A stretch of DNA of 64,000 bases from Myxococcales bacterium (GTDB taxonomy: Bacteria; Myxococcota_A; UBA9160; SZUA-336). Position numbers and translations under genes: made by a program. The stretch spans positions 8,880 to 72,879 of the forward strand of contig JABSQV010000130.1 in assembly GCA_013215565.1 (NCBI GenBank), written 5' to 3'. Shown one piece after another: positions 1-64,000 of this stretch. Within the stretch, counting starts at the first letter, position 1. Every line of letters starts with the position of its first letter. A model generated the notes under the pieces. The model was not told where the DNA came from. It worked only from the letters and a program-made list of their open reading frames with translations, and did not search any database.

Positions 1-560
1 CGATCAGGTTCGCAATTCGGGAACTGAGTTGCCGCATCGTCCAGTAAAACTCGTCGGCGGTCACGTCGGTGTTGGGATCGGTGTTGCCGCTGAAGCTCAA
101 CACCGGGGTCACCAGGTTGCCGTTCTTGTACACATCGAAGGTGCCGCTCGGGGAGGCCATGATCACGTGGATGTGGATCGACTCCCAGGTCGCGCTCGCG
201 ATCGGTGTCGCGCTGGTCGCCACGACAACCCCATCGACCTGGATGGTGATGTTGTTGGTGCTGTCCTCGAATGACACACCACCAAGCAGCGTTCCCGACT
301 TTCCATAGCCGAGGACGTGTAGGTCGTTGCTGGTGTTGTTGGCGGGGTTCTTGAAGTGGTAGTGGAGCCAGAACTCGCTCTTGGCGGCCGTCCAGGCATG
401 CCGCGCCGAGTGGGTGCCGATGGCGCTCGCGTGGTTCAGCGCCCGATCGGTATTCGCGTTGGGCGTGTCGGTTGTGTAGGTCGGGGTCGTTCCCGAGGCG
501 ACGATGATCTCGTCGTCGGCGATGCGAAGCCCACCAAAACCAAGCTGACCGATGATGCTC
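1..560 (-). CDS. minor tail protein, 5' part; gene continues beyond window start; immediately downstream of tape measure
   Basis: Minus-strand ATG at ~558-560 with GGAAGGA SD 7 nt upstream; open frame to nt 1 translating MSIIGQLGFGGLRIADDEIIVASGTTPTYTTDTPNANTDRALN...; position after TMP typical of distal tail protein. Confidence 0.5.
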
Positions 561-571
561 ATGTGTCCTTC

Positions 572-3500
572 CTATGGGGTCCAGGCATTGAACCGCCCTC
601 TGGTGAATCCGACCTTCGCTCCCGAAGCCCGACGGATGATGCGCTTGACGCCGGTTGCCCGACCTCGTTGCATCGACTCTACTTGTACCGCGTCAAGCAG
701 GCGACCCTCAGCAACAACCATCACTTCGATGCGTTGCCCTGAGCCTCCTCCTGCAGCCGCCGCGCCTGCACCGAGGGCAGCGCCAGCCTGTGCAGGCCCC
801 GCGCGTCCACCAGCCATGCGGGCACGGTTCTCGTCCGCGTTGAGGACAGCCTCGCCGGGGTGGAGAACGGTGCGCATGGTTGCGGGCACGTATTGGATCC
901 CACTCGAGGAGCCCTTCTTGAACAGGCTCCCGATCGCTTCGCCGATGTCCTTGATGAACCCGGAGTCATCGGAGTCGAACCCTTTACCGCCCTTCTTGTT
1001 CTTTTTATCCTTGCCGCCAATGCCGGGAATGATGGCCACGATGGCCTTACCGATCTCCTTGCCGATCTGAAGGACAGACTCAAGGATGCCCTCGACCAGC
1101 GCGAACACGATCCGAGGCATCTTGCCGATCAGTTCGACGACGATCCCTTCTACGAGGGCGAAGACGATCTCTGGGAGCGCCTTGACGATCTCGACAACCA
1201 CCTCGGGGATCAACATCACGATCGCCGGGAGCAGCTCGGGCAGCGCGTTGGCCAGGGCGATGATGATGTTGGGGATCATGCCGATGATGGTCGTGATCAG
1301 GAAGGGGATCTCTCCCAGAATTGCGGCGATGAGCTGAGGGATGGCTTCGATGACGGAGACAACGATCTGCGGGACGGCTCGAACGAGCGCCATGACGATG
1401 CCTGGGATCCCAGCGATGACCGCGTGGATGATCGCAGGCAAGCTATCGATCAGGGCATCAAGGATCTGGGGGATCGCGCGAACGATGGCACGAATGATCT
1501 GGGGAATGCCCTCAAGGATCGCCGTGATGATGCTGGGCAAGGCTTTGAGTAGCTGGCGAACAAGCAGAGGAATCACGTCGATGATTGTGACGATCGAACC
1601 AAGCAGCGCGGTCACAAGGCCAGGGATGGCGTCGAGGATGGCTTTGAGCACACGGGGCAGTTCGGCGACGAGCCCCTCAACAAGCGCGGGAAGCGAAGCC
1701 GCGATCGACGCAATGAGATCAGGGATCCGCTCCCCCAGTCGCTCAATGATGATCGGCGCTGACTCTGCGACTTGCTCAACGAATGCAATCGCGGCATCGA
1801 CCATCTGATCGACCATCGCGTTGGTGTTCCCGGTCTCTCCGACCCCGCGCCCTACCTGGCCGCTCTCGATGAGGGCCGCGGTGATCTCTTTGGTCGTCGC
1901 GAGGATCCCTCGGAGCGAGATGTCCATGCCGGTCAGGGAGCTGACGAGACCAACGGCGGCACCGCTGGCCATGCCGAAGGCGTTGACCGCAGCCATGCCG
2001 ATGTCGCCGAACGCGGCGATCAGGGTCTGGCGCTTGTGCTGGGCGATCTGCTTGTCGAACTCGGCCTCGATCGCTGCTCGGGTCTCGGCCGACGCTTCGG
2101 TCAGCTCGGCGAGGGTGTTGAACTTGTCGATCTCCAGCGCCTCGACAACCGACACCTCCTGGGCGCGCAGATCGGCGAGAATGTCCCCAGCCTCCTTCTC
2201 GGCGTCGATGCGGATCTGGCGCAGCTCGGCCTGGTGCTCCTCCTCCTCCTTCTCTGCCTCGGCAATGAAGTTGGCGTTGACCTGCTGCAGCGCCTCGCGC
2301 CGGTTCTCCTCGATCTTCTGGGTCTCCTCACCCAGCTCTGTGGCGAGCCTGACCTCCTCGTCGAAGGCTTTGTTGACCTCCTCGATCTTTTTCTCGCGAG
2401 CGCGGAGGGCCAGCTCGATCTCGTCGTCGGCGATCTTGAGCGCGTCATCCCTGAGGCTTTGCATCAGCGCCTGGGTGGCCTCGGCCGCCTTCTGTCTGGC
2501 CTCGATCGCTGTCTTGGCGACATCCTCGATCGACCGATTCTCGGCCTGGTGCGCCTCAAGTTGGACCTGCTTGTTCTCTTGCAGGAGTCGCTGGGAGGCA
2601 GACGAGATCTCGTTCCGCAGTGCGACGGCTCGACGGCTCTCCTCGGTCCGCTTCGCAGTGAGTTGATCGATCGCGGCCTGGGCGTCCTGCATGTTCTGGA
2701 TGTCGTCGCGCCCCAGCTTGTTGGCGATGACTTGGCGCGCGATCGTGTCCTGGGTGTGCTGGTTCTTGTCCTCCATCGCCGTCGCCACTTCTTGGGCTGC
2801 GGCGATCTGCTTGTCGAGGATCTTGACGTTCTCGTTCAGGGCGTCGGCCTGTGCCCGGATGACCGTGATCCCGTCCTTGCCGCCCTTGCGGATCAAGTCC
2901 TCGACGGTGAGCAACTCCCCGCCCGACTCGATCAACTTGCCCTGGTTGATCTGCAGGCGAGCGGTCTCGACCGATAGGGCGAGGACAGCCTCAAGCCGTC
3001 GCCGCTGGGCATCGGTCAGCGACTCGTCGGTCTCCAGCGCCTTGCGCGCTGCCGCCTGTTGCTTCTCCAGAGCTGGGGCGAGGCGCTTCTCCTCGGCCTG
3101 GGCGAGCTGCTCGGCTTCTGCGGTCAGCCGCTCCTGGGCGGCGCGGAGGAGCTCGGTCTCATCGCGGGCGGCCTTGACCTTGCCGATGTAGATCGCGATG
3201 GCGGCGACCACGGCTGCGATGGCTGCGGCGATGGCGAACAAGCCACCCGTGCTGACCGTGAGAGTGACACCGAATGCCGTCACGGCTGTACCTGCAACAC
3301 CAAACGCGGCACCGAGGGACGTGACCGCGCCAGACATCGCAATGGCACCCGTGGTCACGAACAGCACACCCATCGCCAGCAGCACCTTCTCGACGTGACC
3401 GGACAGGAAGATGAACGCCTTGATCAGCGGGGACATCGCAGCGGTGAAGTCGACGGTCAGCTTGACCATTGTCACAAAGCTGTTGGCGATCTCGGTCGAG

Positions 3501-4759
3501 TTGTTGAGCAGGAACGTGGTGATGTCGCCGAGGGTGTCCTTGACGACCTTGGAGATGGCCCCCGACTCCGACTTGAGGGCGGCGCTGGTCTCGTTCAGGA
3601 CCAGTGGGATCGCAGCGATCATCTCGCGCAGTGGACCCTTGAACGTGTCGAAGGTCTCGATCAGGAGATCCTGCAGCGCCGAGATCATCACCTTGGCCTG
3701 GAACTGGACGGTCTCCCCAGTCGTGTTCCACATGTCCTCGGTCGTGCCCGCCGAGTCCTTCATGCTCTCGGTGAAGCCGACCAGATCGATCTGCCCGGTG
3801 CGGATCGCCCCGGTGAGCTTGGCGATGTTCGCGCCCGACCGCGCACCGAAGATGGTGATCGCATCGCTGGCGGTCAGACCCACGTCCGCCATCTTGCCCA
3901 TGATCTCGTTGAAGCTGTTGGTCTCCGGGTTGATGTCCTTGAGTTGGAGTCCGTACTTCTTGAGGGCGGCGGCCTGCTGGTCAGTGCCCTTGGCGGCCTG
4001 GATCATCGACATACGGAAGTTGGTGCCTGCGAGCGAGCCCTCCAGGCCCAGGTCGCGGAACGCGGCGACGGCGGCCGTGGTCTCCTCGATGCTCATGCCG
4101 AAGGACGCGCCGGCGGTGCCTGCGAACTTCATCGCCTCTCGGATCGACTCGAAATCCAACAGGGAGGATCGCATCGACTTGGAGAACACATCGACGATGC
4201 GGGTGCTCTGGGTCGCGTCCAGCCCGAACTGCTTCATGGTCGCGGCGACCAGGTTCGCCGAGTCGCCAAGCTGGGCGCCGTTGACCCCAGCGAACCGCAG
4301 GGCATCTCCTGCGGCCGTCATCGACTGCTCAGCGGACAGACCGGCACGGGCGAGCGCCTCAAGCCCTTCGCCGGCCTGGGTGGCGGTGAATTCAGTCGAG
4401 GCACCCAACTCCCGCGCCTTGTCGATCAGCGGCTGCAGATCCTCGCCCGTCTTGTTGGTGATGGCGCTGACCACAGCCATCTGGTGCTCGAACCCAGACC
4501 CGACCGCGATGCTCGCCACGCCGAATGCGGTCATCGCTGCCCCGGCGACCTTGAAGGCCGTGGAGACTCCGGACTGGACCCGGCTGGCGACATTGATCAT
4601 GCCGTCGCCGCTGATTTTCATCGTGCGGCCGGCGCGCGCCATCCCCTTCTGGAAGTCGTCGTCCTTGAAAAACAGGGTGACGAGGAGCTTCCCGACGTTG
4701 GTCGACGATGGCACTTTGAGTCCTCCTCTCCCGCCGAGTGTATCAGCCTCGGTCAGCAC
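572..4759 (-). CDS. tail tape measure protein (1395 aa)
   Basis: Very long ORF; N-terminal alpha-helical region with many IPxL/ALxE heptad-like repeats, central hydrophobic segments, long coiled-coil (EAEQLAQAEEKRL...); located after tail chaperones as in siphoviruses. Confidence 0.9.
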   Translation of the reverse strand: MLTEADTLGGRGGLKVPSSTNVGKLLVTLFFKDDDFQKGMARAGRTMKISGDGMINVASRVQSGVSTAFKVAGAAMTAFGVASIAVGSGFEHQMAVVSAITNKTGEDLQPLIDKARELGASTEFTATQAGEGLEALARAGLSAEQSMTAAGDALRFAGVNGAQLGDSANLVAATMKQFGLDATQSTRIVDVFSKSMRSSLLDFESIREAMKFAGTAGASFGMSIEETTAAVAAFRDLGLEGSLAGTNFRMSMIQAAKGTDQQAAALKKYGLQLKDINPETNSFNEIMGKMADVGLTASDAITIFGARSGANIAKLTGAIRTGQIDLVGFTESMKDSAGTTEDMWNTTGETVQFQAKVMISALQDLLIETFDTFKGPLREMIAAIPLVLNETSAALKSESGAISKVVKDTLGDITTFLLNNSTEIANSFVTMVKLTVDFTAAMSPLIKAFIFLSGHVEKVLLAMGVLFVTTGAIAMSGAVTSLGAAFGVAGTAVTAFGVTLTVSTGGLFAIAAAIAAVVAAIAIYIGKVKAARDETELLRAAQERLTAEAEQLAQAEEKRLAPALEKQQAAARKALETDESLTDAQRRRLEAVLALSVETARLQINQGKLIESGGELLTVEDLIRKGGKDGITVIRAQADALNENVKILDKQIAAAQEVATAMEDKNQHTQDTIARQVIANKLGRDDIQNMQDAQAAIDQLTAKRTEESRRAVALRNEISSASQRLLQENKQVQLEAHQAENRSIEDVAKTAIEARQKAAEATQALMQSLRDDALKIADDEIELALRAREKKIEEVNKAFDEEVRLATELGEETQKIEENRREALQQVNANFIAEAEKEEEEHQAELRQIRIDAEKEAGDILADLRAQEVSVVEALEIDKFNTLAELTEASAETRAAIEAEFDKQIAQHKRQTLIAAFGDIGMAAVNAFGMASGAAVGLVSSLTGMDISLRGILATTKEITAALIESGQVGRGVGETGNTNAMVDQMVDAAIAFVEQVAESAPIIIERLGERIPDLIASIAASLPALVEGLVAELPRVLKAILDAIPGLVTALLGSIVTIIDVIPLLVRQLLKALPSIITAILEGIPQIIRAIVRAIPQILDALIDSLPAIIHAVIAGIPGIVMALVRAVPQIVVSVIEAIPQLIAAILGEIPFLITTIIGMIPNIIIALANALPELLPAIVMLIPEVVVEIVKALPEIVFALVEGIVVELIGKMPRIVFALVEGILESVLQIGKEIGKAIVAIIPGIGGKDKKNKKGGKGFDSDDSGFIKDIGEAIGSLFKKGSSSGIQYVPATMRTVLHPGEAVLNADENRARMAGGRAGPAQAGAALGAGAAAAGGGSGQRIEVMVVAEGRLLDAVQVESMQRGRATGVKRIIRRASGAKVGFTRGRFNAWTP

Positions 4760-5118
4760 TAACCCGCTGGGTCAGCGCCTCCCGCCTTGCGTTGGGTCAC
4801 CGCGATGCCCGCGCGGTGGAACGCATGGAGCAGCCCCATCTCGGCGCGCTCGGGATTCTGCTCCTTCGCCTCTTCAAGCGAGAAGGACTTATCGTTGGGT
4901 CCACGTCGTCGCCGTCGTCGAGTCGGCCGGTCGTTATCAGCGACCTTGGAACCCGAATATCCGGCACCCAGCACAGAGAGGATGGGCTCGGCGACGAGGT
5001 TGATCAGTCCGACCTTGTGCCGCATGACGCACCGCGACTGGAGCGCGATGCTCTCCCAGCTATAGCGATCCAGCAGATCGTCGAGGTCGTGCCCGGATGC
5101 GATCAGCGCACCGAGCAC
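4759..5118 (-). CDS. putative tail assembly chaperone (gene directly upstream of TMP)
   Basis: 119-aa ORF whose stop overlaps TMP start; conserved position of tail assembly chaperone; no obvious slippery overlap with next ORF. Confidence 0.4.
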   Translation of the reverse strand: MLGALIASGHDLDDLLDRYSWESIALQSRCVMRHKVGLINLVAEPILSVLGAGYSGSKVADNDRPTRRRRRRGPNDKSFSLEEAKEQNPERAEMGLLHAFHRAGIAVTQRKAGGADPAG

Positions 5119-5138
5119 CTCCTCGATGTCTTCCGGCC

Positions 5139-5774
5139 CTACTCGCTTTGCCGGCTTCCCATCAGTTGCGCCACGAGGTCGGTCAGCCTTGCCCCCGACC
5201 GGGCTAAGAAAGGGACGAGGCCGGCGACCAACTCCTCTGCGGCGAACAGATCGGCCGCGTCGGACGCAGAGGTGCCGGTCTCATCGGCGAGTTTCTGGTT
5301 GGCCTGTGCAACCACGCCGGGGTGGGCGGCCTCGAACGCGTTGGCCAGTGCAGTCAGGACCGTTTCGCTGGATGCGAGTTGCACCAGCGCCTCGGCGATG
5401 GCGCCGAACCCGCCCTGCATCCTCGTCTGGATGTCGTCCCCATCGATCTGGACCTGGAGCAGCGTTTCGAGTTGACGGACCACTCTGATCTGGCCGCGCG
5501 CCGGGAGTGCCGACTTGCAGATGTAGCTGTTGCCGGCCGGGTCGAAGACCTCGATCGTGTCGGGCGGGTCGAGCTGATCGAACAGATCGCGCATCGCCTC
5601 GGCCGCTGATCGCAGCGTCATCTCGGCATCCGACTCCTCGTCGGGATCGAGCAGCTCGGCATCGAGTGCCTCGCCGGGCTGCTCGTCCAACTCGGCGTCG
5701 GACAGCTCGTCGGACAGCTCGTCGGTCTCGGCGCCCTTCTCGGGCTGGGCGGGTGTCGGGATATCGAGTCCCAT
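5139..5774 (-). CDS. putative tail assembly chaperone, highly acidic N-terminus
   Basis: ORF 5139..5804, probable start MGLDIPTP; DE-rich N-terminal third, position between major tail protein and TMP. Confidence 0.45.
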   Translation of the reverse strand: MGLDIPTPAQPEKGAETDELSDELSDAELDEQPGEALDAELLDPDEESDAEMTLRSAAEAMRDLFDQLDPPDTIEVFDPAGNSYICKSALPARGQIRVVRQLETLLQVQIDGDDIQTRMQGGFGAIAEALVQLASSETVLTALANAFEAAHPGVVAQANQKLADETGTSASDAADLFAAEELVAGLVPFLARSGARLTDLVAQLMGSRQSE

Positions 5775-5845
5775 GATGTCCTCCTGGGCCTCGGTGGGCC
5801 TCATTCGAGGTCACCGTATCCCAGAAGGGGTCCTGAGCACCAGGA

Positions 5846-6457
5846 TCAAAGCAGCCGCTCGACCTTGATCAGCTGAGCGTTGGTCGCGAGGGACACGCCC
5901 GCCCAGTCGGTGTCGGCCCGGAGCGCCTTGAAGTTGTATTCGAACTGGTGCTCGTCGTGGGTGAACGGCAGCGAGGTGTTGCCCTCACCAACGGCGCGCC
6001 AGACATAGACGTTCATGGTGTTCGAGGACTGGCACATCTGATGTTGGACGTGGAGCGCCACCTCGGTGACACAGGGCTCGCCGCCGAAAGTGAAGGTCTC
6101 GTCAGAGCCCGTCACGGTCGTGTTGCCCGCGCCCAAGGCGAAGGTCAGTGAGTCGAAGTTCCACTCGATGCTGGTCACCTTGACCATGACCGACTGGGAC
6201 TGGATGAAGGTCAGCTCGATCAGCTTGGGGTTGCCCTGCATGATGTCGCGTTGCTCGGAGGCGAACTCGACGGTGATGCCGTCTTCGGTGATCGCGCCGA
6301 CATCAACGGAGGGAGTGGAGCCAACGGCTCCGAGGAACAACCTCGCGGGACCAAAGCTGATGTCCTCGCGGGTGACGGTGGGGAGGTTCAGGGGCACGGG
6401 CACCCTCCTTGCGGAGTTTAGGGTCGAGGTGCGGTGCGCTTCGCCGAGCGTCGTCAC
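5846..6457 (-). CDS. major tail protein
   Basis: 203-aa beta-rich protein immediately upstream of chaperones/TMP; typical size and position. Confidence 0.55.
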   Translation of the reverse strand: MTTLGEAHRTSTLNSARRVPVPLNLPTVTREDISFGPARLFLGAVGSTPSVDVGAITEDGITVEFASEQRDIMQGNPKLIELTFIQSQSVMVKVTSIEWNFDSLTFALGAGNTTVTGSDETFTFGGEPCVTEVALHVQHQMCQSSNTMNVYVWRAVGEGNTSLPFTHDEHQFEYNFKALRADTDWAGVSLATNAQLIKVERLL

Positions 6458-6498
6458 GTGGACGATAGCACGGCGTGCCCCTGAGGGCTATTGCCCGA

Positions 6499-6963
6499 TT
6501 ATTTGGCGATGGCCTGGGCGGCCTCGATCTCCTCCTCGCTCATGTACGCCTCGGTGTTGATCTCGCCACACCCCCGGCAGATGATCTGCATGAAGCCGGG
6601 GGTCACCACGTCGGCGACCTGTTGCGCGATCGTCCGACACTGATCGTCATCGAGCGCGGCACCCGCGAGACTCACGCCCTCCAAAACAGCCTCGATGAGC
6701 TGCTCGGCGCCGACCCCGCCGACGCGGCTGTAGACAAGGTGGTCCTTGTACCTGATCCGCAGGATGTCGGTGCTCTGGTCGTACCAGGCCAGCAGGGCGT
6801 TGCACTTCTTGCAGTTCCACCGCGCGTCCTTCATGACCTTGCCAGAGTCCTCACGCTGGCTCCGCTCGCCTGGGAGGAACGCTCGACCCAGGGACGCGAT
6901 GTCGCGCTCCATCGCACCGATCCGGCGCTCCATCTTCTTCTCGGCGTTGGGGTCGTGGCTCAT
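6499..6963 (-). CDS. zinc-ribbon protein (CxxC...CxxC), Mu Com-like motif WNCKKCNALL
   Basis: Long ORF 6499..7542 is R/S/P-rich junk in its first 193 codons; protein-like sequence begins at MSHDPNAEKK; contains CKKC and CRGC pairs. Confidence 0.45.
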   Translation of the reverse strand: MSHDPNAEKKMERRIGAMERDIASLGRAFLPGERSQREDSGKVMKDARWNCKKCNALLAWYDQSTDILRIRYKDHLVYSRVGGVGAEQLIEAVLEGVSLAGAALDDDQCRTIAQQVADVVTPGFMQIICRGCGEINTEAYMSEEEIEAAQAIAK

Positions 6964-7184
6964 CGTGTCTCCGTGGTGACCGCGATCCTGAAGCTCTCGC
7001 CGCAGCCGGGGCAGTCGCCGGTCTTGTCTTCTGTGGTTCCGATCGTGTCGCGGATCGTTGTGGGGTAGACCCCCTCCTCGTCGCGGAGCCTCAGAACGAT
7101 CGACCGACACCCAGATGGGCACAGAACGATCGTGGTGGCCTTGGCGACATTCCTGCTCATCTCGATTCCGGGTCGGGTGCGCAT
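6960..7184 (-). CDS. small zinc-ribbon protein (CPSGC...CPGCGE)
   Basis: Protein-like part of ORF 6960..7301 starts MRTRPGIEMSRNV; two CxxC pairs 33 aa apart, Com-like arrangement. Confidence 0.4.
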   Translation of the reverse strand: MRTRPGIEMSRNVAKATTIVLCPSGCRSIVLRLRDEEGVYPTTIRDTIGTTEDKTGDCPGCGESFRIAVTTETR

Positions 7185-7192
7185 CGGAGCTC

Positions 7193-7621
7193 CTACGTGC
7201 CTGTGGCTGTGGTCGCGATCCACCGACCGCGCATGAACCAGGCGTCGAGGTTGTCGACGTGGCCCTCGACGGGTCGCTGGATCTCGCGCGAGACCCCGCA
7301 CATCGCGACCCCGGCCACAGCCAGCCGCGACTCATGCAAGACCTCGAAGGCGGTGTCGTAGATCTCGGCCGCCTGATCCAGCGACCGCTTGCTGTACCCG
7401 TACAGCTCGAACGTCTGCCCAGCGACGTACCCACCGCTCCTCGCGTTGCCCGACAAGAACTCAAACACCAGGATCGGACCCTCGCCGAGCTGCTCGATCG
7501 CCTTGGCGTCCTCGAGGCGAGAGCCGAACACCCGGCCGCCAACGAGCGTCTGGATCTCGTCGCTGCCCAGCAAGGTCTTCCGGATCAGGAGTCGAACGGT
7601 TCTGGTCTCTGCTCGTCCCAT
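7193..7621 (-). CDS. tail terminator / tail completion-like protein
   Basis: 142-aa protein in the head-tail joining block upstream of major tail; composition similar to DUF3168-type tail proteins (inference). Confidence 0.4.
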   Translation of the reverse strand: MGRAETRTVRLLIRKTLLGSDEIQTLVGGRVFGSRLEDAKAIEQLGEGPILVFEFLSGNARSGGYVAGQTFELYGYSKRSLDQAAEIYDTAFEVLHESRLAVAGVAMCGVSREIQRPVEGHVDNLDAWFMRGRWIATTATGT

Positions 7622-8169
7622 CAGATATTCAGCCCCGATCCCGGTCCGCGGGGAGTGAAGCGCAGGGCGGCCTTGGACCGAAGTCGGCTACCCAGCTCCT
7701 TGACGATGACTCGCATGGTCGCCTTCTGGGTGGCGGGCGCGGCCGCCGTGTTCCACAGAATGTCGCGACCCAGCATCACCCTGGTCCCCTTCACCACGTA
7801 GACAGCGTGAGGTGCGATCCCGGCATCGAGCTTGATCGCGAAATTGGGAGGCGACCGCGAGAAGTTGGTCCTGAGGGCGTTGAGCAATGTGCCCTTCTGG
7901 GTGTGGACCCGCATCTCGGGATTCAGGAGGGTCTTGTTGCTCGCCGCCGCGTGAATGCCGATGCTGCCGTGCCGCCGCGCGTAGGGGTGGCCCAGTCGGG
8001 CGAGCTGCTCGGGGCTGTGGTCCCGCAGGCTCATGTTCTTGCGGATCCTGCTCTCCAGCAGCCGACCCGCAACCTGCACCGCTGCCTCAGCCGCCTTCTG
8101 TTCGAGCGACCCGATCTTCTGTAGCTGCTGGATGGAGACATTCAGAGCGCCGGCATCGAAGTGCATCAT
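7621..8169 (-). CDS. head-tail joining protein (HK97 gp10-like position)
   Basis: Start MMHFDAG overlaps stop of upstream glycosyltransferase (aATGAtg); position in head-tail connector block. Confidence 0.4.
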   Translation of the reverse strand: MMHFDAGALNVSIQQLQKIGSLEQKAAEAAVQVAGRLLESRIRKNMSLRDHSPEQLARLGHPYARRHGSIGIHAAASNKTLLNPEMRVHTQKGTLLNALRTNFSRSPPNFAIKLDAGIAPHAVYVVKGTRVMLGRDILWNTAAAPATQKATMRVIVKELGSRLRSKAALRFTPRGPGSGLNI

Positions 8170-10868
8170 TCTGGCTGATCGTACCCCGGCTCGGTCTTCG
8201 GCGCTGGCGGGGTCCACTCGGGGAGCGCCATCGGCTCCCGATCCTCGCGTCGAGCGATCACGGGATGGGGAGGGGCGTACTTGCCCATGAACCGCTGCAC
8301 CTCAGAGCCTAGGCGATGGAACTGATGGGCGGGCTCCAGGCGCGCCATGCACTGATCGATCAGCTCGCGTGCCTCGCGAAGGTGGTGGAACGCTTTCTCC
8401 TTGAAAGGCAGGTACGAGGTGCCCGCGCAGGCGATGGCGCGATCGAGGCATTCGAGTCCCAGCTCAGTGTGCCCATCGTTCATGTAGTGCCACGCCAGGG
8501 AGACCCAGGCGCCGGGATTGTGGGGTCGCTCAGCGAGCTCCAATCTGAGGAGCCCCTCGTAGTGGTCCAGCTTCTCGCCCATGCGATCCTCGCCGAACGA
8601 CATCCCCCGGTGCTGCAGGACGAACGGGGCGTAAGCCCAACGGGGGTGCTGGTTGCGCGCGACCATCGCCGACCGGGCATTGTTGAAGCCCTCATGCACC
8701 CGACCGTCCATCCGCATCTCGGGCACCAGCTTGGTCATGCGCACCGAGTCGCTGATCGTGGGGGTCTCGTTCTCGGCGCGGTAGTTCGCGGTCTGCACCA
8801 GCCACCCTGACCGATCGCTCTCGGCCATCCGTCGAAGGGCGCGGGCGTCGGCCAGGTGCTCGTGGAGCCACTCATCGGGATCGAAAAAGAGAGCCCAGCC
8901 CAGGCCCTTGTGGTCCTCGGTGCCCTTCGCGGCGAGCAGGGAGTCGATCCCCGCGTTCCTCGCCTCGGCGATGTGATTGTCAAGCGGTTGGTGAACCCAC
9001 CGGCACCCGTGCTTCCAGGCCACCGCAGCAAGAGCATGGGACGGCCCGGTCGGGAACCAACCATCCTCACCGTCCTCGTACCCGCCAGGGTCGATGGACC
9101 TGTCGAGGCTCCCAGGCTTCATCGTCCAGAGTTTGTCATGCTCAGCCCACTCATCGGTCCAGACCAGCGCCGATGTGTCAATGACCCCGTGGAGCACATC
9201 GAGCCAACGGGCGATGTCTTCGGGCAACTCCTTGCCGTAGGTCAGCATGTGCAGCCCGATCCCGTTGCGCGGGTGCCACGCCTGCATCCTCATCGAGTCC
9301 TGCGACTCGGCGCCCAGACCTCGCCGGTCCCGATCCTGCGGTCGCATCAGCCCGTACCGCCGCAGACGGATCGAGGCGATCCGCGTGCTCTCGGGAGCGA
9401 AGTAGGGAGCCCAGGACGGCTGGTCCTTGAGCCACCCGCGACCGTCGAGTCGCCACAGTCGGGTCGCGTGAGTCGGTCCGCCCGTCCAGGTGTTGTCGTC
9501 GCCGAAGGGTGCATCGACCCTGCAGAGCCGACCCGTGTCCCAGTGGTGGACGAACGAGAGATCCCACGCCCTGACTCTCGGGTCGGGGTGAGAGCACAAC
9601 CTCAGAAGGTGGTCTCGGTTGACGCGGTCTTCGACCAGCTCATCCTTCTCCAGAGCCAGCGCCCAGGTGCCGCCGACCGACTGGGCCATCTCCATCAGCT
9701 TGCCGCGCTCGGCCGACACGTCCCGGTCCTTGTCCCAGACCTGCACTTTGACCGTGTTGTTGCCCTTGTGCCCGACCTTCGAACGAACCCACTTGCCGAA
9801 CTGCCTCGCGATGGCCTTGGCCGTGCCGCCGTCGCAGACCTTGAGCAGCGCCACCATGTCCTCGTCGAGGAGTTCCTGCTCGCGGGCCTGGGCGAACTCG
9901 GGGTCGCCCTGCATATCCAGCGGGTTGTTCAGCAGCAGGATCGCGAACCGGGGACACAGCTTCGATGCCCGTCGGAGGGACATCCGCAGGAGTTGCAGAT
10001 CGTGCCAGGTCTTGATCCCGCAGCGGTACACCGCGCAGATGGTCGGATCGTCGTCGGTGTCGTGCTTGTCGTAGAAGTCGATCCGCTCTCGGATCGATCC
10101 CGGCTTGCGATGACCCTGAGCCACGGGAGCCATGCTGCTGATGAAGCACCCCTCGACCACGGCCGTCCTGAAGCCAGCCCGATCGGCACGCAGGCACAGA
10201 TCAGACATCGCCCAGTCGCCCAACTTGGTGTCGAGGACGTGTCCGTCGTCGGCGACCAACTTCGCGACCAGCTCTGCCTTCATCATCACAGCCAGGCCGT
10301 CGACCTCATCGGCCGCACCGACCACGTCCTTGAAGTGCGAGGCGCGCGCCGCCGCGTACTCCTCGAGACCCATCGCCGCTTCCTCCTCGGTGAGAGGCAC
10401 GCGCTGGGATGGGTTGGCGCTCTGGTCGGTCACGGGTCCGACGATGCCGATGGCGCCGTAGCCCAGCGCGGGCATCTGCTTGTCGGTGCCGAGCAGGATG
10501 CTGGTCGGGAACATGCCCTGCTCCAGACCCTGCAACCACCCGATCGGCAGAACCGCGTCGGCGGAGATCATGACGACCCTTGGGGGCAGCTTCGCGCCTC
10601 GGACCACGTAGTCGAGCGCCTCCAGCTCGGTGCCCTCGAAATCGAGTCCCATGATCGCGCTGCCCTGCGGAGCCGTGACCCTGGCCGCGACCATCTCGAC
10701 GTGATCGCCGTACTCCCCGATCCCCACGGCAACGATGTGCGCGGTCTTGTCGCCGAGGGTCTGCATAACCGACAGGAGCTGGTTGGCGGCCTTCTCGGGG
10801 TCGTCGGTCGCGAACACGATCAGGTAGTCATACTCAGGGGCCGGTGGCCCGCTCTCGGTCTTGGTCAT
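8166..10868 (-). CDS. large multidomain glycosyltransferase (~900 aa) with C-terminal TPR-like region
   Basis: Probable start MTKTESGPP; N-terminal Rossmann-like segment YDYLIVFATDD, DxD-type acidic motifs, long helical C-terminus; embedded within virion structural operon. Confidence 0.6.
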   Translation of the reverse strand: MTKTESGPPAPEYDYLIVFATDDPEKAANQLLSVMQTLGDKTAHIVAVGIGEYGDHVEMVAARVTAPQGSAIMGLDFEGTELEALDYVVRGAKLPPRVVMISADAVLPIGWLQGLEQGMFPTSILLGTDKQMPALGYGAIGIVGPVTDQSANPSQRVPLTEEEAAMGLEEYAAARASHFKDVVGAADEVDGLAVMMKAELVAKLVADDGHVLDTKLGDWAMSDLCLRADRAGFRTAVVEGCFISSMAPVAQGHRKPGSIRERIDFYDKHDTDDDPTICAVYRCGIKTWHDLQLLRMSLRRASKLCPRFAILLLNNPLDMQGDPEFAQAREQELLDEDMVALLKVCDGGTAKAIARQFGKWVRSKVGHKGNNTVKVQVWDKDRDVSAERGKLMEMAQSVGGTWALALEKDELVEDRVNRDHLLRLCSHPDPRVRAWDLSFVHHWDTGRLCRVDAPFGDDNTWTGGPTHATRLWRLDGRGWLKDQPSWAPYFAPESTRIASIRLRRYGLMRPQDRDRRGLGAESQDSMRMQAWHPRNGIGLHMLTYGKELPEDIARWLDVLHGVIDTSALVWTDEWAEHDKLWTMKPGSLDRSIDPGGYEDGEDGWFPTGPSHALAAVAWKHGCRWVHQPLDNHIAEARNAGIDSLLAAKGTEDHKGLGWALFFDPDEWLHEHLADARALRRMAESDRSGWLVQTANYRAENETPTISDSVRMTKLVPEMRMDGRVHEGFNNARSAMVARNQHPRWAYAPFVLQHRGMSFGEDRMGEKLDHYEGLLRLELAERPHNPGAWVSLAWHYMNDGHTELGLECLDRAIACAGTSYLPFKEKAFHHLREARELIDQCMARLEPAHQFHRLGSEVQRFMGKYAPPHPVIARREDREPMALPEWTPPAPKTEPGYDQPE

Positions 10869-10960
10869 GTTTCGCCTCGCTGGCGTCAGGTTGCTACCCG
10901 TGTACCACGCTAGGGGTAGTCGGCTCAAGATCACGGGCTACGATGGCGATGGAGGTGCCT

Positions 10961-11605
10961 ATGTCCATCACGGGAATGTCTGACCGCCTGATCACGGTGA
11001 AGAGGCGATCGTCCGATGTGCTCACCCCGGTGGTCGCTGCCGCCTCGCACTCGGCAGATGTCCAGCCGCCCGTCGATAGCCACATCGAGGTCGCGATCAG
11101 CGGGGGCACCTCGAACACGGGGACCGTCACCGTGCTCGGGCTGGTCGGCGGGGTGCCTGACAGCGAGGTGCTGACCTTCAACGGGATCGCGCTCACCCAG
11201 GCCACGACCAAGCGGTTCGATGCGGGCGGGCTCGACACCCCCGCCTTCACCACGACGGATCTGACCGACGAGGCCACGGTCCCGACCATCACGGCCAGGT
11301 CGGTCGGCAGCGACGGATCGCGAGAGCACTCGGCGGCGACAGTCATCACCGATTGGCCAGCTCGGTTCGATCGGGGTCGGGCGAGCTGGCCCAACTCACC
11401 CGCTGGACGAGGGGCGGTTGAGAAAACCCGGTTCTACGTCGACTACACGACCGTGTGGGATCCCAGGCGCGGCGACGTGATCCTCGACCAGAGCAACGGC
11501 GACCAATTCAAGGTGCATGGCCAGCCAGACCTGCACGGTGCGAGCTTGACCCCCCACCACTGGGAGATCGAGGTTCGAGAGAACAAGGGCGCCGACGCGA
11601 ACTAG
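10961..11605 (+). CDS. hypothetical protein, divergent from glycosyltransferase
   Basis: ATG at 10961 with GGAGG SD 5 nt upstream; 214-aa Thr/Gly-rich beta-type protein; only plus-strand gene inside structural operon. Confidence 0.5.
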   Translation: MSITGMSDRLITVKRRSSDVLTPVVAAASHSADVQPPVDSHIEVAISGGTSNTGTVTVLGLVGGVPDSEVLTFNGIALTQATTKRFDAGGLDTPAFTTTDLTDEATVPTITARSVGSDGSREHSAATVITDWPARFDRGRASWPNSPAGRGAVEKTRFYVDYTTVWDPRRGDVILDQSNGDQFKVHGQPDLHGASLTPHHWEIEVRENKGADAN

Positions 11606-11693
11606 AACGGTACTTGCTGGCGAGCCGCGCATCGATGCGCGCGTTGACCAGGGTGGACTTGTACTGCTCGCGGAGGTTGTCGGTGTCGGTCAT
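11508..11693 (-). CDS. small hypothetical protein preceded by start-associated repeat
   Basis: ATG at 11693 abutting conserved repeat; N-terminal half protein-like (MTDTDNLREQYKSTLVNARIDARLASKY), C-terminal half low-complexity and overlapping convergent gene, so true extent uncertain. Confidence 0.3.
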   Translation of the reverse strand: MTDTDNLREQYKSTLVNARIDARLASKYRSSSRRRPCSLEPRSPSGGGSSSHRAGLAGHAP

Positions 11694-11757
11694 GATCTGC
11701 TCTCTGTTGGTAGGTCCATCCTACTTGGCAGATCACAGATTGGATACCGGCGAACCT
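11694..11757 (-). repeat. start-associated repeat, type A
   Basis: CTCTCTGTTGGTAGGTCCATCCTAC core then 18 bp then GGATACCGGCGAACC. Confidence 0.8.
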
Positions 11758-12358
11758 AGCTTTCCTTCGGGGCGTCCACGGGCTTCGGCTTCGGGGCGGG
11801 CTTCGGCTTCGGGCGCTTGGTCTTGGGCTTCGCTGGTGCCGGCTCGGCGGCGGCTGGCGCGGTCTTCGGCTTCGCGGCGGCCTGCGCCTGCGGTTGGGGA
11901 GCGAGGGCGACTGGGCGGCGCGGCACGCGCTCGGCTCGGCGCGGCTGGAAGGGGGCCATCAACTCCTTCGGCGTTTCGATGATCGCGCCGGGGTGAACGT
12001 CGAGGGCGGTCGCCCCCGATCCCTGGACGAGATGGTACACGGTGAAGGTGCCGTCGAACTTGGCGAGCGCCTTGGTCAGCTTTCCCTTGGGGGTGGGTTG
12101 CGAAGTCGTGATCACCAGTACCGCCTGGTCGACGACTCGGGAGACCTGACGGGCGAGGAATGCTTCATCCCCGCCATAGACGACCGTGACCCCAGTCCCG
12201 AGCAGCCGCTCACAGTCCTTGGACGAGGACAGGTCGACCACGCGCGCTCGGCCCCACCTCTTCTTGCCGTCGGCGTCGACGGCGAAGATCACGCCGCATC
12301 GGAGCAGCTCATCGCGTCGGGGGTGGGTCAGCGAGTCGATGAAGCCAAGACGTGGCAT
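11756..12358 (-). CDS. hypothetical protein with C-terminal Pro/Ala/Lys-rich histone-like tail
   Basis: ATG at 12358 with GGAGG SD; 200 aa; C-terminus PQAQAAAKPKTAPAAAEPAPAKPKTKRPKPKPAPKPKP resembles actinobacterial HupB/H1-like tails. Confidence 0.5.
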   Translation of the reverse strand: MPRLGFIDSLTHPRRDELLRCGVIFAVDADGKKRWGRARVVDLSSSKDCERLLGTGVTVVYGGDEAFLARQVSRVVDQAVLVITTSQPTPKGKLTKALAKFDGTFTVYHLVQGSGATALDVHPGAIIETPKELMAPFQPRRAERVPRRPVALAPQPQAQAAAKPKTAPAAAEPAPAKPKTKRPKPKPAPKPKPVDAPKES

Positions 12359-12388
12359 GGAGACCTCCGAGATCGCCAGGGTAACACG

Positions 12389-12739
12389 TCAGCCGCAGCT
12401 CCCGCCGAACCCGCAAATGGTGCATTGCTTGCAGGCGCCCATCTGTGCCATCTGGCCGCCGCACCCGAGATCTGGGCAGATGTCGACGATATCCGAGAGC
12501 TGCAACATCCCCAGCGCCGACACGCCCAGATCGAGCTTCGGCAGCTCGATCACCTCGGGCTCTACTGCGTGAGGCACGCGACCCAGATCACCATCGAGCC
12601 AGCTGTCCAGCTCGCGGGGCCAATTCTCGGCCTCGCCGTCTGGGGCCGTCCAGTCGTGGTCCCCGTCCTCATGCGGATCGCGGTGACATCGGCGCCCACC
12701 ATAGGTGCTGTCACATTGCGGGCGTGGGTGGGCGGTCAT
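12389..12739 (-). CDS. Cys-rich hypothetical protein
   Basis: 116-aa ORF, C-terminal CPDLGCGGQMAQMGACKQCTICGFGGSCG. Confidence 0.4.
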   Translation of the reverse strand: MTAHPRPQCDSTYGGRRCHRDPHEDGDHDWTAPDGEAENWPRELDSWLDGDLGRVPHAVEPEVIELPKLDLGVSALGMLQLSDIVDICPDLGCGGQMAQMGACKQCTICGFGGSCG

Positions 12740-12778
12740 GCTGGGCGGCTCCTGTCGGCGGGTATCGGGTTCGCGGGT

Positions 12779-13135
12779 CTACCCGATGCTCTCGGCCTCG
12801 AGGATCGCATCGACCAACTCCTCGTCGCCCATCTTGCTCCGACCCTTGATCTTCAGGGTCCGTGCGAGCTGGTTCCTGCTGCCCGACTCCATCGCCAGCA
12901 GCTCATCGCGGCGGGACGGCTCAGCGGTCTTCTTGGGCTCAGTCTTCTTGGGCTCGGGCTTGACGGCCTCGACCTCGACGAACCCGTGCAGCCGCTTGAG
13001 GATCGCAACGGTCGCGCGATGGTTGACGGCGACGCGGACCTTGCCGCCATCCACGGCGATCAGCTCGACGTTCTCGGACGCGGTCCGAATGATCTTCCTG
13101 TCTCTTGCGCGCGCTTGGCGCTCCATCACGAACAT
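12779..13135 (-). CDS. hypothetical protein with C-terminal Rho_N/SAP-like motif
   Basis: C-terminus MESGSRNQLARTLKIKGRSKMGDEELVDAILEA matches Rho termination factor N-terminal-like helix-hairpin pattern. Confidence 0.5.
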   Translation of the reverse strand: MFVMERQARARDRKIIRTASENVELIAVDGGKVRVAVNHRATVAILKRLHGFVEVEAVKPEPKKTEPKKTAEPSRRDELLAMESGSRNQLARTLKIKGRSKMGDEELVDAILEAESIG

Positions 13136-13143
13136 GGGATCTC

Positions 13144-13785
13144 CTATGAGCCTGGGGCGAAGGGTCGAATGAGGCCACCGAGGATCAGGCTGACATCGGG
13201 CGGCAGATATCCGCGTCCCGATCCACCAGCCCCAACGCCGGCGCCGGCAACACCGGCCGCCAACTTGTAGCTGTACTGCCCGATCTTCTCCGAGTCGAGC
13301 CCCAGCTTGGACCCGCCAGTGTTGAAGCGGTAGGCAGCGAGAATGGTCGCGGCACCACAGAGGGCAACGAGGTTCTCATCCCCAGCGGCCCACCCCGCCG
13401 TGTGGGTGACCTCGATGTGCTGTCGGCCGCAGGGCAGGGAGAACGGAGCCCCGGCGCTGGTCTTGAAGCAGAGGAGCCCCATCGGGCGGGGGCGGCCCAG
13501 GTAGTAGGTGTCGGCATCTTGGACCGTGCCGTCGAACTTCACCTCGGTCACCCCGGTGGCGAGGACCACGGGGTACTGAACGAGCCAGAAGCCCTCGGTT
13601 CCGAAGTCGAGGACATCGTAGGTCTCGGTGTACGAGGTCGGGTCGGTGTCGGTGAGTTGGAACAGACCGAAGAAGTAGGCGTTGACCCCAGCGACGATCG
13701 TGGTCAGGCGAGCGTCATGGGTCGTGTCCGCAGCGGGGATCCGCAGCTCCTCTTTGACCTTCGCCAGTGTGGTGAATCCTGCCAC
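13144..13785 (-). CDS. head-tail connector protein (gp6-like)
   Basis: N-terminus MAGFTTLAKVKEELRIPAADTTHDARLTTIVAGVNAYF is the characteristic head-tail connector/gp6 signature (LxxVKxxLRI..D..D..L). Confidence 0.6.
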   Translation of the reverse strand: MAGFTTLAKVKEELRIPAADTTHDARLTTIVAGVNAYFFGLFQLTDTDPTSYTETYDVLDFGTEGFWLVQYPVVLATGVTEVKFDGTVQDADTYYLGRPRPMGLLCFKTSAGAPFSLPCGRQHIEVTHTAGWAAGDENLVALCGAATILAAYRFNTGGSKLGLDSEKIGQYSYKLAAGVAGAGVGAGGSGRGYLPPDVSLILGGLIRPFAPGS

Positions 13786-13794
13786 GAACTACTC

Positions 13795-14193
13795 CTACGC
13801 GGCGGCTGCGCGTGCCTCGCGAATGCGGATCTGGAGTTGCTCGCGAGACCCAGCGCCCGAGACCTTGAGATCCTTGGCCTTGACCTGCAGCTCGCGGAAT
13901 GTCAGGGCGGAGAGATCCTCGCCCATCGTCTTGTCCCACATGTTGGTCACGTCCCGCCACCGACCAGTGCGGCGGGCGTTCTCGGCAGCGGCTTCGAACT
14001 GCGTACCGATCGGGAAGAAGATGGTCATGTAGTTCTGACCGTTGGGGTGCTTGATCCGCTTCGCCTCGATGTTCGCGGAGTAGCTGTTGAATCGGGGCTT
14101 GGCGCTCGACTCGATCGGGACGATCGTGTGGACCATCACGCGATGGTAGGTGCCTTCGGCGGGCGGTGTGTCCATCGGTACGGGTACGGGCAT
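13795..14193 (-). CDS. hypothetical protein with C-terminal Rho_N/SAP-like motif
   Basis: C-terminus LSALTFRELQVKAKDLKVSGAGSREQLQIRIREA. Confidence 0.5.
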   Translation of the reverse strand: MPVPVPMDTPPAEGTYHRVMVHTIVPIESSAKPRFNSYSANIEAKRIKHPNGQNYMTIFFPIGTQFEAAAENARRTGRWRDVTNMWDKTMGEDLSALTFRELQVKAKDLKVSGAGSREQLQIRIREARAAAA

Positions 14194-14208
14194 CTGGCCT
14201 CCTGGGAT

Positions 14209-14292
14209 TGGTTGCGGTGGCGGGACTCGAACCCGCGGCCTCCAGAATATGAACCTGGCGAGCTACCAACTGCTCCACACGCGCCATCGCAG
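14209..14292 (-). tRNA. tRNA-like element, anticodon loop TTCATAT (CAT, Met-like); 5' acceptor strand does not pair
   Basis: RC reads ...TGGAGCAGTTGGTAGCTCGCCAGGTTCATATTCTGGAGGCCGCGGGTTCGAGTCCCGCCACCGCAACCA: good D arm, anticodon arm, T arm GCGGG-TTCGAGT-CCCGC and CCA, but no complement of 3' acceptor CACCGCA at the 5' side. Confidence 0.45.
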
Positions 14293-14394
14293 ATTAGCAT
14301 GGGTCTGCAGATCAGACCATGTAGGGGGCAGCGTGCCCCGAGTCGATCAGGGCATCGTTGACCGAGACCGCTGCCGGATCGGAGCTCCAAGATG

Positions 14395-14492
14395 TGGCGG
14401 GAGGTTGGGGGATTCGAACGCCCACCCCCTTTCGAGGGCCTCGACCTCTGGGTCGTGGACGGCACGCCAACACCGCTACGGACCGCCCGCCA
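14395..14492 (-). tRNA. second tRNA-like element (TTCGAAT T-loop and CCA), cloverleaf not resolvable by eye
   Basis: RC contains GGGCGTTCGAATCCCCCAACCTCCCGCCA and a 7-bp acceptor pairing TGGCGGG/CCCGCCA, palindromic TCGAGGCCCTCGA possible variable arm; fold uncertain. Confidence 0.3.
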
Positions 14493-14569
14493 CGATCCCA
14501 TCCTAACGCAGAGGCGCCCGCTCCAGCGGGATGCCGAGGCGGGCGCAACACCTAAACAGGGTGTCAGGT

Positions 14570-15547
14570 CTAGGCAGCGATCCCGACGAGGATGGCGGCA
14601 CCCAGGGTGTTGGCGAGGGTGAGCGCGCCGTCCCAGAAGATGTCGAACTCGTCGAACTGGCTCGAGGACTTCGCCAGCGGCATCACGGTGAGCGGGGTCA
14701 ACTCGGCGATGTAGCAGTAGCGGGTGTTGACCACGATGATCGCGGTCGTCACGGATCCGCTGTAGGCGGTGACCTTGGTCCCGTTGAAGGTCAGCACATC
14801 GGGCATGCCCGTCGTGGTGATTAGGGGGATCCCATCGTAGGTCCGGACGCGGAAGCCGGCCGCGATCTCGACCATGTCGTTGAACTGCTGCTGAGCCTGG
14901 AGCTGCGCGTTCAGGAGTCGCCGACCCTTGCGGCTGGCGAGGATGACGAGATCGGATCGGTTGCCCGAGCCCTTCACCGCGTCGATGGTCTCGTCCAGCT
15001 TGTCGAGGGTGAGCGCGTCACCGGTCACCGTCGTGGTCTGCAGGATGATCTGCGAGGCGGTGGCCTGGGTGAGCGTGATCAGCCCATCGAACTGGTCGGC
15101 GTCGATCGCGATGTCGCCCGTGACCAGGCCGTCCTCGAAGGTCTCGGAGAAGTCGCCGGTCCGCCCGACGATCTCACCGGCGAGCACGTCGCCGTAGGAG
15201 CGCCCGGTGGCCTGCAGCTTGCGAGTGACCTTGCCGCGAACGATCAGGGTCTTGCACGGGAGCGAGACCTGCACATACGTGCCGGTGCCCTCGGTGGGCT
15301 CCGTGGTGTCGTCGATCCACTCGGCCGAGGAGCCGGGGGTGCGCCGGTTGATGTACTCGGCGTTGCCCGACATCGGCTTGCGGGGCAAGACGGCGGCCGT
15401 TCCCAGTTCCCGATGATGGATCTGCTGGACGGTGCGGTTGATGTTCGTCTGGAGCAGGACGGTGCCAGCACCAGCGACGTTGAGGGCTCGTTCGAAGCGT
15501 TGACGGCGCGCCGGATCGAAACCTGCGAAAGCGGGGGAATTGCTCAT
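14570..15547 (-). CDS. major capsid protein
   Basis: 325-aa protein directly downstream of protease/scaffold ORF and upstream of connector; composition typical of HK97-fold capsid proteins. Confidence 0.65.
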   Translation of the reverse strand: MSNSPAFAGFDPARRQRFERALNVAGAGTVLLQTNINRTVQQIHHRELGTAAVLPRKPMSGNAEYINRRTPGSSAEWIDDTTEPTEGTGTYVQVSLPCKTLIVRGKVTRKLQATGRSYGDVLAGEIVGRTGDFSETFEDGLVTGDIAIDADQFDGLITLTQATASQIILQTTTVTGDALTLDKLDETIDAVKGSGNRSDLVILASRKGRRLLNAQLQAQQQFNDMVEIAAGFRVRTYDGIPLITTTGMPDVLTFNGTKVTAYSGSVTTAIIVVNTRYCYIAELTPLTVMPLAKSSSQFDEFDIFWDGALTLANTLGAAILVGIAA

Positions 15548-15574
15548 GATGGGTTCTCCGTAAGGAGCCCCTGG

Positions 15575-17668
15575 CTACTGCCAGGTGGCGCGCTCGTTGG
15601 GGTCGGTGATGATGCCGTCGTGCTCGGCGGCGACGAGGAGGGCGTGGAGTCCCTGCTCAAGGCGGACACGCTGCTCCCCGGCGAGGCCGGTGCGCGTGGT
15701 CAGCTCGGGAACGAGCTGCTGGGCGACGGCGGCCAGTGCCGGCGCGTCGGTGCGGGCGCGACCGATGAGGGTGTCATAGGCACCCTGGGCAGCGGGACCG
15801 TCGGGGATGGCCAGCGCGGAGCGGCCGACCCGGTTGGGGCGAGCGCACATCGCGGCGAGGGCATCCTCGGACGCCTTGGCGCGGGCGACGGCGGCGGCGG
15901 CCTGGTTGCGCGCTTCGGCGACCTGGGTGGGCGCGGCGCGGTCGGCCGGCGCGGGATCGGCAGTGCCGCTCGCCTTGAGCGCCGCGATATCGGTCAGCAT
16001 GGGAGCCAACGCCGCGTCGAGCAGGCTGCGGAAAGCCGCGAGGGTTTCTTCATTGACGGGCATCGCATGCTCCTCGGACGAATCGCCTTGATTGGCGATA
16101 GGTGAACTTGGGTCCGGTGGCGCGCTTCTCCGAGCGTCGACACCGATGGTAGCCGACTCGGCGCTCTCGCGCGAGTCGGCAGGTACAGATGTTGCCTCGG
16201 GCGCCGGGGTCACGGTGTGCTTCAGCGCATCCTGAACCGCAGGTCCGAGAGAACCGGTCGCCGCCGCTAGAACGGCCTCGGCTACTGCTTCCTCGGGAGC
16301 GTCGGCATCCCAGGAAACGATCACTCGACCGTCACGAACCTCGGAGCGGGCACAGGCCGCCTCGATCTGTTCGTAGGTGTTGTAGATCTCGCCCTCGGAC
16401 TCGGGCTCGGCGCGCGCGGCGGGGACATCGTCCCCATCCTTGTCGGCCTTGGCTCCGATCGGGGCGTCGTAGTCACCCTCCTCGGCCTCCTTGGAGAGCG
16501 ACTCATCGGCACCGGGATCGTCGCCGACCAGCTCGCCGGGCTCAAGGTCGTCCACGGTGCGGCCGCCCTTCAGGTATTGGTAGATCACCGTGTTCGGCGT
16601 GACCTCGGCCGCGACCACATGCCGCTCACCGAACTGCATCGCCACGCCGCTGTCATCGGTGACCACTGCGAGGAAGCCCTCATCGGCTTCGCCCTCGGCA
16701 ACGCGCTCGGTGAGGATGTCCCTGACCCGTTCGGCAACCGCTGGGGTGGTGAAGACTCGGGTGCCGTTGCCCAGGTGCTCGATCATCCGCTTGGCGCGGA
16801 CCTCGTAGGCGCTCCGCTCGATGGCGGTCCGCAGCTGAGTGATCGCGTTGGCGTCAGGGTTGGCCGGCGCTCGGGTGACGGCCAGGTGGTCGAGGTCGAC
16901 ACCCTGAACGATGACCCGCTCGACATCCCCGTCCTCGTTCTGGAGGATCTGCAGCTGGGTGAACCAGCCGCCGATGCTCTGCCCGATGATCTCTCCGCGC
17001 TTGACCCGCTTGAGGAGTGAGGCGGCAGCGATCTCGCTCGCATCGCGGTCGGCGACGACTTCTGGGATCGGGATGATCTCCATCGTGGCGCGCAGGAGGA
17101 AGTGGGTCTCGCTCTCGTTGTGTGGAGCTCGGACCTGATCCCCATCGACGGGGATGACCTCAGCGTGGACCGTCCGACCGATGATCTCGTCCCACTCGAT
17201 GGGTCCGCTCATGCCTCGATTGTGTCGCGGCAGGTACGGGATCCCGCCACCGACGATCATCTGACCCGCCATCATCTTGAGGGCGCGGAGGGACATCTCG
17301 GTCCCGTAGAAGTCGACCGAGGTGCTGCTGGCGATGCCTGCAACGAGCTGGCGACCGAACGCCTCTTCATCAGCGGTCCCCGGCTCCCCGGTCGCTGTCG
17401 GGTCGAGCAGGATCCCCTCGCCGTCGTCATCGATCACCCGCTCGGGGGGATCCACGAACGAGGTGCGGGCACTGGCCTCGACATCGAGCTGGACGGCGTT
17501 CGCCGAGAGTTGGATCGTCCCACCCTCAACAGATCGGGCGCTGGACTGCATCGGGACCGTGAACGGCACCCGGCAGCGGATCGTCCAATACGCCTGACCC
17601 TCGGCCGTGCGACCCGTCGGGGTGTTCCAGTCAAGACCAGCGAGGAAGGCGAGATGTGGCGCGCTCAT
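15575..17668 (-). CDS. prohead protease fused to scaffolding-like C-terminal region (697 aa)
   Basis: N-terminal block FYGTEMSLRALKMMAGQ...HNRGMSGPIEWDEIIGRTVH resembles HK97-type prohead protease; long acidic/Ala-rich helical C-terminus; position between portal and capsid. Confidence 0.55.
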   Translation of the reverse strand: MSAPHLAFLAGLDWNTPTGRTAEGQAYWTIRCRVPFTVPMQSSARSVEGGTIQLSANAVQLDVEASARTSFVDPPERVIDDDGEGILLDPTATGEPGTADEEAFGRQLVAGIASSTSVDFYGTEMSLRALKMMAGQMIVGGGIPYLPRHNRGMSGPIEWDEIIGRTVHAEVIPVDGDQVRAPHNESETHFLLRATMEIIPIPEVVADRDASEIAAASLLKRVKRGEIIGQSIGGWFTQLQILQNEDGDVERVIVQGVDLDHLAVTRAPANPDANAITQLRTAIERSAYEVRAKRMIEHLGNGTRVFTTPAVAERVRDILTERVAEGEADEGFLAVVTDDSGVAMQFGERHVVAAEVTPNTVIYQYLKGGRTVDDLEPGELVGDDPGADESLSKEAEEGDYDAPIGAKADKDGDDVPAARAEPESEGEIYNTYEQIEAACARSEVRDGRVIVSWDADAPEEAVAEAVLAAATGSLGPAVQDALKHTVTPAPEATSVPADSRESAESATIGVDARRSAPPDPSSPIANQGDSSEEHAMPVNEETLAAFRSLLDAALAPMLTDIAALKASGTADPAPADRAAPTQVAEARNQAAAAVARAKASEDALAAMCARPNRVGRSALAIPDGPAAQGAYDTLIGRARTDAPALAAVAQQLVPELTTRTGLAGEQRVRLEQGLHALLVAAEHDGIITDPNERATWQ

Positions 17669-17774
17669 GCGGACTCCCTAACCTCCGTCAAAGCGGGGTT
17701 GTGGTTGTCATCGGCAGAGGGTGCGCCTCATCGGGCGTCGTCCCGGCCAGACTAGCCCCCTCCCATAGGTCTCG

Positions 17775-20417
17775 TCAAACAGGCGGTCGGTTCCCGCCAG
17801 ACAGCGGAACGGCTCGGCCGGCGTTCACCTCGTCCCTGGTCCACATGACCAAGACACATCGGCACCGGCCTCCGCACTCGGTCGCCCCACCGGGCATCGT
17901 GGACAACTGCGACACGGGAACGAACCCTCGGGCGCCCTCGATCGAGCAGGTCGGGCACATGCGGTTGTCCCCGACGTTGACCCACTCGACCATCCACTCG
18001 ACGGCGGCGGGTTGACCGTCTGGGCCAGTCCCGGCCTCGGCCGATCCGTCGAGCAGCCCCTCGGTGAAGCTCTGGTTCGACAACTCGACCAGCTTGCCCG
18101 ACCAGTTGCTGATCCGGTGCTTCTGAGACTCCATCACCGCGCCGATCGAGAGCAAGACCTCCTCGGCGCTCGCACCAGCGGTGAGGCCGACCGGGGCCGG
18201 CTTGACCGCTCGGGCGTTGAGTGCGGATCGGGTCTGACCATCGTCGGTCACAGCTCCGACCACGGCGGCAAGACTCGCTCGCAGATCGGCGATCAGCCCG
18301 CCGGGGTCGCAGAGGAAGCGCATGGCGCGATCCCCGTAGGCGGCCGACCGGGCATCGATGTCCTCGAGGACGGGCAGGCCGGTGAAGTTCGCGGCAGCAT
18401 CGCGACCGATCCGACCCACATCGCGGTAGACCCCGCTGGTCGACAATGCCCAGTCGGTCTCCAGCTTGTCGAGCGCGCGACCGATCGCCTGGGTCAGACC
18501 CAAGGCGTCGTCGGAGTCGAAGTTGGTGGTGTACCGAGAGGAGACCGCGGTGAGCACATCTCGGGTGGCTTGGTCGTACAGAGGTTCGACCCTCCGCGCA
18601 TATTGGGCGGTCTGCTCCCACAGCTCGGAAAGCTGCAGCGTCCGAACGTTGGCGAACATCCCGCGCGGTTGCCACTCGCTCGGGAGGTCATCGATCAGCG
18701 CCCGCTGCTGGATCTCAGCGCGCACCTCGCCGGGGGCTTCATCGTCCTCGGGGTTCTCGGTCCCCGCCCCTGGGTCATCGACCGACCCTCCGCCTCCGCC
18801 ACCGCCGCCGCCGCCGCCGCTGGGAGGGGTGTCGTCATCGTCATCAGGATCTGGATCCTGGCCGAGGACGTTGGCGATGATACGCTCGGCGCTGACGAGG
18901 AGCTGGAGAGGGACTGGACCCTGAGGTGTGTCGACGGTCGCGATGTCGCCGCCACCGAGCGGGGGCTGGCCGATCTCCTTCCTCGCCTCGTTGCGAGTGA
19001 GTAGACCCTCCTGAACCAAGGCGACCAGCGTGTCGGCTACTTCCTTACGCTCGGCTGGGGTCAGCTTCTCGTCGCGGTCGAACCTGAAGCGGACGGGCGC
19101 CCCAGAGTTGCCCTGAGCGTCGAGCACCAGCGGCAAGATCCTGGCGTTGATCTTGCCCTCGATCAGTTCGAGGATCGGGTTGATGAGGTGAGAGGATCCG
19201 ACCTCAAGCTGCACCTGGCCGACGGCGCGCGGGATGTCCTCGCTCGCTCCCATCTCGACGGGCATGACCCCGAACACTCGCCAGATCGTGCGGCGAACGT
19301 CCTTGACCACGTTGATGAAATCCACGTCCTTGTTCGAGCGGCGCAGCTCGACCCACTTGGCGCCCGTGGCGGTCGGGTCAGCCGATGTGACCACGCGGAT
19401 CTTGTGGTCCTTGCCCCGCATCTTCTGCAGGTCGGCCTTGGCCGCCTCGGCCGCCATCCCGGCCAGGCCGGTGAGAACGAGAATGCCGGGAGGGATCTCG
19501 TCGGCGTCGAAGGTGAGCATGGTGTGCTCAGCCTGTCGCAGCATCGTGGTAATCTCGTTGAGGATCGTTTCGATGAGCGGCACGCCCTCGACGCCGCTGG
19601 TGTTGGCGAACATCCGCAGGTAGACGATCTGCCTGGGCGAGAAGAGGGGGTTGATGGTTGGGGTGCCATCGTGCTGAGCGATCTGCCCGAGTTGCTCCGG
19701 GGACAGCACCTGGGGAACGATCGCCCCGGTCCCGAGAAGATCTTGCTGGTAGCCCATCACCCGGCCGTGGGTGTCGACGAGAGGTCGGATGTCCCCACCT
19801 CGCAGCGCGACCAGCTCCTCAAGTTTGTCGCCGACCCCGGTTGTGATCCGACCTGTCTCCTCGTCGGTCTCCATCGAGGTGTCAAACACGTTCTCGATAA
19901 CCCCGGCATCGAAGACCAGCAGGTCGGTGATCCACTTGGTCATCACCTCTTGCCAGGTCTCACCGTCCTCGTTGGGCGCCTGCAGGAACCGCTCGGCTTG
20001 CTGGGCGGCATCGAGCGCGGACTCATACCCCGCCTCGGCCGGGTCCAACTCGGGCTTAATCATGTTGCCCCAGGTCGCGACCCGACGGACGATCGCGTCG
20101 ATGGCTGCTCGGACATCGGGTGAGCGTTGGTAGACCAGCCAGAGCTGCTCGGTCGTCAGGACGCGGTTGACCCGACCCTGCTGGTAGCTGGTGTCGAGAC
20201 CAAAGAGGGCAGACCCCGCCGACCGACCAACTCGGTCTCGGGTGTCGAGCATCGGTCGGCTGTGACCGGCTGCGCCCTGCATCCAGAGACCACCGGGCTT
20301 CTCAGCCTTCTTTCGTCGGAGTCGAACCACGCCGGTGGTGTTCGTTGCGAGGACGCGGACGGTCATGTTGTGAGCCCTCCCTGCCTGCGAAGGTAGCACG
20401 GCAGCGGGAGTGCTCAC
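17775..20417 (-). CDS. portal protein with C-terminal MuF-like head morphogenesis domain (880 aa)
   Basis: Size and position downstream of terminase region; internal D5/G11 linker (PDPDDDDDTPPSGGGGGGGGGGG); C-terminal CPTC...C cluster typical of MuF/SPP1 gp7-like domains. Confidence 0.7.
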   Translation of the reverse strand: MSTPAAVLPSQAGRAHNMTVRVLATNTTGVVRLRRKKAEKPGGLWMQGAAGHSRPMLDTRDRVGRSAGSALFGLDTSYQQGRVNRVLTTEQLWLVYQRSPDVRAAIDAIVRRVATWGNMIKPELDPAEAGYESALDAAQQAERFLQAPNEDGETWQEVMTKWITDLLVFDAGVIENVFDTSMETDEETGRITTGVGDKLEELVALRGGDIRPLVDTHGRVMGYQQDLLGTGAIVPQVLSPEQLGQIAQHDGTPTINPLFSPRQIVYLRMFANTSGVEGVPLIETILNEITTMLRQAEHTMLTFDADEIPPGILVLTGLAGMAAEAAKADLQKMRGKDHKIRVVTSADPTATGAKWVELRRSNKDVDFINVVKDVRRTIWRVFGVMPVEMGASEDIPRAVGQVQLEVGSSHLINPILELIEGKINARILPLVLDAQGNSGAPVRFRFDRDEKLTPAERKEVADTLVALVQEGLLTRNEARKEIGQPPLGGGDIATVDTPQGPVPLQLLVSAERIIANVLGQDPDPDDDDDTPPSGGGGGGGGGGGSVDDPGAGTENPEDDEAPGEVRAEIQQRALIDDLPSEWQPRGMFANVRTLQLSELWEQTAQYARRVEPLYDQATRDVLTAVSSRYTTNFDSDDALGLTQAIGRALDKLETDWALSTSGVYRDVGRIGRDAAANFTGLPVLEDIDARSAAYGDRAMRFLCDPGGLIADLRASLAAVVGAVTDDGQTRSALNARAVKPAPVGLTAGASAEEVLLSIGAVMESQKHRISNWSGKLVELSNQSFTEGLLDGSAEAGTGPDGQPAAVEWMVEWVNVGDNRMCPTCSIEGARGFVPVSQLSTMPGGATECGGRCRCVLVMWTRDEVNAGRAVPLSGGNRPPV

Positions 20418-20441
20418 ACGGAGAGGCGCCGATGTCGAGGA

Positions 20442-21101
20442 CTAGGCGGCTTCGACGAACAGGACTTTCGAGCCCTTGATGCTGCGGAGGGTCGCGGTGA
20501 CGCCGAGGATTTCGCAAGCGTGGCGGGCCGCGCCGCGCGTGGTGTAGAAACGACGGTACTTGCGGGCGGTGGTCGGGAACTCAAGGGCGGCCATGGTCTC
20601 TTCGGTCGCCTGGCCATCGAAATCGCGGATGATGGCCTTCAGCCTGTCTTCCCAGGAGAGGTTCTTTATCGCGTTCTTGCGCCAGCTGCGGACGCGGGTC
20701 TCGACGGTGACGATGGCGCGATCGATGATGGCGATGCCGATGACGAAATCGTTGGCGAGCGTTCCGACGCGCTGGGCGAAGTCACTGTCGGCGCCGTAGA
20801 CGGCGAGGCGGGTGACGAGGACGGCGCGCTGGGCGTCGAGGCTCTTGAGGGACGCGACGATGCTGTGGTCGCCGTGCTCCATCGGCATGTTGTTCGTGCC
20901 GGCGCAAGTCGTCTGGGTGGTGAAGTCGTTGTGGCGGTTGAGCGTTCCGTTGCTGACCTTGATGTCATCGCGGAGGCAGGCGCCGCAGGTCGCGCGGACG
21001 GGGTTCGAGGCGCTGACGCGGCGACCGGAGCGCGCTTCCCAGCGAGCGTTGAGGTCGTTGTCGTGGCGGAGGGCGCTGGGGCGGCGGGCGATGCGGGTCA
21101 T
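20442..21101 (-). CDS. hypothetical protein (possible HNH-like nuclease)
   Basis: ATG at 21101 abutting conserved repeat; CGAC...C and EHGDH motifs. Confidence 0.45.
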   Translation of the reverse strand: MTRIARRPSALRHDNDLNARWEARSGRRVSASNPVRATCGACLRDDIKVSNGTLNRHNDFTTQTTCAGTNNMPMEHGDHSIVASLKSLDAQRAVLVTRLAVYGADSDFAQRVGTLANDFVIGIAIIDRAIVTVETRVRSWRKNAIKNLSWEDRLKAIIRDFDGQATEETMAALEFPTTARKYRRFYTTRGAARHACEILGVTATLRSIKGSKVLFVEAA

Positions 21102-21175
21102 GACTTGCTCTCTGTTGGTAGGTCCAATTTACAGGAGTACCCGCTGGTTGTGAACCACTTTCGAGATTAATCGCC
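21102..21175 (-). repeat. start-associated repeat, type A variant (GGTAGGTCCAATTTAC)
   Basis: core abutting ATG 21101. Confidence 0.7.
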
Positions 21176-21321
21176 TACTTCCTTGGTTTTATTTTGAGAG
21201 CTGCATACCGAAGTTGGAACGTCTGGTCTCGCTCGGTGGTTTCAAGCGGCTCGCGATCTTTCTCGTATCGCTCGCTCTGACGCGGTGAGAGAGCGCGCCG
21301 AGAGCCGCGCATCGACCGAGA

Positions 21322-21516
21322 TCAGTCCAGATCGCCCAGTCGCTTGTCGACGCTCACAGACCCAGTAGGGTCGATCTGGATCTCCGGAATCAAGACCGAC
21401 GCGGCAGACCTGATCCGCGACCGCTCGCGCTTCTCACCCATGCGCTGGCCGATGACGACCCCCCACCCGAATCCAGCAACGAGCCCGACCACGAACCCGG
21501 CGATCAGCTCACCCAC
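21322..21516 (-). CDS. small membrane protein (GTG start)
   Basis: GTG overlapping stop of upstream ORF (GTGGGTGA); hydrophobic LIAGFVVGLVAGFGWGVVIG. Confidence 0.35.
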   Translation of the reverse strand: MGELIAGFVVGLVAGFGWGVVIGQRMGEKRERSRIRSAASVLIPEIQIDPTGSVSVDKRLGDLD

Positions 21517-21844
21517 GGGGCAGCTCGTAGACAGCCCACTGATCCTTGACCTCGCAGGCCGCAACACAGATGGGCGGGTTCTCGGTCTCAAGCAGGAAGT
21601 GCCGACACTGGTGGTCGTGATCCGAGAAGGGGCATACGTCGAGCTTCGCCGCGATGACTTTGCACTGCTGACCCGCCGACGGGTGAACGAGGTCGGCCGG
21701 GAGACCGAGGTGGTCTGGAATGCCGTCGTGGTAGAGCACCTCGATACCCTCTCGACTCACACCCTTCTCTCGCGGGATGACGTTCGCCCGATCGCTGGGG
21801 CGGCTTCGGAACCAGAGTGTGTCAACGCCCATCGGGGCCTCCAT
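21509..21844 (-). CDS. Cys-rich hypothetical protein
   Basis: 111-aa ORF with CKV...CPF...C...C residues. Confidence 0.4.
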   Translation of the reverse strand: MEAPMGVDTLWFRSRPSDRANVIPREKGVSREGIEVLYHDGIPDHLGLPADLVHPSAGQQCKVIAAKLDVCPFSDHDHQCRHFLLETENPPICVAACEVKDQWAVYELPRG

Positions 21845-22022
21845 CGTTGGTTGGTGGTATCGGTTTCAGCTCGTCGCCCTCAGCCTCTTCCTCGGGATCG
21901 AACCCGAAGACGAGGCGACAACACGAGGCACACATCCCGTGGCTGACGATCGCATCGGCGGGCAGCGGATCGGGGACCGCGTCCTCGCCGGCCTGGCACC
22001 AAGCGCAGATGAAGGTCGACAT
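21822..22022 (-). CDS. small zinc-binding protein
   Basis: Protein-like region MSTFICAWCQAGEDAV...CASCCRLVF; start overlaps upstream stop. Confidence 0.35.
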   Translation of the reverse strand: MSTFICAWCQAGEDAVPDPLPADAIVSHGMCASCCRLVFGFDPEEEAEGDELKPIPPTNDGGPDGR

Positions 22023-22396
22023 CAGACCAGCTCGGGACTGTAGACATCGCGCCAGTCGCCGCGAGCGATGGACTCGACGAGCTTGGTGATCGCGAGTCGG
22101 TATCGGATCACGTCCTCGAGGACATCGCCCGACCAATCGACCTCGATGTCGAACGCCTCGATGCCGTCGACGTTGCCGTCCTTGTCGATGACCTCGATGG
22201 CGACGACGATGGCGCGGACGCCCTCCCATCCGGGGGTCGCATAGAAGTGGATGATCTGATCGGGGCGGCCGATCCGGGTCACCGCGATGCTACCGACCAG
22301 CGGGTGCTCGATGTCGATCCGCCAGTCGTTGACGGCCTTGGTCATCGCGACGAGCGGGCGGATGGTGTCGTTCAGGTAGCTGGCGGTCACGGTCAT
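22022..22396 (-). CDS. hypothetical protein
   Basis: ATG at 22396 (MTVTASYL) abutting variant B repeat. Confidence 0.5.
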   Translation of the reverse strand: MTVTASYLNDTIRPLVAMTKAVNDWRIDIEHPLVGSIAVTRIGRPDQIIHFYATPGWEGVRAIVVAIEVIDKDGNVDGIEAFDIEVDWSGDVLEDVIRYRLAITKLVESIARGDWRDVYSPELV

Positions 22397-22445
22397 GATG
22401 TTCTCTCTGTTGGTGTCTCCAAGGTACTGGGTGTACCCACTCACT
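22397..22445 (-). repeat. start-associated repeat, type B with GGTAC-N5-GTACCC
   Basis: CTCTCTGTTGGTGTCTCCAAGGTACTGGGTGTACCCAC. Confidence 0.7.
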
Positions 22446-22499
22446 GTAAACCACGATCACCCAACTTCTCGCCCATCAGCTCGACTGATACCAAGCAGC

Positions 22500-22976
22500 A
22501 TGGCGCCCACGAACAAGCAGCTCAACGACCGGCGAAAGCGGCGAAAGAACAGCAAGGCGAACGATGTGCTCGGCGAGCTGCTCGACTGGCAGCGGCCTCT
22601 GTTGATCCGCTGGCTGTTCGCCCAGGTCTGGAACAAGCACCAGCCCCAGGGGATCCAGCAGCGGACGAAAGATTACGCCCGCGAGGTCGCGACCGATCTG
22701 CTGGCGACGATGGATCTCGACATCATGGCGACCACGCCGCGGGGTCTGGAGAACGACCCCAAGTGGACCGATGCCCTCGGCGCCGTGTCGTCGTTCGACG
22801 CCCAGCGGCGCTGGCTCTGGATCGCGGTGCTCGTTGAGCAGACCGATCCGCCGCCCCAGGTTCGTGACCAGCTCTCGCGGCTGGGGTTGCTCTACGCAGA
22901 TATGGTCCGACAGCAGGCCGCGAACAAGGCGGGGTGGATCATCGGCGTGGGCTGGAAGGACGGAAAGAAACGATGA
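22500..22976 (+). CDS. hypothetical basic protein, co-oriented with methyltransferase
   Basis: ATG at 22500 (MAPTNKQLNDRRKRRKNSK); divergent from 22396 gene. Confidence 0.45.
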   Translation: MAPTNKQLNDRRKRRKNSKANDVLGELLDWQRPLLIRWLFAQVWNKHQPQGIQQRTKDYAREVATDLLATMDLDIMATTPRGLENDPKWTDALGAVSSFDAQRRWLWIAVLVEQTDPPPQVRDQLSRLGLLYADMVRQQAANKAGWIIGVGWKDGKKR

Positions 22977-23677
22977 CCCAGATCAGGCTGTTCAACGCGC
23001 CCACCCCACCCGGCCTGCCTCCCGGCATCGATCTGCGATGCTGTGATGTGGTTGACCTCCTCACCTCGCTCGATGAAACGCCCGCATTAGTGATCGCTGA
23101 TCCGCCGTGGACCTACAACCAAGCTCCGCCCAGACTTCCCGGCGACCAACCCATGAACGCCTCGGAGCACTACGATGGGCTCCCGGTGAGTGTGATCCGG
23201 GACCACTTCGCGCTCATCCCCAAAGGGTGCCCACGCCTTGCTCTGTGGGCGACGTGGCCGGTGTTCCTCCCTGAGTGGGATCTCAAACTCAAAAGGTGGG
23301 GCCGCCCGATCACTGGTGGTGCATGGTTCAAAAGCGACCCAAACGATGAAGGCCACTATGGTCCTGGTTTTCACTGGTCAGGGTGCAGCGAGCCCGTGCT
23401 GATTTACACGAAAGGCACAGCGTACTGCGATAGATCGTCACCGCTCCGAAACGCATGGCATGAGGCTCCGGGGAAGCACAGCCGAAAGCCCGTCGGGTGG
23501 ATGCGGCAGTGGGTGCGACGTTGGACCAAGCCTGGGGATCTCGTCCTCGATATGTACGCGGGGCTCGGCTCGGTCGCCGAGGTCTGTCTACTTGAGGAGC
23601 GGCGCTACATCGGTGCCGAGCTGGACCCAGCTCGACATCGGGACGCGCTGGGTCTGCTCGCCCAGGTCAGGCTCTAG
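22973..23677 (+). CDS. N6-adenine DNA methyltransferase, MT-A70-like (DPPW)
   Basis: ALVIADPPWTYN catalytic motif; start overlaps upstream stop. Confidence 0.7.
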   Translation: MTQIRLFNAPTPPGLPPGIDLRCCDVVDLLTSLDETPALVIADPPWTYNQAPPRLPGDQPMNASEHYDGLPVSVIRDHFALIPKGCPRLALWATWPVFLPEWDLKLKRWGRPITGGAWFKSDPNDEGHYGPGFHWSGCSEPVLIYTKGTAYCDRSSPLRNAWHEAPGKHSRKPVGWMRQWVRRWTKPGDLVLDMYAGLGSVAEVCLLEERRYIGAELDPARHRDALGLLAQVRL

Positions 23678-23980
23678 GAGCGGTAGCCGTGGGAGTCGGG
23701 CGGGGAGCTACGTCCACATATGCCCGCCTACGCTGCGACTGATACACTTGACCGGCCCGCCGCCGTCGAGGCACCTTCCCCGCTGGGAAGCGGCGGCGGG
23801 CTCTTCGGCGTCCGCGTCGTCGTTGACGACTGCCTGCCACAAGGTGAGGCGCGGCTAGTGTCGACGACGGACGAGGCGCGACTCGTGAACATTGGGGCCG
23901 CCGATGAGTGAACAAAAAACAGCAATTGAGAAGTTACGGAAACAATGGCGAAAGGAGGGCCGCCAGAAGATTCGCACTTA

Positions 23981-24205
23981 TCAGAAGGGCGGGATCACGA
24001 TCCTCACGCAAGAAGTGCGGCGGCGATCGTCATAGGCGATGCGCATGGCGCGCGACTCAGCGAGGAGGGCGCGCGACTCAGCGAGCAGCTCGGCGTAGGT
24101 CGGGGCGGGCTCGACATCGAACTCGGAGAGCCAGTGACCGTCAGTGGTCAGCGTGGTCCCTTTGGAGTCGTCAGCGGAGGGGGCGGTCGGTGTGCGTGTC
24201 GGCAT
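23981..24205 (-). CDS. hypothetical protein
   Basis: ATG at 24205 abutting conserved repeat; contains tandem LLAESRA duplication. Confidence 0.45.
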   Translation of the reverse strand: MPTRTPTAPSADDSKGTTLTTDGHWLSEFDVEPAPTYAELLAESRALLAESRAMRIAYDDRRRTSCVRIVIPPF

Positions 24206-24268
24206 GATGTTCTCTCTGTTGGTAGGTCCATCCTACGCGGCAGAGAGTCGATTGGACACCGGCAGACC
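24206..24268 (-). repeat. start-associated repeat, type A
   Basis: core plus GGACACCGGCAGACC box at 18-bp spacing. Confidence 0.8.
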
Positions 24269-24600
24269 TAAGTTTCTGGGGACTCTTTTCGCAGGTTGAC
24301 CTCGGCGACCCTGGTGACGTGCTCGACCAATCCGACCACTCGCTGCTGTCTCCTCGATGCTCGATCGACCATCCAGTCCTGAACCGTGCCCTTCTTGACG
24401 ACATCGGCACCGCGCCGGATCTGCCATCGCCGGTAGTCGATCATCGCCTGCACGTTGGGCTCGCTGTCGAGCCCCCCGATCATCCAGCCCTCGTCATCCC
24501 CCTCGCCAGGGAGCCATGTGATCGCTCGTTGGTCAGTCGACAAGGTCACCTCCTGCGCGCTGGTATCGGGTTCCGTGGTGGGCGGTGAGCCTGACGGCAA
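24268..24600 (-). CDS. hypothetical protein
   Basis: 110-aa ORF. Confidence 0.35.
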   Translation of the reverse strand: MPSGSPPTTEPDTSAQEVTLSTDQRAITWLPGEGDDEGWMIGGLDSEPNVQAMIDYRRWQIRRGADVVKKGTVQDWMVDRASRRQQRVVGLVEHVTRVAEVNLRKESPET

Positions 24601-24635
24601 GCGGTGTTTGGCGATACCTCTGGGCGAGGTGAACG

Positions 24636-25106
24636 ATGCCCAAGAACCCGAGAGCCTGCAAAATGTCTGGAGATGAAGACTGTCCGTGGCTCACCCTGAT
24701 GACCATGATCGAGCAGTACGAGACCTTGGCGGCCGTCCCGGTGATCACGACCGGCCCCAGCGCCAAGATCGCGCTGATGCACGTCCGCAGCCTGCAGAGG
24801 TTGTCCGACGCGCTCGATCTGTGCATCGATCACGTCGGTGGGTGGAAGACCGAGATGTTCGGAGCCTGGCCCACCTACGACATCCGAGGCAAGCTGCTCC
24901 GCAAGTCGATGCAGCTCATCGGTGCCGCTGTGGTCGCTCGCAAACTGGCCGAGCACGCCCGAGCTGGGAACAAGCGCGCGGCCAGGGCGACCTTGCACGG
25001 CGGGGTGACCAACGAGTTCATCCGCTTCCTCAAGGACGCGGCCCAGGACGAGGAGATCGTCGCCGACGTGGCGTTCAACCCCGGCGGCCCCGTGGCCGAG
25101 GCGTAG
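24636..25106 (+). CDS. hypothetical protein (first gene of plus-strand accessory cassette)
   Basis: 156-aa protein-like ORF; opposite-strand 472-aa ORF is its shadow. Confidence 0.45.
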   Translation: MPKNPRACKMSGDEDCPWLTLMTMIEQYETLAAVPVITTGPSAKIALMHVRSLQRLSDALDLCIDHVGGWKTEMFGAWPTYDIRGKLLRKSMQLIGAAVVARKLAEHARAGNKRAARATLHGGVTNEFIRFLKDAAQDEEIVADVAFNPGGPVAEA

Positions 25107-25107
25107 C

Positions 25108-25629
25108 ATGGGCGACCAGGACAGGTACACGGGGTGGGACTCGATCCTTGGTGCGTTGAAAGGGTTCGGTCGGTCGGCCGAGGCTGCGGGCAAGTCTGTG
25201 GACAAGCTGGCGAGGGCAGCATCGCCAGCCGCCTCCCCGGTCGAGCAGATCCGCAGGGCGCTCGGTGGTGGGTCCGAGCTGCGCAAGATCGTGGACAGCG
25301 CGGGGTGGAGTTTCTGGGAGCGAGGCGAGCGGCCTGAGAAGCTGCGGCACTCCGACGTGTCGATGCAGACCAACGCGGCGGGAGACCGCAGCGGGATCTG
25401 GGTCGGCAAGTTGCTGATCGCATCCTTCTCGGTGTCGTGTTTCGAGACCGAGAAGGGCATGATCGTCATCGACTGGGAGACCGTGTCGCTTGAGGTCATG
25501 CCGGGGGCGACCGAAGCCAGCGAGCGATCCGCTGCCGTCATGGCCGACTCGCTCAGGCGGATCGGCATGACCGAGGAACAGATCACAGCCACGCTCTTGG
25601 AGCACGGCATCATTTGGGAGCAAGAATGA
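25108..25629 (+). CDS. hypothetical protein
   Basis: 173-aa ORF, 2-nt spacer from upstream gene. Confidence 0.5.
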   Translation: MGDQDRYTGWDSILGALKGFGRSAEAAGKSVDKLARAASPAASPVEQIRRALGGGSELRKIVDSAGWSFWERGERPEKLRHSDVSMQTNAAGDRSGIWVGKLLIASFSVSCFETEKGMIVIDWETVSLEVMPGATEASERSAAVMADSLRRIGMTEEQITATLLEHGIIWEQE

Positions 25630-26168
25630 GAGCATTGATGGATCAGGTCCGCGAATTCCACACGGTGGGTCAACTCGGGATCGGGGAGCCCTGGACGGTC
25701 ATCGACGATGGCGACGAGGCGGCCGAGATCGCTGCCGTCGCCGAGGTGCTCGATGGGGAGGCCAGGCTGCTGGCGCGCATCGGCAAGGGCACCCTGGCCC
25801 TGAGGGCGCGGCTGATGGTCGAGGAGTTGGCCGAGACCCTGGACGCGATGGCTCGGGGAGATGTCGTCGAGGTCGCTGACGGCCTGGCCGATCTGGCCTA
25901 TGTCACCGCTGGTACGGCCATCGAGTTTGGGATCCCGCTCGACTTGGTGAGCGACGAGGTTCAACGGTCCAATATGGCTAAGTTCCCGCCCTGTTCCTCA
26001 TGCCTCGGAACGGGCACCGGGGATGTTGGAGGGCTGACCCCTTGTCACGCCGAGGGGTGTTGCAACGGAAACGTCCGCGTCCTCGACGAGAACGGCAAGG
26101 TGCAGAAACCCGAAGGGTGGACCCCGCCCGATATCGCTGGGGTGATGGAGGCGAGCCGTGGGATCTGA
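25626..26168 (+). CDS. MazG-like nucleoside triphosphate pyrophosphohydrolase
   Basis: MRALMDQVREFHTVGQ...EELAETLDAMARGD...ADGLADLAYVTAGTAIEFG matches MazG/HisE-type NTP-PPase helices; C-terminal Cys cluster; ATGA overlap with upstream. Confidence 0.65.
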   Translation: MRALMDQVREFHTVGQLGIGEPWTVIDDGDEAAEIAAVAEVLDGEARLLARIGKGTLALRARLMVEELAETLDAMARGDVVEVADGLADLAYVTAGTAIEFGIPLDLVSDEVQRSNMAKFPPCSSCLGTGTGDVGGLTPCHAEGCCNGNVRVLDENGKVQKPEGWTPPDIAGVMEASRGI

Positions 26169-26442
26169 AACACTGACGTTCGAATGGACCGACAGGCGGC
26201 AGATGGGCAAACGAGATCGTGAGGCGAGGTTGTCCTCGCTGATCTCACGCCCAAATGGCGCGCTCCGCTCAGAGATCATCAAGGAATGCTTTGGCGTCTT
26301 ACCCACCGCCAGGCAGGCGCGTTCCCATGCGCTGCAAAGTGCATCCAGGGTCATTCGACGCGATCTGTTGAACCTCAACATGCGCATTGAAAGGGTTAGG
26401 GAGCCCGTGAGAGATGTTCGCTACATTGGTAGGCGAACTTGA
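26158..26442 (+). CDS. hypothetical protein
   Basis: 94-aa ORF. Confidence 0.35.
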   Translation: MGSETLTFEWTDRRQMGKRDREARLSSLISRPNGALRSEIIKECFGVLPTARQARSHALQSASRVIRRDLLNLNMRIERVREPVRDVRYIGRRT

Positions 26443-26999
26443 CCTGCATCATCGGACTGGTCGAAGACGACAAGGTCTACCTCGGTGGCGACAGCGCCGG
26501 GGTGGATGGGAACTGGAACGTGACCCTGCGAGCTGACAAAAAGGTCTTCAAGCGGGACGGATACTTGATCGGCTTCACCACATCGTACCGGATGGGGCAG
26601 GTGCTTCAGTACATGGCGACTCTCCCAACACCGCCCGATCCGTCGACACTATCTGACACCGACCGCTTGGACTGGCTGATGGAGTTCATGGTGGTCGAGT
26701 TCGTGGAGTCGATCCGAAAGGCGTTCGACAAAGCTGGCTACACCAAGATCGAGAATAGCCGCGAGGAGGGCGGCCAGTTCCTCGTTGGCGTCAACGGACG
26801 CCTGTTCTGCATCGGTTCAGACTTCCAGGTCGGGGAGTCGATGGCTGGGTTCGATGCTGTGGGCTCTGGAGCGACCTACGCGATCGGAGCGATGGCGGTC
26901 TCTCGACGCAAGCCCATCAACCGGATCAAGCAAGCCCTGGCAGTCGCCGAGCAATTCAACGCGGGTGTACGGGGACCGTTCATCGTGGTTCACGGTTGA
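26439..26999 (+). CDS. HslV / proteasome beta-type Ntn-hydrolase peptidase
   Basis: TTG start overlapping upstream stop gives (M)TCIIGLVEDDKVYLGGDS with Thr1 nucleophile; GSGATYAIGAM equals HslV GSGGxYA motif. Confidence 0.6.
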   Translation: MTCIIGLVEDDKVYLGGDSAGVDGNWNVTLRADKKVFKRDGYLIGFTTSYRMGQVLQYMATLPTPPDPSTLSDTDRLDWLMEFMVVEFVESIRKAFDKAGYTKIENSREEGGQFLVGVNGRLFCIGSDFQVGESMAGFDAVGSGATYAIGAMAVSRRKPINRIKQALAVAEQFNAGVRGPFIVVHG

Positions 27000-27212
27000 C
27001 CGTGCTGGGTGATACCATCCAGTGCCCATCGTGAAGGCGAAGGCATCCCCGAAGCGGCGTTCCTGCCCGACCCCCTCTCTGTTGGTACTAAGCGGTGTGG
27101 GAGGGCAGGGACGTCCAACCTCTGGTCGAGGGGTCGGCGCGCGGAACGGGTCATCGCGAACAGCTACACCAGCGATGTGCGAGGAGCCCAGTAAGTCGCG
27201 CCGGCCCTGAGA

Positions 27213-28946
27213 TCAGAGCGCCGAGTACGAGCCACCCTGTTGCAAGAGGTCGTAGGCGATCCGGTCGTAGACATCGGCCAGGCGGAAGTGGTCGGCGGCG
27301 CTGCCTTCATGCCAGACGATCCGGCCCTTGTCCTCGTTGAGCACTCTGACCGGGGCGCGCATCTGATCGCTCCATCCGAGCACGGTGAACACGTCGGCGG
27401 GGAACGTGCGGCGCCTCTCCTGAATGTCGGCGAACGACACATCGAACACGGCCGTCCTGTCCACCCTGACTTCTTGGATCCGGTACTTGAGTTGCATCCC
27501 GTAAGGCAGCGCACCAACTCGCGGTGTCGGGAAGAACCGACAGAGCCAGACCTGGGCGCCCCCGTTGTTGATGAAGTAGTCCCTCAGCTCTTGCGCCTTG
27601 TGGGTCTCGGGCTGGGCGTCGATCACGCATGACTTGACGTGGTAGCGGATCAGCGCATCCTGCACCTCGTCGAAGGTGCGGCACGCCTGCACCAGCACAG
27701 CTCGGCGCACCGGGGGCAGGCTCGCGTCGGGCTTGCCGTTCTGGCCCTTGGCGGCCTCGATGACGCTGATGGACAGGTTCATCACCGAGCCCACATCGAT
27801 CCCCGCGGTCACGGTCAGCCGTCGATATTGGTCCCCGCCCGAGTAGTCGAGGTTGTCCCCGATGGCGGCGGCCTCCAGCATCGACTGGTCCAGCCTCGCC
27901 CCGGAGTACTCGAATGGGATCCCCAGCACCGAGCAGTAGAACGCGGCGAGCTTGGTCGGGTCGCCCTGCGCCTTGAGCCACTCCAGGTACAGGTCGGTGA
28001 GGCGCTGAGACAGGACATCGAGTCGCGACATCCAATAGCCGCGTGTCGAGCCCTCCCCCTCGGCGACCCAGAGTGCTCCAGCAGCGACCCGATCGAAGGG
28101 CTCGGTGCATCGCCGACACACGGGTCGGATGTCGGGGCCGCCCTCCCAGTTGCCCTGGACGTGGTTGTGGGCCTGGGCGCCCGCCCACCCCTTGTGGTCG
28201 CGAGGCAACCACTGCCCAGTGCCCTCGTCCCTTCGGACCACGTTGATGAACCAGTCCACGGGCTGGCGCTCGCCACAGTGTCCGCACTGCATGTACCAGC
28301 GACGGCGATCGCTCTCATCGTAGAGGCGCGAGATCCCGACGTTGGGCAGCGTCGGGTTCCCCAGTCGGATCATCTGGGGGTAGGGGCTCTCTCTGAGTCG
28401 GTCCTTGGCCTTGGCGAGGTTCTCTGGATCGCAGTGGTCGAACTCGTCCACGATCAGCAGGTCGGCCGAGAACTCCACGAAGTCGCCGGGGGTGTTCGAT
28501 CCGAGGAACAGCATCGAGCCCGCGCCGAACTTCTTGAGCTTCAGGCTCCCCGTCCTCGCCTTCTTGGCCTTTTCGTTGCCCATGGTCATGCCGCCGGGGC
28601 ACCGCTCACGGTATGCGGGCACGAATCGCAGGAGGGGATCCACCCGCTGCTTCACGAACCGATCTCGGATCGAGTAGGTCGGAAGCACATAGGCAACGAT
28701 GCGACCTTGCCACCCAGCCTTCTGAAGCGCGATCTGGACCGACAGTTCGGACATCCCTGTCTGCACGGCCTTGCGGATCACCCAGTCGTTGCAGTTGGCG
28801 GCATCGGCGTACAACTCGATGAGGTACGGCTTGTCGACGAACGACATTGGCGTGCCGCGAGTCGATTGATGATGCGACAGCGCGAGACCCAGGACGGGAT
28901 GCTCGGCAGAGAGCTTCGCCATCGTCGAGTGGTACTGGTCGAGCAT
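27213..28946 (-). CDS. terminase large subunit (lambda GpA-like)
   Basis: KAVQTGMS Walker-A variant resembling lambda gpA KSARVGYS; LLIVDEFDH Walker B; 577 aa; first gene of leftward late operon. Confidence 0.8.
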   Translation of the reverse strand: MLDQYHSTMAKLSAEHPVLGLALSHHQSTRGTPMSFVDKPYLIELYADAANCNDWVIRKAVQTGMSELSVQIALQKAGWQGRIVAYVLPTYSIRDRFVKQRVDPLLRFVPAYRERCPGGMTMGNEKAKKARTGSLKLKKFGAGSMLFLGSNTPGDFVEFSADLLIVDEFDHCDPENLAKAKDRLRESPYPQMIRLGNPTLPNVGISRLYDESDRRRWYMQCGHCGERQPVDWFINVVRRDEGTGQWLPRDHKGWAGAQAHNHVQGNWEGGPDIRPVCRRCTEPFDRVAAGALWVAEGEGSTRGYWMSRLDVLSQRLTDLYLEWLKAQGDPTKLAAFYCSVLGIPFEYSGARLDQSMLEAAAIGDNLDYSGGDQYRRLTVTAGIDVGSVMNLSISVIEAAKGQNGKPDASLPPVRRAVLVQACRTFDEVQDALIRYHVKSCVIDAQPETHKAQELRDYFINNGGAQVWLCRFFPTPRVGALPYGMQLKYRIQEVRVDRTAVFDVSFADIQERRRTFPADVFTVLGWSDQMRAPVRVLNEDKGRIVWHEGSAADHFRLADVYDRIAYDLLQQGGSYSAL

Positions 28947-29138
28947 TCACCAAAGGTGCCGCCCAGCCCGACCGAAGTCAAGATGGGCGGCCTCATTGGG
29001 TTGTAGATGGAGCGACGAGGTCGGGCCTGCTCCGCCTTTCCCTGGGGGGTACCCAAGGCCCCACTACCGGGTCATCGCCCGATCACCGTAGCATGGGCCA
29101 ACGTGGTACACCAATCAGGGACGCCCAGGAGGTGCAGA

Positions 29139-29735
29139 GTGTCGAAGGCAGCGAAGGCAGAGCCAGTCGAGGAAGACCAGGCCGCGAAGTGGGTCAAACG
29201 AGAGTTGCTTGAACCCTGGGTCGGCAACCCCCGCGACAATGAGAAGGCGGTCGACCCGGTGGCGTTGTCGATCGAGCGGTTCGGGTTCGGAGCTCCGATC
29301 GTCGCGTGGAAGCCCGAGACCCCCATGGTTATCGCTGGGCACACTCGGCTCAAGGCCGCGACCAAGCTGGGCCTCGCCGAGGTACCTGTCCGCTGGATGT
29401 CGCACCTGACCGAAGCAGAGGCGAAGGCACTCGCCCTGGCCGACAATCGACTCGGTGAGTTGGCCGACTGGAACTTCGAAGGGCTGCAGGGAGAGATCCA
29501 GGCCCTCGCTGAGCAGGATGTCGACCTGTCGGGTCTGGGTTGGGCCGGCAACGAGTTGGAGGTGCTCAAAGGCAACCTCGAACAGTTCCTCCCGAAGCAG
29601 AAGCCGAAGCCGCCGAAGTCGTTGGAGTCTGAGCACTACATCGAGATCCGCTGCACCAACGAGCGACTGAATGAGATCCAGGATCAACTGCTCGCCTGGG
29701 ACGGTGAGGAAGACATCGAGGTACAGATCGCATGA
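29139..29735 (+). CDS. ParB-like nuclease domain protein
   Basis: GTG at 29139 with AGGAGG SD; NPR...GHTRLKAA ParB/Srx motifs. Confidence 0.6.
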   Translation: MSKAAKAEPVEEDQAAKWVKRELLEPWVGNPRDNEKAVDPVALSIERFGFGAPIVAWKPETPMVIAGHTRLKAATKLGLAEVPVRWMSHLTEAEAKALALADNRLGELADWNFEGLQGEIQALAEQDVDLSGLGWAGNELEVLKGNLEQFLPKQKPKPPKSLESEHYIEIRCTNERLNEIQDQLLAWDGEEDIEVQIA

Positions 29736-30580
29736 CCACCCCAGGCACCGAGCGCAACGTCAAGCAGGCCGAGAGGTTCGTCCAAGAGCACGATGGTCGA
29801 GTGACCTTCCAAGGCAAGTGCGAGGGCGAGGCGTGGCAGAAGCAGCTCCGAGATCGCTACCTGCATGAGGGCGCGCCGCCCGTCGACTTGAAGCTCAAGC
29901 GAGCCCGCGTGATCCCCGTCACCCGTCGACTCGCCGAACACATCATCTTCAAGTACGAGTGGCTCGGCACGATGGTGTCGACGGGTCGCCACTACGGGAT
30001 CTTCTTTGGTCCCTACTGCGCTGGGGTGACCTGCTCAGGCGTTGGATGCACTGGGGGCACCAACACGGCGAAGATGTTCGGCATGGAGACTCAGGAGATG
30101 TTGACCTTCGCCAGAGGGGCATGCGTCCACTGGGCACCAACGGGGGCCAACTCCAAGTTGGTGTCGTGGTCCTGCCGTCACCTCGCCGAGCACGGTCGGC
30201 TGACCGTCGCCTACGCAGATACCGACGCTGGGGAGATCGGGACAATCTACCAGGCGTGCGGTTGGACCTACATCGGCAAGGGCAGCTCGACGCGGCAGTG
30301 GGTCAGTCCCGAGGGCAAGATCCTCGATCAGAAGACCCCCGGCAACCTCGTTGAGCAGCGGGGGTTCCCGTCGAACAGCGGCGGCTGGCTCAAAGGTCAG
30401 CGCGCCCAGTGGGTTCAGGCGATGAGGGACGCGGGCTGGGTCGAGCAGATCACGAACCCGAAACACCGGTACGTTAAGGTGCTCCGGAAGCGGGACAAGG
30501 AACTGCATGCCCGGATCGCGGACATGGCGCAGCCCTACCCGAAGCGAGTGGGCACCTCGGCGGCCGCCGCCTCTCAGTAG
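29732..30580 (+). CDS. hypothetical protein (282 aa)
   Basis: Overlapping start with ParB gene; Cys/Gly-rich central region. Confidence 0.45.
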   Translation: MTTPGTERNVKQAERFVQEHDGRVTFQGKCEGEAWQKQLRDRYLHEGAPPVDLKLKRARVIPVTRRLAEHIIFKYEWLGTMVSTGRHYGIFFGPYCAGVTCSGVGCTGGTNTAKMFGMETQEMLTFARGACVHWAPTGANSKLVSWSCRHLAEHGRLTVAYADTDAGEIGTIYQACGWTYIGKGSSTRQWVSPEGKILDQKTPGNLVEQRGFPSNSGGWLKGQRAQWVQAMRDAGWVEQITNPKHRYVKVLRKRDKELHARIADMAQPYPKRVGTSAAAASQ

Positions 30581-30612
30581 AGGCGGCGGCGGATGGATTC
30601 TCGCCAACCCTT
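30575..30612. terminator. bidirectional factor-independent terminator hairpin
   Basis: GCCGCCGCCTC-TACT-GAGGCGGCGGC perfect 11-bp stem immediately after stop of 29732..30580 and downstream of leftward mini-ORF. Confidence 0.55.
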
Positions 30613-30690
30613 CAGTCGTTGTTGATGACCTTGACAGAGTCAGCGTAGGGCGTGACGATCTCAAAGCTGGTCGATGTTCGTCGTGGTCAT

Positions 30691-30753
30691 TGTCTGCTCT
30701 CTGTTGGTAGGTCCAATATAGAGGATCGACATCTCATTGGATACCGGCAATCC
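30691..30753 (-). repeat. start-associated repeat, type A, orphan copy before 9-codon ORF
   Basis: core GGTAGGTCCAATATAG plus GGATACCGGCAATCC. Confidence 0.75.
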
Positions 30754-30756
30754 AGG

Positions 30757-30990
30757 TTATTCCCCGATCATTTCCGACCGCCGAGAAATCTGTGCGTCCA
30801 TCGCGTCGAGTACCTCGTCGAGATCCAGGCGGCCCCATTGGTCCACCAGCATGGCCGAGACGCCGTCATACCACCCCTCGCGGGTGTATTCGGCGATGTC
30901 GTCGTCGGTCATGGCGGCAATGATGTGGGCGGCGGCGGCCTCATCGTCGTCGGTCATGGCGGTAAGGGCTTCGGTAGTGGTGGCGGTCAT
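30757..30990 (-). CDS. small acidic hypothetical protein
   Basis: ATG at 30990 abutting conserved repeat; MTATTTEALTAMTDDDEAAAAH. Confidence 0.45.
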   Translation of the reverse strand: MTATTTEALTAMTDDDEAAAAHIIAAMTDDDIAEYTREGWYDGVSAMLVDQWGRLDLDEVLDAMDAQISRRSEMIGE

Positions 30991-31053
30991 GTTGTCCTCT
31001 CTGTTGGTAGGTCCATCCTACTTGGAGATCCGCGACTTGGATACCGGCCAACT
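30991..31053 (-). repeat. start-associated repeat, type A
   Basis: core plus GGATACCGGCCAACTC. Confidence 0.8.
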
Positions 31054-31072
31054 CGGTTTCACCCGACTTTAT

Positions 31073-31642
31073 TTAGACGACGGCATCGCCGAACGGCTCG
31101 ATGTCTCGGGCATCGCCGTGGTGGACCAGCGTGTTCTCCGGCCAGGGCACTGCCTCGAGTTTCCGCAACCTCGGCTTGGGAGCATCGAGAGTGTGCCTCC
31201 ACTCGCCCTGCTTGCTCTTGGGTCCGAGGGTGATTCGCCGAGAGGCCATCCCAGCGTGCGGACCCTTGCAGCCGAACGACCTCTGAAGGAGCCACAACCA
31301 CGCGGCAGCTCGGGCGGGGCCTGGGTCCATCTTGGGGAGCTGCTTGCGGAGTTGGATCCAGGTCTCGACCTGTTCGGCGTCGTTGCCAGCGTTCCACGGG
31401 TTCATCTCGAACCCGAGATCGAACCCACCAACGATGTGCGACCACGCCTCGCCCCATGGGCCAACCTCACAGAGCATCACCGCGTCGGCACCCTCACCAG
31501 CTCGCAGCCCCAGCGACTCAAGGATCGCCCTCGCGTACTTGCGTTTGGCTCCCTGGTACGAGACTGGGGGCACGGCCCGGGCACCGCCGATCAGACGTAG
31601 GGTCACGGCGGCCGATCCACAGCACAGCTCGACCCACTTCAT
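31073..31642 (-). CDS. hypothetical protein with FxGxG-like motif (possible SAM-binding methyltransferase-like)
   Basis: MKWVELCCGSAAVTL then YQGAKRKYARAIL; translationally coupled to lipoprotein gene (TGATGA). Confidence 0.4.
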   Translation of the reverse strand: MKWVELCCGSAAVTLRLIGGARAVPPVSYQGAKRKYARAILESLGLRAGEGADAVMLCEVGPWGEAWSHIVGGFDLGFEMNPWNAGNDAEQVETWIQLRKQLPKMDPGPARAAAWLWLLQRSFGCKGPHAGMASRRITLGPKSKQGEWRHTLDAPKPRLRKLEAVPWPENTLVHHGDARDIEPFGDAVV

Positions 31643-32349
31643 CAGAGCGCCAACGTCCTGATGGCGTGCTCGGTGAGTCCCTGATCGTAGCTCGGGGCGC
31701 AGATGTCCTGGTGGACCCCGCCGGCCAAATTGGCGACCTCGATCTGGGACCAGCCGACCTGCTGGGCGGTCGGGCACAGCGGATCACCGCTGACGATGGA
31801 CGAGAGCATCACCCGATCGGTGTAGGACAGCGCCTCGGCCATGAAGGCGTTGGCGGAGATGGACTCATCGCTGTGGGCCGAGAGGACGACGATGCTCAGT
31901 GTCGATCCGGGCCTGACGATCTCATGCCTGCGCAGGGTCGCGAGGATCATCGACATCCCCTGATCGGATGCAGCCCCGAGCCCAAGGACGACGGCCTGGC
32001 CCAGCTCGGCCGGATCGTCGCTGCCCCAGACCCGCGCCTCGATCTGCGAGCTGTTGCCGGTGATGACCGTCGCGGTCCAGTCGACGCCTTCCAGCTCGGC
32101 GACCAGCGAGGGGATGGCCTCGGCGAGTCGATCCTGCTCGTATGCCCACCCTCCGACATCGACCGAGAACAGCAGATCGACCGGGTGGACGATCTGCTCA
32201 CCCGTGCCGGTGTCGACATCGGTATCGACATCGGTATCGGCATCGGTATCGGCATCGGCGACGGGTTCGGTCGGGGTCTTGCCGATGACGGGCTCGACCA
32301 GCTCGGGTGCAGAACACCCACCCAGTAGCAACGTGATCAGAATTCTCAT
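31642..32349 (-). CDS. secreted lipoprotein with (D-A/T/V) repeat linker
   Basis: MRILITLLLGGCSAPE signal peptide with LLGGC lipobox; DADTDADTDVDTDVDTG repeat. Confidence 0.6.
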   Translation of the reverse strand: MRILITLLLGGCSAPELVEPVIGKTPTEPVADADTDADTDVDTDVDTGTGEQIVHPVDLLFSVDVGGWAYEQDRLAEAIPSLVAELEGVDWTATVITGNSSQIEARVWGSDDPAELGQAVVLGLGAASDQGMSMILATLRRHEIVRPGSTLSIVVLSAHSDESISANAFMAEALSYTDRVMLSSIVSGDPLCPTAQQVGWSQIEVANLAGGVHQDICAPSYDQGLTEHAIRTLAL

Positions 32350-32371
32350 GACGGCCTCCCAGACCTTCGAT

Positions 32372-32686
32372 TCAAAGGGAATGTACTCGGCGAGGCAGGA
32401 GGCGCGCGAGGTAGAGCGCCATGGCAGTGGGTTGCCATGCTGGATGGGTGAGCATGATCGCCCCCAGGTCGTCGAGCGCGGTGAAGTCCCACTCCATATT
32501 GGTGATCTTCATCTCGACGGTGTGCGGGAAGTCGATGACGCTCTCGGCTGTAGTCGACAGCCCGAGACCAGGCCAGGTCGGTCTCGAATACGAGGATCGG
32601 ACCAGAGGTGATTCACCAATCTGGTACCAGTCGCCCTTGCCGTCGCTGATCGTCAGGGTGCTCACGGCCCGCTCCTCGGTGGCCAC
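32372..32686 (-). CDS. hypothetical protein
   Basis: 104-aa ORF. Confidence 0.4.
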   Translation of the reverse strand: MATEERAVSTLTISDGKGDWYQIGESPLVRSSYSRPTWPGLGLSTTAESVIDFPHTVEMKITNMEWDFTALDDLGAIMLTHPAWQPTAMALYLARLLPRRVHSL

Positions 32687-32832
32687 ATCTGCTTGGTATC
32701 AGTATCGACGATCAGCGATCGACCACCTCGCAGGACGACGGCGACGATGCTGGTCCGCTCGCTCCACTCGACCACCCGGGAAACGAACGTGTTGGGATAC
32801 GCCTCGGCGACCACCTCAAGCGCGATGGTCAT
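32662..32832 (-). CDS. small hypothetical protein
   Basis: Protein-like part MTIALEVVAEAYPNTFVSRVVEWSERTSIVAVVLRGG of ORF 32662..33153. Confidence 0.3.
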   Translation of the reverse strand: MTIALEVVAEAYPNTFVSRVVEWSERTSIVAVVLRGGRSLIVDTDTKQMWPPRSGP

Positions 32833-32855
32833 CGGGGGCTTGGCATTGTCAGCCC

Positions 32856-32958
32856 TCACGGGAGCCGCTCGAGGACGTAGACCATCGAGTCGAACAGGAC
32901 GAACAGGGCGAGGGCGGAGACCAAGATGGCCATGGTGATCTTGTAGGCGCGGGTCATG
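32856..32958 (-). CDS. 33-aa single-pass membrane peptide
   Basis: ATG overlapping stop of NTase gene (cATGAtg); MTRAYKITMAILVSALALFVLFDSMVYVLERLP. Confidence 0.35.
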
Positions 32959-33646
32959 ATGCTTCCCTGATGATGTTGATCTCGATGTTGAGGTTTCGTC
33001 CCAGGATCTCATCGCGGCCAGGGTCTGAGCGCGGGTCGAAGATCCAGCCAGGGTGGCCCTGCCTGAGGGCGATGTCGATGTCGCCCTTGAACCCTCGCGG
33101 GTCCAGGCCGAAGGTCGCGGTGTACTTCTTGAACCGCATCGAGCCGATCTCATGCATCGGGATCAACTCCCGCGCCCGCAGGTCATCGAGCGCGCCGCGG
33201 ACTGCCATGAGCACAGCCCCGTCGGTCGCGACCGCGCAGGCGCGCACATCGAACCGCGCGATGGCATCGGCGACCGACTTGCACTGGATCAAGTCGACCT
33301 CGCCGACGCTGGGCACCAGCAGCTTGGCTCGGTGCTCGCTGGGCGTGCTCTCGGAGTTGGGCGACTGGGTGGCCCCTGCAAGCTGCAGCAGATCGAACAC
33401 CTCGCCGAACGCCTTCCCCGGCATGAAGAGGTCGAGGTCACAGGTGAGGGTGTCCATCCCGAGCAGGGCGCGAGCGACAGACCCGCCGGCGACCGCTCCC
33501 CGATGTCGACGGCCGACGATGCCGAGGAGCGCGTTGACTCGCTGCCTCAGGATGCGCACCGGCTCCATCGATCGCCAGTGTGCGATCCGAAAGAGGCGAT
33601 GGAGCTCGATGTCGACGGTTCGGCAGCTGGTCGGGTCGAGGTTCAT
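32954..33646 (-). CDS. minimal nucleotidyltransferase-fold protein (Pol-beta superfamily)
   Basis: GGSVARALLGMDTLTCDLDLF equals GS-x12-DxD nucleotidyltransferase signature; 230 aa. Confidence 0.5.
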   Translation of the reverse strand: MNLDPTSCRTVDIELHRLFRIAHWRSMEPVRILRQRVNALLGIVGRRHRGAVAGGSVARALLGMDTLTCDLDLFMPGKAFGEVFDLLQLAGATQSPNSESTPSEHRAKLLVPSVGEVDLIQCKSVADAIARFDVRACAVATDGAVLMAVRGALDDLRARELIPMHEIGSMRFKKYTATFGLDPRGFKGDIDIALRQGHPGWIFDPRSDPGRDEILGRNLNIEINIIREAS

Positions 33647-34119
33647 GACTGGGGCTCGCGGTCGACGGGGATGTCGGGAGGGCTGTGGTTGAAGTTGAAG
33701 TGCCCCGGCGGGTCGAGGTAGTCGAGGCGACGGGCGGCCGCCTTGAGGGACTTGGCTGGGGTGCGCTTGATCAGGTCAATGATGACGGCCTTGGCGAGAT
33801 CGGTGTCCTGCTCCATCGCGTCGGGCCACCCGCCAGGGCAGCACTCGGTGTTGATGCAGTGGGCGGCACCCGCGTCCAGCATCTCCTCGACCAGGGCGAG
33901 GAGAGCCTTCTTGGTGACGGCGCGGCTCATCGGAGTGCCAGCCTTGCCGCGACGCAGCCAGTCCCAGACCTCGTTCGCTCGACCGGTGAACACGATCGTG
34001 CCGTCGGGCTCGCAGATGTGGTGCTTGCCCGTCGACTCGGAGTCGGTAGCTCGGTAGTGGAACAGGCCGAGGATCGACAGGACGTCGTTCAGGGTGTAGC
34101 TGGGATCAGCCTTCAACAT
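33643..34119 (-). CDS. hypothetical protein
   Basis: Protein-like from MLKADPSYTLND; Cys pairs HHICEP and CINTECCPGG. Confidence 0.45.
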   Translation of the reverse strand: MLKADPSYTLNDVLSILGLFHYRATDSESTGKHHICEPDGTIVFTGRANEVWDWLRRGKAGTPMSRAVTKKALLALVEEMLDAGAAHCINTECCPGGWPDAMEQDTDLAKAVIIDLIKRTPAKSLKAAARRLDYLDPPGHFNFNHSPPDIPVDREPQS

Positions 34120-34318
34120 CGGACACCTCGTAGGGCTCGACAGCGCCGCAGGGGCATCCGTCATCGGTGATGGTCTCGTGGCACTGGGTGCAGACGACCG
34201 ACTCGGCGAGCAGCTCAAGGCGCTGGTCCTCATCGAATCGGATGTGGACCGACTGGTCACAGTCGCCGTAGTCGTAGGAGCCGCAGATGTCGCAGCCGTA
34301 GGGATTGGGGTTGAGCAT
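34106..34318 (-). CDS. small Cys-rich protein
   Basis: MLNPNPYGCDICGSYDYGDCDQ...CTQCHETITDDGCPCG. Confidence 0.45.
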   Translation of the reverse strand: MLNPNPYGCDICGSYDYGDCDQSVHIRFDEDQRLELLAESVVCTQCHETITDDGCPCGAVEPYEVSDVEG

Positions 34319-34674
34319 TAGAGGCAGTCTCCGCCGAGGATGAAGGACTCGATCGTGGCGCTGCCGTACCCGTCGCCCTCAAAGGTCATGATGGCGCGGC
34401 CTTGACGCCGACGGAACTCGCGCTTGACGACCTTGAGGTCGGCCTGGACATCGGCGAACGTGTAGGTCTCGGTCTTCTCATCGTAGGAGGTCACGACGGT
34501 CGTGGTGACGCCCTCGGCGACACCCGAATCACGCGCGGCAGCAACGGCCGCGTTGTTGTCTTCGGACACGTAGTTGATGGCGGCGAGCCAGGCGGTCTCG
34601 ACCGACTTGAACACGCCGAGGTTCCCGTCTTCGGAGCCGCGAAGTATATAGACTGCTTTGTTGCGCTTCGACAT
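34318..34674 (-). CDS. hypothetical protein
   Basis: ATG at 34674 (MSKRNKAVYILRG) abutting conserved repeat; repeat-embedded ATG at ~34701 is in frame (MDLPTERHT-MSKR). Confidence 0.5.
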   Translation of the reverse strand: MSKRNKAVYILRGSEDGNLGVFKSVETAWLAAINYVSEDNNAAVAAARDSGVAEGVTTTVVTSYDEKTETYTFADVQADLKVVKREFRRRQGRAIMTFEGDGYGSATIESFILGGDCL

Positions 34675-34738
34675 TGTGTGCCTCTCTGTTGGTAGGTCCA
34701 TCCTATCGGAGTACCCATCTCTTGTATACCGGCAAACC
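34675..34738 (-). repeat. start-associated repeat, type A
   Basis: core plus GTATACCGGCAAACC. Confidence 0.8.
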
Positions 34739-34903
34739 GAGGTTTCTCGGTGCCTTTCTCGGATTCTAGCGACCGTTGGTCTCGACGTAGAAGGAGCAGA
34801 GGCCGCCGTCGATGCTCGGGTGGAAGTTCCAGCCCTCGTCATCCCGCTTGTCGATCGTGCCGACTTCGATGCCGTCTAGGTCGTTTCCTCGATTTAGGCA
34901 GCG

Positions 34904-35342
34904 GAACCCCAAACCCTCACCTGGCCGCTGAACCCTCGGGTCTCGAACAGGTCGCGCCTGGACCGCAGAGTGCGAGTCAGCGACTCGCGGCGGGCGGACT
35001 CGATGTCCAACTCGACCATGATCTCTTTGACGGTCATCGAACCGACACGGCCCAGCAACTCAACGACGCGGGCGCGGAGGGTGCCCGACTTGGCGCGCTT
35101 CTTCGGCTCGGGCGTGCCCTTGCCGAACTGCTTGCCGGCCCCGGTCAGAACCCAACCTGGTAGATGAAGTGACCGTCAATGAGCTTGGCTTCGGAGAGCT
35201 GCTCGATGACCGACAGGCTGTGCTTGAAGACGATTCCGTCCGTCGGGTGGTACAGCTCGGCGCTGCCCGTCTGGCCGCCGTCGGGGAGGCCCAGCCATCT
35301 TGCAGGAGGGCGAGGGCTGTGCGGGCTGCTTTCGTGAGGGTC
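34904..35342 (-). CDS. winged-helix DNA-binding protein, interrupted by two apparent frameshifts
   Basis: ATG at ~35342 abutting repeat gives MTLTKAARTALALLQDGW. High-GC3 coding then continues in -1 frame (GGQTGSAELYHPTDGIVFKHSLSVIEQLSEAKLIDGHFIYQVGF). It continues again in the third frame (GKGTPEPKKRAKSGTLRARVVELLGRVGSMTVKEIMVELDIESARRESLTRTLRSRRDLFE) ending ~34904. Shifts occur at C/G runs. Confidence 0.3.
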
Positions 35343-35405
35343 ATTGTCTGCTCTCTGTTGGTAGGTCCATCCTACTGGTCTTCCAGTGGAATGGATACCG
35401 GCAAA
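35343..35405 (-). repeat. start-associated repeat, type A
   Basis: core plus GGATACCGGCAAACC. Confidence 0.8.
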
Positions 35406-35557
35406 CCTGACTTTCTCGGTCAGACCTCGATTAGTGCGTGCCCCTCGATCTGCAGCCCTGCATCGGCGAGCGCCTTCGCCCAGAGGCTCGCCCTGCCGCG
35501 GCCTGCTCACCGGGGGCCAGCTCGCTCAGAGCTGACCGATGCACGTACCGCGAGAAC

Positions 35558-35739
35558 CCGACCTGCTTCACAGCTCGGCGAGCGCCCGCCGCCGCTTTGG
35601 GCGGAGGGTGCTTCCCCCAACGATGTCCGGCCCGCCCTCGGGGATCTTCATGCGATCCCTGCGCTTGGGATCAACCTCGCGCTGGGACAGCTTGCTCGCG
35701 GTGTCGGGCACGTTACCCCTGGCCTTGTCCTCACTTTTC
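35558..35739 (-). CDS. small basic protein
   Basis: MPKKSEDKARGNVPDTASKLSQREVDPKRRDRMKIPEGGPDIVGGSTLRPKRRRALAEL; not in ORF table because under 60 aa threshold region. Confidence 0.35.
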
Positions 35740-36125
35740 TTCGGCATCGGATTCCTCTTGGCACTCCGAGCATATCGGATCGGAGTCGTCTTCGGGAGGG
35801 TCGACCATCGTGCCGCACTCGATGCACTCCACGCGCATCGGGATCCCGTCGAGCGCGTCGGCCAGCCCCAAGGGGGACGAGACCTCGCCGAGCAGCACCC
35901 CGCCGGCCTGGGCCAGGTAGCCCGTGACCTTCAAGAACCCGTCGGCCTCGTCGGGACCGCTGAAGCCCCGCCAGCTCGTTCGGGCCGGGTAGGCATCGGT
36001 GACTGTGCCGTCCTCTTCCTCCTCGAGGACGATGCACATCCCGAAGAGGTGCAGCGAGCGGTTCACCCACCACAGCAGTCCCGAGTCCCTGAATGCCTCC
36101 CACGGCTTGCGTTCGATGTTTCCGC

Positions 36126-36129
<4 letters not shown>
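35731..36129 (-). CDS. hypothetical protein with C-terminal zinc ribbon
   Basis: Start MSGNIERKPWEAF; VECIECG...CSEC. Confidence 0.45.
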
Positions 36130-36458
<329 letters not shown>

Positions 36459-36628
36459 CTCCTCACGGAAGCAGCCGGGGTGGCTGGGAGACAGTCACCC
36501 GCGCACCCCGACCTCGTTCTGGTGTTCGAGCGGGAAGTCGTCCGCCCGAGGAGAGGCGTGCCCTCTCCTCGCCGAGTTGTTGCGAACAATGGCGAAGCCC
36601 GCGACCCACATCGGCCAGGTCATCGGCA

Positions 36629-37326
36629 TCATCCCTCAGAGCCCTGGGCCACCGACTCGCAGACCGACTGGATCTGCTTGTCGAGGTCAGCGTGGGCTGT
36701 GCCCTCAAGCGCAGCCTTGAACGTCCCGCTCTCGGTCACCTCGCCGAGAGGACCGCTATCGACCATGTTCGCCCTCACGGCGATGTAGGCATGACCGTCG
36801 AAGGCGAGCAACTCGGCGAGTTTGCGCAGCAGGTGCTCCTCGGCACCGGGGGGCAGGGTCTGCAGGACGTAGATGCAGATCACGGTGTCGTACCGCTCAC
36901 GGTGGAGACCCTTGTCTCGGTGATTCGGATCCCAGCCTCGGCGGTTGCGCCTTTGGAGAGCAGCCCGTGGGTCGCGTTCTCCATCCACATGCGTTCGATG
37001 ACCTCATCGGTCAGGTCGTCCGAGATCGTGTCCCAGACCAGGACGCGGACATCGCCCCAGACGGTCGCCCTGATCGGCTCGTAGATCAGCCCAGTCCAAC
37101 TCGCCTCGAACTGCACTGGCGGCGGGGGCTCGATGGTGAAGGCGCCGGTCGCCTCGATGGCCCTGATCTTCTCGAACAGGAGCATCAACTCGATCGAGCG
37201 GATGCAGACCATCCACTCACAAGCCACCATCTCGTCGTCGGTCTTGTAGACCCGGTACGCCTTGGCGTTGAGGAGCAGCCCGACCACGTTGATCGGGAGT
37301 GGGATCGCTGGCAGCAGGCTCATCAA
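36629..37326 (-). CDS. SAM-dependent methyltransferase-like protein, apparent frameshift near 36890
   Basis: C-terminal frame YDTVICIYVLQTLPPGAEEHLLRKLAELLAFDGHAYIAV equals class I MTase motif; N-terminal part in ORF 36880..37326; frames overlap 36880-36988. Confidence 0.35.
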
Positions 37327-37622
37327 TGTGCCAACCCCTTGACCACTTCGGTGTGACCCGCCTCGGCCTGCTCGCGGGTGCAGTAGCGGCGACCGATGTG
37401 ATCGAACTCATCGCTCTCACCGAATACCATGGTCTCGTAGAGCACGGGTGCCGCCCCGCGTTGGAAGGCATGATCGATCCCGAGAAACACGGTCGAGACC
37501 ACGACCTCGGGCGCGACTTCAGTCCGAGCTACGGTTCGGCGATCAACATCGTTGAACCAAGCCGCCCACTTGAGCGCGTCGGGCTCGGCAACAGGAACGC
37601 CGTCCACCTCGATGTAGTACAT
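37323..37622 (-). CDS. hypothetical protein
   Basis: Protein-like from MYYIEVDGVPVAEPDALKW. Confidence 0.45.
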   Translation of the reverse strand: MYYIEVDGVPVAEPDALKWAAWFNDVDRRTVARTEVAPEVVVSTVFLGIDHAFQRGAAPVLYETMVFGESDEFDHIGRRYCTREQAEAGHTEVVKGLAH

Positions 37623-37624
37623 GC

Positions 37625-38266
37625 TCACGACGCCGCCCCAGCCCAGCCGGCGTCGTCGCCGTCGGTCGGCTCGGTCGACTTGGTGGCGGCCGAGAACGTG
37701 CCGTCGGTGAACTCCGAGAGCGGTCGGCAGTGGATCCCGCTGGGGCCTGAGTAGACCACGCCGGGACATCCGTCGATCGGGTTGTCGCGGCACTCGATGG
37801 TGCAGGGACCGATGACCGTGTAGGTCTCGCCATCGGAGTGCGTCCACTCGCTGCCCTGTGCGGGCTGTTCGCCGACCGTCCTGAACAGCCGCAGTCCCTC
37901 ACGGACCTTCCGTCGGAGCTCCGACGCGGTGTCGTCCCGAGTGAGGTCGCCATGACTCGGGCCAGGCACGACGCTGCCGTCCTTCATGCAGAACAGGCCG
38001 TCCCAGAACACGTCCTGTGTGCCGTCGCGATGCCTCACGGCGACACACGGGGTGAGCTGGTACAGGCAGACGGCGCCGACGCTCTTGGCGAACTTGCCGA
38101 CCAGCGTGCCCATCTTGGTCGCGCCCTCCTCGATGGGTTGCCCCGACGCGATCCGTGAGGCCGCGGTGGACATCTCACGGTGGTCACGGAACTCCTCGGG
38201 CACGTCCTCGATCGGGACGCCGACGTGCTTGGAGAAGATCTCGCTGAGATTGGTGACGTTCTGCAT
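37625..38266 (-). CDS. hypothetical protein (213 aa)
   Basis: Protein-like composition. Confidence 0.5.
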   Translation of the reverse strand: MQNVTNLSEIFSKHVGVPIEDVPEEFRDHREMSTAASRIASGQPIEEGATKMGTLVGKFAKSVGAVCLYQLTPCVAVRHRDGTQDVFWDGLFCMKDGSVVPGPSHGDLTRDDTASELRRKVREGLRLFRTVGEQPAQGSEWTHSDGETYTVIGPCTIECRDNPIDGCPGVVYSGPSGIHCRPLSEFTDGTFSAATKSTEPTDGDDAGWAGAAS

Positions 38267-38311
38267 GCTGCCTCCTGCGCCCAGGTATCGGTCAGAGCGC
38301 CTCGCCGTGAG

Positions 38312-38506
38312 TCAGAAGGGCGCGACGGTCTTGGGCGGGTCGAACGGAACGGCGTCGGCCCAGAGGCGATCGAACTCACGGCGGGTGCAGCGAGGGCACT
38401 GGTACAGCTTGAAGGACGACGTGAACCCGATCGCCCTCTCGGCGAGGCAGTGGCGCCCACAGGCGTAGCAGGCATCGATCTTGGTCAGGGTGTCGAGCGG
38501 GATCAT
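38312..38506 (-). CDS. small zinc-ribbon protein
   Basis: CYAC...C...CPRC. Confidence 0.45.
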   Translation of the reverse strand: MIPLDTLTKIDACYACGRHCLAERAIGFTSSFKLYQCPRCTRREFDRLWADAVPFDPPKTVAPF

Positions 38507-38519
38507 CGGCTCTCTGTAA

Positions 38520-38756
38520 TCAGGCCGGCTCGACGACGGTGATGATCAGCTTCACCGGGACGGCAGGGATCTTGGCTGTCTCCTTGAACTCCCAAGCGTT
38601 GTTGGTGCGGTTGGCCGCGCTGGTCGCCTGACCGCGCTTGTTGAAGATCTGGGCACGCTCGAACGGCACCCACTTGGTCGAGCCGCTGTTCTTGTTCAGA
38701 TACCAGAGCCCGTCCTCGTTGCGGACAGCCCACGCCTCGCGAGTTGGTGCGCTCAT
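38520..38756 (-). CDS. hypothetical protein
   Basis: Protein-like from MSAPTREAWAVRNEDGLWYL. Confidence 0.4.
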   Translation of the reverse strand: MSAPTREAWAVRNEDGLWYLNKNSGSTKWVPFERAQIFNKRGQATSAANRTNNAWEFKETAKIPAVPVKLIITVVEPA

Positions 38757-38929
38757 TCGACGATCCCTCTTCGAACACTCTCGGTGCCCATCCAGTGTCC
38801 AGACATCCGAGCGAGGGCGAGCAGGGCGACGGCGCCGAGCCCGTAGAAGTAGAAGCCCAGCACCAACGTCATGAAGTAGGCCGTGTCGACAAGCCAGGGT
38901 GTCCATTCATCTCGATCGTCGCTGCTCAT
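38753..38929 (-). CDS. small membrane protein
   Basis: MSSDDRDEWTPWLVDTAYFMTLVLGFYFYGLGAVALLALA. Confidence 0.35.
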   Translation of the reverse strand: MSSDDRDEWTPWLVDTAYFMTLVLGFYFYGLGAVALLALARMSGHWMGTESVRRGIVE

Positions 38930-39285
38930 CCGATGATCGTCCCGCCCCTCAGCAGGGCCTCGCCGATGGGCGGCAGCGGCACGGGCTTCGGCTTGCCGCC
39001 GACCAGTCGCCACACCTCGTACCGTGAGCCATCGCGGCGCTGATGCAGATCGACCTGGATGCCGCAGCGTGGGATCTGCGCCTGGCCCATGGGGCTGGCC
39101 TGGGCGACCTCGAGGAGATGGCGTAGGGTCTTGGTGTCGGCGATGAAGATCCGGTCACCGGGGTCGTCTGGGCCGCCTGTGGTCACCCTGCGAAGCAGCT
39201 CATCGGTCCCCGGCTTCTGCAGCGGGTTGGGGTTCACCTTGGGTGCGATCTGCGGATGCAGGATCCCCTGTTCGTCGCTGCCCAT
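38926..39285 (-). CDS. hypothetical protein
   Basis: 119-aa ORF. Confidence 0.4.
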   Translation of the reverse strand: MGSDEQGILHPQIAPKVNPNPLQKPGTDELLRRVTTGGPDDPGDRIFIADTKTLRHLLEVAQASPMGQAQIPRCGIQVDLHQRRDGSRYEVWRLVGGKPKPVPLPPIGEALLRGGTIIG

Positions 39286-39307
39286 GTTCTGCTTCCTCTC
39301 TATGAAG

Positions 39308-39369
39308 TGGTGGGTCCAGCAGGACTCGAACCTGCGACTCTCGGCTTAAAAGGCCGGTGCTCTAAACTC
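39308..39369 (-). tRNA. tRNA-Lys(UUU)-like 3' fragment (D-stem 3' half through CCA); no complementary 5' acceptor strand
   Basis: RC reads TTAGAGCACCGGCCTTTTAAGCCGAGAGTCGCAGGTTCGAGTCCTGCTGGACCCACCA. Anticodon loop CTTTTAA, T arm GCAGG-TTCGAGT-CCTGC, CCA present. Upstream lacks GGGTCCA and a full D arm. Confidence 0.4.
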
Positions 39370-39751
39370 TGTCCTCTGGTATCGCCTCATCGGTCTGAGC
39401 GTCAGCCGCTCGGTGCATCTCCTCCAGCCGACGCTCAAGCTCACGGAGGGGCAGGCCGGTCAGATCGACCATCTCCTGGGTGACGGGGAACACGGGGAGC
39501 TTCAACCCGTCGTCGTACTGGAGCCAGTTCGTGGCGCCGCGGACGAGTCGTGGCGCCCGTCTGGTCGAGGCGAGCTTGGCGGCGACGGGCTCTGCTCGCT
39601 GATCGGGCCAGGGCTCCTCACCCGCGAGGTACAGCCGATGCCGCAGTTGGTAGACCTCGGATTCGAGGCGTGCATGCTCACGGCGATGGATCGTGTATTC
39701 GAGCCACCAGATGATCGAGACCGCGATGGCGCTGCACAGGAACTGGGTCAT
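39362..39751 (-). CDS. membrane-anchored hypothetical protein
   Basis: N-terminal TM FLCSAIAVSIIWWL. Confidence 0.45.
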   Translation of the reverse strand: MTQFLCSAIAVSIIWWLEYTIHRREHARLESEVYQLRHRLYLAGEEPWPDQRAEPVAAKLASTRRAPRLVRGATNWLQYDDGLKLPVFPVTQEMVDLTGLPLRELERRLEEMHRAADAQTDEAIPEDRV

Positions 39752-40173
39752 TCGATCTTGACCTCGGCGAGTCGGCGCTGGGCAGCGATGAGGCGATCGG
39801 TCTGCTCTGCCGCGAACCGCTGCAGCTCCAGTCGGTCAGCGATGAGCGCCGAGACCTCGTCGTAGCCGAACTCCTCATGCAGGTTCGACTCGCCGCGCTT
39901 CTCCATCGAGGCGATGTCCCTCGGCGAGAGCTTCAGCGAGGGCAGGCCGGTCTTGGGTGGTGGGGTCAGCAGATCGCACGCCGCCTTGGCGCCGAACGCG
40001 GACTCGTAGTCACCCCCGACTGCCACGCCGCTGGGCATGGGCTCGAACACCCTCCAACTCCCACCGAGCTGCTCGACCGTCCAGCCATCGACTCGCTTCC
40101 AGTCACCCGCTTGGTCCTGTGTCCAGATCTCGCTCAGTCTCCAGATCTCGCTCAGTCCCAATCCCATAGCCAC
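39748..40173 (-). CDS. hypothetical protein
   Basis: Contains 18-bp tandem duplication encoding LSEIWRLSEIW. Confidence 0.45.
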   Translation of the reverse strand: MAMGLGLSEIWRLSEIWTQDQAGDWKRVDGWTVEQLGGSWRVFEPMPSGVAVGGDYESAFGAKAACDLLTPPPKTGLPSLKLSPRDIASMEKRGESNLHEEFGYDEVSALIADRLELQRFAAEQTDRLIAAQRRLAEVKIE

Positions 40174-40292
40174 TCCTTCAGCTTGGCGGCGACGACCGCG
40201 ACACCGATCACCGTCAGTAGGACGGTGGCCGTCAAGACGAACCCAGCGTCGATCTCCAGCTCACCCGGCGCTCGGGGCACCGATCCACTCAT
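40152..40292 (-). CDS. small membrane peptide
   Basis: MSGSVPRAPGELEIDAGFVLTATVLLTVIGVAVVAAKLKEWLWDWD. Confidence 0.3.
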   Translation of the reverse strand: MSGSVPRAPGELEIDAGFVLTATVLLTVIGVAVVAAKLKEWLWDWD

Positions 40293-40294
40293 GC

Positions 40295-40621
40295 TCACGG
40301 CTTCACCTGAGTCACCTTGTGCGGCTGCACGTTGTAGAAGAATGCCCACTCGACGCTGCCGAGAGGACCGATGTACCCGATCGCCGGCGTGGGTCTCCAG
40401 AACGGCCACCCGTCCCACATCCCGACGTGGAGAACCTCGAACGTGGAGAACCCCGACGGGCAGTACCGCCACCCCTCGGGGTCATCGTTCATCTTGAGGA
40501 TGGTCTCCCAGCCTCGCCGCGCGTGGTCGGCATTGACCGCATTGTGCTGAGTGTGATCGTAGTCGCGATCGACGGGGCCGAGGAACTCACCCTCACGGAC
40601 GGTGACGGTTCTGGTCTTCAC
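40295..40621 (-). CDS. hypothetical protein (GTG start)
   Basis: GTG overlapping upstream stop (GTGA); Trp-rich C-terminus. Confidence 0.4.
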   Translation of the reverse strand: MKTRTVTVREGEFLGPVDRDYDHTQHNAVNADHARRGWETILKMNDDPEGWRYCPSGFSTFEVLHVGMWDGWPFWRPTPAIGYIGPLGSVEWAFFYNVQPHKVTQVKP

Positions 40622-40872
40622 GGCGACAGGTCCGCCAGCTTGTAGTGCGGGGTGTGGTAGTCGACCGGGTGCTCGCTCTCGGTGGCCTGGCCCTGGATCT
40701 TGCCCCAGGACACCGTGAGGGGATCGTGGAGATCGATCGACTCGCCATCCTCGCCCTCCAGCTCGGTGTTCCACGACTTGAGGCGCTCCTCGGCATCGGC
40801 GCGCGCTGCCTCTTCGGACACGTGGGCGGTGAAGCCCTCCTCCTCGTCGTATGCGAACCATTGCTTGCCCAT
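40618..40872 (-). CDS. acidic hypothetical protein
   Basis: ATG at 40872 preceded by variant B repeat with GGGTAC-N5-GTACCC. Confidence 0.45.
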   Translation of the reverse strand: MGKQWFAYDEEEGFTAHVSEEAARADAEERLKSWNTELEGEDGESIDLHDPLTVSWGKIQGQATESEHPVDYHTPHYKLADLSP

Positions 40873-40920
40873 GATGTCTCCAAATTTGCGGTGAGCGACG
40901 GGTACTGGATGTACCCACTC
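40873..40920 (-). repeat. type B element with GGGTACTGGATGTACCC palindrome
   Basis: palindrome ~40900-40916 upstream of ATG 40872. Confidence 0.6.
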
Positions 40921-40935
40921 GGGGATGGGGTTGAG

Positions 40936-41217
40936 TTAATTGCCAGAGGCGACGGGTCTGGGCCACACGGTCTTCAACCGGACCTCTCGACTATCGCTCC
41001 CAAAGTTGTGATCGCCATACACCAGTGTGTCGCCGTCCCAGCCCTTGATCCGACGTTCATCGGTTTGGACTTCACGCGCCTCGGCGTGGTCGGTCATCAT
41101 CTCGCTCGAAACGATGTCATGGACGCTCGACTTGGCGCGCACCTCGCTCTCGGCCAACACGTAGGCCGACACCTGAATGTCCACGCGGTAGAGCTTCATC
41201 GGTTTGGACCGACGCAT
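40936..41217 (-). CDS. hypothetical protein
   Basis: 93-aa ORF. Confidence 0.4.
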   Translation of the reverse strand: MRRSKPMKLYRVDIQVSAYVLAESEVRAKSSVHDIVSSEMMTDHAEAREVQTDERRIKGWDGDTLVYGDHNFGSDSREVRLKTVWPRPVASGN

Positions 41218-41471
41218 TCGAGGTCGTCGAGGTAGCCGTAGGCCAGGTAGCAGGTCGTGCCGTCTTCAAGCGTCACCCTCCACAGCCCAGGGATGAAGCC
41301 CGAGCCGCCGTGGACGTTCTTGGGGTTGACCACAGGCTCCCACTCGGCGATCGGGTCGTCGGTGATCTGATTGGCGACGTTGGGTCCGATGGAGATCAGG
41401 ATCGCTACACACCCAGCCATGAACAGGCCGATGGTGGCCGCGATGCTGATCCGAAGCTGTTGGCTCGTCAT
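41196..41471 (-). CDS. membrane protein
   Basis: ISIAATIGLFMAGCVAILISIG TM segment. Confidence 0.45.
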   Translation of the reverse strand: MTSQQLRISIAATIGLFMAGCVAILISIGPNVANQITDDPIAEWEPVVNPKNVHGGSGFIPGLWRVTLEDGTTCYLAYGYLDDLECVGPNR

Positions 41472-41513
41472 GACGCCCTCCTGCTGGGAGGTATCGGTCT
41501 GCAGGCGCTGCCG

Positions 41514-42014
41514 TCAGTCGGTCGAGTCGGGCTTGGGCGCTGGCCGCCTGAACCCAGCTCTGGCACCGTACCTGACTCGCCGGCGCAGGGTGTCGCCGAG
41601 AGCCTCTTGCATCAGATCCGGATCGATGACGACCTGGACCACGATGCTCTGGGCAGATCCGTTCCTCACCCAGCCCTGCCGACCGCCGCGCATGGGTGCC
41701 CCGGTCGCGGGCGAGATCGTTGGCTCTCGCCGTCGGACCTCAAGGTGTTCGATGAGGTGCTCGTAGGCCGAGATCACGTGGAGCGACCGCTTGCCGCGCA
41801 GGGCGAGCTCCATCTCAGTCGCACCTGGCCCAGCGAGGTCGGGATGGCACTCCTTCATCAGCTCGCGGTAGCGCGACTTGAGCGGTCCCGACTTCCAGTG
41901 GTCGAGCAGAGTGGCGGCCTCAGTGTACAGCTTGCACTTGCCGAGGGGTGGCGGCTCGATCTCCATGACGGCGATGGCCTCCTCCAACGTCATCTCGGCA
42001 CGACCCGTTGTCAT
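41514..42014 (-). CDS. J-domain (DnaJ-like) protein
   Basis: YRELMKECHPDLAG contains the HPD tripeptide in J-domain context. Confidence 0.6.
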   Translation of the reverse strand: MTTGRAEMTLEEAIAVMEIEPPPLGKCKLYTEAATLLDHWKSGPLKSRYRELMKECHPDLAGPGATEMELALRGKRSLHVISAYEHLIEHLEVRRREPTISPATGAPMRGGRQGWVRNGSAQSIVVQVVIDPDLMQEALGDTLRRRVRYGARAGFRRPAPKPDSTD

Positions 42015-42133
42015 TTCGCGCGCCCATCCCCATCGGTGCGCGACTCCTCAGGCCCCAACACCCAGATGGTCGGTCCAACCTCGTCATCGGACAGCGCATA
42101 GGTGCGCGACTCCAGGCAGTGCGGCATCCGCGA

Positions 42134-42973
42134 CTATTCCCCTCCGGCCGCCTTCTTGGGCAGCTCGACTACCTCACCACCCTGATGGAGCCCGTCCTGA
42201 TCGACTTGCTCCCGCGTGACCAGCGCGCCGAGGATCGCGGACAGCTCCAGCGTGTCCTCGTACATCGCGGTCACGGTTGACGTATTCGCCTGCTTGGCCA
42301 TGCGCACCCTCACGGTCTCGACGATCCCGCCACCCATCGCAGTCTGAGCCGGGGGCAGCAGAATGTCCGCCAGCTCGTTGCGAGCGCGCAGGAACCCAGG
42401 CAGGTCGCGCATCGACAAGGTGGCCTCGCCTTTCGCGACCTTCTGGGCAAGCGTCCCGATCGCCGCATCCAGCAGGCCGAGGTGTCGGTGGGCGGTGACC
42501 TGATTGTCATCCCGCTCCAGCAGGTGCCTCTTGACGGTCTTGGCTGCTTGACCCTGCCGCCCAGGCTTGGGCGCGACCTCGTTCGGCAGGAAGGGCACCG
42601 ACATATTGGCTTCGACCGCAGCGACCTCACGCTGTCCCCAACGACCCAGGTACTTGGTGCGATATACGCGCATGGCGATTGCCTGCGCTGTCCCACCCAG
42701 CTCCTCAACGCGGCTGATCCAGTCGTTGCGCTTCTTCCACGATCTGATCGTCGAGTCGGATCGATGAACTGCGGCAGCAGCGACTCGGTAACTCCGCTTT
42801 CCCTCGTCCTGCATCGCCCAGAGCAGTAGGGCTCGGTGTTCGTGGGCACGCTCTCCGGGGTGCTTTTTCGACTTGATCCTGATGTCGAGAGAGCTGGGTT
42901 TTGAGGCCGACAATGCGGGCGCGGACTGTTGGTTTTTGCTCTTTGCTGCGCTCTTGGTCTTGGTCTTCGACAT
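42134..42973 (-). CDS. HTH DNA-binding protein (280 aa)
   Basis: Start MSKTKTKSAAKSK; helix-turn-helix RSYRVAAAAVHRSDSTIRSWKKRNDW. Confidence 0.5.
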   Translation of the reverse strand: MSKTKTKSAAKSKNQQSAPALSASKPSSLDIRIKSKKHPGERAHEHRALLLWAMQDEGKRSYRVAAAAVHRSDSTIRSWKKRNDWISRVEELGGTAQAIAMRVYRTKYLGRWGQREVAAVEANMSVPFLPNEVAPKPGRQGQAAKTVKRHLLERDDNQVTAHRHLGLLDAAIGTLAQKVAKGEATLSMRDLPGFLRARNELADILLPPAQTAMGGGIVETVRVRMAKQANTSTVTAMYEDTLELSAILGALVTREQVDQDGLHQGGEVVELPKKAAGGE

Positions 42974-43082
42974 CGGGTTGTCCCTGCTCGCTCCAATTCT
43001 ATCGCGATCTGGGCGAGCCTGCGCTGAGCCGCGCGATGGGTGCGCGGTTTCGCGCACCGGGTGCGAGATCATCGCGCACCCG

Positions 43083-43568
43083 TCATCGGATCTCATCCAC
43101 CGTCCAGTCCTTCGGCACCGTGCCCTCTGACCACAGCCACTCGACCGCAGCCTTGATCACGTCCGCGTGGCAGCTCTGCGGAGCACACCAGCACCCGAGA
43201 GAGATCCCATCGAGAGTGAGCGAGTACCGCATCACCTTGGACAGCTCAGCCTCAACCTCGGGAGCGTGTGTCGCCATCTCCTGCCAGAGCCATCGCTGGT
43301 AGCGTCCGATGCAGTCGTCCCGCCCGTTGCAGTCCTTGAGCTTGAATGGGTTGGCGAGCGGCGACCTCGGGTAGAGGAGTGCCTTGCGTCCACGCATCCC
43401 GCGACCGACGTAGTGCCAGTGAGGGGTGGGCCAGGTCGAGATCGGGTGCTTGACGTTGACCACGTGGATGATGGGCTTCGGATCGGCCCGTCGCTGCTCG
43501 ATCCGCTTCGCGCGGTCTTCTGCCATCTGCTGGAAGTTCACACTGCCTCCACGCCGTCGAGCTGGCAC
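43083..43568 (-). CDS. hypothetical protein (GCWCAPQSCH motif)
   Basis: 161-aa ORF with CWCxPxxCH motif. Confidence 0.45.
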   Translation of the reverse strand: MPARRRGGSVNFQQMAEDRAKRIEQRRADPKPIIHVVNVKHPISTWPTPHWHYVGRGMRGRKALLYPRSPLANPFKLKDCNGRDDCIGRYQRWLWQEMATHAPEVEAELSKVMRYSLTLDGISLGCWCAPQSCHADVIKAAVEWLWSEGTVPKDWTVDEIR

Positions 43569-43819
43569 CAGCGGACGAACGCGGTGCGGGTGATCAGGAT
43601 GTCGGACCCGTTCCGCAGATGGAGCTCCAGCTTGACGACCTCGAGGATCGGGATCGGGGTGAAGCGGACGATCCGATGCATCAGGAAGCCCGCCGAGGAC
43701 AGCACCCCACGCCGAGGCGCCTTCTCGGCCTTGCCCATGCGGTGCCAGATCCCAACGATGAGGTACACCCCGGTCGAGTTGCTGAACCGGTCGCCGATGT
43801 CGATCTGCTCAACCCTCAT
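43538..43819 (-). CDS. hypothetical protein
   Basis: Protein-like from MRVEQIDIGDRF. Confidence 0.4.
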   Translation of the reverse strand: MRVEQIDIGDRFSNSTGVYLIVGIWHRMGKAEKAPRRGVLSSAGFLMHRIVRFTPIPILEVVKLELHLRNGSDILITRTAFVRWCQLDGVEAV

Positions 43820-44036
43820 CGGCGTACTCAGGCAGGTGCTTGCAGCACTCGCAGATCCACTTCCCCGAGCGGTAGACCCACCCCTCCGCGATGGCCTGTT
43901 CGGCGACCTGCCTTTCCGTGTTGCCCTCGGACGCACACCCCGAATTGGCGTGGCAGTCCTCATCGCTGCAATCGACGAAGATCTCGATCAGCACCTCTCG
44001 GGTCAGGTGCTTCAGGGCGCCCCTCGGTACAGACAT
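43809..44036 (-). CDS. Cys-rich hypothetical protein
   Basis: DCSDEDCHANSGC...CECC. Confidence 0.4.
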   Translation of the reverse strand: MSVPRGALKHLTREVLIEIFVDCSDEDCHANSGCASEGNTERQVAEQAIAEGWVYRSGKWICECCKHLPEYADEG

Positions 44037-44341
44037 CACCAGTCTCCGATCTCGGACTTGGCCTCGGCCACCAACGCGGCCACCTGCTCCTCGAGCCACC
44101 CGGCCATGTGGGTGCGCAGCTCCTCGGGGATGATCCAGTCGGGGGTCTTGGTCTGCTTCAGCTTCAGCCCGATCTGGTTCTCGTCCCTGAGTCGAACGGC
44201 GACCTGGGCGAACTGGGCCGCGCGGGTGAGCAGCTCTCGCCGTCGCCGGGAGTCGTTGTCGCGCCGGTAGAGTTGATCGCTCACCAGATTGATCAGCTCC
44301 TCGACATCGGTGGGCGGCAGTGCGGGTTTGGCTTTGGGCAT
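44036..44341 (-). CDS. hypothetical protein
   Basis: ATG at 44341 (MPKAKPALPP) with GAGAGG SD; upstream part of ORF 44036..44542 is translation of the inverted repeat. Confidence 0.45.
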   Translation of the reverse strand: MPKAKPALPPTDVEELINLVSDQLYRRDNDSRRRRELLTRAAQFAQVAVRLRDENQIGLKLKQTKTPDWIIPEELRTHMAGWLEEQVAALVAEAKSEIGDW

Positions 44342-44384
44342 GTTGGTCCTCTCAGAATGGGATGCCCTGTTCGAGGGCGCTCCA

Positions 44385-44587
44385 ATGAGCCATCTGGTGA
44401 CACCGACAGACCGATACCAATAGGCAGAGGTGAGGTTGCGGGCCTTGGTCTTGGCTTCGCGCTCGATGCGCTCGGTGCGCTCCCGCTCCTCACGGAGTCT
44501 CCGCTGTCTCTCGGTCAGGGGTTTTCGGCGTCCCATGCTCACCTCTGCCTATTGGTATCGGTCTGTCGGTGTCACCAGATGGCTCAT
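44385..44587. repeat. perfect 50-bp inverted repeat, arms 44385-44434 and 44538-44587, 103-bp spacer
   Basis: ATGAGCCATCTGGTGACACCGACAGACCGATACCAATAGGCAGAGGTGAG and its exact reverse complement, seen directly. Confidence 0.85.
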
Positions 44588-44784
44588 GCCGCGTACTTCG
44601 CGAACCAGCACGGGGAGCAGACACAGATCACGATGGCCTCCCCAGACACCTTGGCGCGGTCTCTGACCTGCCGCTTGGGCATGAGACCGATCGGCCTGAA
44701 CCCTGCGAGCGAGCCCGCCTGGGTCGGGAACTCCAGCAGTCGGTGCTGGCACTCTCGACACCAGAGCAGCTCATTCGGCAGCAT
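44584..44784 (-). CDS. small zinc-ribbon protein
   Basis: MLPNELLWCRECQH...CVCSPC; stop codon lies inside right IR arm. Confidence 0.4.
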   Translation of the reverse strand: MLPNELLWCRECQHRLLEFPTQAGSLAGFRPIGLMPKRQVRDRAKVSGEAIVICVCSPCWFAKYAA

Positions 44785-45088
44785 CGGTCTCGGTCTCGGT
44801 CTCGGGGATCTCGACCCACCCGTGGTGTTGGGCGACGGCCTCGGCCAGGTCGACGGCGCGCTCGAACTGATCGGCACCTCGCTCGACCTGATCGACGAAC
44901 CGCTCGCCCTCCTTCTCCACCAGCGCGTAGCCCTGGGTGGCGATGGCGCCGGCGATCCCGTTGAGCACATCGGCGGCGTGCCTGATCTGGGTCAGAGCGT
45001 TGCCCGCTCGCATCAGACCCTCGCCGGCCTTGTCCATCGCGGTCAACCCTTTTTTGCTGGCGTCACCAGCTCTGCCTCTGAGACTCAT
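44771..45088 (-). CDS. hypothetical protein
   Basis: Protein-like from MSLRGRAGDASKKG. Confidence 0.4.
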   Translation of the reverse strand: MSLRGRAGDASKKGLTAMDKAGEGLMRAGNALTQIRHAADVLNGIAGAIATQGYALVEKEGERFVDQVERGADQFERAVDLAEAVAQHHGWVEIPETETETDAAE

Positions 45089-45486
45089 CGCTGCCCTCCC
45101 TGCTTGCGGGTCCACCACTGGTCGTGCATCCCAGCTGCCGAGAACATGTTCTCCCACTCGGACCAGATCCCACGTCGAACGCGATGGTGGGTCCGGTTGA
45201 CGCGGCGCTGCCACCAGCGAAGGACGGGGCTGGTCGCTCCCTCCTCGATGGCATCAAGCACCCAGAGTCGGCCACCCTCGCGCTCGACCATATGGGCGAT
45301 CTTGTTGATGATCTCCTCAGGCCAGAGTTGTTGCTCCATTCGACCGTCGCCAGCCTGGGCGATGGGCGAGCGGTCGAGAAAGGGGACGTGCCCGTTGTGG
45401 CGAGCGAGGATCGAGAGCGCGATCTGGCGACGATGCCAGAGCACACCCTGAGGGGCGACGATGAGGATTGGGCGGCGGGCGGGCAT
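45085..45486 (-). CDS. hypothetical protein
   Basis: 133-aa Trp-rich ORF. Confidence 0.45.
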   Translation of the reverse strand: MPARRPILIVAPQGVLWHRRQIALSILARHNGHVPFLDRSPIAQAGDGRMEQQLWPEEIINKIAHMVEREGGRLWVLDAIEEGATSPVLRWWQRRVNRTHHRVRRGIWSEWENMFSAAGMHDQWWTRKQGGQR

Positions 45487-45514
45487 GTGAACCTCGATGG
45501 GCTGGGGTGGGCGG

Positions 45515-45847
45515 TCAGAAGGGGGCGGTCATATCTTCTTGGGTGATCTGGAAGGTCGCGTCACCAGCAGAGGCGCGAGAGCTGCGCTTGGTGAGGATGA
45601 TCTCGCCCGCGTCGGCGTTGATCCGCAGCTCGAGCCCCAGCTCGGAGAGCAGGATGAACACAGCCGGCCAGGGCGGAACGCGCTTCTCGGCACCCGTGGC
45701 GAAGGAGCTGATCGTCTGTTTGCGGAATCCCAGGTGCTCTCCGAGCTTGACGGAGCTCCGACCGGGCTCGGCCTCGATCCATCTGCGGCGCAGCTCGGCG
45801 AAGATCCAGTTGCGGGGTCGACCTTGCTGGGTGGGCTTCGCGGTCAT
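45515..45847 (-). CDS. XRE-family HTH DNA-binding protein
   Basis: LGEHLGFRKQTISSFATG Cro/CI-type HTH; ATGA overlap with sigma gene. Confidence 0.5.
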   Translation of the reverse strand: MTAKPTQQGRPRNWIFAELRRRWIEAEPGRSSVKLGEHLGFRKQTISSFATGAEKRVPPWPAVFILLSELGLELRINADAGEIILTKRSSRASAGDATFQITQEDMTAPF

Positions 45848-46401
45848 GCTGCTCCTTGCTCTCTTGTGCGGTCCCGCAGCTTGCGGAGTCGCCAGTTGCG
45901 AGCGGCTCGGGTGATCCCGAGCTTCTCGTTGATGTCCTCGGTCGACCAGTCCTCGAGGACGGTCTGCATCGCGACCGTCTGGGTCTCGTTGGCGATGGTG
46001 TACAGCTCGGCGACCCGCTGGTTCGCATCGTGGTGGCGCTCGAACATGGTGACCAGATTGCACATCGGGTCCATGGACGTGACCTTGGTGCGCTGCCGCT
46101 GCTCGATCCCCACGTTCCGCGAGCGCACCCGCAACAGGCGCAGCCGGGTCAGGCTCGCCCGCGACTTGATCCAGGACCTGCAGCCCTGGGACGAGCAGTA
46201 GGGGCACGGCCTGGCCTTGTCGGAGCGCGTCGGGTCGAACAGATCGAACGCGGTGACGAGATCGAGGCAGAGATCCTGCTGGAAGTCGTTGGGGTCGATC
46301 CCGCGAATGCGGAACATGTTCGCGCGGCTGTACCGCTCGATGGCTTGGGCGTGCTGCAGGATGAAAACCCATGCCGGGTTCTCGGTTGTTGGGCGGGTCA
46401 T
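45844..46401 (-). CDS. sigma-70 family minimal sigma factor (regions 2 and 4)
   Basis: DLCLDLVTAFDLFDP region-2-like and STEDINEKLGITRAARNWRLRKLRD region-4 HTH; ATG at 46401 followed by repeat and GGGTAC-N5-GTACCC palindrome. Confidence 0.5.
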   Translation of the reverse strand: MTRPTTENPAWVFILQHAQAIERYSRANMFRIRGIDPNDFQQDLCLDLVTAFDLFDPTRSDKARPCPYCSSQGCRSWIKSRASLTRLRLLRVRSRNVGIEQRQRTKVTSMDPMCNLVTMFERHHDANQRVAELYTIANETQTVAMQTVLEDWSTEDINEKLGITRAARNWRLRKLRDRTREQGAA

Positions 46402-46850
46402 TAGTCGCTGTCTCTCTCTGATGGTTGGGCGGATGGTAACAGATTGTGGGTACGAGGTGTACCCGGATCCCGCGACCTTTCCGGCATCGAAGACCAGAGC
46501 GGGAAGGGTGGGGCATAGCCGCGAGTTTCGATCCAGAGATGGATCATCCCGCCGCGTGCTGCCGCCGAGGGTGTGGGGCCTCCGTCGAGCAGTCGTCGGA
46601 GGCAGTGACTCACGATCGGATCGTTGCAGTGCTCGACGTAGAAGTCCCTGATCTCTTGTCGGATCCTGGGCCACCGTCGCGCCCACCGTCGCATGGTGTC
46701 GATGTCCCATCGGGTCAGACCGCCGTCGCCCTGCAGGGTGTCGATCAGCGCCTCGGCCAGCTTCTCCATCGGCTCCCATCGAGCGATCTCGGTGAGCGGG
46801 GCGATCTCCAGGGAGAGCATGATCAAGCTGGCTGGATCTCCCTTCACCAC
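46401..46850 (-). CDS. hypothetical protein; 3' end uncertain (reads through repeat)
   Basis: N-terminal two thirds protein-like (MVKGDPASLIMLSLEIAPLTEIARWEPMEKLAEALIDTLQGDGG); GC3 collapses before the repeat, true stop or frameshift probably near 46500. Confidence 0.3.
   Translation of the reverse strand: MVKGDPASLIMLSLEIAPLTEIARWEPMEKLAEALIDTLQGDGGLTRWDIDTMRRWARRWPRIRQEIRDFYVEHCNDPIVSHCLRRLLDGGPTPSAAARGGMIHLWIETRGYAPPFPLWSSMPERSRDPGTPRTHNLLPSAQPSERDSD
46402..46470 (-). repeat. start-associated repeat variant plus GGGTACGAGGTGTACCC palindrome
   Basis: CTCTCTCTGATGGTTGGG then palindrome ~46448-46464. Confidence 0.65.
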
Positions 46851-47071
46851 CCACCTCCATCATTGTCGATATCGATGTCGCACACCTCGTAGTCGGGATC
46901 CGTGCCGCCATCGTCACCCACGGCGTGCGAGCCGTCCTCGGCGCACCTCATGACAGAGAGCGTTCCGCCTCCGCTGAATAGCCACAGGGTATCGGGCCAG
47001 GTCTTGGCGAGGCGCCTCAGGGCGGCGATGGCCTTGGCTTCCTCGGGGGTCAGGTCGTCCTCGTCGATCAT
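46844..47071 (-). CDS. acidic hypothetical protein
   Basis: 75-aa ORF. Confidence 0.4.
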   Translation of the reverse strand: MIDEDDLTPEEAKAIAALRRLAKTWPDTLWLFSGGGTLSVMRCAEDGSHAVGDDGGTDPDYEVCDIDIDNDGGGW

Positions 47072-47162
47072 GCTGCCACCGACCGCATGAAGACCGGATC
47101 GGTCGCCCCGCCGAACTGGGAGCGGATGATGGCCTCAACCACCGGGGGCGGGACGCTGTTCA

Positions 47163-47426
47163 TTAGTTCGACCCCAGGTAGTCGATGAGGCGCTGCCGCG
47201 TTTCTGTGGGATCGTTCTGCCCTGCGGAGTCGGCCGGGATGTACACGTCCCACCAATCGAGCACCCACGCCTTCTTGTACATCGCATGGGTGATGAACAT
47301 CCGCCCGCCGCGTGCGGTGTAAACACACACCTCGGTGAACCTTCCGTCACTTGCTCGCGGACCGACGTGCTGGTCAACGACCCGCGCGCCAAACTCCCTG
47401 AGCGCCTCTGCCATCAGCTCCTTCAT
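47163..47426 (-). CDS. hypothetical protein
   Basis: 87-aa ORF, stop abutting VWA gene start. Confidence 0.45.
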   Translation of the reverse strand: MKELMAEALREFGARVVDQHVGPRASDGRFTEVCVYTARGGRMFITHAMYKKAWVLDWWDVYIPADSAGQNDPTETRQRLIDYLGSN

Positions 47427-47428
47427 CG

Positions 47429-48958
47429 CTACCTCCTCGGCACGACATTCGCCGCGCCTCGCTCTTTGTCATCGTGATTCTTGAGGTCGACGACCTCATC
47501 GCAGATCTCGCGCATCGCACCTGTGATCGAGCCCCTGGCGACCGTGAGCCCGAAGACCCGCATTCCGGTCTCCTCGCGGCGCCTGGCCAGCTCGGCCATC
47601 ACCGAGCTGCTCGCCGAGGCGTGCCCGTCGGTCACGAACACGATGTCGGAGCGGTCGTCGGCGGCCTGACCGTTCAGGGCGTACTTGAGGGGCGGGTTGA
47701 AATCGGTTCCGCCGCCAACGCGAGCGGTCACCAACTCCAGCGCGATGTCGGCGGGGCCACCGAGTGCGGTCTCGCCTCGGGTTCGACCCGTGTAGGTGTC
47801 GACATCGACGCGATAGGCGCGCCTCTTCTCGTCGAGGCGATGCACGCTGCAGACCCCACCGTTGAACCCGATGAAGGTCACGGCCCGCTTCTCCTTGATC
47901 GCGGTCTGCATGCAGGAGAGGGCGATGGCGCAAGCCAGCTGATGAGGTTGACCCGACATCGATCCCGAGCGGTCGAGCAGGACGGTCATCGGACCACGAC
48001 CCAGCACCTCGGTCCCGTCGAGCGCGTACTGGAGCAACGACCGCTCGACGACCTTCGCCAGAGTGAGGAGGCGCAGCTTGGGGTGCCGCAGTCCAACGAG
48101 CTGGGACGGGAGTACTCGGGACAGATCTGCGCCGCGCTCGATGCTGACGACCTCAGTGCGGGCGTCGGTCGTGCGGACCCGCTTCTTGGATGCTGCGATC
48201 CGCTGGATGCGTCCCGCCCTGCGGATCACGTCCCGGAGTCGCTTGTTCGACATCAGGTGCTCGGCGAGCTGCATGCGACCCGTGTCCTCCTTCTGGGAGT
48301 AGCCGGGAGGTGCAACTTCAAGACCGGGGGACAGACCGGAGAGTCCGGACTTGACCTCGACGATCTCCTCGTTCGCCTTCTCGGCGGCATCGCGCATCGC
48401 CGCCCGCATCATATCGACGGCTGTGGGCAGATCGCTCTCCTCACCGTTCTCGTCGAGGACGGGATCGTTGAGCTTGTCCCAGTCGCCATCGAAATCCTCG
48501 TTCTGGTCCTCGTCCTTCATGATGTCGGCGAGCTGCTCGCTGGCCGCCCTCATCATCGAAGCAGAGGCGATGGCCGCGAGATCGGGATCGCCGACAACGC
48601 GGGAGGCCAGCTCGGTGAACTCGGGGAGCTGCGAGAGCGCCTCATGCAGCGTCGGAACCCAGCGCGGGCACTTCGGCTCATCGAGCTTGGCGGGCTCGTT
48701 GTACAGTCGCGAGAAGACCTCGGTGCCGAGAGCGTCGGCCGTCGAGTGTGCGAACGACCGAACGCGGGCGACGGCGTTCTTGTTGTCCTCCTGCTCGACC
48801 AGGCCCTCCTCGATGACCTTGGAGGTCTGCAGGATCGCGTTGCCTACGGCCTTGCTGCGGTCACGTCGGATCTCAAACAGCAGGCGCTGCCACTCGCTGG
48901 TGTCGTAGGCGAGCTTGGCGTGGGTGCTGGTCTCGGCGGGCTTGCGTTTCGCGGACAT
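47429..48958 (-). CDS. von Willebrand factor A (VWA) domain protein
   Basis: ATG MSAKRKPAE abutting repeat; C-terminal VLLDRSGSMSG (DxSxS MIDAS) ... VFVTDGH. Confidence 0.6.
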   Translation of the reverse strand: MSAKRKPAETSTHAKLAYDTSEWQRLLFEIRRDRSKAVGNAILQTSKVIEEGLVEQEDNKNAVARVRSFAHSTADALGTEVFSRLYNEPAKLDEPKCPRWVPTLHEALSQLPEFTELASRVVGDPDLAAIASASMMRAASEQLADIMKDEDQNEDFDGDWDKLNDPVLDENGEESDLPTAVDMMRAAMRDAAEKANEEIVEVKSGLSGLSPGLEVAPPGYSQKEDTGRMQLAEHLMSNKRLRDVIRRAGRIQRIAASKKRVRTTDARTEVVSIERGADLSRVLPSQLVGLRHPKLRLLTLAKVVERSLLQYALDGTEVLGRGPMTVLLDRSGSMSGQPHQLACAIALSCMQTAIKEKRAVTFIGFNGGVCSVHRLDEKRRAYRVDVDTYTGRTRGETALGGPADIALELVTARVGGGTDFNPPLKYALNGQAADDRSDIVFVTDGHASASSSVMAELARRREETGMRVFGLTVARGSITGAMREICDEVVDLKNHDDKERGAANVVPRR

Positions 48959-49020
48959 CGGACTCTCTCTGTTGGTAGGTCCATGGTACACAATGACTGG
49001 GTACACCACAACCCCGACGC
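48959..49020 (-). repeat. start-associated repeat variant (GGTAGGTCCATGGTAC ... GGGTACACC)
   Basis: core abutting ATG of VWA gene. Confidence 0.7.
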
Positions 49021-49049
49021 AACGGATGATCGGCGTCGGGGCTCGACTT

Positions 49050-50195
49050 CTAGAAGCGGAGGCGGGACTTCAATTCGAGGGCGATCCGCTCGCGCATGGC
49101 GTCGATCTTCTGCGAGCACTCGAGGACACGGCTCGTCTGGTTGAGCAGCCCGATCTGGTCGCTGTATGCCTCAAGCATATCGGCCGCGCCGGTCGCGGCG
49201 AGCAGGAACGCCTGGCCCTTGGCGGCGAAGTCAACCTTTCGGTATTCGGCCGTCGCGAGATCGAGCGCCTTGCGCGCCTTGCTGATGTCGGGATCGATCA
49301 ACTTGGTGATCGCCGCGTCAACACTCGCGCGCTGGTCGGGCTCGTCCCAGAGGCAGTCGGAGAGGATGTCGAGATCTTCACGGGTGGCGACGGCGCGACC
49401 GTTGAGGAGCGCGTGACCCTTGATCAGTTTGATGGCCTTGCACCAGCGTCGATCGCTGACCACGATCTCATGGTCCATGGCGAGTTTCTCGCGCAGGTCG
49501 AGCACCGCGTCGATGACGGCATCGACGTTGACGGCTGCGGTCTGGGTGCGCAGGTCGTTGACTTGCTCGATGGTCAGCGAGGCCGTGATCTTCGGCTCAT
49601 CGGACGAGGACAGCAGACCGCGCAGCTTGTCGCGGTCGCTGATGTACCCGACCCACCGACGCAGGACGAACCGGTCGAACAGCGCGCCGAGGCTCTCGTC
49701 CTCGGGGAGCTCGTTCGACGCACCGACCATCATCTCCAACGGGATCGAGATCCGCTGGCCGCCGTTGTCGAACTGGCGCTCGTTGATGGCGGTCAACAGA
49801 CCGTTGAGGATCGCGCTGTTGGCTTTGAAGATCTCGTCGGCGAAGGCGACGGTCGCCTCGGGCAGATACCCAGCGGTGACGCGGCGGTACTGATCCTGCT
49901 CAAGTCCCTGCAGGCTGATCGGTCCGAAGACCTCCTCGGGGACGGTGAACTTGGTGAACAGCAACGACCAGGGCGTCCCGCCGAGGGCGGCCGTCAGGGC
50001 GTTGGTCAGCGCGGACTTCGCCGTGCCGGGAGGGCCGAGGAGCAGGACGTGCTCGCCCGCGAGCAAGGCGACCAGCAGGCAGGTCACCTCGCGGCTGCGC
50101 TCGATGAAGGCGCGGTCGAGGTCGACGCGCAGGTCTTGGAGCGCGGCGAGGGTGGTGGGGGCGGTCTGGGCGGTCAGGGCGGCTGGGGCGGTCAT
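49050..50195 (-). CDS. MoxR-family AAA+ ATPase
   Basis: HVLLLGPPGTAKS Walker A, ATVAFADEIFKANSAILNGLLTAINERQF Walker B/sensor typical of MoxR; ATG abutting variant B repeat. Confidence 0.7.
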   Translation of the reverse strand: MTAPAALTAQTAPTTLAALQDLRVDLDRAFIERSREVTCLLVALLAGEHVLLLGPPGTAKSALTNALTAALGGTPWSLLFTKFTVPEEVFGPISLQGLEQDQYRRVTAGYLPEATVAFADEIFKANSAILNGLLTAINERQFDNGGQRISIPLEMMVGASNELPEDESLGALFDRFVLRRWVGYISDRDKLRGLLSSSDEPKITASLTIEQVNDLRTQTAAVNVDAVIDAVLDLREKLAMDHEIVVSDRRWCKAIKLIKGHALLNGRAVATREDLDILSDCLWDEPDQRASVDAAITKLIDPDISKARKALDLATAEYRKVDFAAKGQAFLLAATGAADMLEAYSDQIGLLNQTSRVLECSQKIDAMRERIALELKSRLRF

Positions 50196-50280
50196 TTCGA
50201 TGTCCTCTCTGTTGGTGTGACTCCAAGGTAGAGGAGTCAAGCTCGAATGGATACCCATTAATCGGGTACTCCACCAAGAA
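50196..50280 (-). repeat. start-associated repeat, type B
   Basis: CTCTCTGTTGGTGTGACTCCAAGGTAG ... GGATACCC ... GGGTACTCC. Confidence 0.65.
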
Positions 50281-50360
50281 AGTTGGGCGGGTGGCTCACC
50301 TCGCCATCGCCCCCGGAGTGCTCTCCGGCGACGCGGCGATCTCGGTCTCGGGTCTCTGTA

Positions 50361-51575
50361 CTACGCGGCGGCTTCGGGCGCGGCCTCGACCGGGGCGGGG
50401 GCGGGCGCGTCCAGCTTGGTGAAGACGACGGTGGTCCCGCCCTTCTTTTTGGACAGGCGACCGCGCAGGTTCACCTCGGTCAGGGTCGCGCCGGCGTGGC
50501 GGGTCCAGAACGTGCGGTACTTGCCAGCCCACTCGGGAAACCCGGAGTCGGCGAGCTGCTCGACGGTCAGCTCCATGCCGTGCTTGTCGATGGCGGCTTT
50601 GATCTGGGTCTTCAGCTTCTCGCTTACACCCCGCGCCTTGCGCTTGCCATCGCCCTCGTCCTTCGCGAGTCCGAGGAGCGCGTTCGCCTGCTCGACGGCA
50701 TCGTCGATCTCGGTCTCCAGCTCGCCGAGTCCCAGGTGCAGGCTCTCGGAGTACAACTCGGCATAGGACTTGAGGGTGCGCAGCTCACCGAGCGCCTTCG
50801 CCAGGGAGTCGGCGCGCGGGCGTTGCTCTTTGGACTTCTTGGTCCAGTCGGCGAGGCGCTCGCGGATCCCGGCGAGGCTCTCGCTCGGGACCTTCTTGCC
50901 GTCGGCGACGTTGCCCATCAGGAAGTTCTTGGCCGCGCCGCCGATGCTGGTGCGGCTGGCCTCGGTGTCGGAAACGTGGGTGATGTGCAACGCGCTGTCC
51001 CCGATCTTGCTGACGATGCGGGCGAGCTTCTCGACATCGTCCTGGTGCTGCTTCGGGACGTAGTAGATCCCGCCCGAGTGCTGACGGACCGAGAATGCGC
51101 CGAACGCCTTGAGGGGCGCCTGGATGAGCACGGGGCGGATGAAGTCGTGGTCGAGGTACGTCCGGTCGCTGTCGGCCTGGGCGATGAAGCGGGTCGCCTC
51201 TTCGGTCTTGCCGACGGTCGTCCACTTGTCCATGGCCTTGTCGAACACGACGGTATCGACCTGCTCCCACCTGACCTCTTTGTCGTTGACGCGCTTGTGG
51301 GTCAGGATGCCGACCATCAGCGAGTCGGCGTCCTCGAACACGACCTCGGTGCGGTAGCGCGCCGCGTTGCCGCGTCCCTGCTTCCAGCTTCGGGCCGTGT
51401 CGCGGATCTCGGACACGCTGTTGAGATCGGGGACCACGCTCGGGTTCTCGCCTTCGGACTTCAGGATCTTTCGCAGTGCGGCGGGGGTCGTCTTGGTGTT
51501 GAAAAGATCCCACCAGACGAGGGCGCCGAGGCCGAGGGCCAGGTTGTCCATCATCTGCGTTTTGTCGGTCGTCAT
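50361..51575 (-). CDS. hypothetical protein (404 aa), first gene of leftward early operon
   Basis: ATG MTTDKTQMM abutting repeat; C-terminal Lys/Gly-rich tail. Confidence 0.5.
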   Translation of the reverse strand: MTTDKTQMMDNLALGLGALVWWDLFNTKTTPAALRKILKSEGENPSVVPDLNSVSEIRDTARSWKQGRGNAARYRTEVVFEDADSLMVGILTHKRVNDKEVRWEQVDTVVFDKAMDKWTTVGKTEEATRFIAQADSDRTYLDHDFIRPVLIQAPLKAFGAFSVRQHSGGIYYVPKQHQDDVEKLARIVSKIGDSALHITHVSDTEASRTSIGGAAKNFLMGNVADGKKVPSESLAGIRERLADWTKKSKEQRPRADSLAKALGELRTLKSYAELYSESLHLGLGELETEIDDAVEQANALLGLAKDEGDGKRKARGVSEKLKTQIKAAIDKHGMELTVEQLADSGFPEWAGKYRTFWTRHAGATLTEVNLRGRLSKKKGGTTVVFTKLDAPAPAPVEAAPEAAA

Positions 51576-51600
51576 CGTGTGCCTCTCTGTTGTTGTTTGG
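51576..51600 (-). repeat. start-associated repeat, truncated variant
   Basis: CCTCTCTGTTGTTGTTTGG abutting ATG 51575. Confidence 0.5.
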
Positions 51601-51825
51601 CATGAGGAAGGTCGCATCTGCTGCGTACACTTGCAACCAGGATCGGGAGGTTATTTCTAGGTTTCGTGGAAACCCCGTTGGACTGATGGCTTCTCACGAT
51701 CAGGACGCGAGGGTCGGTCGTATCCTCCTGCCGGAGGGCGAGTTTCGATGCCGCGCCTCTGAGGTTTCGGGTTGTGCTCGTACCCACTCCATGTGTACCT
51801 TGGCGTCACCAACAGAGAGGTCACC
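51576..51825. promoter_or_regulatory. divergent early control region with GGTTTCGTGGAAACC palindrome
   Basis: 250-bp spacer between leftward (51575) and rightward (51826) starts; perfect 6-3-6 palindrome at ~51661-51675; plus-orientation copy of start repeat at 51790-51825. Confidence 0.45.
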
Positions 51826-51967
51826 ATGGCAACGTCAGCCCACTACACGCTCGCCAGCATCCCGATGGACAAGCAGGTCAAGCAGCTCCTCCCCGCCTGC
51901 CCCGCCGCTCGACGGGATCGCGAGAGCGCGGATCTACTTGCGCGCCAAGGCGGCGGCGGAGGGCTGA
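51826..51967 (+). CDS. small hypothetical protein, apparent +1 frameshift in C-run
   Basis: MATSAHYTLASIPMDKQVKQLLPACPAA then high-GC3 continues in another frame to TGA at 51967. Confidence 0.3.
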
Positions 51968-52003
51968 CCGAGAAAACCAAGATTGGTGGTTGTGGTTCAC
52001 TTC

Positions 52004-52042
52004 TCCATTCTGTACCTTGGACCTACCAACAGAGAGGACAGC
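52004..52042 (+). repeat. start-associated repeat in plus orientation
   Basis: GTACCTTGGACCTACCAACAGAGAGGACAGC before ATG 52043. Confidence 0.7.
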
Positions 52043-52231
52043 ATGTACACGCTCCGCAACCCCGCAGCCATCTCCACCGGCCACACCCACTACGTGACCT
52101 ACGAGCCCCAGACCGACGGCACCGTCGTTGTCACTCGGGACGATTGTGTCATGAACACGATCGAGACCATGAGCCTCGATTCGGCACGAGCCGACTACCA
52201 TAGGCGCATCGCTCTCGGCTATAGAGCCTGA
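52043..52231 (+). CDS. small hypothetical protein
   Basis: ATG abutting plus-orientation repeat GGACCTACCAACAGAGAGGACAGC. Confidence 0.5.
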   Translation: MYTLRNPAAISTGHTHYVTYEPQTDGTVVVTRDDCVMNTIETMSLDSARADYHRRIALGYRA

Positions 52232-53572
52232 CGAGGCGAACGCCAACCGAGCGAAGCAGGGCATGCCGGCCTTGTCGAACCTCGGGCCCGGCCGTCTGAC
52301 CATCCGGCCCGCCCCGCGTGCCGTGGGGTCGGGTGCGCCTCCGACGAACCCCGCGGCTCGGACCTCGAGGAGGGCAACTGCATCGAGCTGGTCATGGAGC
52401 TCCATCGCCTCCCTCGACCGTCGCCAGTGTCGGGGGTGTGCTCGCGGTGTCGCCAACTCGGCGAGAACGTGGACCCCCAGGTGGCTCGTCCGCACCACAG
52501 CGACCCGACCCGACCACGCCGGCCGCTGGGCCGCCCACAGCTCGACGGCGCGCCCAGCGTCCGCCAGGGCGCGATTGTCGAAGGGCGCGTCGGTGAACCC
52601 GTCGAGGTCGACCGCGAGCCAGCGAGTCTCCACGGGCTCCCATCGAGCGGGCACCCAGCGCCCGTGAACCTCTCGCCAGCTCGACGGGGCCATCCCATCG
52701 AGCCCGACGAACAGATCGGGGAGATGTGCGAGCGGGATCCCGGAGCGGTCGGCCTGACGGCTGCTATCGATCAGCGTTCCCCACGCCCGGTCGGTGCCGA
52801 GACCCCGTTCGGCTGTTCGGAGGACCGTGAGCAGGCCGGTCGACCGTGAGGGAGAGTAGCGGACTCCTCTCGGTCCTCTTCGCCCGAGGAGCACGGAGAC
52901 ACGGCGAGCGGTGCGCTCCTGGATGTGTACTGTATCAATGCCCCGATCCAGATCTGGGCGAGGGGCTCGTCCGCGAGAGCGTCTGAGCTGTACCCGACCC
53001 CGATATCGCCGCCAGTACCCCGACGCCTCGCAACCGAAGCAGACGGCCGATCCCGTCTGCCCTCCCGCGTTGGGGTAGAGCGCCATCGACGGGTTCCGAT
53101 CATCGTGCCAGGGGCAGCATGTGATCGACTTGGGTCCACGCTCGATGGGCACGACCTCGATCCAGTCGTCGGTGTCGTCGTCGGTGTCGTCGTCGGTGTC
53201 CGACCACGATGAGCATGCCTCGATCGCGTTGGGGTCGACCAGGAGATGCTGACCCCAGGTCCGACCCGCTCGGTCGCGCAACTCGACTCCCATCTCCCTG
53301 GCCTCGTTGATGTGGACCGACGCCCACCCGAGGACATCGCGGACCAGATTCCAGGCGGTCCGCGCCGTCGCATAGGCGACCCCGCTCTCATGCCTGAGGT
53401 AGCTGATCGACAACTCGGTGTACCAAGACCCGGCGACGAGCTGCCGACGGTGGATCGCGATCCGCCTCAGCAGGCACCGCACCGCGTGCCCGCATCGCTC
53501 ACCGACCTCGGCGAGCAAGGTGTCGAGCTGCTGGCACAGATGTGCAACGGTGGGCGAGGGCGTGGGCGTCAA
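52230..53572 (-). CDS. primase-polymerase (PrimPol-like) protein with CHC2-type zinc finger; 3' end uncertain
   Basis: CCPWHDDRNPSMALYPNAGGQTGSAVCFGCEASGYW zinc-binding motif; RWLAVDLDG and SHLGVHV motifs of archaeo-eukaryotic primase fold; antisense orientation inside rightward module; central R-rich stretch suggests indel. Confidence 0.45.
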
Positions 53573-53845
53573 GGGCGACTCTGGATCTGCTCCGTTGTAT
53601 CAGGAGTGCCGCGCCGATCGCGAGAGGGTTTACGGACTGATCGGGTTCGCGATATACCGAGGGTGTCTGAAAGCCTGTCCTGGGCGGGACAAACTGAACG
53701 ACATCTCTTGCGCCTCTTCTGACTGCCTGGGCGGCTCGTTGGGAGGGGCGCTCTGGGTTGTGCGAACAGTTTTTGTCCGAGCTGGCATTCGGTCCGAGCC
53801 GTTCACCGATACTCTGTGATCAGAAATATAGACAGAGTGTGATCG

Positions 53846-55294
53846 ATGACATCGTTGGTTAGGAGGCACCACCGCTATGACGGTGACGTGCCTGGCGTGC
53901 CCATGCTCGCCATGATGATCTCAAATTCGGAGAGAGGCCGCGCCGCGTGCCCACTCCGCTGGTGGTTCGGCTACGGCGAGGGGCTCGTCACCTCGCTCGA
54001 TGAGCCGCCCCTCAGGTACGGGGGAGCGTGGCATCAGCTCCTCGAGGATATGCACCGCTGGTGGATGATCCGCGATGAGCCCTACCCCTCGAACGGTCAT
54101 CGGGTGTGCTGCTGGTGCGTTGGGAACGGGCAGACTGTTTCGGTGACGTGCCATGAGTGCAAGGGCTGGGCGACCGGCCCCGCCGACCGGGCACTGCAAG
54201 CCTGGATCAAGTTGGAGGGTGACGAGAAGATCGAACCCGGCCAGGCCGCGCTCGATCACCAGCGCCTCTGCCGCGCGTGGGAGGGCTACACGCACACCTA
54301 CGGCTTCGGGCCGCTGCAGAAGTTGAAGCCGATCGGGGTGGAGCTCCGATTCGGCGTGCCGATCCTGAACCCGTCGACCTCGACCGTCTACCGGCCGAGC
54401 CTGTGGATGATCCGCGAGGGTCAGACGATGCGGGTCGCCCGTACATCCGAGGCGAACGGTCCCAACGCGGTTCAGGTCCGATGGCCCTGGTACTACGCCG
54501 TGACCCTCGACCTGCTGTTGGTCGATCGCGAGGATCCCAGAGAGCTGTGGCTCTGGGAGGGCAAGACGGCGAAGTCGCCGACGCGGAGGATGCACAACCT
54601 CTCGCTGGATCCCCAGGTGCAGGGCTACTCCTGGGCGATCAATCACGCGGTCAAGGCGGGGCTGATCGAGGGCGTGCCGAGAGATGCACGACTGGCTGGG
54701 TACGTGTTCGATGTCGTGTCCAACAGCATGCAGCACGATCCGAAGCAGCTCGCTCCCAAGAAGGTCAAGGTGCCGCACCCCGAGACCGGGGAGCCCTACA
54801 AGGAGAAGGGTCGGTGGGTCTACGAGATCGGCGGCGACGGTCAGCCCATCGAGCGGTCGCCGGGGTTGTCGATGTCGAAGCAGTCGGCACCGCCGTCGTG
54901 GCGGTTCGCCAACGAGTTGGACCGACTGGGGCTCGACCGCGGCCCCTATGAGGATCACATGCTCGACCTGATGGAGAGGGTCGACACGAAACTCTACCAA
55001 CGCAACTGGAGCACCTGTGGACCCGAGGTGGTCGACCGATTCGGGCATGAGGTCTACGGGGTCGCCCGCCGCCTCGCCGAGATGCGACGGTCGGCGGCGA
55101 CGGCGACGACGCCCTACGAGATCGCCCAGCGATTCCCGCGCGTGCCCATCTGCACCCAGCCGGGTGGCGGGTGCTCGTTCACCGGACCGTGCCTGCAAGA
55201 TGGCGATCTGGTCCGCAACAACTTCAAGGTCCGTGATCCGACGCGATGGGTGCCCGCATCCAGCATCGGTCAGGACGACCTGATCCCGACCTAA
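53846..55294 (+). CDS. Cas4/RecB-family PD-(D/E)XK exonuclease with Fe-S Cys cluster
   Basis: WYYAVTLDLLLVDREDPRELWLWEGKTAKS (D..D/ExK) and C-terminal CTQPGGGCSFTGPC plus N-terminal CPLRWWF. Confidence 0.55.
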   Translation: MTSLVRRHHRYDGDVPGVPMLAMMISNSERGRAACPLRWWFGYGEGLVTSLDEPPLRYGGAWHQLLEDMHRWWMIRDEPYPSNGHRVCCWCVGNGQTVSVTCHECKGWATGPADRALQAWIKLEGDEKIEPGQAALDHQRLCRAWEGYTHTYGFGPLQKLKPIGVELRFGVPILNPSTSTVYRPSLWMIREGQTMRVARTSEANGPNAVQVRWPWYYAVTLDLLLVDREDPRELWLWEGKTAKSPTRRMHNLSLDPQVQGYSWAINHAVKAGLIEGVPRDARLAGYVFDVVSNSMQHDPKQLAPKKVKVPHPETGEPYKEKGRWVYEIGGDGQPIERSPGLSMSKQSAPPSWRFANELDRLGLDRGPYEDHMLDLMERVDTKLYQRNWSTCGPEVVDRFGHEVYGVARRLAEMRRSAATATTPYEIAQRFPRVPICTQPGGGCSFTGPCLQDGDLVRNNFKVRDPTRWVPASSIGQDDLIPT

Positions 55295-55311
55295 CAAAGG
55301 AGAAGAGAACC

Positions 55312-56115
55312 ATGATCCTCAATTTCGAACGAGCGGGGGACATTGACACGTCCAACCTGCATTACAAGATCCTGCTGTACGGTAAGTCCGGCGCGGGGAA
55401 GACCTACGCGGCGGCCACGGCTCCGAACTGTTGCTTCCTCCTCACCGAGCGAAACGGTCAGCAGTCGATCCGCATCAGCAACCCCGACGCGGTGATCGCC
55501 TACTGCCCGACGGCCGAGAAGGTCCGCGCGTTCATGCGGATGGCCGTCAAGGGCGAGCTGCCCGACGGGATCCGCACCATCGTGCTCGATGGGCTGACCG
55601 AGCTGCAGAAGATCTTCCAAGACGAGATCCTCGCCGGCAAGGACGCTCAGAACCGGCACATGACCAAGCAGGATTGGGGCACCCTCACCGAGAAGATGCG
55701 CCTGTTCATGCGGACCCTCCGCGACCTGGAGTACCACGTCGTGGCCACCGCGCTCTCGGACGAGTCCCAGGCCGACGGCGACGGCGCGATCCGCTACGTC
55801 CAGCCCTCGTTCTCCGGTCGCAAGCTGCCGCAGGAGATCGCCCAATTCTTCAACGGGTGCGGGTACGTCTTCAAGAAGGCGAAGGCGGACGAGAACGGCA
55901 AGGAAGAGATCTTCCACCGGATCATGTTCGACGGCCCGTCCCGCTTCACGGTGAAGCCGTGCTATCCCCTGGGCGGCATTCAGGAGCCCGATCTGTCGAC
56001 GTGGTTCGACCAGCTCGCGTCCGCTGGGGCGCCCGACAAGGCCGGCAAGGCCGACAAGACCAAAACCAAGACCAAGGCCGGCAAGGCCGAAGATTCCAAA
56101 GGAGTTGCAGCATGA
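55312..56115 (+). CDS. Sak4-like RecA-fold ATPase (AAA_24)
   Basis: ILLYGKSGAGKT Walker A; IVLDGLTEL Walker B; typical phage annealase partner. Confidence 0.65.
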   Translation: MILNFERAGDIDTSNLHYKILLYGKSGAGKTYAAATAPNCCFLLTERNGQQSIRISNPDAVIAYCPTAEKVRAFMRMAVKGELPDGIRTIVLDGLTELQKIFQDEILAGKDAQNRHMTKQDWGTLTEKMRLFMRTLRDLEYHVVATALSDESQADGDGAIRYVQPSFSGRKLPQEIAQFFNGCGYVFKKAKADENGKEEIFHRIMFDGPSRFTVKPCYPLGGIQEPDLSTWFDQLASAGAPDKAGKADKTKTKTKAGKAEDSKGVAA

Positions 56116-56666
56116 TCATCGATCCCAACAGCAGTGGAGGCGTCGGCAAAGGGCGCAAGGTGTTCCACGGCGTCGGTCTCCGACGCTGGGAGAGCAGCAC
56201 CGGGACCCCCATCCTCGACATCGGCCTGGTCGTGCTCAAGGACATGGAGGGCGACGGCAACGAGAACCTGCAGTGCCGCGCGCGGTTCTTCCTCACGGCC
56301 AACGCGGGCTGGCGCCTGGGCAACTTCGCCAAGGCGTGCGGTCACGGCGAGCCCTTCGACGCCTTCGACGACGACGCCATCGCCAAGTTCATGGCGAAGG
56401 GTCCGATGATCGCGACCGTCGAGATGGAAGAGTACCAGGGCAACTCGTACCCCCGCCCCGGCAAGTGGGCGTCCTACTCGGGCGCCGAAGATCCCGAGTG
56501 GGCCGAGATGATCCAGAACGCCGAAGCCAAGTTCGCCGAGTGGGTCGAGAAGCAGGAAGAGGAGCACGGGGGCAGCAGCTCCTCGGGCAGCAGCTCGGGC
56601 GGCTCGTCGAGCAGTGGCGGCTCGACGGGCGGCGGTGGCGGCCCAGACTCAGACATTCCATTCTAA
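56112..56666 (+). CDS. single-stranded DNA-binding protein with Gly/Ser linker and C-terminal DIPF tail
   Basis: C-terminus GGSSSSGSSSGGSSSSGGSTGGGGGPDSDIPF equals SSB acidic tip motif D-I-P-F. Confidence 0.5.
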   Translation: MIIDPNSSGGVGKGRKVFHGVGLRRWESSTGTPILDIGLVVLKDMEGDGNENLQCRARFFLTANAGWRLGNFAKACGHGEPFDAFDDDAIAKFMAKGPMIATVEMEEYQGNSYPRPGKWASYSGAEDPEWAEMIQNAEAKFAEWVEKQEEEHGGSSSSGSSSGGSSSSGGSTGGGGGPDSDIPF

Positions 56667-56679
56667 TCCTGAGGTGCCT

Positions 56680-57117
56680 GTGCGCGTCTGCAACACATGT
56701 GGCGAAACCAAGCCGGTGGGTGACTTCTACGCGAGGCCACGCACCAAATGCAAGGAATGCCACAAAGAGGCGGTGCGCGCACGACGCCAGAGGAGCCCGG
56801 ATCGTGCTCGATCATACGACCGGGCGCGAAGCGTTCTGCCGCATCGGGTGGAAGCACGAAAGACCTACCAGGGAACGCCTGCCTTTCGTGCCAGCCACAA
56901 TCGTGCCACCAGGCGGTGGCAGGCTAAGAACCCAGAGAAGCGAGCCGCACACATAGCTGTTGGGAACGCTGTCCGTGACGGCTTGTTGCAGCGGCGTCCA
57001 TGCTCTGAATGCGGATCGTCGCCAGCACAGGCGCACCATGATGACTACTCCAAGCCTTTGGTTGTTCGCTGGCTTTGCAAGCCCTGTCACGACACCGAAC
57101 ACGCTAGGAGCCTGTGA
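56680..57117 (+). CDS. HNH endonuclease with N-terminal zinc ribbon
   Basis: GTG with GAGGTG SD; CNTCGE...CKEC then AHHDDYSKP...RWLCKPCH. Confidence 0.55.
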   Translation: MRVCNTCGETKPVGDFYARPRTKCKECHKEAVRARRQRSPDRARSYDRARSVLPHRVEARKTYQGTPAFRASHNRATRRWQAKNPEKRAAHIAVGNAVRDGLLQRRPCSECGSSPAQAHHDDYSKPLVVRWLCKPCHDTEHARSL

Positions 57118-57743
57118 TGCCCTCGCTCGGTATCGATCCCGCAAAGACCGGAGCCATGCTCCTCGGCGAAGGCGCTCAGGCCCTCGCCGCGGTCTGTTGG
57201 AGACAGCGGGGCGTCGGCGAGGATGCGGTGTTCGATGTCGCGGCCTGCGGCGTCCACACCGAAACCGTGACCCAGACTCACGGATTACTCACGGCTCACG
57301 CCATCGCGTGTTTCGCGGTCGAGTACCTGCAGCCCTGGATCATCGGCGGGGGTATCTCGCGGGTCGCCTGTGAGGATGTCTACGTGGGCCAGAACGCGCG
57401 CGGGTCGCTCGGGCTGGCGAAGTTCGCTGGCGGCCTTGTTGGACCTCTCGGCGCATGGACTCGATCAGGGAAGCCCGAATGGGCGACGGCGGGGCAGTGG
57501 CGCAAACCCAGCTTCCGTCGAAGCTGGTGGAAACTGCAAGCCGTCGCCGCCGGGAAGTGCGCCAGCAAGATCGTGGCGAAGCGAACTGGCGAAGAGGTGA
57601 TGCCGAAACGGGAGGCCGCCAAGCGGGAGAGCCTGTTGGTGATGCCGAAGCTGGTGACCGATCTCGATGTGCTCCTCCAACGGCTGGGGCGCACCGACCA
57701 CCTGACAGATGCCGCAGGGGTGCAACGGTGGGCGACCCTGTAG
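57114..57743 (+). CDS. RuvC-like Holliday junction resolvase
   Basis: MPSLGIDPAKTGAM N-terminal RuvC motif, DHLTDAAGV C-terminal acidic motif. Confidence 0.55.
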   Translation: MMPSLGIDPAKTGAMLLGEGAQALAAVCWRQRGVGEDAVFDVAACGVHTETVTQTHGLLTAHAIACFAVEYLQPWIIGGGISRVACEDVYVGQNARGSLGLAKFAGGLVGPLGAWTRSGKPEWATAGQWRKPSFRRSWWKLQAVAAGKCASKIVAKRTGEEVMPKREAAKRESLLVMPKLVTDLDVLLQRLGRTDHLTDAAGVQRWATL

Positions 57744-58816
57744 ACCTTTGCCGTCGGTGTCGGTATCGGGGTCTGCAGCCCGCGCGCCCGACCTACGACC
57801 AATGCAACCGAGACAATCTTGTCGCTGTTGATCCTGTGGTCAGCAAGTGGCGGACGCTCAACTTCAACACGCCTGGATCATCCGGGTGCCCAGGTTGGAG
57901 GAATGGAGGAGCAGCGATAGAAGTGGGACCGGTCAGAGTTGAGGATGTGGTCGAGGCGACCAAGCGAGGTCTGGATTGGTACGTCCTCCTTGAGAACCGC
58001 ACCACCAGAAAAGCCTTCTACAAGGCCGAGGGTGGCGGTGGGTTGAATGGCAAGAACAGGATCTCCTACGGAGCCACCGGATCCAAGGGCATCTTCAAAA
58101 ATGATGTGTCGCTCACCTACGTGGTCAAGAAGCTCCACGAGAAACTCGGCGGGCACTACAAACACGTCGCCTCGACCGAGCCGCTCGCGGCGATCCTCGC
58201 CAAGCGGGCGAGACCCCAGACCCGAGAGGAGCGCCTCGCCGAGCTGAGCAAGTTGAACCGTGGCACCCTCCGCATCCTCTGCGCCCAACTCAAGGCGAAG
58301 CCCAAGGGGCAGAACGGGAAGTGGGAGATGGTCGACGCGCTGATGGATGTCTTCGACGACAATGCCCCGAAGTCATCTGCTCGGGTTCGTCGGTCAACGA
58401 TGGCGAAGACCCGAGAGCATCGGTCAAGCCCTATCTTCTCGGAGCTGTCCCCACGGGATCAGCGGGTCGCCGAGCTGCGAGGCATGGCGGAGAGGATCCT
58501 TCGCAAGATGGCCAGACTGGTCGGGGCGGAGACTGTCGGCCTGTCCAAGGAGGGCATCATCGAGGTGCTGATGGATGGGGTGAAGCGCCCGCTGCGGGAT
58601 CGACTCGCCGGCACCACGATGAGGGAATCCACCAAAGAGGGTCTCTACACGACGGCGGCACGCGAGGGATGGGATCTCCACGATGTCGAGGAGAGCTTCA
58701 TCGACATCTGGGACTCCAGGCGGGTGAACCTCTACACGGATCAGCAGGGCAGGCTCTGGGTCGTGGCGATCCCGCGCGAGGACGGCCAGAAGCCACTATT
58801 CGGTCTCGTTCACTAG
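57728..58816 (+). CDS. hypothetical protein with N-terminal CxxC zinc ribbon
   Basis: GTG overlapping RuvC stop; DLCRRCRYRG. Confidence 0.4.
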   Translation: MGDPVDLCRRCRYRGLQPARPTYDQCNRDNLVAVDPVVSKWRTLNFNTPGSSGCPGWRNGGAAIEVGPVRVEDVVEATKRGLDWYVLLENRTTRKAFYKAEGGGGLNGKNRISYGATGSKGIFKNDVSLTYVVKKLHEKLGGHYKHVASTEPLAAILAKRARPQTREERLAELSKLNRGTLRILCAQLKAKPKGQNGKWEMVDALMDVFDDNAPKSSARVRRSTMAKTREHRSSPIFSELSPRDQRVAELRGMAERILRKMARLVGAETVGLSKEGIIEVLMDGVKRPLRDRLAGTTMRESTKEGLYTTAAREGWDLHDVEESFIDIWDSRRVNLYTDQQGRLWVVAIPREDGQKPLFGLVH

Positions 58817-58842
58817 CCGATACCAAGGCCCAGAGAGGAACG

Positions 58843-59232
58843 ATGCCGAAGCCCACACCCATCGAAGTCCAGTTCATCTGGGAGACCTGGCGGCAGACCC
58901 GCCCTCGTCCGAACCTCTGCAGGTTCACCAAGGATCGGGACAAGCTGATCAAGGCTCGCCTCGAGCTGGGGTACTCGGCGACCGATCTGGTCGCACTGGT
59001 CCGCTACATGACCGAGAGCAATGACAGCCTCCCCCGCTGGATGCGAGGGGACAACCCGCGCAAGAAGTCCTACATGGACCTCGACAACCTCTTCCGCGTC
59101 GGCCAGCTCGGCAAGCGCGTCGAGGCGGCCCTCATCTGGATCGAGGAGTTGGAGAAGCAGTCGACGCCCGACGCCTCGAACCCCTGCGGTACCGAGCTGG
59201 GTCCGATGGGTCGCTTCGGGCGCGGTTCATGA
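58843..59232 (+). CDS. hypothetical protein
   Basis: ATG with GGAGGA SD. Confidence 0.45.
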   Translation: MPKPTPIEVQFIWETWRQTRPRPNLCRFTKDRDKLIKARLELGYSATDLVALVRYMTESNDSLPRWMRGDNPRKKSYMDLDNLFRVGQLGKRVEAALIWIEELEKQSTPDASNPCGTELGPMGRFGRGS

Positions 59233-62200
59233 GTCAGAGCCAGGCGTGGATCGCCAACGTCAAGTCGAGGACCCTGACGACCGTCGCCCCAACCCTCGGC
59301 CTCAGGCCGATGCGAATGAACAGCTACGGACCGTGCCCAGCCTGCAGCGAGTCCCAGCGAGGTAGCGACGATCGGCGCGGTGCCATCGGAGCGGCGAAGG
59401 ACAAGCGCGGTTGGCGCTGCCATCGGTGCAACGTCAAGGGCGATGCCGTCGACCTGATCGCGTGGGTCAAGTACGGCAAGGGCTCCAGTGACCTCACCGG
59501 GGGTGAGTGGCACGAGATCCGCGACTGGTGCAGCGATGAAGGGTGGTGCGACTCAGCTGCCGCTGGCGGCGAGGGCAGAGCCAAGACCCGCTCGGCGGGG
59601 TCGTTGGTTCAGGGGCTCATGGGTCAAGACCGCAGACGCGATCGTTCCCCCAGCGTGCCCAGCGACAGCCCTCCGAAGGAACGATCGGGGAACGGTGGCC
59701 CGTTCGCGTGGCGGGAAGGTCTCGCCGAGGAGTGTGCGATTCGACTTCTAGGAGCCTCGCGGTCGGTGGCGACCGAGCTCCCAGAGCGACTCAACCCCGA
59801 GCCCGACGCCTGTGCCGACGCGGTGATGCAGTACCTGCAGGAAGGTCGGATGTTCACCCTCGACACGATCAAGGAATGGGGTCTCGGCTGCATCCAGGTC
59901 AAGGGCGAGCCCTGGCTGACGATCCCACTCCGAGATCACAGCGAGAGGGTTGTAAACGTCCGTTTCCGCAGCGTCCCCCCAGCCAAGAAGGCGTACCGAG
60001 TCTGCCCTGGCCGACCGCTGCCCCTGTTCGGCGCTGACCGACTGGGGATGGATCTCGGCTCCCCGGTGCTGGTCACTGAGGGGGAGCTCGATGTCATCGC
60101 CATGTGGCAGTACGGCTACCAGGTGAGCGTGGTCAGCGGGACCGCTGGGGCATCGACCTGGAAGGACGAATGGCTCGATGCCCTGGAAGCCTATGAGGGG
60201 TTCACCCTGCTCTCGGACAACGATGATGCGGGCAACGCCCACGCCAAAGCCTTCGCCGAGAAGATAGGGCTTGACCGATGCTCTCGGGCGATCCTCCCGC
60301 GCAAGGATGCGGGGCAGTGCCTCATCGACGAGATCCCGGTCGAGAGCGTCGGCCGGTGCATCGAGTTGTCTCAGCCGATGTTCGGGATCAAGTTGAAGCG
60401 GGTCGACGCCTACGAGGGCGATCTCCAACGACTGATCGACAACCCTGAGGAGTTGGTCGGCCGACCCACGGCATCGAAGGCGATCAACCGCTCGCTCGGA
60501 GGGTGGCGGCCTGGTCTGATCATCCTCGGTGGTGACACCGGTCAAGGTAAGGCCCAGCCTGTCGACGAACCGGTGCTGACCCCAAGCGGAAAGTGGGTGC
60601 CCATCGGATCTCTATCTCCAGGCGATAAGGTGGTGGCCGTTGACGGCAAGCCCACCAAGGTGTCAGGCGTGTTCCCGCAAGGGGTGCGAGAGATCCGAGA
60701 GGTGGAATTCAGCGACGGTACTCGCGTGCGTTGTGATCGCGAGCATCTGTGGTCCGTTCGAACCGACACACACGTAAGGCGAGGCCAGGCTGGGAAGGTG
60801 ATCACGATCGACGAGATCGCTTCCTCACTTCGCGGAGATGGTGGTCGATACCGCTGGCGCGTTCCGCTGGCTGACCCTACGGACAGGCCCGACACTGACC
60901 TCCCACTCGATCCCTACGTGTTGGGTGTCCTGCTTGGCGATGGGAGCACGACGCGCCGCGCCGTGGTGTTCACAAGCGCAGATTCAGAAGTTATCGACGG
61001 GGTGCGAGCGCGGCTCCCTGCTGGTCATCGAATGTCTGTGTCCGACACCCCCAGTAAGGCAAGGCGGTGCAACATTGCGGCCGGAACCGCTGATCGAAAC
61101 CAAGTGACCCACGCACTTCGCGGCCTTGGGGTCTGGGGTAAGCGCGCCCGCGACAAGTTCGTACCTGAGACCTACCTGATGGGTTCCGTGAACCAAAGAT
61201 TGGAGTTGTTGCAAGGGTTGATGGACACCGACGGCTACGCCTCAACGAAAGGATGGTGCATCTTCACAACATCGTCTGAAAAGCTGGCTCAAGGCGTGCG
61301 CGATCTGGCCCACAGCCTCGGCGGCTCGACTCGGACAAATACCAAGATCCCAACCTACAGATACGGAGGGAAGAAGCATCAAGGATTGCTCGCCCACAAT
61401 GTGATCGTGGTGCTTCCCAATGGCCTACACCAGCGCATGTTCACCATCGAGCGGAAGCGAGACAGGATCAAACGAGTCTGGAAGCCGATGCGAAAGATCG
61501 TGGCTGTACACGATGCTGGCAAGGCCGAATGTGTGTGCATCGCGGTCGACCATCCGAAACATCTCTACGTGACTCGCGGGTGGATCGTGACCCACAACAC
61601 AACGGCGGGCACCTGGGCATGCTGGGAGGATTGCAGGCGCGGCACCCCGACCATGATCACCAGCTTTGAGAACAGGCCCGTCGCCGCGATCCAGAAGTTG
61701 CTCCGGATGCAGCTCGGCGGGGACTTCCTCAGAGTGACACCCGACGAGAGGCGCGAGGCGCTCCGCGAGCTGGGGCACATGCCGTTGCACGTCGTTGACC
61801 ACTACGGGCAGATCGAGCCCAAGGTGTTGATGGAGAGCATTCGGTACGGCGCCCGCCGGCTCGGGGTGAAGATGGTGCTGGTCGATCATCTGGGGTTCTT
61901 GGTGAGCCCTGACGCGGACGATGAACGCCGAACCATCGAGGCGGTCATCCGCGCCCTCGCCCTCACGGCCTATACCTACGGGGTGACCATCTTCCTCGTC
62001 TGCCACCCCAAGACCCTGGAGCGTGGACAGACGGTGCCCACCATGAACGACTTTAAGGGGGCGTCGGCGATCAAGCAGGATGCATCAGAGGTCATCATCA
62101 TCGAGCGCGATCCGCCGCGTCCGAATGCCAAGCCGCCCCGCGATTGGCCGGCGGCGATCTGGCACTTCACAAAGGTGCGGTCGGAGTTTGGTATTCCTGG

Positions 62201-62309
62201 ATCGAAGGCAACTCTGGCGTTCGGCCCGCTGTCGTGCAGGTACGCCGATGCCTGGGAGCTACTGCCCGACGCATCGGGTGGGCAACTGCTGATCGTCCCG
62301 CCGACTTAG
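59229..62309 (+). CDS. primase-helicase (CHC2 zinc finger + TOPRIM + DnaB-like P-loop helicase) containing an intein
   Basis: CPACSE...WRCHRC zinc finger; VLVTEGELDVIAMWQYG...LLSDNDDAGN TOPRIM; Walker A GDTGQGK/TT split by intein; RecA-like helicase motifs after. Confidence 0.8.
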   Translation: MSQSQAWIANVKSRTLTTVAPTLGLRPMRMNSYGPCPACSESQRGSDDRRGAIGAAKDKRGWRCHRCNVKGDAVDLIAWVKYGKGSSDLTGGEWHEIRDWCSDEGWCDSAAAGGEGRAKTRSAGSLVQGLMGQDRRRDRSPSVPSDSPPKERSGNGGPFAWREGLAEECAIRLLGASRSVATELPERLNPEPDACADAVMQYLQEGRMFTLDTIKEWGLGCIQVKGEPWLTIPLRDHSERVVNVRFRSVPPAKKAYRVCPGRPLPLFGADRLGMDLGSPVLVTEGELDVIAMWQYGYQVSVVSGTAGASTWKDEWLDALEAYEGFTLLSDNDDAGNAHAKAFAEKIGLDRCSRAILPRKDAGQCLIDEIPVESVGRCIELSQPMFGIKLKRVDAYEGDLQRLIDNPEELVGRPTASKAINRSLGGWRPGLIILGGDTGQGKAQPVDEPVLTPSGKWVPIGSLSPGDKVVAVDGKPTKVSGVFPQGVREIREVEFSDGTRVRCDREHLWSVRTDTHVRRGQAGKVITIDEIASSLRGDGGRYRWRVPLADPTDRPDTDLPLDPYVLGVLLGDGSTTRRAVVFTSADSEVIDGVRARLPAGHRMSVSDTPSKARRCNIAAGTADRNQVTHALRGLGVWGKRARDKFVPETYLMGSVNQRLELLQGLMDTDGYASTKGWCIFTTSSEKLAQGVRDLAHSLGGSTRTNTKIPTYRYGGKKHQGLLAHNVIVVLPNGLHQRMFTIERKRDRIKRVWKPMRKIVAVHDAGKAECVCIAVDHPKHLYVTRGWIVTHNTTAGTWACWEDCRRGTPTMITSFENRPVAAIQKLLRMQLGGDFLRVTPDERREALRELGHMPLHVVDHYGQIEPKVLMESIRYGARRLGVKMVLVDHLGFLVSPDADDERRTIEAVIRALALTAYTYGVTIFLVCHPKTLERGQTVPTMNDFKGASAIKQDASEVIIIERDPPRPNAKPPRDWPAAIWHFTKVRSEFGIPGSKATLAFGPLSCRYADAWELLPDASGGQLLIVPPT
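60552..61598 (+). mobile_element. 349-aa intein with LAGLIDADG homing endonuclease inserted in helicase P-loop
   Basis: Begins after GGDTGQGK, ends IVTHN followed by +1 Thr restoring GKTT; two LAGLIDADG blocks (LGVLLGDGS, LQGLMDTDGYAS); locally lower GC. Confidence 0.7.
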
Positions 62310-62369
62310 CGATCCGGCGCCGTCACCGATACTACCTGGCGTTCCCAAAAAACAACCGGAGGGACAGCC

Positions 62370-63350
62370 ATGATCGTTGATTTCACAGTGGCGGGCGAGG
62401 GGCTCGCTCGACTCACCAAACTGACCCCACGTGTCGACCCCGGCACCGAGGAGCGCCGCATGTGGGATATCGATCTCGTTGCCGTGCTCGATAACGAGGG
62501 TGCCGCTGTCCTGCAGTCGGGGATCCCGCATGCGCAGGACTACCTGTCCCGCGCGACTAGCAAGATCGCCAGCGCGGTCATCAAGGTCAAGCCGGTCGCG
62601 AAGGAGATCGGGCTGACCCTCCAGAGCAACAAGGGCGTGATGGTGCTCGACAAGGTGGCCGGCGAGATCCGGTCGCTGCAGCTCAACCTCACCGACCGAG
62701 CGCAGGGCTACACGGCCCGCATCCGAATCCACGCCCTCGACCGCAAGCAGTCGGCCGACCTCTTGATGGTCCAGGGTAAGACCGTCGCCGTGACCGTGGA
62801 CCCCCGCCAGCAGCCCCTACCGCTCGAACGCGGGGCGAGGGTCGGGGACGTTGTCTCGGCCCGCCTGGCCGACGGCAACGACGTGTATGGGCTCTACCGA
62901 GGTGAGCGCGATGGAGGTCACCTCGTCGACGACTTCGGAGTCCTCTACCCCGCCGAGGAGATCATCTCGTCGCTGGTCATCGAGGACGAGGGTGGGGTCC
63001 TCGCTGCCCAGTACGGCGAGGAGGCCAGCGACAACGGCACCCCGACGTGGCGCAACATCGTGGTCGCCCTGTCGAAGGCATTCGCCCGAGGCGCCCCCGG
63101 AATCCGCAAGGCCAACAACGCCTGGGTCCTCACCGAGCAGGTCGTGGACGATGCCATCGCGCTGGGCCTGCCTGACGGCGGGGTCGACGACGACAAGGAG
63201 AAGCCGCTTGCGGAGATGAGCCGTGAGGAGCTCCGAGAGGTCTGCCGCGGAGAGGGGATCAAGGGATTCTCCAAGATGAGTCTCGACCGCCTGCGTGCCG
63301 CGATCACCGCAGCTCGCGAGGTCCGTGAGTCGGGAGCCTCCAATGGCTGA
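62370..63350 (+). CDS. hypothetical protein with C-terminal Rho_N/SAP-like motif
   Basis: C-terminus EMSREELREVCRGEGIKGFSKMSLDRLRAAI. Confidence 0.5.
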   Translation: MIVDFTVAGEGLARLTKLTPRVDPGTEERRMWDIDLVAVLDNEGAAVLQSGIPHAQDYLSRATSKIASAVIKVKPVAKEIGLTLQSNKGVMVLDKVAGEIRSLQLNLTDRAQGYTARIRIHALDRKQSADLLMVQGKTVAVTVDPRQQPLPLERGARVGDVVSARLADGNDVYGLYRGERDGGHLVDDFGVLYPAEEIISSLVIEDEGGVLAAQYGEEASDNGTPTWRNIVVALSKAFARGAPGIRKANNAWVLTEQVVDDAIALGLPDGGVDDDKEKPLAEMSREELREVCRGEGIKGFSKMSLDRLRAAITAAREVRESGASNG

Positions 63351-63621
63351 TGAGAAATGCACCACCGTTGGGCTCGATGTCGAGAGCCTCTCACGGTCGG
63401 TCGAAGACCCGCGACTCTCCTCCCTGCTTTCGAGCGGGTGGGAGGTCGTGGCGGCCTTGACCGTCGTGGACGGCAAGGGCGAGCCTGAGTTGCGGCTCGT
63501 ACTGCGACCGCCGCGCAAGTGGCTGCGGCAGGTCATCGTCGGAGGGATCGTTGCTGGGGTCGTGGGTGGTGCGGTGTTCTGGCTGCTCTCTGAGCTGCCT
63601 CAACTCACCATCGGACTCTAG
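63343..63621 (+). CDS. small membrane-anchored protein
   Basis: C-terminal TM VIVGGIVAGVVGGAVFWLL. Confidence 0.4.
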   Translation: MADEKCTTVGLDVESLSRSVEDPRLSSLLSSGWEVVAALTVVDGKGEPELRLVLRPPRKWLRQVIVGGIVAGVVGGAVFWLLSELPQLTIGL

Positions 63622-64000
63622 CCGATCCGGCCCCAGACCTCGATGCGGTAGCCGAGCGTGTTGGACCCATCGTCATTAACGAGATCGATGATCTTGTTGG
63701 TGCCGCTGACGACCATCGCGTCGGCTACCGGGTCGTAGAAGATCCGCATGCTTCCTGGGGGCAACTTGATTCCGGCGGCCGTGCCGAACAGGTTCGTGAA
63801 CCCGTTGGCGGCATTCGCGTTGACGGTCAGACCGCTCGCCGAGCTGGACGCCTTGTGCTCGATGAAGATGAGTAGGGTGTCGGTCAGCGCCGTGGCAACG
63901 TCGTGGGCGTCGAGCGCCGTCTGGAGATCGATCGAGACCGTCGCGCTGGTTCCGATCTCGGCGGTGCCGGCGTCGTCGGTATCCTGGGCAAACAGGCCGG
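63620..64000 (-). CDS. 3' end of a leftward gene that begins beyond the window
   Basis: Open minus-strand frame to window end, C-terminus ...GSNTLGYRIEVWGRIG. Confidence 0.45.

What the first reader, a model, noticed from the sequence alone, without database searches (positions are those of the whole stretch)
8166..11605. 900-aa glycosyltransferase inside the virion structural operon with a divergent partner gene
A very large GT-like protein with a C-terminal TPR-like region sits between connector and tail-joining genes. It is translationally coupled to the next structural gene. A 214-aa Thr/Gly-rich gene (10961..11605) is transcribed divergently from it. This is consistent with phage-directed glycosylation of virion proteins, known in a few actinophages. 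The divergent gene could be a substrate or accessory enzyme.
Basis: partly seen in the sequence, partly recalled or inferred. Interest (0 to 1): 0.6.

Follow-up and report, generated by a model that had tools for sequence, protein, structure and literature searches.

The report
Triple glycosyltransferase in phage neck module
Among the head-to-tail joining genes of an uncultured phage sits a 900-residue enzyme with three sugar-transferase domains and a TPR arm. Its one fully intact domain resembles bacterial enzymes that attach sugars to proteins, so it probably glycosylates the virus particle; the 'divergent partner' is a neck protein whose gene has been flipped.

Summary
Window 8166..10868 (-) encodes a soluble 900-aa protein whose stop overlaps the next neck gene's start (ATGA). 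Window 10961..11605 (+) is a real, divergently transcribed 214-aa gene.

An AlphaFold model (pLDDT 91) shows three GT-A domains followed by a TPR-like helical region. The best structural matches are the peptide glycosyltransferases SunS and ThuS. A profile of domain 3 matches the Listeria flagellin O-GlcNAc transferase GmaR (E=5e-16), and all 11 invariant residues of the family lie in or just after domain 3.

In this clade, domains 1 and 2 have lost canonical motifs and evolve faster. These phages also lack the sugar-nucleotide epimerase gene that most relatives carry in the same module.

The gene is present in every related viral contig that reaches its position (33 distinct sequences, GC 44-70%). 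It has no match in 50,697 isolated-phage records or in GTDB species genomes.

The 214-aa gene is not an enzyme. It looks like a stopper-type neck protein, is co-directional with the glycosyltransferase in 45 of 49 loci, and is inverted only in this sub-lineage.

Virion glycosylation is the best reading but is inferred, not shown. The link to actinophages is unsupported.

The parts
8166..10868 (-). 900-aa soluble protein with three GT-A domains and a TPR-like region (stop codon included)
   Evidence: ORF and GC3. Homologues. AF2 model with pLDDT 91.4 and pTM 0.91. Foldseek hits to SunS, ThuS, K4CP, LARGE1 and SpsA. No TM-like segment: maximum Kyte-Doolittle 19-residue mean is 1.26.
10053..10826 (-). 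Domain 1 (residues 15-272): classic GT2-type GT-A domain, degenerate in this clade
   Evidence: The family profile matches Dol-P-Man synthase 5mlz and the glucosyltransferase 9jma. Most relatives carry NDD and [YF]EDNDLCVRA; the window has SAD and WAMSDL. Within-clade identity is 0.31, against 0.57 for domain 3.
9273..10040 (-). Domain 2 (residues 277-532): paralogue of domain 3, partly degenerate
   Evidence: hhalign of D2 against D3 gives probability 95.8%, E=7e-9. D409-E410 is kept, but the GLHCGN motif of most relatives is deleted in the window clade.
8598..9263 (-). Domain 3 (residues 536-757): GmaR/SunS-like GT2 catalytic domain, intact
   Evidence: Ten of the 11 family-invariant residues lie here (T571 R637 N638 D663 D665 E666 N695 R710 H725 E726); the eleventh, Y770, is in the first helix of the TPR-like region just downstream. 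The domain profile matches GmaR 22ao at E=5e-16, SunS at 1e-7 and ThuS at 7e-6, sharing the aRN, DxDE, R and VHE motifs.
8277..8591 (-). TPR-like helical region (residues 760-864)
   Evidence: Profile hits to consensus TPR proteins and to the TPRs of SPINDLY and OGT. The model has five helices in this stretch.
8166..8169 (-). ATGA stop/start overlap with the next gene
   Evidence: Read directly from the sequence. Gene calls on L003 and L017 agree.
7621..8169 (-). 182-aa neck1/tail-completion-like gene immediately downstream
   Evidence: Weak phrog_5 hit, E=0.022. It follows the glycosyltransferase gene in the related loci that extend past it.
10961..11605 (+). 214-aa stopper/head-closure-like neck protein with an extra beta-sandwich; inverted relative to the operon
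   Evidence: Orthologues in L001, L002, L008-L011 and L016 lie on the glycosyltransferase's strand. Across 49 loci, 45 are same-strand and 4 opposite. phrog_793 head-tail adaptor E=0.0047. AF2 pLDDT 88. Foldseek probability 0.94-1.0 to T1 stopper, lambda neck, Milano neck and XkdH, but E only 0.02-0.2.
10869..10960 (.). 92-bp divergent intergenic region holding both ribosome-binding sites and a conserved 12-mer (10897-10908)
   Evidence: Sequence. GTGGTACACGGG also lies upstream of the glycosyltransferase gene in L004, the other sequenced locus with the inversion. It is not enriched in the window. No sigma-70 consensus was found.
11606..11755 (.). 150-bp convergent spacer with strong hairpins between the inverted gene and the 200-aa gene
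   Evidence: RNA fold -67.9 kcal/mol, z=-3.0, including the palindrome GCGCGCATCGATGCGCGC.
11756..12358 (-). 200-aa gene of unknown function with a Pro/Ala/Lys-rich C-terminal tail, last gene before the inverted one
   Evidence: ORF and GC3. Weak homologues at the same position in L001 and L006.

Best explanation
The 900-aa protein is a cytosolic, late-expressed, phage-encoded protein glycosyltransferase.

Shown:
- It consists of three GT-A (GT2-type) domains and a short TPR-like helical region.
- Domain 3 plus the TPR region has the same arrangement as, and is homologous to, the catalytic domains of GmaR (flagellin O-GlcNAc transferase) and SunS/ThuS (peptide S/O-glycosyltransferases).
- Domain 3 keeps every family-invariant residue that lies within a GT domain.
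- The gene is fixed between the stopper-like gene and the neck gene in every related phage contig that reaches that position.

Inferred:
- Domain 3 uses D663-x-D665-E666 and H725-E726 to bind a metal and a nucleotide-sugar, and transfers a sugar onto Ser, Thr or Cys of a protein that the TPR region helps recruit.
- Because the gene is co-expressed with head, neck and tail genes, the acceptor is most likely one or more virion proteins, modified in the cytoplasm before or during assembly.
- In most relatives, domains 1 and 2 are active and extend the glycan, using a sugar made by the co-encoded NAD-dependent epimerase/dehydratase.
- In the window's clade, domains 1 and 2 have lost key motifs and the epimerase gene is absent. 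This enzyme therefore probably adds a simpler glycan from a host nucleotide-sugar, with the two degenerate domains kept as scaffolds.

The 214-aa divergent gene is the lineage's stopper-type neck protein. Its gene was inverted in this sub-lineage, which splits the late operon. The glycosyltransferase and tail genes then presumably restart from the 92-bp divergent region.
For: Fold:
- The AF2 model has pLDDT 91.4 and shows three alpha/beta domains plus helices.
- Foldseek's top hits are SunS and ThuS (E about 2e-11), then the tandem GT-A enzymes K4CP, LARGE1, PmHS2, LH3 and ColGalT1, and SpsA.

Homology:
- The family profile matches SunS at 5e-7 and GmaR at 6e-7.
- The domain-3 profile matches GmaR at 5e-16 over the whole domain, with shared motifs.
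- GmaR is a GT domain followed by a TPR domain, and that TPR is proposed to recognise flagellin (PMC9638930).
- 30 of 53 family members hit PF00535, 26 hit PF13641 and 12 hit PF13704.

Catalytic conservation:
- The 11 invariant columns across 53 sequences that are 21-46% identical to the window protein lie in domain 3, apart from Y770 just after it.

Context:
- The order portal, protease, MCP, adaptor, stopper, glycosyltransferase, neck, tail completion, TTP, TMP is conserved.
- The glycosyltransferase gene was found in 50 fetched loci (33 distinct ORF sequences). No locus that reaches the position lacks it.
- 22 of 39 mid-size ORFs between the MCP and glycosyltransferase genes in relatives are NAD-dependent sugar epimerases/dehydratases, and one is a DegT aminotransferase.

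Degeneration of domains 1 and 2:
- Motif tables.
- Canonical motifs co-occur with an epimerase gene 21:1, and degenerate motifs with its absence 6:1.
- Per-domain identity in the degenerate clade is 0.31 / 0.35 for domains 1 / 2 against 0.57 / 0.58 for domain 3 / TPR. In the canonical clade the values are 0.40 / 0.47 / 0.46 / 0.37.

Other:
- The ATGA overlap with the next gene.
- No TM segment.
Against: - No acceptor was identified, and no virion protein here has an obvious Ser/Thr-rich tail.
- The window protein alone fails every Pfam GT gathering score (best 13.7 bits against a cut-off of 27.5) and has no NCBIfam hit.
- The catalytic roles of the motifs are assigned from general GT-A knowledge and from alignment to GmaR and SunS, not from a solved complex.
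- The epimerase/motif association is not corrected for phylogeny and may reflect only one or two loss events.
- There is no homology to the experimentally shown mycobacteriophage virion glycosyltransferases.
- The promoter scan found nothing in the divergent region, so the transcription model is inference.
Confidence: 0.55

Rival explanations
1. The enzyme glycosylates a host target rather than the virion. The target could be a host surface protein (flagellin or pilin, by analogy with GmaR) or an envelope glycan that serves as receptor. Progeny would then not be lost on debris, or infected cells would exclude other phages.
For: The closest characterised homologue of domain 3, GmaR, modifies flagellin. 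Tandem GT-A enzymes such as K4CP, PmHS2 and LARGE1 build polysaccharides. The sugar-nucleotide genes in relatives would serve this function equally well.
Against: The protein is soluble, with no membrane or secretion features. The gene is a fixed core member of the neck module, not a moron near lysogeny or lysis genes, in every related contig that reaches the position. It is translationally coupled to a neck gene. Relatives span GC 44-70%, so a single shared host target is unlikely.
Confidence: 0.15
2. The protein is mainly non-catalytic. It would be a TPR-bearing assembly factor or a virion (neck) component derived from glycosyltransferases, with the GT folds kept as scaffolds.
For: Two of the three GT domains have lost canonical motifs here. 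Pseudo-GT-A domains are known in LH3- and ColGalT1-type proteins, which are among the fold hits. The gene lies among neck genes and next to the stopper-like gene in almost all loci.
Against: Domain 3 keeps DxDE, HE, RN and other residues invariant across 53 divergent sequences, which is the pattern expected of an active site. In the window clade, domain 3 and the TPR region are the slowest-evolving parts. The frequent co-encoded nucleotide-sugar enzymes in relatives make sense only with catalysis.
Confidence: 0.1
3. It modifies phage DNA, by glycosylating modified bases, or makes a free glycan unrelated to proteins.
For: The phage encodes a Mom-family DNA-modification protein elsewhere (29708-30577), so DNA modification occurs in this genome. 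Phage DNA glucosyltransferases exist (own knowledge).
Against: There is no similarity to DNA glycosyltransferases in any search. The best hits are protein and peptide glycosyltransferases. A TPR region suggests a protein partner. The gene lies in the late structural operon rather than with replication genes.
Confidence: 0.04

Closest known systems
GmaR of Listeria monocytogenes (flagellin beta-O-GlcNAc transferase; GT2 domain followed by a TPR domain; PDB 22ao for the GT domain; PMC9638930)
   Same: Domain 3 aligns over the whole GmaR GT domain (E=5e-16) and shares the vD...DtG, aRN, DxDE, R, VHE and hyG motifs. A TPR-type helical region follows the catalytic domain directly in both.
   Different: The phage protein has two extra GT-A domains N-terminal to this unit. 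Its TPR part is short (about 5 helices) and it has no antirepressor domain. Instead of GmaR's compact DTGSTD loop there is a 30-60 residue insert (WT...TGPS). It is encoded in a phage neck module, and its acceptor is unknown.
SunS / ThuS glycocin S-glycosyltransferases (SunS is encoded by the SPbeta prophage; PDB 7msn, 7msp, 7msk)
   Same: These are the best structural matches to the model (Foldseek E about 2e-11). The sequence profile matches at 1e-7 and 7e-6 with the same motif set. They are GT-A domains plus a C-terminal helical domain acting on a peptide substrate.
   Different: Identity is only about 14-16%. SunS acts on a dedicated bacteriocin precursor encoded next to it; no such peptide gene is evident here. 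They have one GT domain, not three.
Virion glycosylation systems of mycobacteriophages Che8, Corndog and Myrna (Freeman et al. 2023, as summarised in PMC12363180 and PMC11256854)
   Same: These are phage-encoded glycosyltransferases that decorate capsid and tail-tube proteins. This is the same proposed biological role.
   Different: There is no detectable homology: tblastn of the 900-aa protein against 50,697 phage records found nothing. Those enzymes are separate, smaller proteins; in Che8-like phages they lie near the right genome end (PMC11256854), not in the neck module. The hosts are actinobacteria, whereas the host here is unknown. Glycosylation is shown there and only inferred here.
Tandem GT-A enzymes (K4CP chondroitin polymerase, LARGE1, PmHS2) and LH3 / ColGalT1 with a non-catalytic GT-A domain
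   Same: Several GT-A domains sit in one chain, each expected to add a different sugar. Catalytically silent GT-A domains are kept as structural modules (fold hits).
   Different: Those enzymes build or modify polysaccharides or collagen. There is no sequence-level relationship beyond the fold. None has three GT-A domains followed by a TPR region.

Membership tests
GT-A fold / GT2-type glycosyltransferases | Rossmann-like alpha/beta/alpha GT-A fold | tested here: met
   The AF2 model (pLDDT 91.4) has three such domains. Foldseek matches SunS, ThuS, K4CP, SpsA, GalNAc-Ts and others with probability 1.0.
GT-A fold / GT2-type glycosyltransferases | Acidic DxD-type motif for metal and nucleotide-sugar binding | tested here: met
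   Domain 3 has D663-P-D665-E666, invariant in 53 of 53 sequences. Domain 2 keeps D409-E410. Domain 1 keeps only one Asp (SAD, against NDD in most relatives).
GT-A fold / GT2-type glycosyltransferases | Reaches the curated Pfam score of a GT2 model | tested here: not met
   The window protein's best hit is PF13704 at 13.7 bits, against a cut-off of 27.5. Relatives do hit GT2 models at E<=0.01: PF00535 in 30 of 53, best E=1.7e-49.
GT-A fold / GT2-type glycosyltransferases | Sugar transfer activity | not testable with these tools
   Needs an enzyme assay.
GmaR/SunS-like protein or peptide glycosyltransferases (GT2 domain + TPR/helical domain) | Catalytic domain homologous over its full length, with the shared motif set | tested here: met
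   The domain-3 profile matches GmaR at E=5e-16 (profile 14-205 to chain 17-187), SunS at 1e-7 and ThuS at 7e-6.
GmaR/SunS-like protein or peptide glycosyltransferases (GT2 domain + TPR/helical domain) | Helical/TPR domain directly C-terminal to the catalytic domain | tested here: met
   TPR profile hits fall at residues about 770-830, and the model has helices 760-864.
GmaR/SunS-like protein or peptide glycosyltransferases (GT2 domain + TPR/helical domain) | Acceptor is a protein or peptide side chain (Ser, Thr or Cys) | not testable with these tools
   Needs mass spectrometry of candidate acceptors.
Known phage virion glycosylation systems (Che8 / Corndog / Myrna type) | Homology to their glycosyltransferases | tested here: not met
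   tblastn of the 900-aa protein against 50,697 phage records at E<=1e-5 found no match.
Known phage virion glycosylation systems (Che8 / Corndog / Myrna type) | Glycans covalently attached to capsid or tail proteins | not testable with these tools
   Needs virions.
Known phage virion glycosylation systems (Che8 / Corndog / Myrna type) | Actinobacterial host | tested here: inconclusive
   The identical 214-aa protein is deposited under a 'Myxococcales bacterium' MAG. The nearest isolated-phage MCPs are Acinetobacter phages at 30% identity. No relative was found in GTDB species genomes.
Stopper / head-closure neck proteins (SPP1 gp16 / lambda gpFII type), for the 214-aa gene | Small beta-barrel fold of neck stopper proteins | tested here: inconclusive
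   Foldseek probability is 0.94-1.0 over about 100 columns to T1 stopper 9l0e_A, Milano neck 8fwe_AM, lambda neck 8k37_M/8xow_f and XkdH 3f3b, but E is only 0.02-0.2. phrog_793 E=0.0047. No Pfam or PDB sequence hit.
Stopper / head-closure neck proteins (SPP1 gp16 / lambda gpFII type), for the 214-aa gene | Position between the head-tail adaptor and the tail-completion genes | tested here: met
   Conserved order in the window and in more than 40 related loci.
Invertible DNA switch (site-specific inversion), for the flipped gene | Inverted repeats flanking the segment, and a nearby invertase | tested here: not met
   Only short, imperfect, chance-level inverted repeats were found, and none brackets the gene. 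The same orientation is seen in five contigs across at least two samples, and in relatives at 53-56% identity. It is a fixed inversion.

The most novel reading that the evidence does not exclude
A widespread, entirely uncultured siphophage lineage (SU10-like capsid, genome GC 44-70%) carries a GmaR/SunS-type protein glycosyltransferase as a core neck-module gene. The enzyme is fused to two further GT-A domains and is usually accompanied by its own nucleotide-sugar epimerase/dehydratase.

If so, building a defined glycan on virion proteins is an ancient and common phage trait, well beyond the few mycobacteriophages where it has been shown. The window's clade would then be a natural 'reduced' version, in which the two extending domains became pseudo-enzymes and the sugar-supply gene was lost.
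Probability: 0.45. Interest if true: 0.75.

Novelty: new variant of a known kind. Interest (0 to 1): 0.6.

Why it matters
Virion glycosylation in phages has been demonstrated only in a handful of mycobacteriophages, where it blunts antibody recognition.

Here an unrelated, much larger enzyme is fixed in the neck module of a whole metagenomic phage lineage. Its homology points to protein acceptors, and in most members it sits beside sugar-nucleotide enzymes.

If the inference holds, three things follow:
- Glycan coats on phage particles are far more common than thought.
- There is a compact three-step glycosylation enzyme that could be used to engineer phage or protein surfaces.
- There is a natural series (three active domains, then one active domain plus two pseudo-domains) for studying how multi-domain glycosyltransferases decay.

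The flipped stopper gene is also a rare case of an essential neck gene transcribed against its operon.

Tried and rejected
Searches that found nothing:
- Megablast of the region against the phage collection: no match.
- Pfam, PHROGs and NCBIfam on the window protein alone: only a sub-threshold PF13704 hit.
- The word-indexed homologue search found just 4 full-length relatives, and with the family alignment returned mostly generic GT2+TPR proteins. The exhaustive representative search was needed to see the family.
- The first PDB profile search, with 4 sequences, hit only TPRs. Deeper and domain-restricted profiles were needed.
- Two scans of GTDB genomes found no relative, so there is no host or prophage clue.
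- The sigma-70 promoter and terminator scan found nothing useful around the divergent region.
- The conserved 12-mer is not a repeated motif in the window.
- ARAGORN found no tRNA, although Rfam later found one.
- The Freeman et al. 2023 paper is not in the held library, so it is cited only through papers that summarise it.

A6, built from eligible homologues, was used instead.

Ideas considered and rejected:
- The 214-aa ORF is a spurious antisense ORF. Rejected on the GC-frame pattern, the Shine-Dalgarno sequence and 46 homologues.
- The inversion is an assembly artefact or an active switch. Rejected because independent assemblies and diverged relatives share it, and no flanking inverted repeats exist.
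- The minus-strand ORFs 10894..11394 and 10931..11329 are real genes. Rejected: their codon-position GC pattern is atypical, and only a sub-threshold TetR_C hit was found.

Full report
**1. What is in the sequence**

The window is a high-GC (about 65%) tailed-phage genome. Its structural genes run on the minus strand from about 21 kb down to position 1. They are:
- portal, 17775-20417
- a protease/scaffold-like gene, 15575-17668
- an SU10-type major capsid protein (MCP), 14570-15547
- a head-tail adaptor, 13144-13785
- several small genes
- the region of the finding
- a neck1-like gene, 7621-8169
- a tail-completion gp17-like gene, 7193-7621
- the tail tube protein (TTP), 5846-6457
- the tape measure protein (TMP), 572-4759

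The big minus-strand ORF runs from 8166 to 10934. Its likely start is the ATG at 10868, which gives 900 aa and has GAGG upstream. Third-position GC is 0.85 throughout. Its stop overlaps the start of the next gene as ATGA.

The + strand ORF 10961..11605 (214 aa) has a GGAGG 7 nt upstream and the codon-position GC pattern of a real + strand gene. The identical arrangement occurs in independent metagenome assemblies, a 78-kb and a 7-kb scaffold from different samples.

**2. Fold and family of the 900-aa protein**

On its own the protein is nearly invisible to curated libraries. Its best Pfam hit is PF13704 at 13.7 bits, against a cut-off of 27.5. PHROGs and NCBIfam return nothing, and it has no match in 50,697 isolated-phage records.

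The word-indexed protein search found only four full-length relatives. An exhaustive profile search of 1.84 billion cluster representatives found 244 proteins at E<=1e-30, about a hundred of them aligned over most of their 770-1080 residues.

With a 53-sequence alignment, AlphaFold gave a confident model (pLDDT 91.4, pTM 0.91). It has three alpha/beta domains (residues 15-272, 277-532 and 536-757) and a helical region (760-864).

Foldseek against the PDB ranks the glycocin S-glycosyltransferases SunS and ThuS first (E about 2e-11). Next come the tandem GT-A enzymes K4CP, LARGE1, heparosan synthase 2, LH3 and ColGalT1, and single GT-A enzymes such as SpsA.

The helical region matches consensus TPR proteins and the TPRs of SPINDLY and OGT. 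Thirty of the 53 family members match PF00535 at E<=0.01, 26 match PF13641 and 12 match PF13704.

**3. The three domains are not equivalent**

Ten of the eleven columns that are invariant across the 53 sequences lie in domain 3: T571, R637, N638, D663, D665, E666, N695, R710, H725 and E726. The eleventh, Y770, lies in the first helix just after it.

A profile of domain 3 alone matches the catalytic domain of Listeria GmaR at E=5e-16 over its whole length, SunS at 1e-7 and ThuS at 7e-6. The matches share the aRN, DxDE, R and VHE motifs.

GmaR is the flagellin O-GlcNAc transferase. It is built as a GT domain followed by a TPR domain, and that TPR domain is proposed to recognise the protein substrate (PMC9638930). 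Domain 3 plus the TPR region is therefore a GmaR/SunS-type protein glycosyltransferase unit by homology.

Domain 2 is a paralogue of domain 3 (hhalign probability 95.8%, E=7e-9). Domain 1 is a classic GT2 domain; the profile matches Dol-P-Man synthase and a PglI-like enzyme.

Most family members carry canonical motifs in both accessory domains: NDD and [YF]EDNDLCVRA in domain 1, and DxDE and GLHCGN in domain 2. The window's clade instead has SAD and WAMSDL in domain 1, and has deleted GLHCGN in domain 2 while keeping D409-E410.

Within that clade, domains 1 and 2 are much less conserved than domain 3 and the TPR region: mean pairwise identity is 0.31 and 0.35 against 0.57 and 0.58. In the canonical clade all four parts are similar, at 0.40, 0.47, 0.46 and 0.37.

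I read this as two accessory domains under relaxed constraint, probably no longer catalytic but still folded. That reading rests on general GT-A knowledge of the DxD motif, the acidic catalytic base and the C-terminal His. It is inference.

**4. Genomic context across relatives**

Searching IMG/VR with the glycosyltransferase and with the capsid protein retrieved 94 related viral loci.

The module order is the same in all of them. The glycosyltransferase gene is present in every locus that extends far enough to show the neck or tail genes: 50 loci, 33 distinct glycosyltransferase ORF sequences. No locus demonstrably lacks it. In the six with 10 kb of downstream sequence and no hit, the adaptor or stopper gene itself lies 3-9 kb downstream of the capsid gene, so the glycosyltransferase position lies at or beyond the end of the fetched sequence. 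The sampled relatives span GC 44-70%.

In these relatives, 22 of 39 mid-size ORFs between the capsid and glycosyltransferase genes are NAD-dependent sugar-nucleotide epimerases/dehydratases, and one is a DegT-type sugar aminotransferase.

Canonical domain 1/2 motifs co-occur with such a gene in 21 loci against 1. Degenerate motifs go with its absence in 6 loci against 1. The window itself has no epimerase. This association is not corrected for shared ancestry, but it fits a system in which the extra domains and the sugar-supply enzyme work together and were lost together.

No relative was found in 185,579 GTDB species genomes with two different pattern sets. No isolated phage has the gene. The only taxonomic label is that the identical 214-aa protein is deposited under a 'Myxococcales bacterium' MAG. 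The actinophage framing is unsupported.

**5. The 'divergent partner'**

The 214-aa protein has clear orthologues (31-53% identity) immediately upstream of the glycosyltransferase gene in the relatives. In 45 of 49 loci it lies on the same strand as the glycosyltransferase gene. The four exceptions are three copies of the window's own sequence from other assemblies and L004, the closest IMG/VR relative.

The orthologue on the P0002 contig (P0193, 56% identity) is also on the opposite strand. There it heads a block of twelve opposite-strand genes.

The inversion is thus a fixed feature of one sub-lineage. No flanking inverted repeats suggest an active switch.

The protein gives a weak head-tail adaptor hit (phrog_793, E=0.0047). 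Its AlphaFold model (pLDDT 88) matches, over about 100 residues and with Foldseek probability 0.94-1.0, the T1 stopper, lambda and Milano neck proteins, XkdH and a T4 neck complex. E-values are only 0.02-0.2. The remaining ~100 residues form an extra beta-sandwich with only chance-level similarity to lectins, CBMs and Ig domains.

Together with its position, this makes it most likely the stopper/head-closure protein. It is a structural gene, not an enzyme. Whether it is a substrate cannot be told.

Because it is inverted, the late operon is interrupted. The 150-bp convergent spacer at 11606-11755 folds into strong hairpins (z=-3.0). The 92-bp divergent region contains a 12-mer, GTGGTACACGGG, that is also found upstream of the glycosyltransferase gene in L004. 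A restart promoter there is my inference; the sigma-70 scan found none.

**6. Most likely mechanism**

The protein is soluble and is made together with the head, neck and tail proteins.

Domain 3 probably binds a nucleotide-sugar and a metal through D663/D665/E666 and H725/E726, and transfers the sugar to a side chain of a protein held by the TPR region. Timing, translational coupling and the fixed position in the neck module point to virion proteins as acceptors.

In most relatives, domains 1 and 2 would extend the glycan with a sugar made by the co-encoded epimerase/dehydratase. In this phage they appear to be relics.

My estimates are about 0.95 for 'GT-A enzyme with TPR', about 0.75 for 'protein glycosyltransferase of the GmaR/SunS type', and about 0.55 for the full statement including virion targets. 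The rivals are a host-directed target (0.15), a mainly non-catalytic assembly or structural role (0.10), and DNA or free-glycan synthesis (0.04).

**7. Comparison with what is known, and novelty**

It works like GmaR and SunS, and passes the sequence and architecture tests for that group.

It is not a member of the mycobacteriophage virion-glycosylation glycosyltransferase families, since no homology was found. It may share their biological role (PMC12363180, PMC11256854).

Three GT-A domains plus a TPR region, fixed as a core neck-module gene of an uncultured phage lineage, was not found in the curated libraries or in the literature searches I ran. I rate it a new variant of a known kind, with interest 0.6.

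Noticed in passing
window 14213-14284 (-), and 39311-39369 (-): Rfam finds a tRNA (53.8 bits, anticodon CAU) in the 376-nt spacer between the capsid gene and the next head gene. ARAGORN missed it, probably because of a one-base irregularity in the acceptor stem. A second, weak tRNA hit (34.2 bits) lies at 39311-39369.
   Followed up: partly
window 29708-30577 (+): A Mom-family protein (PF25680, E=1e-22), suggesting that this phage modifies its DNA bases.
   Followed up: no
window 47432-51650 (-): Three consecutive genes: DUF6744 (50364-51650), a MoxR-type AAA ATPase (49053-50360, PF20030 E=6e-57) and a VWA-domain protein (47432-49069). A MoxR-VWA pair in a phage genome.
   Followed up: no
window 12389-12739 (-): A 116-aa ORF in the head-neck module with a Cys-rich C-terminus (CPDLGC...CKQCTIC...C) that resembles a zinc ribbon. 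It was found only in the window's own lineage, not in related loci.
   Followed up: partly
window 11508-11693 (-): A short minus-strand ORF that looks coding (high GC3) only for its first ~29 codons, up to where it runs into the end of the inverted gene. Its first 15 nt (MTDTD) match the glycosyltransferase gene's first 15 nt (MTKTE) at 13 of 15 positions. It could be a small gene, chance, or a scar of the inversion.
   Followed up: partly
window 10897-10908 (-); L004 2180-2191: The 12-mer GTGGTACACGGG lies about 28 nt upstream of the glycosyltransferase start codon in the window and about 26 nt upstream in L004, the other sequenced locus with the inverted stopper gene. L001 has GTGGTAC about 80 nt upstream. 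It may be part of a restart promoter or operator.
   Followed up: partly
window 11756-12358 (-); L001 7678-8484: The 200-aa protein just before the inverted gene ends in a Pro/Ala/Lys-rich low-complexity tail. The L001 protein at the same position (weak tblastn match, 23% identity) has a long Pro/Ala-rich tail. Function unknown; I considered it as a possible glycosylation target, but it is poor in Ser/Thr.
   Followed up: partly
L012, L013, L014 (glycosyltransferase homologues of 604-618 aa): In one sub-group of relatives the glycosyltransferase lacks domain 1 entirely and starts at the equivalent of residue ~255, while an epimerase gene is still present upstream.
   Followed up: partly
P0002 contig (86,089 bp, Logan SRR31656008; no DNA available): In this relative the inverted stopper orthologue heads a block of twelve small opposite-strand genes inserted between the head genes and the glycosyltransferase gene. 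The inverted position seems to have become a landing site for extra genes.
   Followed up: no
window 27216-28946 (-) versus portal 17775-20417 (-): The gpA-type large terminase lies about 7 kb from the portal gene, separated by a stretch of small genes on both strands. That is an unusual gap for a packaging module.
   Followed up: no
L016 4769-7129; L002 5170-6963; L011 7825-9864: Relatives carry further large ORFs in the head-neck module: a 787-aa protein starting with an epimerase domain, and 598-aa and 680-aa proteins without Pfam hits. These may be additional glycan-related enzymes.
   Followed up: no

Follow-up and report, generated by a model that had tools for sequence, protein, structure and literature searches.

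Start-associated repeats before unrelated genes of an uncultured high-GC phage resemble promoter and leader cassettes

The window analysed here is a stretch of 64,000 nt from contig JABSQV010000130.1 (assembly GCA_013215565.1), and in the intergenic gaps on both of its arms lies a repeat that is oriented as the genes are. The most conserved part of this repeat, the 12-mer ACCAACAGAGAG, was found 15 times at one mismatch or fewer versus 0.39 expected, and the longer block GGACCTACCAACAGAGAG occurs exactly at 9 sites versus 0.08 expected, namely at 11700, 21108, 24212, 30697, 30997, 34682, 35351 and 48965 on the minus strand and at 52019 on the plus strand (copies are named below by such positions). 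All 15 copies of the 12-mer run in the sense of the local genes, an ATG follows 14 of the 15 at 6-12 nt, and the genes behind them encode unrelated proteins. The start-associated repeat family reported in the initial annotation is real, although its figure of at least 14 genes is reached only by including two degenerate copies (46414, before a sigma-like gene, and 51583, before a DUF6744 gene). Scanning with a profile of the core returned 12 copies at E≤4e-5; a weak match at 39283-39321 overlaps a tRNA-like gene and was rejected as a family member.

These 12 core copies consist of a TAnnnT hexamer, GG, 4 nt, ACCAACAGAGAG (the leader), 6 nt and an ATG. The distance from leader to ATG, described earlier as fixed, is exactly 6 nt in 10 copies but 7 in one and 9 in another, and the gap between hexamer and leader is 6 nt in 11 core copies and 8 nt in copy 50205. 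Five forms of the hexamer were seen (TAGGAT, TACCTT, TACCAT, TAAATT and TATATT), with T1, A2 and T6 invariant in 12/12 and variation only at the three middle positions; GG directly 3' of it is likewise present in 12/12, and the base before the first A of the leader is T or C in every copy. The start-proximal block is almost never found without the hexamer. Conservation across the cassette is block-wise: pairwise identity, taken over all copies, reaches 1.00 for the 12-nt leader and 0.73 for -13..-1 but drops to 0.31 (near random) in the -28..-14 spacer and to 0.39 across the 6 nt that precede the ATG; among the type A copies defined below, it is 0.86 for -42..-29. About 24 nt are common to all copies and about 56 nt within type A, rather than only the 8-10 nt closest to the Shine-Dalgarno (SD) sequence, and an 18-nt block is identical in 9 copies. 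So uniform a core, together with the position of several copies before tiny or disrupted ORFs, might mean that the copies have no regulatory role and arose by recent duplication or as a small cassette that is mobile or prone to recombination. We consider this very improbable: the spacers have been randomised and only the blocks preserved, where a recent duplication would have preserved both; terminal repeats and target duplications are lacking; orientation is always that of the gene; and the 12-mer is retained in a relative whose sigma protein has diverged considerably (see below).

Upstream of the core the copies differ. Where a single 60-nt unit opening with (T/G)TTGCCGGTATCC and an 18-nt gap had been proposed, we found this upstream half in only 6 copies, and the family is a common core (-10-like hexamer, GG, 12-nt leader and ATG) that carries one of at least two distinct upstream halves. 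Type A (n=6; 11700, 24212, 30697, 30997, 34682 and 35351) is marked by a conserved block of 14 nt, TTGCCGGTATCCAA, spanning roughly -42 to -29 and has no -35 at 17-18 nt, its TTGCCG lying 24 nt from the hexamer. Type B (n=5; the copies before 21101, 22396, 48958, 51826 and 52043) has the hexamer TTGnnn/TTnACA 17-18 nt ahead of TAnnnT in 5/5 copies, and a GTACC box frequently lies between the two. A strict sigma-70 scan (TTGACA/TATAAT) was passed only by the type B site at 21099..21161, most copies failing it. In copy 50205 a type A-like upstream element is combined with a type B hexamer, and in 30697 a type A upstream half is joined to TATATT; upstream halves and hexamers mix modularly, as promoter elements do.

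All type A cassettes lie on the minus strand. The first (11691..11753) reads TCGCCGGTATCCAA, N15, G-TAGGAT-GGACCT, ACCAACAGAGAG, 6 nt and ATG 11693, and the ORF after this ATG looks coding for no more than ~20-28 codons and enters the plus-strand ORF 11018-11605 in antisense. The cassette at 24203..24265 precedes a 74-aa gene (24205-23981), after which comes a terminator-like hairpin (23965-23946). That at 30688..30750, the copy with the TATATT hexamer, leads from ATG 30690 into a 9-codon ORF ending CTT TGA G; a strong GC hairpin at 30562-30590 follows, in agreement with the short ORF and terminator noted there previously. The remaining three are at 30988..31050, before a 77-aa gene (30990-30757), at 34672..34735, where the spacer is 7 nt, before a 118-aa gene (34674-34318) and also a run of ~10 small genes down to 31073, and at 35342..35404, where the start, formerly given as 35342, is the ATG at 35344-35342. 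The small ORF at this last ATG changes frame at a CCCC run near 35283, and tiny or frame-broken ORFs follow several cassettes (11693, 30690, 35344 and 51826).

Type B cassettes occur on both strands. On the minus strand, 21099..21161 (TTCACA, 17 nt, TAAATT, GGACCT, leader, 6 nt, ATG 21101) stands before a gene of 219 aa just upstream of the portal gene, 22394..22456 (TTTACA, 18 nt, TACCTT, GGAGAC, leader, 6 nt, ATG 22396) stands at the head of the structural-gene block, facing away from plus gene 22500, and 48956..49018 (TTGTGG, 17 nt, TACCAT, GGACCT, leader, 6 nt, ATG 48958) precedes the gene of a VWA-domain protein. The plus strand carries 51766..51828 (TTGTGC, 18 nt, TACCTT, GGCGTC, leader, 6 nt, ATG 51826) and 51983..52045 (TTGTGG, 17 nt, TACCTT, GGACCT, leader, 6 nt, ATG 52043), the latter before a gene of 62 aa. 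The hybrid cassette on the minus strand at 50193..50258 (GGGTATCCAT, 18 nt, TACCTT, GGAGTCAC, leader, 9 nt, ATG 50195; profile E 4e-5) precedes a MoxR-like ATPase gene. Both degenerate copies are also on the minus strand: 46399..46467 (ACCATCAGAGAG, 12 nt to ATG 46401) before an ECF-type sigma gene, and 51573..51636 (TTGCAA, 17 nt, GACCTT ... AACAACAGAGAG, 7 nt, ATG 51575), the putative leftward promoter of the divergent region. Finally, a lone exact leader 12-mer at 27075..27086 (minus) has neither TAnnnT nor ATG (core profile E 0.017) and sits in the convergent gap after the terminase gene; it is probably a relic or an RNA-level copy.

From the demonstrated anatomy, statistics, orientation and position of the copies, and from conservation of the leader in one relative, we infer promoter activity, a start site, an SD role and factor dependence. 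We thus favour, at a probability of roughly 60%, a reading of the repeats as transcription-plus-translation start cassettes of an uncultured high-GC tailed phage, in which the unit of roughly 60 bases before some 14 unrelated genes most likely switches them on and has them translated in a uniform manner. The best-supported assignment is that of the TAGGAT/TACCTT part to a -10 promoter element: it has the T-12, A-11 and T-7 of sigma-70-type -10 elements and lies ~7 nt before a purine preceded by a pyrimidine. Transcription would probably start 7 nt downstream of the hexamer, at the A of ACCAACAGAGAG, and the pyrimidine before this A fits a start site there as the usual -1/+1 context. As the distance of the start-proximal block to the -10 is fixed, the whole 5' UTR would be invariant, and every cassette mRNA would receive an identical short unstructured 5' leader of ~18 nt; in nearly all 12 core copies the leader is predicted to be unpaired. 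AGAGAG(G) within it, 6 nt before the ATG, may serve as the SD element, with moderate predicted pairing of AGAGAG (4-6 bp) to a canonical anti-SD that may not be the host's. The anatomy supports the earlier proposal that unrelated genes share a regulatory cassette or 5' leader. Cassettes are present at the divergent switch at 51.6-52.0 kb, and since such a switch must hold promoters, the copies there fit a promoter role. Against the promoter-leader reading stand the exact leader copy at 27075, which has neither hexamer nor ATG, the failure of most copies in the strict sigma-70 scan and the tiny or frame-broken ORFs behind several cassettes.

The two upstream halves would define two promoter classes. 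Type B is probably read by unaided host RNA polymerase and matches the ordinary promoters of related phages, whereas type A lacks an acceptable -35, so its activity would need an additional, putative factor; an alternative sigma or a phage-encoded activator most likely acts at its TTGCCGGTATCCAA block. Two features attributed to the unit before are not supported across the family. The full GTAGG-ATGGA-CCTAC hairpin can be drawn in just 4 copies (4 bp in 34682); none of the type B copies has it, nor does 30697, and no compensatory changes are seen. An internal ATG does open a 9-codon uORF where the spacer is 6 nt, but only 6/12 core copies carry it (five with TAGGATGG, and 48965 with TACCATGG) and its frame relative to the gene varies, for which reason we rejected both a uORF and an in-frame N-terminal extension (MDLPTE...) as family features. 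If the TAGGAT/TACCTT part is indeed a -10, internal ATG and proposed hairpin alike would lie upstream of the likely transcription start. A hairpin upstream of type A, considered as a possible terminator, was also rejected, its small stems (34682, 30997 and 30697) being inconsistent across copies.

Could the repeat instead act after transcription? A SAS-like element working on long polycistronic RNAs, through ribosome loading at the RNA level or as the target of a translational regulator or RNase and with no transcription start of its own, would suit the fact that the most invariant part is the 12 nt adjoining the start, at a fixed 6-nt distance and with every start an ATG. It would also suit the presence of ACAGAGAG 4 nt before the ATG of 38312-38506, the shorter AGAGAG-type SDs before the cassette-less genes 38926-39285, 45515-45847 and 58843-59232, the hexamer-free leader at 27075 and the retention of the leader in a relative (L025). 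Such an element, however, leaves unexplained the invariant T, A and T of a hexamer whose middle is free, the TTGnnn/TTnACA of type B at 17-18 nt, the -42..-29 block of type A and the copies at the divergent switch. We found no RNA structure conserved across copies, the hairpin occurs in only 4-5 of them, and among Rfam families the window yielded only two tRNA matches, neither at a cassette; we judge this explanation unlikely. Similarly improbable is an extension of the promoter-leader reading whereby the leader (12 nt, 18 nt in most copies) is an address tag on ~14 mRNAs that could be read by a dedicated translational regulator, RNase or ribosome-recruitment mechanism, and whereby copies 11700, 24212, 27075 and 30697, which point at each plus-strand gene island from its 3' side, could fire antisense transcripts silencing those islands. 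Were the tag real, both promoter classes could come under joint control after transcription.

The 18-nt identity in 9 copies exceeds what a -10-to-SD function strictly needs, and a DNA- or RNA-binding factor may also act here. One form of this idea takes the copies as operators comparable to the stoperators of cluster A mycobacteriophages, which are asymmetric, intergenic 13-bp repressor sites oriented with transcription (PMC3203893): a single phage regulator would bind the GGACCTACCAACAGAGAG sites and block initiation or elongation genome-wide. The window copies are likewise many, asymmetric, intergenic and in one orientation relative to transcription, the identical block is longer than RNA polymerase requires, and HTH-like proteins are encoded nearby (42134-43096). 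Stoperators nevertheless have no fixed register to a -10 or start codon, an exactness that an operator would not need, and the window yielded neither a repressor nor an integrase. Operator function is quite unlikely as an explanation of the repeats; it could coexist with the promoter reading and not substitute for it.

A candidate reader of one promoter class is encoded by the minus-strand ORF 45844-46401, previously called a sigma factor. This protein of 185 aa belongs to the ECF-type sigma family, having sigma regions 2 and 4 only in the ~180-200 aa expected. As a single sequence it matched nothing in Pfam or PDB, but a profile of 41 homologues matches the PDB sequences of the ECF structures SigE, RpoE and CnrH over residues 7-178 (E=9e-10 to 4e-7), and Pfam Sigma70_r2 was matched by 23/41 homologues scanned, though not by the window protein itself. 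An AF2 model from 3 sequences was unusable (pLDDT 42). L025, which comes from a different metagenome sample, encodes an orthologue only 61% identical, and its gene is preceded by an exact ACCAACAGAGAG and then, after 9 nt, the ATG. Type A might be a middle-gene class read by this sigma (-35 GGTATCC, -10 GTAGGA), with type B left to the host sigma. The family assignment is real, the sigma gene has a B-like promoter and lies upstream of all type A copies in leftward order, GGTATCC-N17-GTAGGA fits ECF spacing, and the type A upstream block, like ECF -35 elements, is long and hardly varies. On the other hand, the TAnnnT-GG of both A and B is typical of primary sigmas, whose A-11 and T-7 pockets are not used by ECF factors, another family (CTGACG-N16-GATACC) resembles ECF promoters at least as closely, and the sigma is not tied to any one promoter class, so that we hold the assignment of type A to it as possible but doubtful.

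Parallels for such an arrangement exist in several phages. In T4 middle promoters a MotA box replaces the -35 and the sigma-70 -10 is kept; type A similarly retains a good -10, with the -35 replaced by a conserved element near -30 to -40, which by analogy suggests a phage factor redirecting host RNA polymerase. The type A element differs from the MotA box in sequence and position, and to our knowledge T4 middle promoters have no common fixed leader and ribosome-binding site (RBS). T7 class III promoters are conserved from -17 to +6 and are read by a single-subunit phage RNA polymerase. The contiguous conserved block of ~23-24 nt across the start site, before many genes, is reminiscent of these, but with TAnnnT and TTGnnn the cassettes point to a sigma-dependent enzyme of several subunits, and no single-subunit RNA polymerase was found among the large window ORFs scanned.

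The closest analogue, by architecture only, is the ESAS+SAS unit of cluster K mycobacteriophages, and the comparison made in the initial annotation holds to that extent. The SAS is a 13-bp sequence (consensus GGGATAGGAGCCC, up to 2 deviations) located 3-9 nt upstream of start codons (Pope et al. 2011, PMC3203893), before 13-19 unrelated and mostly non-structural genes, which includes the SD and is conserved beyond rRNA pairing (PMC3203893, PMC11373665). In a subset it is preceded by the ESAS, a conserved block of ~46-50 bp with an imperfect 17-bp inverted repeat pair and a variable spacer (PMC3203893, PMC11373665), now thought to hold SigA-like -35/-10 hexamers 17-18 bp apart (Adephagia study 2024, PMC11373665). 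Both lie between genes and point one way, the host lacks them, and their function is unproven (PMC3203893, PMC11373665). The window repeat shares with the SAS its asymmetry, single orientation and placement shortly ahead of the ATG in many genes that are otherwise unrelated, as well as conservation beyond any SD pairing, its leader having 12 invariant nt; the SigA-like spacing is matched in sequence by the five type B copies, not by type A. Unlike ESAS/SAS, the cassettes have an unrelated sequence, two alternative upstream halves and a fixed distance to the -10, also head structural genes, and are carried by an uncultured metagenomic lineage rather than a mycobacteriophage. In fact, GGGATAGGAGCCC has a single match in the window, with 2 mismatches and inside a gene, against 2.2 expected, and none at a cassette. 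Nor is there a 17-bp inverted repeat, only the 5-bp GTAGG/CCTAC stem of 4 copies; a search of cassettes 11700, 35351 and 48965 for ESAS-type inverted repeats of at least 8 nt gave none in two and one 8-nt pair in 11700.

The exact 18-mer gave one low-GC chance match in IMG/VR and none in GTDB genomes, and the 17 single matches of the degenerate TAnnnTGGnnnnACCAACAGAGAG in JGI metagenomes were all in unrelated contexts and mostly low-GC; with only chance or unrelated matches elsewhere, the motif would be lineage-specific. Among known phages no close relative was found (INPHARED, megablast and tblastn; terminase ≤26% identical), and protein-based scans of IMG/VR returned distant loci only. Relatives with a terminase 59-64% identical have TTGACG, 16-18 nt, TAnnnT/GnTACn promoters and no leader, and share GTACC boxes with the window in equivalent gaps. 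Relatives more distant than L025 carry their own, different cassettes.

The cassettes are a fresh example of an already known type of phage control element and not a new type. One practical consequence is that the motif marks true start codons and corrects several gene calls, to 51575 instead of 51617, 50195 instead of 50258, 48958 instead of 49009, 22396 instead of 22444 and, in L025, ATG 157 instead of 202. If the favoured reading is right, the window would offer ~12 natural promoters with an identical start region and RBS that differ only in their upstream recognition half, a near-ideal set for asking which factor (host sigma, phage ECF sigma or activator) reads which half. It would also mean that an ESAS/SAS-type architecture, the function of which is still unsettled in mycobacteriophages, arose independently and with unrelated sequence in a distant phage group whose members carry lineage-specific cassettes.

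We read the repeat family of this window as promoter-plus-leader cassettes of two classes, an interpretation drawn from sequence to which we assign a probability of roughly 0.6. The family ranks top among the repeat families of the window, and the repetition described in the initial annotation was borne out by counting: the 18-mer GGACCTACCAACAGAGAG has 9 exact sites against 0.08 expected, and the 12-mer ACCAACAGAGAG occurs 15 times at ≤1 mismatch against 0.39 expected. That the 18-nt block serves as an operator, a function that could coexist with a promoter role, is improbable. An nhmmer profile of the core recovered 12 copies (E≤4e-5). Every copy is oriented in the sense of its neighbouring gene, 13 on the minus strand and 2, both on the plus arm, on the plus strand. 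An ATG follows 14 of the 15 copies at a distance of 6 nt (ten copies), 7 nt (two), 9 nt (one) or 12 nt (one), and the downstream proteins are unrelated to one another.

The window has a G+C content of 64.5% and carries tailed-phage genes, called here with a home-made codon model. A leftward arm running from ~51.6 kb down to position 1 encodes DUF6744, MoxR-like and VWA proteins and many small ORFs on the minus strand, together with the terminase (27213-28946), the portal (17775-20417), an SU10-like capsid protein (14570-15547) and the tape measure (572-4759), while a rightward replication arm on the plus strand, from ~51.8 kb, encodes a PD-(D/E)XK nuclease, an AAA_24 protein and a primase-helicase. 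HTH-like proteins are encoded at 42134-43096 and 45515-45847, and a small wHTH-like ORF lies near 34930-35110. The leftward arm is broken by four plus-strand islands, at 11018-11605, 22500-24035, 24636-26999 (MazG-like and HslV-like) and 29007-30580 (ParB-like and Mom-like), each with a minus-oriented leader copy (at 11700, 24212, 27075 and 30697, respectively) facing its 3' end. This placement may be a sign of antisense transcription or of transcriptional interference, or else a coincidence, promoters being needed for restarting leftward transcription.

Taking the A of ACCAAC as +1, the leader (+1 to +12) is 100% identical across copies, and the segment from -13 to -1 shows 73% identity overall, rising to 88% among the copies of type A, the six with a conserved upstream block. 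Identity across -42 to -29 (86%) is confined to type A, and both the spacer from -28 to -14 (31%) and the 6 nt before the ATG (39%) are near random. The hexamer at -12 to -7 takes five forms (TAGGAT five times, TACCTT four times, and TACCAT, TAAATT and TATATT); its T1, A2 and T6 are invariant in the core copies, GG comes next in 12 of 12, and position -1 is T or C in every copy. In the five type B copies TTGTGG, TTGTGC, TTCACA or TTTACA lies exactly 17-18 nt upstream, and one of them passed a strict sigma-70 scan. Type A does contain a TTGCCG, but its 24-nt distance from the hexamer is too large for a -35 element; conserved instead is the whole block TTGCCGGTATCCAA. The ~60-nt unit that the initial annotation took to be common to the family holds for six copies only, with TTGCCGGTATCC upstream. 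In copy 50205 a GGTATCCA element resembling that of type A stands with a hexamer of type B, and copy 30697 combines the upstream half of type A with TATATT. Degenerate copies head a sigma-like gene (46414) and a DUF6744 gene (51583, with TTGCAA-17-GACCTT), and the 12-mer at 27075 has neither hexamer nor ATG.

The promoter-plus-leader reading follows from the invariant T, A and T of a hexamer with a free middle, the GG after it and the Y/A junction, from TTGnnn or TTnACA at 17-18 nt in one class, and from the strict orientation and the occurrence of copies where the two arms diverge. The invariant block that comes next, with its fixed 6-nt distance to the ATG, would then be a complete 5' UTR, with AGAGAG(G) as its Shine-Dalgarno (SD) sequence. 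Type B cassettes would probably be read by host RNA polymerase alone, and type A cassettes would probably depend on a phage factor at -42 to -29, possibly an alternative sigma or an activator protein. The main rival, a purely RNA-level, SAS-like element, we consider unlikely. The leader is predicted to be unpaired in nearly all copies, and no Rfam family matches the cassettes. Neither of two further features proposed earlier characterizes the family: the stem of the GTAGG/CCTAC hairpin is complete in just 4 copies, with no compensatory changes seen, and 6 of the 12 core copies lack the internal ATG, whose frame relative to the gene varies.

An identical terminase is present on the ENA metagenome scaffold ERZ23488527 (SAMN09765681), one of two source samples, the other being ERZ23498523 (SAMN18200487). 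No close relative was found in INPHARED or IMG/VR, and the nearest terminases, 55-64% identical, come from metagenomes. In the related loci L004, L023, L024, L028 and L029 (terminases 59-64% identical) the equivalent intergenic gaps contain promoters of the form TTGACG, 16-18 nt, TAnnnT or GnTACn, often with GTGTACCC-N7-GGGTAC boxes, in the same architecture as type B and without the ACCAACAGAGAG leader. The more distant L026 and L027 (VWA protein 43-44% identical) have their own repeated ~90-nt cassettes before DUF6744, MoxR and VWA genes (at 7077, 8723, 10001 and 12764 in L026, and at 6776, 8690, 10001, 11747 and 13888 in L027), which include the palindromes GGTAACCG-TCTA-TCGGTTAC or GTTATCCG-N4-CGGATAAC; L027 additionally has a shared leader of its own, which contains a hairpin and ends in GGAGAAcaNcATG. 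For a closer relative a single short fragment was available, L025, which comes from another sample and reads ...GTTACCTGCCCAC ACCAACAGAGAG AAGCCCGCC ATG before the orthologous sigma gene. That the 12-mer was kept while the sigma proteins diverged to 61% identity argues for selection rather than recent copying.

Taken as a single sequence, the product of the sigma-like gene (45844-46401, minus strand; 185 aa) finds no direct match in Pfam or PDB, and its assignment comes from profile evidence: among 1.84 billion representative proteins it has 49 homologues, a profile of 41 of which matches the ECF SigE, RpoE and CnrH structures over nearly the full length (E=9e-10 to 4e-7), with Sigma70_r2 matched by 23 of the 41 scanned. 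On this evidence the phage has an ECF-type sigma of its own. A further family of promoter-like sequences, CTGACG(G)-N16-GATACC(A/T), is placed 15-25 nt ahead of gene starts, with GATACC at 12761, 21856, 22487, 24562, 24613, 32695, 38284, 39378, 41490, 44554 and 58819. GATACC occurs in sense within 36 nt upstream of 9 of 96 called genes (0.77 expected), L029 shows the same architecture (TTGACG-N16-GGATACC), and a transcriptional role is favoured because one copy precedes a tRNA-like gene. The ECF-type sigma is a candidate reader of this family. Inside the 5' part of gene 44036-44542, a GATACC promoter and a gene start recur in reverse orientation through a perfect 50-nt inverted repeat (44385-44434 and 44538-44587, arms 103 nt apart), which may represent an invertible segment or an artefact of assembly.

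Several other features of the window were observed. Two cassette-led small ORFs on the minus strand shift frame within short homopolymer runs and offer no other start codon: at 30661-30690 CTT TGA G resembles an RF2 +1 shift site and the +1 frame runs on for 17 well-biased codons, and at ~35283 the -1 frame runs on from a CCCC run to a 66-aa product. The long ORFs of the window are unbroken, so assembly error striking at random does not readily explain these shifts. The terminase start appears leaderless (28947-28995, minus strand: TTGACT, 17 nt, CACCTT, TGGTGA, then ATG 28946). Rfam identified two minus-strand tRNA genes, at 14213-14284 (53.8 bits) and 39311-39369 (34.2 bits), that ARAGORN did not report. 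The primase-helicase (Toprim and DnaB_C; 59229-62309, plus strand) has a LAGLIDADG/homing-endonuclease segment at residues ~647-717, which suggests an intein. A 564-aa minus-strand ORF (51878-53572) has a weak DnaG-type zinc-finger match; its 3' 350 nt overlap two plus-strand cassettes and small ORFs (51826-52231), and by coding signal the plus ORFs are preferred below 52230, the minus ORF beyond it.

The closest analogue of these cassettes is the ESAS+SAS unit of cluster K phages, in which a start-proximal sequence (SAS) conserved past the SD precedes many unrelated genes, its function still unproven, and in a subset is joined upstream by a ~46-50 bp block (ESAS) now proposed to contain a SigA-like promoter (PMC3203893, PMC11373665). 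The SAS consensus is absent from the window, and no 17-bp inverted repeats of the ESAS kind were seen in the three cassettes examined (11700, 35351 and 48965), so its cassettes are not members of that family. By architecture they would work like ESAS+SAS, and they differ in a fixed hexamer-to-start register, in having two upstream classes and in also preceding structural genes. They would represent an ESAS/SAS-like control element, of a kind already known, in an uncharacterised metagenomic phage lineage.

Follow-up and report, generated by a model that had tools for sequence, protein, structure and literature searches.

The marks of a bacterial initiator tRNA are a C1.A72 mismatch, an A11:U24 pair and, at the base of the anticodon stem, a run of three G-C pairs. 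Fragments of tRNA genes that depart from the canonical form have been the subject of discussion (PMC9897764). Among the tRNA-like RNAs, the Y RNA Yrn1 of Deinococcus has an anticodon-like arm with a shortened loop, and GGUCCGA is quoted as a Ro60 contact motif (PMC4201824).

The ~78-kb genome of a marine phage carries three tRNA-derived sequences, here called El1, El2 and El3, and no canonical tRNAs. It is fairly likely that all three are the remains of phage tRNA genes and that the canonical form has been lost to differing degrees. They have in common with phage tRNA genes, pseudogenes and fragments (the RF00005 class) this origin from tRNA genes and recognisable T arms, anticodon arms and CCA ends, and like these they are found in the intergenic gaps of a tailed phage, co-oriented with the flanking genes. 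El1 and El3 also resemble members of the class in scoring over the covariance-model threshold though non-canonical.

The window, which is the whole 64,000-nucleotide stretch of DNA that was analysed, is a tailed-phage genome with genes for a tape measure, a portal, a gpA-type large terminase, a capsid protein and a primase-helicase, as identified through Pfam and PHROGs. El1, El2 and El3 are all on the minus strand, in the same orientation as the phage genes that flank them. The two loci contain the following features.

13795 to 14193, minus strand: 132-aa gene immediately downstream of El1, from the sequence and gene calls
14209 to 14285, minus strand: El1, apparent initiator-type tRNA-Met(CAU) gene with encoded CCA (14211 to 14209), from Rfam tRNA and alignment with phage tRNA-Met
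14286 to 14393, minus strand: El2-El1 spacer of 108 nt, with two short hairpins found by eye, GGGGCACGCUGCCCC and CAUGGUCUG..CAGACCCAUG
14394 to 14493, minus strand: El2, putative degenerate type-II (Ser-like) tRNA-derived element, from its fold, an inverted repeat and BLAST/alignment
14514 to 14546, minus strand: GC-rich hairpin just past the capsid gene stop, an inverted repeat with an 8-bp stem, GCGCCCGC/GCGGGCGC
14570 to 15547, minus strand: major capsid protein gene of SU10_MCP / HK97 type (PHROG major head protein; PF17236), the upstream neighbour of El2
38926 to 39285, minus strand: 119-aa gene that follows El3, with a start codon 22 nt past the El3 CCA
39308 to 39364, minus strand: El3, 57-nt 3' part of a tRNA-Lys(UUU) gene with CCA at 39310 to 39308, from Rfam tRNA and comparison with intact tRNA-Lys
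39362 to 39751, minus strand: 129-aa ORFan gene from the ORF list, its last codons and UAG stop (39364 to 39362) inside the El3 remnant

El2 and El1 make up a cassette, a segment of ~290 nt between the capsid-gene hairpin and the ribosome-binding site of the next gene. The AGGAGG ribosome-binding site of the 132-aa gene is 5-10 nt past the El1 CCA. No signal was found at El1, El2 or El3 in promoter and terminator scans, and the 108-nt spacer has no Rfam matches at E<=10. A 9-nt direct repeat is common to El1 and El2. This was considered as a meaningful feature and rejected, the estimate being that a region of that size would contain such a repeat by chance. There is no further tRNA in the rest of the genome according to tRNA searches that included ARAGORN, and no standard or permuted tmRNA was matched by the tmRNA models or by the ARAGORN tmRNA search.

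An initial annotation of this DNA had placed three tRNA-like elements here, with 5' acceptor strands that do not fold. There are tRNA-like elements at all three sites. The loss of the 5' acceptor strand is correct for El3 and mistaken for El1. The annotation had also looked to a tRNA finder for full-length canonical tRNAs at these sites, and none appeared: ARAGORN made no calls, and the Rfam alignments reveal an indel in El1 and the loss of the D arm in El3. In the relaxed, intron and mitochondrial modes of ARAGORN there were only shifted or poor folds, none of them a credible canonical tRNA.

Against the Rfam tRNA model (RF00005, gathering score 29 bits), El1 scores 53.8 bits with an E value of 8.8e-9; its intact relatives score 59.5-69.5 bits. 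The D arm, a 5-bp anticodon stem with a 7-nt CAU loop, and a T arm with UUCGA are aligned gap-free, and A72, the discriminator A73 and the CCA are kept. El1 can be aligned over its full length with the ARAGORN-called tRNA-Met genes of phages CN1A, PaMx74, QDWS359 and R6L. The 5' acceptor strand, read as CGCGUG or GCGCGUG (14284/3 to 14278), is one base short, being CGC-GUG versus CGCGGGG in the homologues, a single missing G. It was thought in the initial annotation, which had the element at 14209 to 14292, that there was no complementary 5' acceptor strand; Rfam and the alignment place one there. The suspicion voiced at the same time, that hand-folding had failed, therefore applies to El1, whose strand is there but carries a one-base indel, and not to the other elements. 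In either register the acceptor consists of 6 pairs and a one-base bulge rather than the canonical equal-strand 7-bp stem. Positions 6:67 are U-A in El1, which is seen in no homologue; since the homologues have A-U or G-C at these positions, other bases that still pair, the stem was formerly under selection. As judged from the alignment, El1 is a tRNA-Met(CAU) gene with a single defect, the deletion of one base from the 5' acceptor strand. It is probably still transcribed as part of the late operon. A scan of viral contigs for the exact El1 pattern had CN1A as its sole match.

Of the initiator marks, El1 has C1.A72 (in the homologue register) and A11:U24. Its anticodon stem, with A29-U41, G30-C40 and G31.U39, contains one of the three G-C pairs of the initiator set. 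It is possible, although on balance unlikely, that El1 alone is a working Met or initiator tRNA in which the bulged acceptor is tolerated, El2 and El3 being only relics. None of its other tRNA features, such as A11:U24, the T loop, the 7-nt CAU loop, A73 and the CCA, is damaged, its score is well over the threshold and ~6 bits under that of the weakest intact relative, and its sequence is identical in six assemblies. However, ARAGORN rejects it both at default and at 90% thresholds, and with one of three initiator G-C pairs it is not a proper initiator. In the minimum-energy fold the D, anticodon and T arms are kept, yet the acceptor is bulged or shifted into the U8/G9 linker.

El3 contains the D-loop sequence UAGAGC, an anticodon arm, a T arm, the 3' acceptor strand UGGACCC, A73 and CCA. 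The 5' acceptor strand and the 5' strand of the D stem are absent, and the end of the ORFan gene is in their place. The likeness to intact tRNA-Lys genes ends within the D loop. In this case the comparison with tRNA-Lys and the Rfam alignment bear out what had been proposed, a canonical T arm, anticodon arm and CCA lacking a 5' acceptor strand. The Rfam tRNA score is 34.2 bits (E 0.0022), in an alignment that omits the D arm and includes non-standard acceptor pairs, against 69.8-70.7 bits for intact tRNA-Lys genes. ARAGORN does not call El3 at default or 90% thresholds and finds it in mitochondrial mode only, with an acceptor of 4/7. The isolated sequence has no cloverleaf and folds no better than shuffles. 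The 23-nt anticodon arm is an exact match to intact viral tRNA-Lys genes, and the 25 nt of the T arm and acceptor match bacterial tRNAs exactly. In a scan of viral contigs, the anticodon arm was found in two intact tRNA-Lys genes, these being in unrelated large viral contigs. The adjoining 129-aa ORFan has a GC3 of 0.79 and is a called gene wherever an assembly covers its full length, and a search of 5.8 billion proteins had no match beyond its own cluster.

A 3' fragment of this kind might be an attP-type core or scar, El3 and possibly the others corresponding to the 3' part of a host tRNA-Lys and stemming from a phage that integrates or once did. This was the lead idea of the initial annotation and is now very improbable. 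El3 is a clean 3' fragment that ends at CCA, its 57 nt are within the range of lengths of tRNA att cores, and there are like 3' fragments in two of the bacterial genomes with matches to its 25-mer. Against this, no integrase or recombinase was found. As had been noted earlier, none is nearby or elsewhere in the window, according to Pfam or PHROGs for 39 window proteins that include nearly all of the larger ones, and the Pfam domains precomputed for the other 14 kb of contig, outside the window, include no such family. The breakpoint of El3 is in the D loop rather than in the anticodon or T loop. Nor did a host match appear. The 25-mer of T arm and acceptor, sought as exact matches in one genome per species for 185,579 species, is in 7 unrelated bacterial genomes from scattered phyla, which is uninformative on the host, and no genome among these species has both this 25-mer and the anticodon arm. 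El1, which is full length, and El2, which is scrambled, do not fit.

El2 is the weakest of the three elements. Its parts, all on the minus strand, are as follows.

14493 to 14482 / 14405 to 14394: closing helix, an inverted repeat with 12-nt arms and one mismatch
14476 to 14459: D-like hairpin, from the fold
14458 to 14439: hairpin with a CAGA tetraloop where the anticodon arm is expected, from the fold
14438 to 14425: variable-arm hairpin, from the fold
14424 to 14406: T arm with UUCGAAU and a C.C mismatch, from the fold

The 3' end reads ACCUCCC-G-CCA. The helix reported earlier for 14395 to 14492 is real, with its coordinates off by one. The same description found no clear cloverleaf; a cloverleaf-like fold of four hairpins does exist, although it is not better than that of shuffled sequence (z = -0.55). 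The loop in the place of the anticodon is of 4 nt, versus the canonical 7 nt, and El2 is unable to decode. There are no significant Rfam family matches, the best and only one in the tRNA clan being tRNA-Sec at 16.7 bits and E 1.4 (threshold 47). ARAGORN at 80% thresholds returns only a poor, differently folded 'Leu', and pattern scans of viral contigs had no matches. Among random 376-mers 7% contain a helix of the quality of that in El2, and among window tiles 12% do. On these controls the long closing helix is not significant and was rejected as a special feature.

BLAST aligns 46 nt of El2 (84.8%, E 6e-4) with the variable and T arms of a sequence that resembles tRNA-Ser, in Pseudoalteromonas phage J2-1. 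This sequence is unannotated, and its Vibrio-phage homologues are annotated as tRNA-Ser. This one modest BLAST match is the sole statistical support for a tRNA ancestry of El2. The variable arm, T arm and 3' end are alignable with phage tRNA-Ser genes, and the lesions can be read from this alignment.

There is a small chance that El2 is not tRNA-derived in function, being instead a chance GC-rich structure with a motif like a T loop, or a Y-RNA-like mimic with a protein-binding end stem as in Deinococcus Yrn1. The shuffle-level fold, the Rfam E value of 1.4 and the 7-12% of controls with a comparable helix are what would be seen for a chance structure. It would be less expected that such a structure should match 46 nt of the variable and T arms of a phage tRNA-Ser, or have a G-CCA end beside a genuine tRNA gene. 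For the Y-like form, a relative phage encodes Ro60 and Y-RNA-like elements, and the El2 5' strand GGUCCGU is a 6/7 match to the GGUCCGA contact motif (PMC4201824). However, the motif match was noticed post hoc, there is no Ro60 gene or homologue in this phage genome, and a 471-nt search had no YrlA or Y_RNA matches even at E<=10. A 526-aa VWA protein was considered as a Ro60 and rejected, having no similarity to the Ro60 of the relative.

The El1 and El2 sequences are identical in 6 independent assemblies and that of El3 in 10, which excludes assembly errors as the source of the defects. The population, which is nearly clonal and showed no variation within the elements in the assemblies compared, provides no comparative measure of selection. 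Relatives were sought through the capsid protein in IMG/VR, JGI metagenomes and the 5.8-billion-protein set. The relatives found, at 29-85% capsid identity, have no tRNA or tRNA-like match after the capsid gene, and the El2-El1 cassette is absent from every one of them, those at 52-85% included, which precludes a covariation test. Their intergenic gap after the capsid gene is only ~120-130 nt. In alignment they have a hairpin at the same post-capsid site, with another sequence. Searches from the two genes flanking El3 were both empty of relatives, and no near-identical DNA was found in GenBank phages. The absence of the cassette from all relatives suggests that it is a recent gain.

The elements could be retained as non-decoding tRNA mimics within polycistronic phage transcripts, acting as processing marks between the capsid message and the downstream genes or as decoys or substrates for host enzymes directed at tRNA, which is improbable. 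The tRNA-like processing signals proposed as an alternative in the initial annotation find no support in what was observed here. Slightly less probable again is that the phage deliberately keeps three mimics, a bulged initiator-like one, an anticodon-less Ser-like one with a long stem and a 5'-less tRNA-Lys, as marks for operon RNA processing or as decoys for defence nucleases, so that they would be exapted relics and not junk. Host defences that cleave tRNA can be countered by phage-encoded tRNA-Lys(UUU), which provides a lead for mimicry, and possible targets would be anticodon nucleases acting on tRNA-Lys(UUU) or on initiator tRNA. The elements are co-oriented with the operons and end 15-22 nt ahead of the next start codon, abutting its ribosome-binding site, although such tight spacing is normal for any phage intergenic insert. 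The position of El2 and El1 right behind the capsid-gene hairpin is a plausible site for differential mRNA processing. The T loop and encoded CCA are in all three, and no lesions are seen in what El1 and El3 retain. However, conservation lends mimicry no support, the relatives being without the elements, and the folds of El2 and El3 are at shuffle level. El3, having no acceptor helix, would also be no substrate for RNase P.

The decay of phage tRNA genes, which was among the alternatives in the initial annotation and fits best of these, would have taken a different course in each element. An intact initiator-type tRNA-Met(CAU) gene would have become El1 by a single-base deletion in the 5' acceptor strand. 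El2 may derive from a Ser-like tRNA with a long variable arm in which 3 nt of the anticodon loop were lost, mismatches arose in the T stem and, as C.U, in the acceptor, and one base was added ahead of the 3' acceptor strand. In El3, the first ~19 nt of a tRNA-Lys(UUU) gene would have been replaced in a rearrangement that joined the remnant to the ORFan gene, and El3 is unable to form an acceptor stem or D arm. The lesions presumably represent loss of function and the ancestors would have been working phage tRNAs. This is a reading of what was observed directly: the identity, anatomy and lesions of the elements, their reproducibility across assemblies, and the absence of an integrase and of elements in relatives. 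As it stands, nothing here needs more than ordinary gene decay.

Some features of the elements run against decay. What is retained is very clean, with one lesion in El1 and 57 lesion-free nt in El3 when compared with working tRNAs, and the T loop and CCA end are kept in three out of three. Such clean retained parts are unlike uniform neutral decay, so that the events must be very recent, or else selection still acts on the 3' parts. It is also odd that an El2-El1 cassette that was recently gained should already be defective. El1, for its part, may still work as a tRNA in spite of its bulged acceptor.

The main interest is in annotation: two of the elements would be listed as tRNA genes by covariance models and none by ARAGORN, and neither flags them as a bulged tRNA and a 5'-truncated fragment. 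The phage is a clean example of one in which the entire tRNA complement is non-canonical. Should the elements turn out to be stably expressed RNAs, the phage would offer a compact case of how viral tRNA genes are lost or re-used.

Set against known systems, the elements differ from other phage tRNA genes and fragments in that all three tRNA-like loci are defective, in a genome with no intact tRNA, and that two are together in the middle of a head-gene operon. El1 has the same D arm, CAU loop, T arm and GCA-ACCA end as the tRNA-Met of CN1A, PaMx74, vB_Sm_QDWS359 and vB_EliS_R6L, and shares the C1.A72 pattern with the last three, whereas CN1A has U1-A72. These phages are unrelated to this one at the DNA level, and their tRNA-Met genes are beside a terminase gene rather than after the capsid gene. 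El3, as a 3' fragment to CCA, is like the duplicated fragments at integration borders, but tRNA attP/attB cores differ from the case of this phage in having an integrase and a host match, and El3 has its breakpoint in the D loop. El2 is like the YrlA/Yrn1 Y RNAs in being a tRNA-like fold with no usable anticodon loop and with paired ends (PMC4201824). It differs from YrlA, where the order is permuted (T, acceptor-like, D), in having the normal tRNA order and no Rfam match.

Three tRNA-like elements were located in the window, all on the minus strand and in the same orientation as the neighbouring genes:

14285..14209, minus, initiator-type tRNA-Met(CAU) element (Rfam tRNA model; full-length alignment to phage tRNA-Met genes)
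14493..14394, minus, Ser-like tRNA-derived element (fold; BLAST to phage tRNA-Ser)
39364..39308, minus, tRNA-Lys(UUU) 3' fragment (Rfam tRNA model; identity to intact tRNA-Lys genes)

The Rfam tRNA model, with a curated threshold of 29 bits, exceeds that threshold at two of the three, the Met element (14284..14213, 53.8 bits, E 8.8e-9) and the Lys fragment (39369..39311, 34.2 bits, E 0.0022), and scanning the entire window permissively gave no further tRNA-like matches. ARAGORN made no calls with default and 90% thresholds; lowering them to 80%, or switching to intron or mitochondrial mode, yielded only shifted or badly paired folds. The three elements of the initial annotation are real, and were described wrongly in part, in the Met strand and the Ser-like coordinates.

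The Met element aligns end to end with the tRNA-Met genes of the Clavibacter phage CN1A, Pseudomonas phage PaMx74, Stenotrophomonas phage vB_Sm_QDWS359 and Erythrobacter phage R6L, which are initiator-type and called by ARAGORN. On the Rfam model, intact relatives reach 59.5-69.5 bits, against 53.8 here. The four homologues have a CGCGGGG-like 5' acceptor strand and, on the 3' side, CCCCGCA with A73 and CCA after it. Here the 3' end reads CACCGCA-A-CCA and the 5' strand, CGC-GUG, is short by one base, so that a complementary 5' strand, earlier thought to be lacking, is present with an indel; either register gives six pairs and a one-base bulge. The D, anticodon and T arms carry no lesion. Positions 6:67 are a U-A pair absent from all homologues, which have other paired bases there, and therefore the stem was under selection before the deletion.

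The tRNA-Met genes of CN1A (L001:2495-2571), PaMx74 (L002:2495-2570) and R6L (L004:2511-2587), at 60-69.5 bits and called by ARAGORN, are unannotated in GenBank. They lie after the large terminase gene in PaMx74 and R6L and just upstream of it in CN1A. Also unannotated is a permuted tmRNA in the vB_Sm_QDWS359 record (L003:2959-3253, Rfam 108.7 bits), just downstream of that phage's tRNA-fMet and tRNA-Ile genes.

The paired ends reported for the Ser-like element are present, at coordinates off by one from those first given: 12 nt pair with one mismatch. Inside, the predicted fold has four hairpins in tRNA order: a D-like hairpin, a CAGA tetraloop on an 8-bp stem, CCCUC-GAAA-GGGGG, and a T arm (GGGCG-UUCGAAU-CCCCC) containing a C.C mismatch. 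Taken as a tRNA, the sequence would run GGGCGGU.../...ACCUCCC-G-CCA. The only family match is to tRNA-Sec (16.7 bits, E 1.4), the fold is no better than that of shuffled sequence, and helices as good as the closing one are found in 7% of random sequences and 12% of tiles from the window. In favour of tRNA descent, BLAST aligns 46 nt spanning the variable arm, T arm and 3' strand (84.8%, E 6e-4) with a tRNA-Ser-like stretch in Pseudoalteromonas phage J2-1 that GenBank leaves unannotated; the corresponding tRNA-Ser(UGA) genes in Vibrio phages, annotated in some records, match more weakly. Compared with phage tRNA-Ser, the anticodon loop is 3 nt shorter, a G-to-C change disrupts a T-stem pair and one additional base precedes the 3' acceptor strand. 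The element is read as a heavily altered type-II tRNA, the least secure identification of the three. The D region is unusually long in the tRNA-Ser(UGA) genes of J2-1 and of Vibrio phages phiKT1024 and Chester; all three are missed by ARAGORN, and only that of Chester, at 40.1 bits, is up to the Rfam threshold.

The Lys fragment was correctly described as lacking its 5' part, as comparison with intact tRNA-Lys genes shows. Two large viral contigs carry intact tRNA-Lys(UUU) genes with exactly the same 23-nt anticodon arm, and tRNAs in seven unrelated bacteria share its 25-nt T arm and 3' acceptor strand without a difference. Intact genes start 5' GGGNCNNUAGCUCAGUUGG(C/U)AGAGC and the window reads ...CCAGAGGACAGAGUU--UAGAGC at the same place, so the similarity ends in the D loop. 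The UAG of this remnant (39364..39362) is the stop of an upstream 129-aa ORFan gene; protein searches found no relatives of the flanking genes. The Rfam alignment is possible only with the D arm deleted and non-standard acceptor pairs, the sequence in isolation gives no cloverleaf fold, and intact counterparts score about 70 bits, against 34.2. By sequence comparison, the fragment is a clean 5' truncation.

An origin of the elements as attP-type cores, raised initially from their 3'-half character, is not supported and appears very improbable. As had been noted, no integrase is detectable: no integrase or recombinase family was found in the 39 window proteins scanned, a set that takes in almost every larger predicted protein, and none is on record for genes beyond the window. 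There is no host match either, both halves of the Lys fragment occurring together in no genome of the species collection. Furthermore, the Met element is full length, the Ser-like element is scrambled and the Lys breakpoint falls in the D loop. Two of the seven bacterial matches to the Lys fragment (genomes L033 and L036) are themselves 3' fragments, and would show how an integration scar appears.

The window is part of a tailed-phage genome with a GC content of about 65%, in which family scans identified:

572-4759, minus, tape-measure protein
14570-15547, minus, capsid protein, SU10/HK97 type
17775-20417, minus, portal
27213-28946, minus, gpA-type large terminase
59229-62309, plus, primase-helicase with LAGLIDADG intein

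It matches bases 8850-72849 of a 78,129-bp ENA metagenome scaffold, and a marine study cites one sequencing run belonging to that scaffold's project. A further 14 kb was read via two other contigs, and the gene content shared by their far ends suggests a closed genome of about 78 kb. No near-identical DNA was found among GenBank phages. The intein-like homing-endonuclease segment (residues ~647-717) splits a primase/DnaB-like helicase fusion. A Mom-family protein (29732-30580, plus; PF25680, E 1.2e-22) points to modification of DNA bases by the phage. There is a MazG-like pyrophosphohydrolase domain (25614-26168, plus; PRA-PH, E 2.4e-14) and a three-gene cluster (47429-51617, minus) in which a MoxR-type AAA ATPase (bpMoxR, E 5e-57) and a DUF6744 protein accompany a 526-aa VWA-domain protein. 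The last was considered as Ro60 and rejected, being no homologue of it. Two structural-module proteins, of 697 aa (15575-17668, minus) and 922 aa (8166-10934, minus), have no significant family match, the former's only match being a sub-threshold one to prohead protease (18.2 bits).

Six assemblies, each from another sample, agree exactly over the 376-nt gap that contains the Ser-like and Met elements, and ten agree over the Lys fragment; in the flanks there are just a few base differences per several kilobases. The defects are therefore not assembly errors, and this near-identity leaves no population variation for testing selection. Capsid homologues (29-85% identity) were drawn from IMG/VR, JGI metagenomes and a large protein collection, and downstream of their capsid genes there was no tRNA call or tRNA-family match. 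In the three relatives read (L005, L051 and L052) the gap is 120-130 nt and contains a hairpin, then the ribosome-binding site of the next gene. Between the hairpin (14514-14546) and the ribosome-binding site, the window has the Ser-like element, a 108-nt spacer and the Met element, an arrangement that resembles an insert of about 290 nt specific to this lineage.

In the simplest explanation, these are tRNA-Met, tRNA-Ser-like and tRNA-Lys genes in the process of loss. All three would have been carried by the phage or by the sources of its inserted segments; the Met gene would have acquired a single deletion, the Ser-like gene accumulated many lesions and the Lys gene been severed by rearrangement. 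However, the retained parts of the Met element and Lys fragment are very clean, the T loop and CCA are kept in all three, and the cassette was seemingly gained recently and yet is already defective. As plain decay fits these features poorly, two alternatives are retained. It is possible, if tentative, that the Met element is still a functional tRNA despite its bulged acceptor. That the phage retains all three as tRNA mimics that do not decode, with a use in processing or as decoys, is distinctly improbable.

The relative phage L052 (ENA WANG18-1_SAMN08389276 scaffold_41, 72% capsid identity) has, within 2340-4553, a Ro60 orthologue (TROVE and vWA_Ro60) and, in the roughly 590 nt upstream of that gene, Y-RNA-like elements. 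Among these, 2660-2761 matches YrlA weakly (26.7 bits), 2451-2519 gives a stem-bulge/Y-like match, and GCGGGTTCGAATCCCGC is a second T-arm-like sequence. The Ser-like element has a superficial likeness to Deinococcus Yrn1 (layout per PMC4201824) in its paired ends, lost anticodon loop and GGUCCGU stretch. It is nevertheless unlikely to be a Yrn1-type element, since Ro60 was not found in the window phage, no Y RNA model matches even at E<=10, and the arms are permuted in YrlA and in tRNA order here. The three elements are best classed as phage tRNA genes of non-canonical or degenerate form, a further instance of a known phenomenon.
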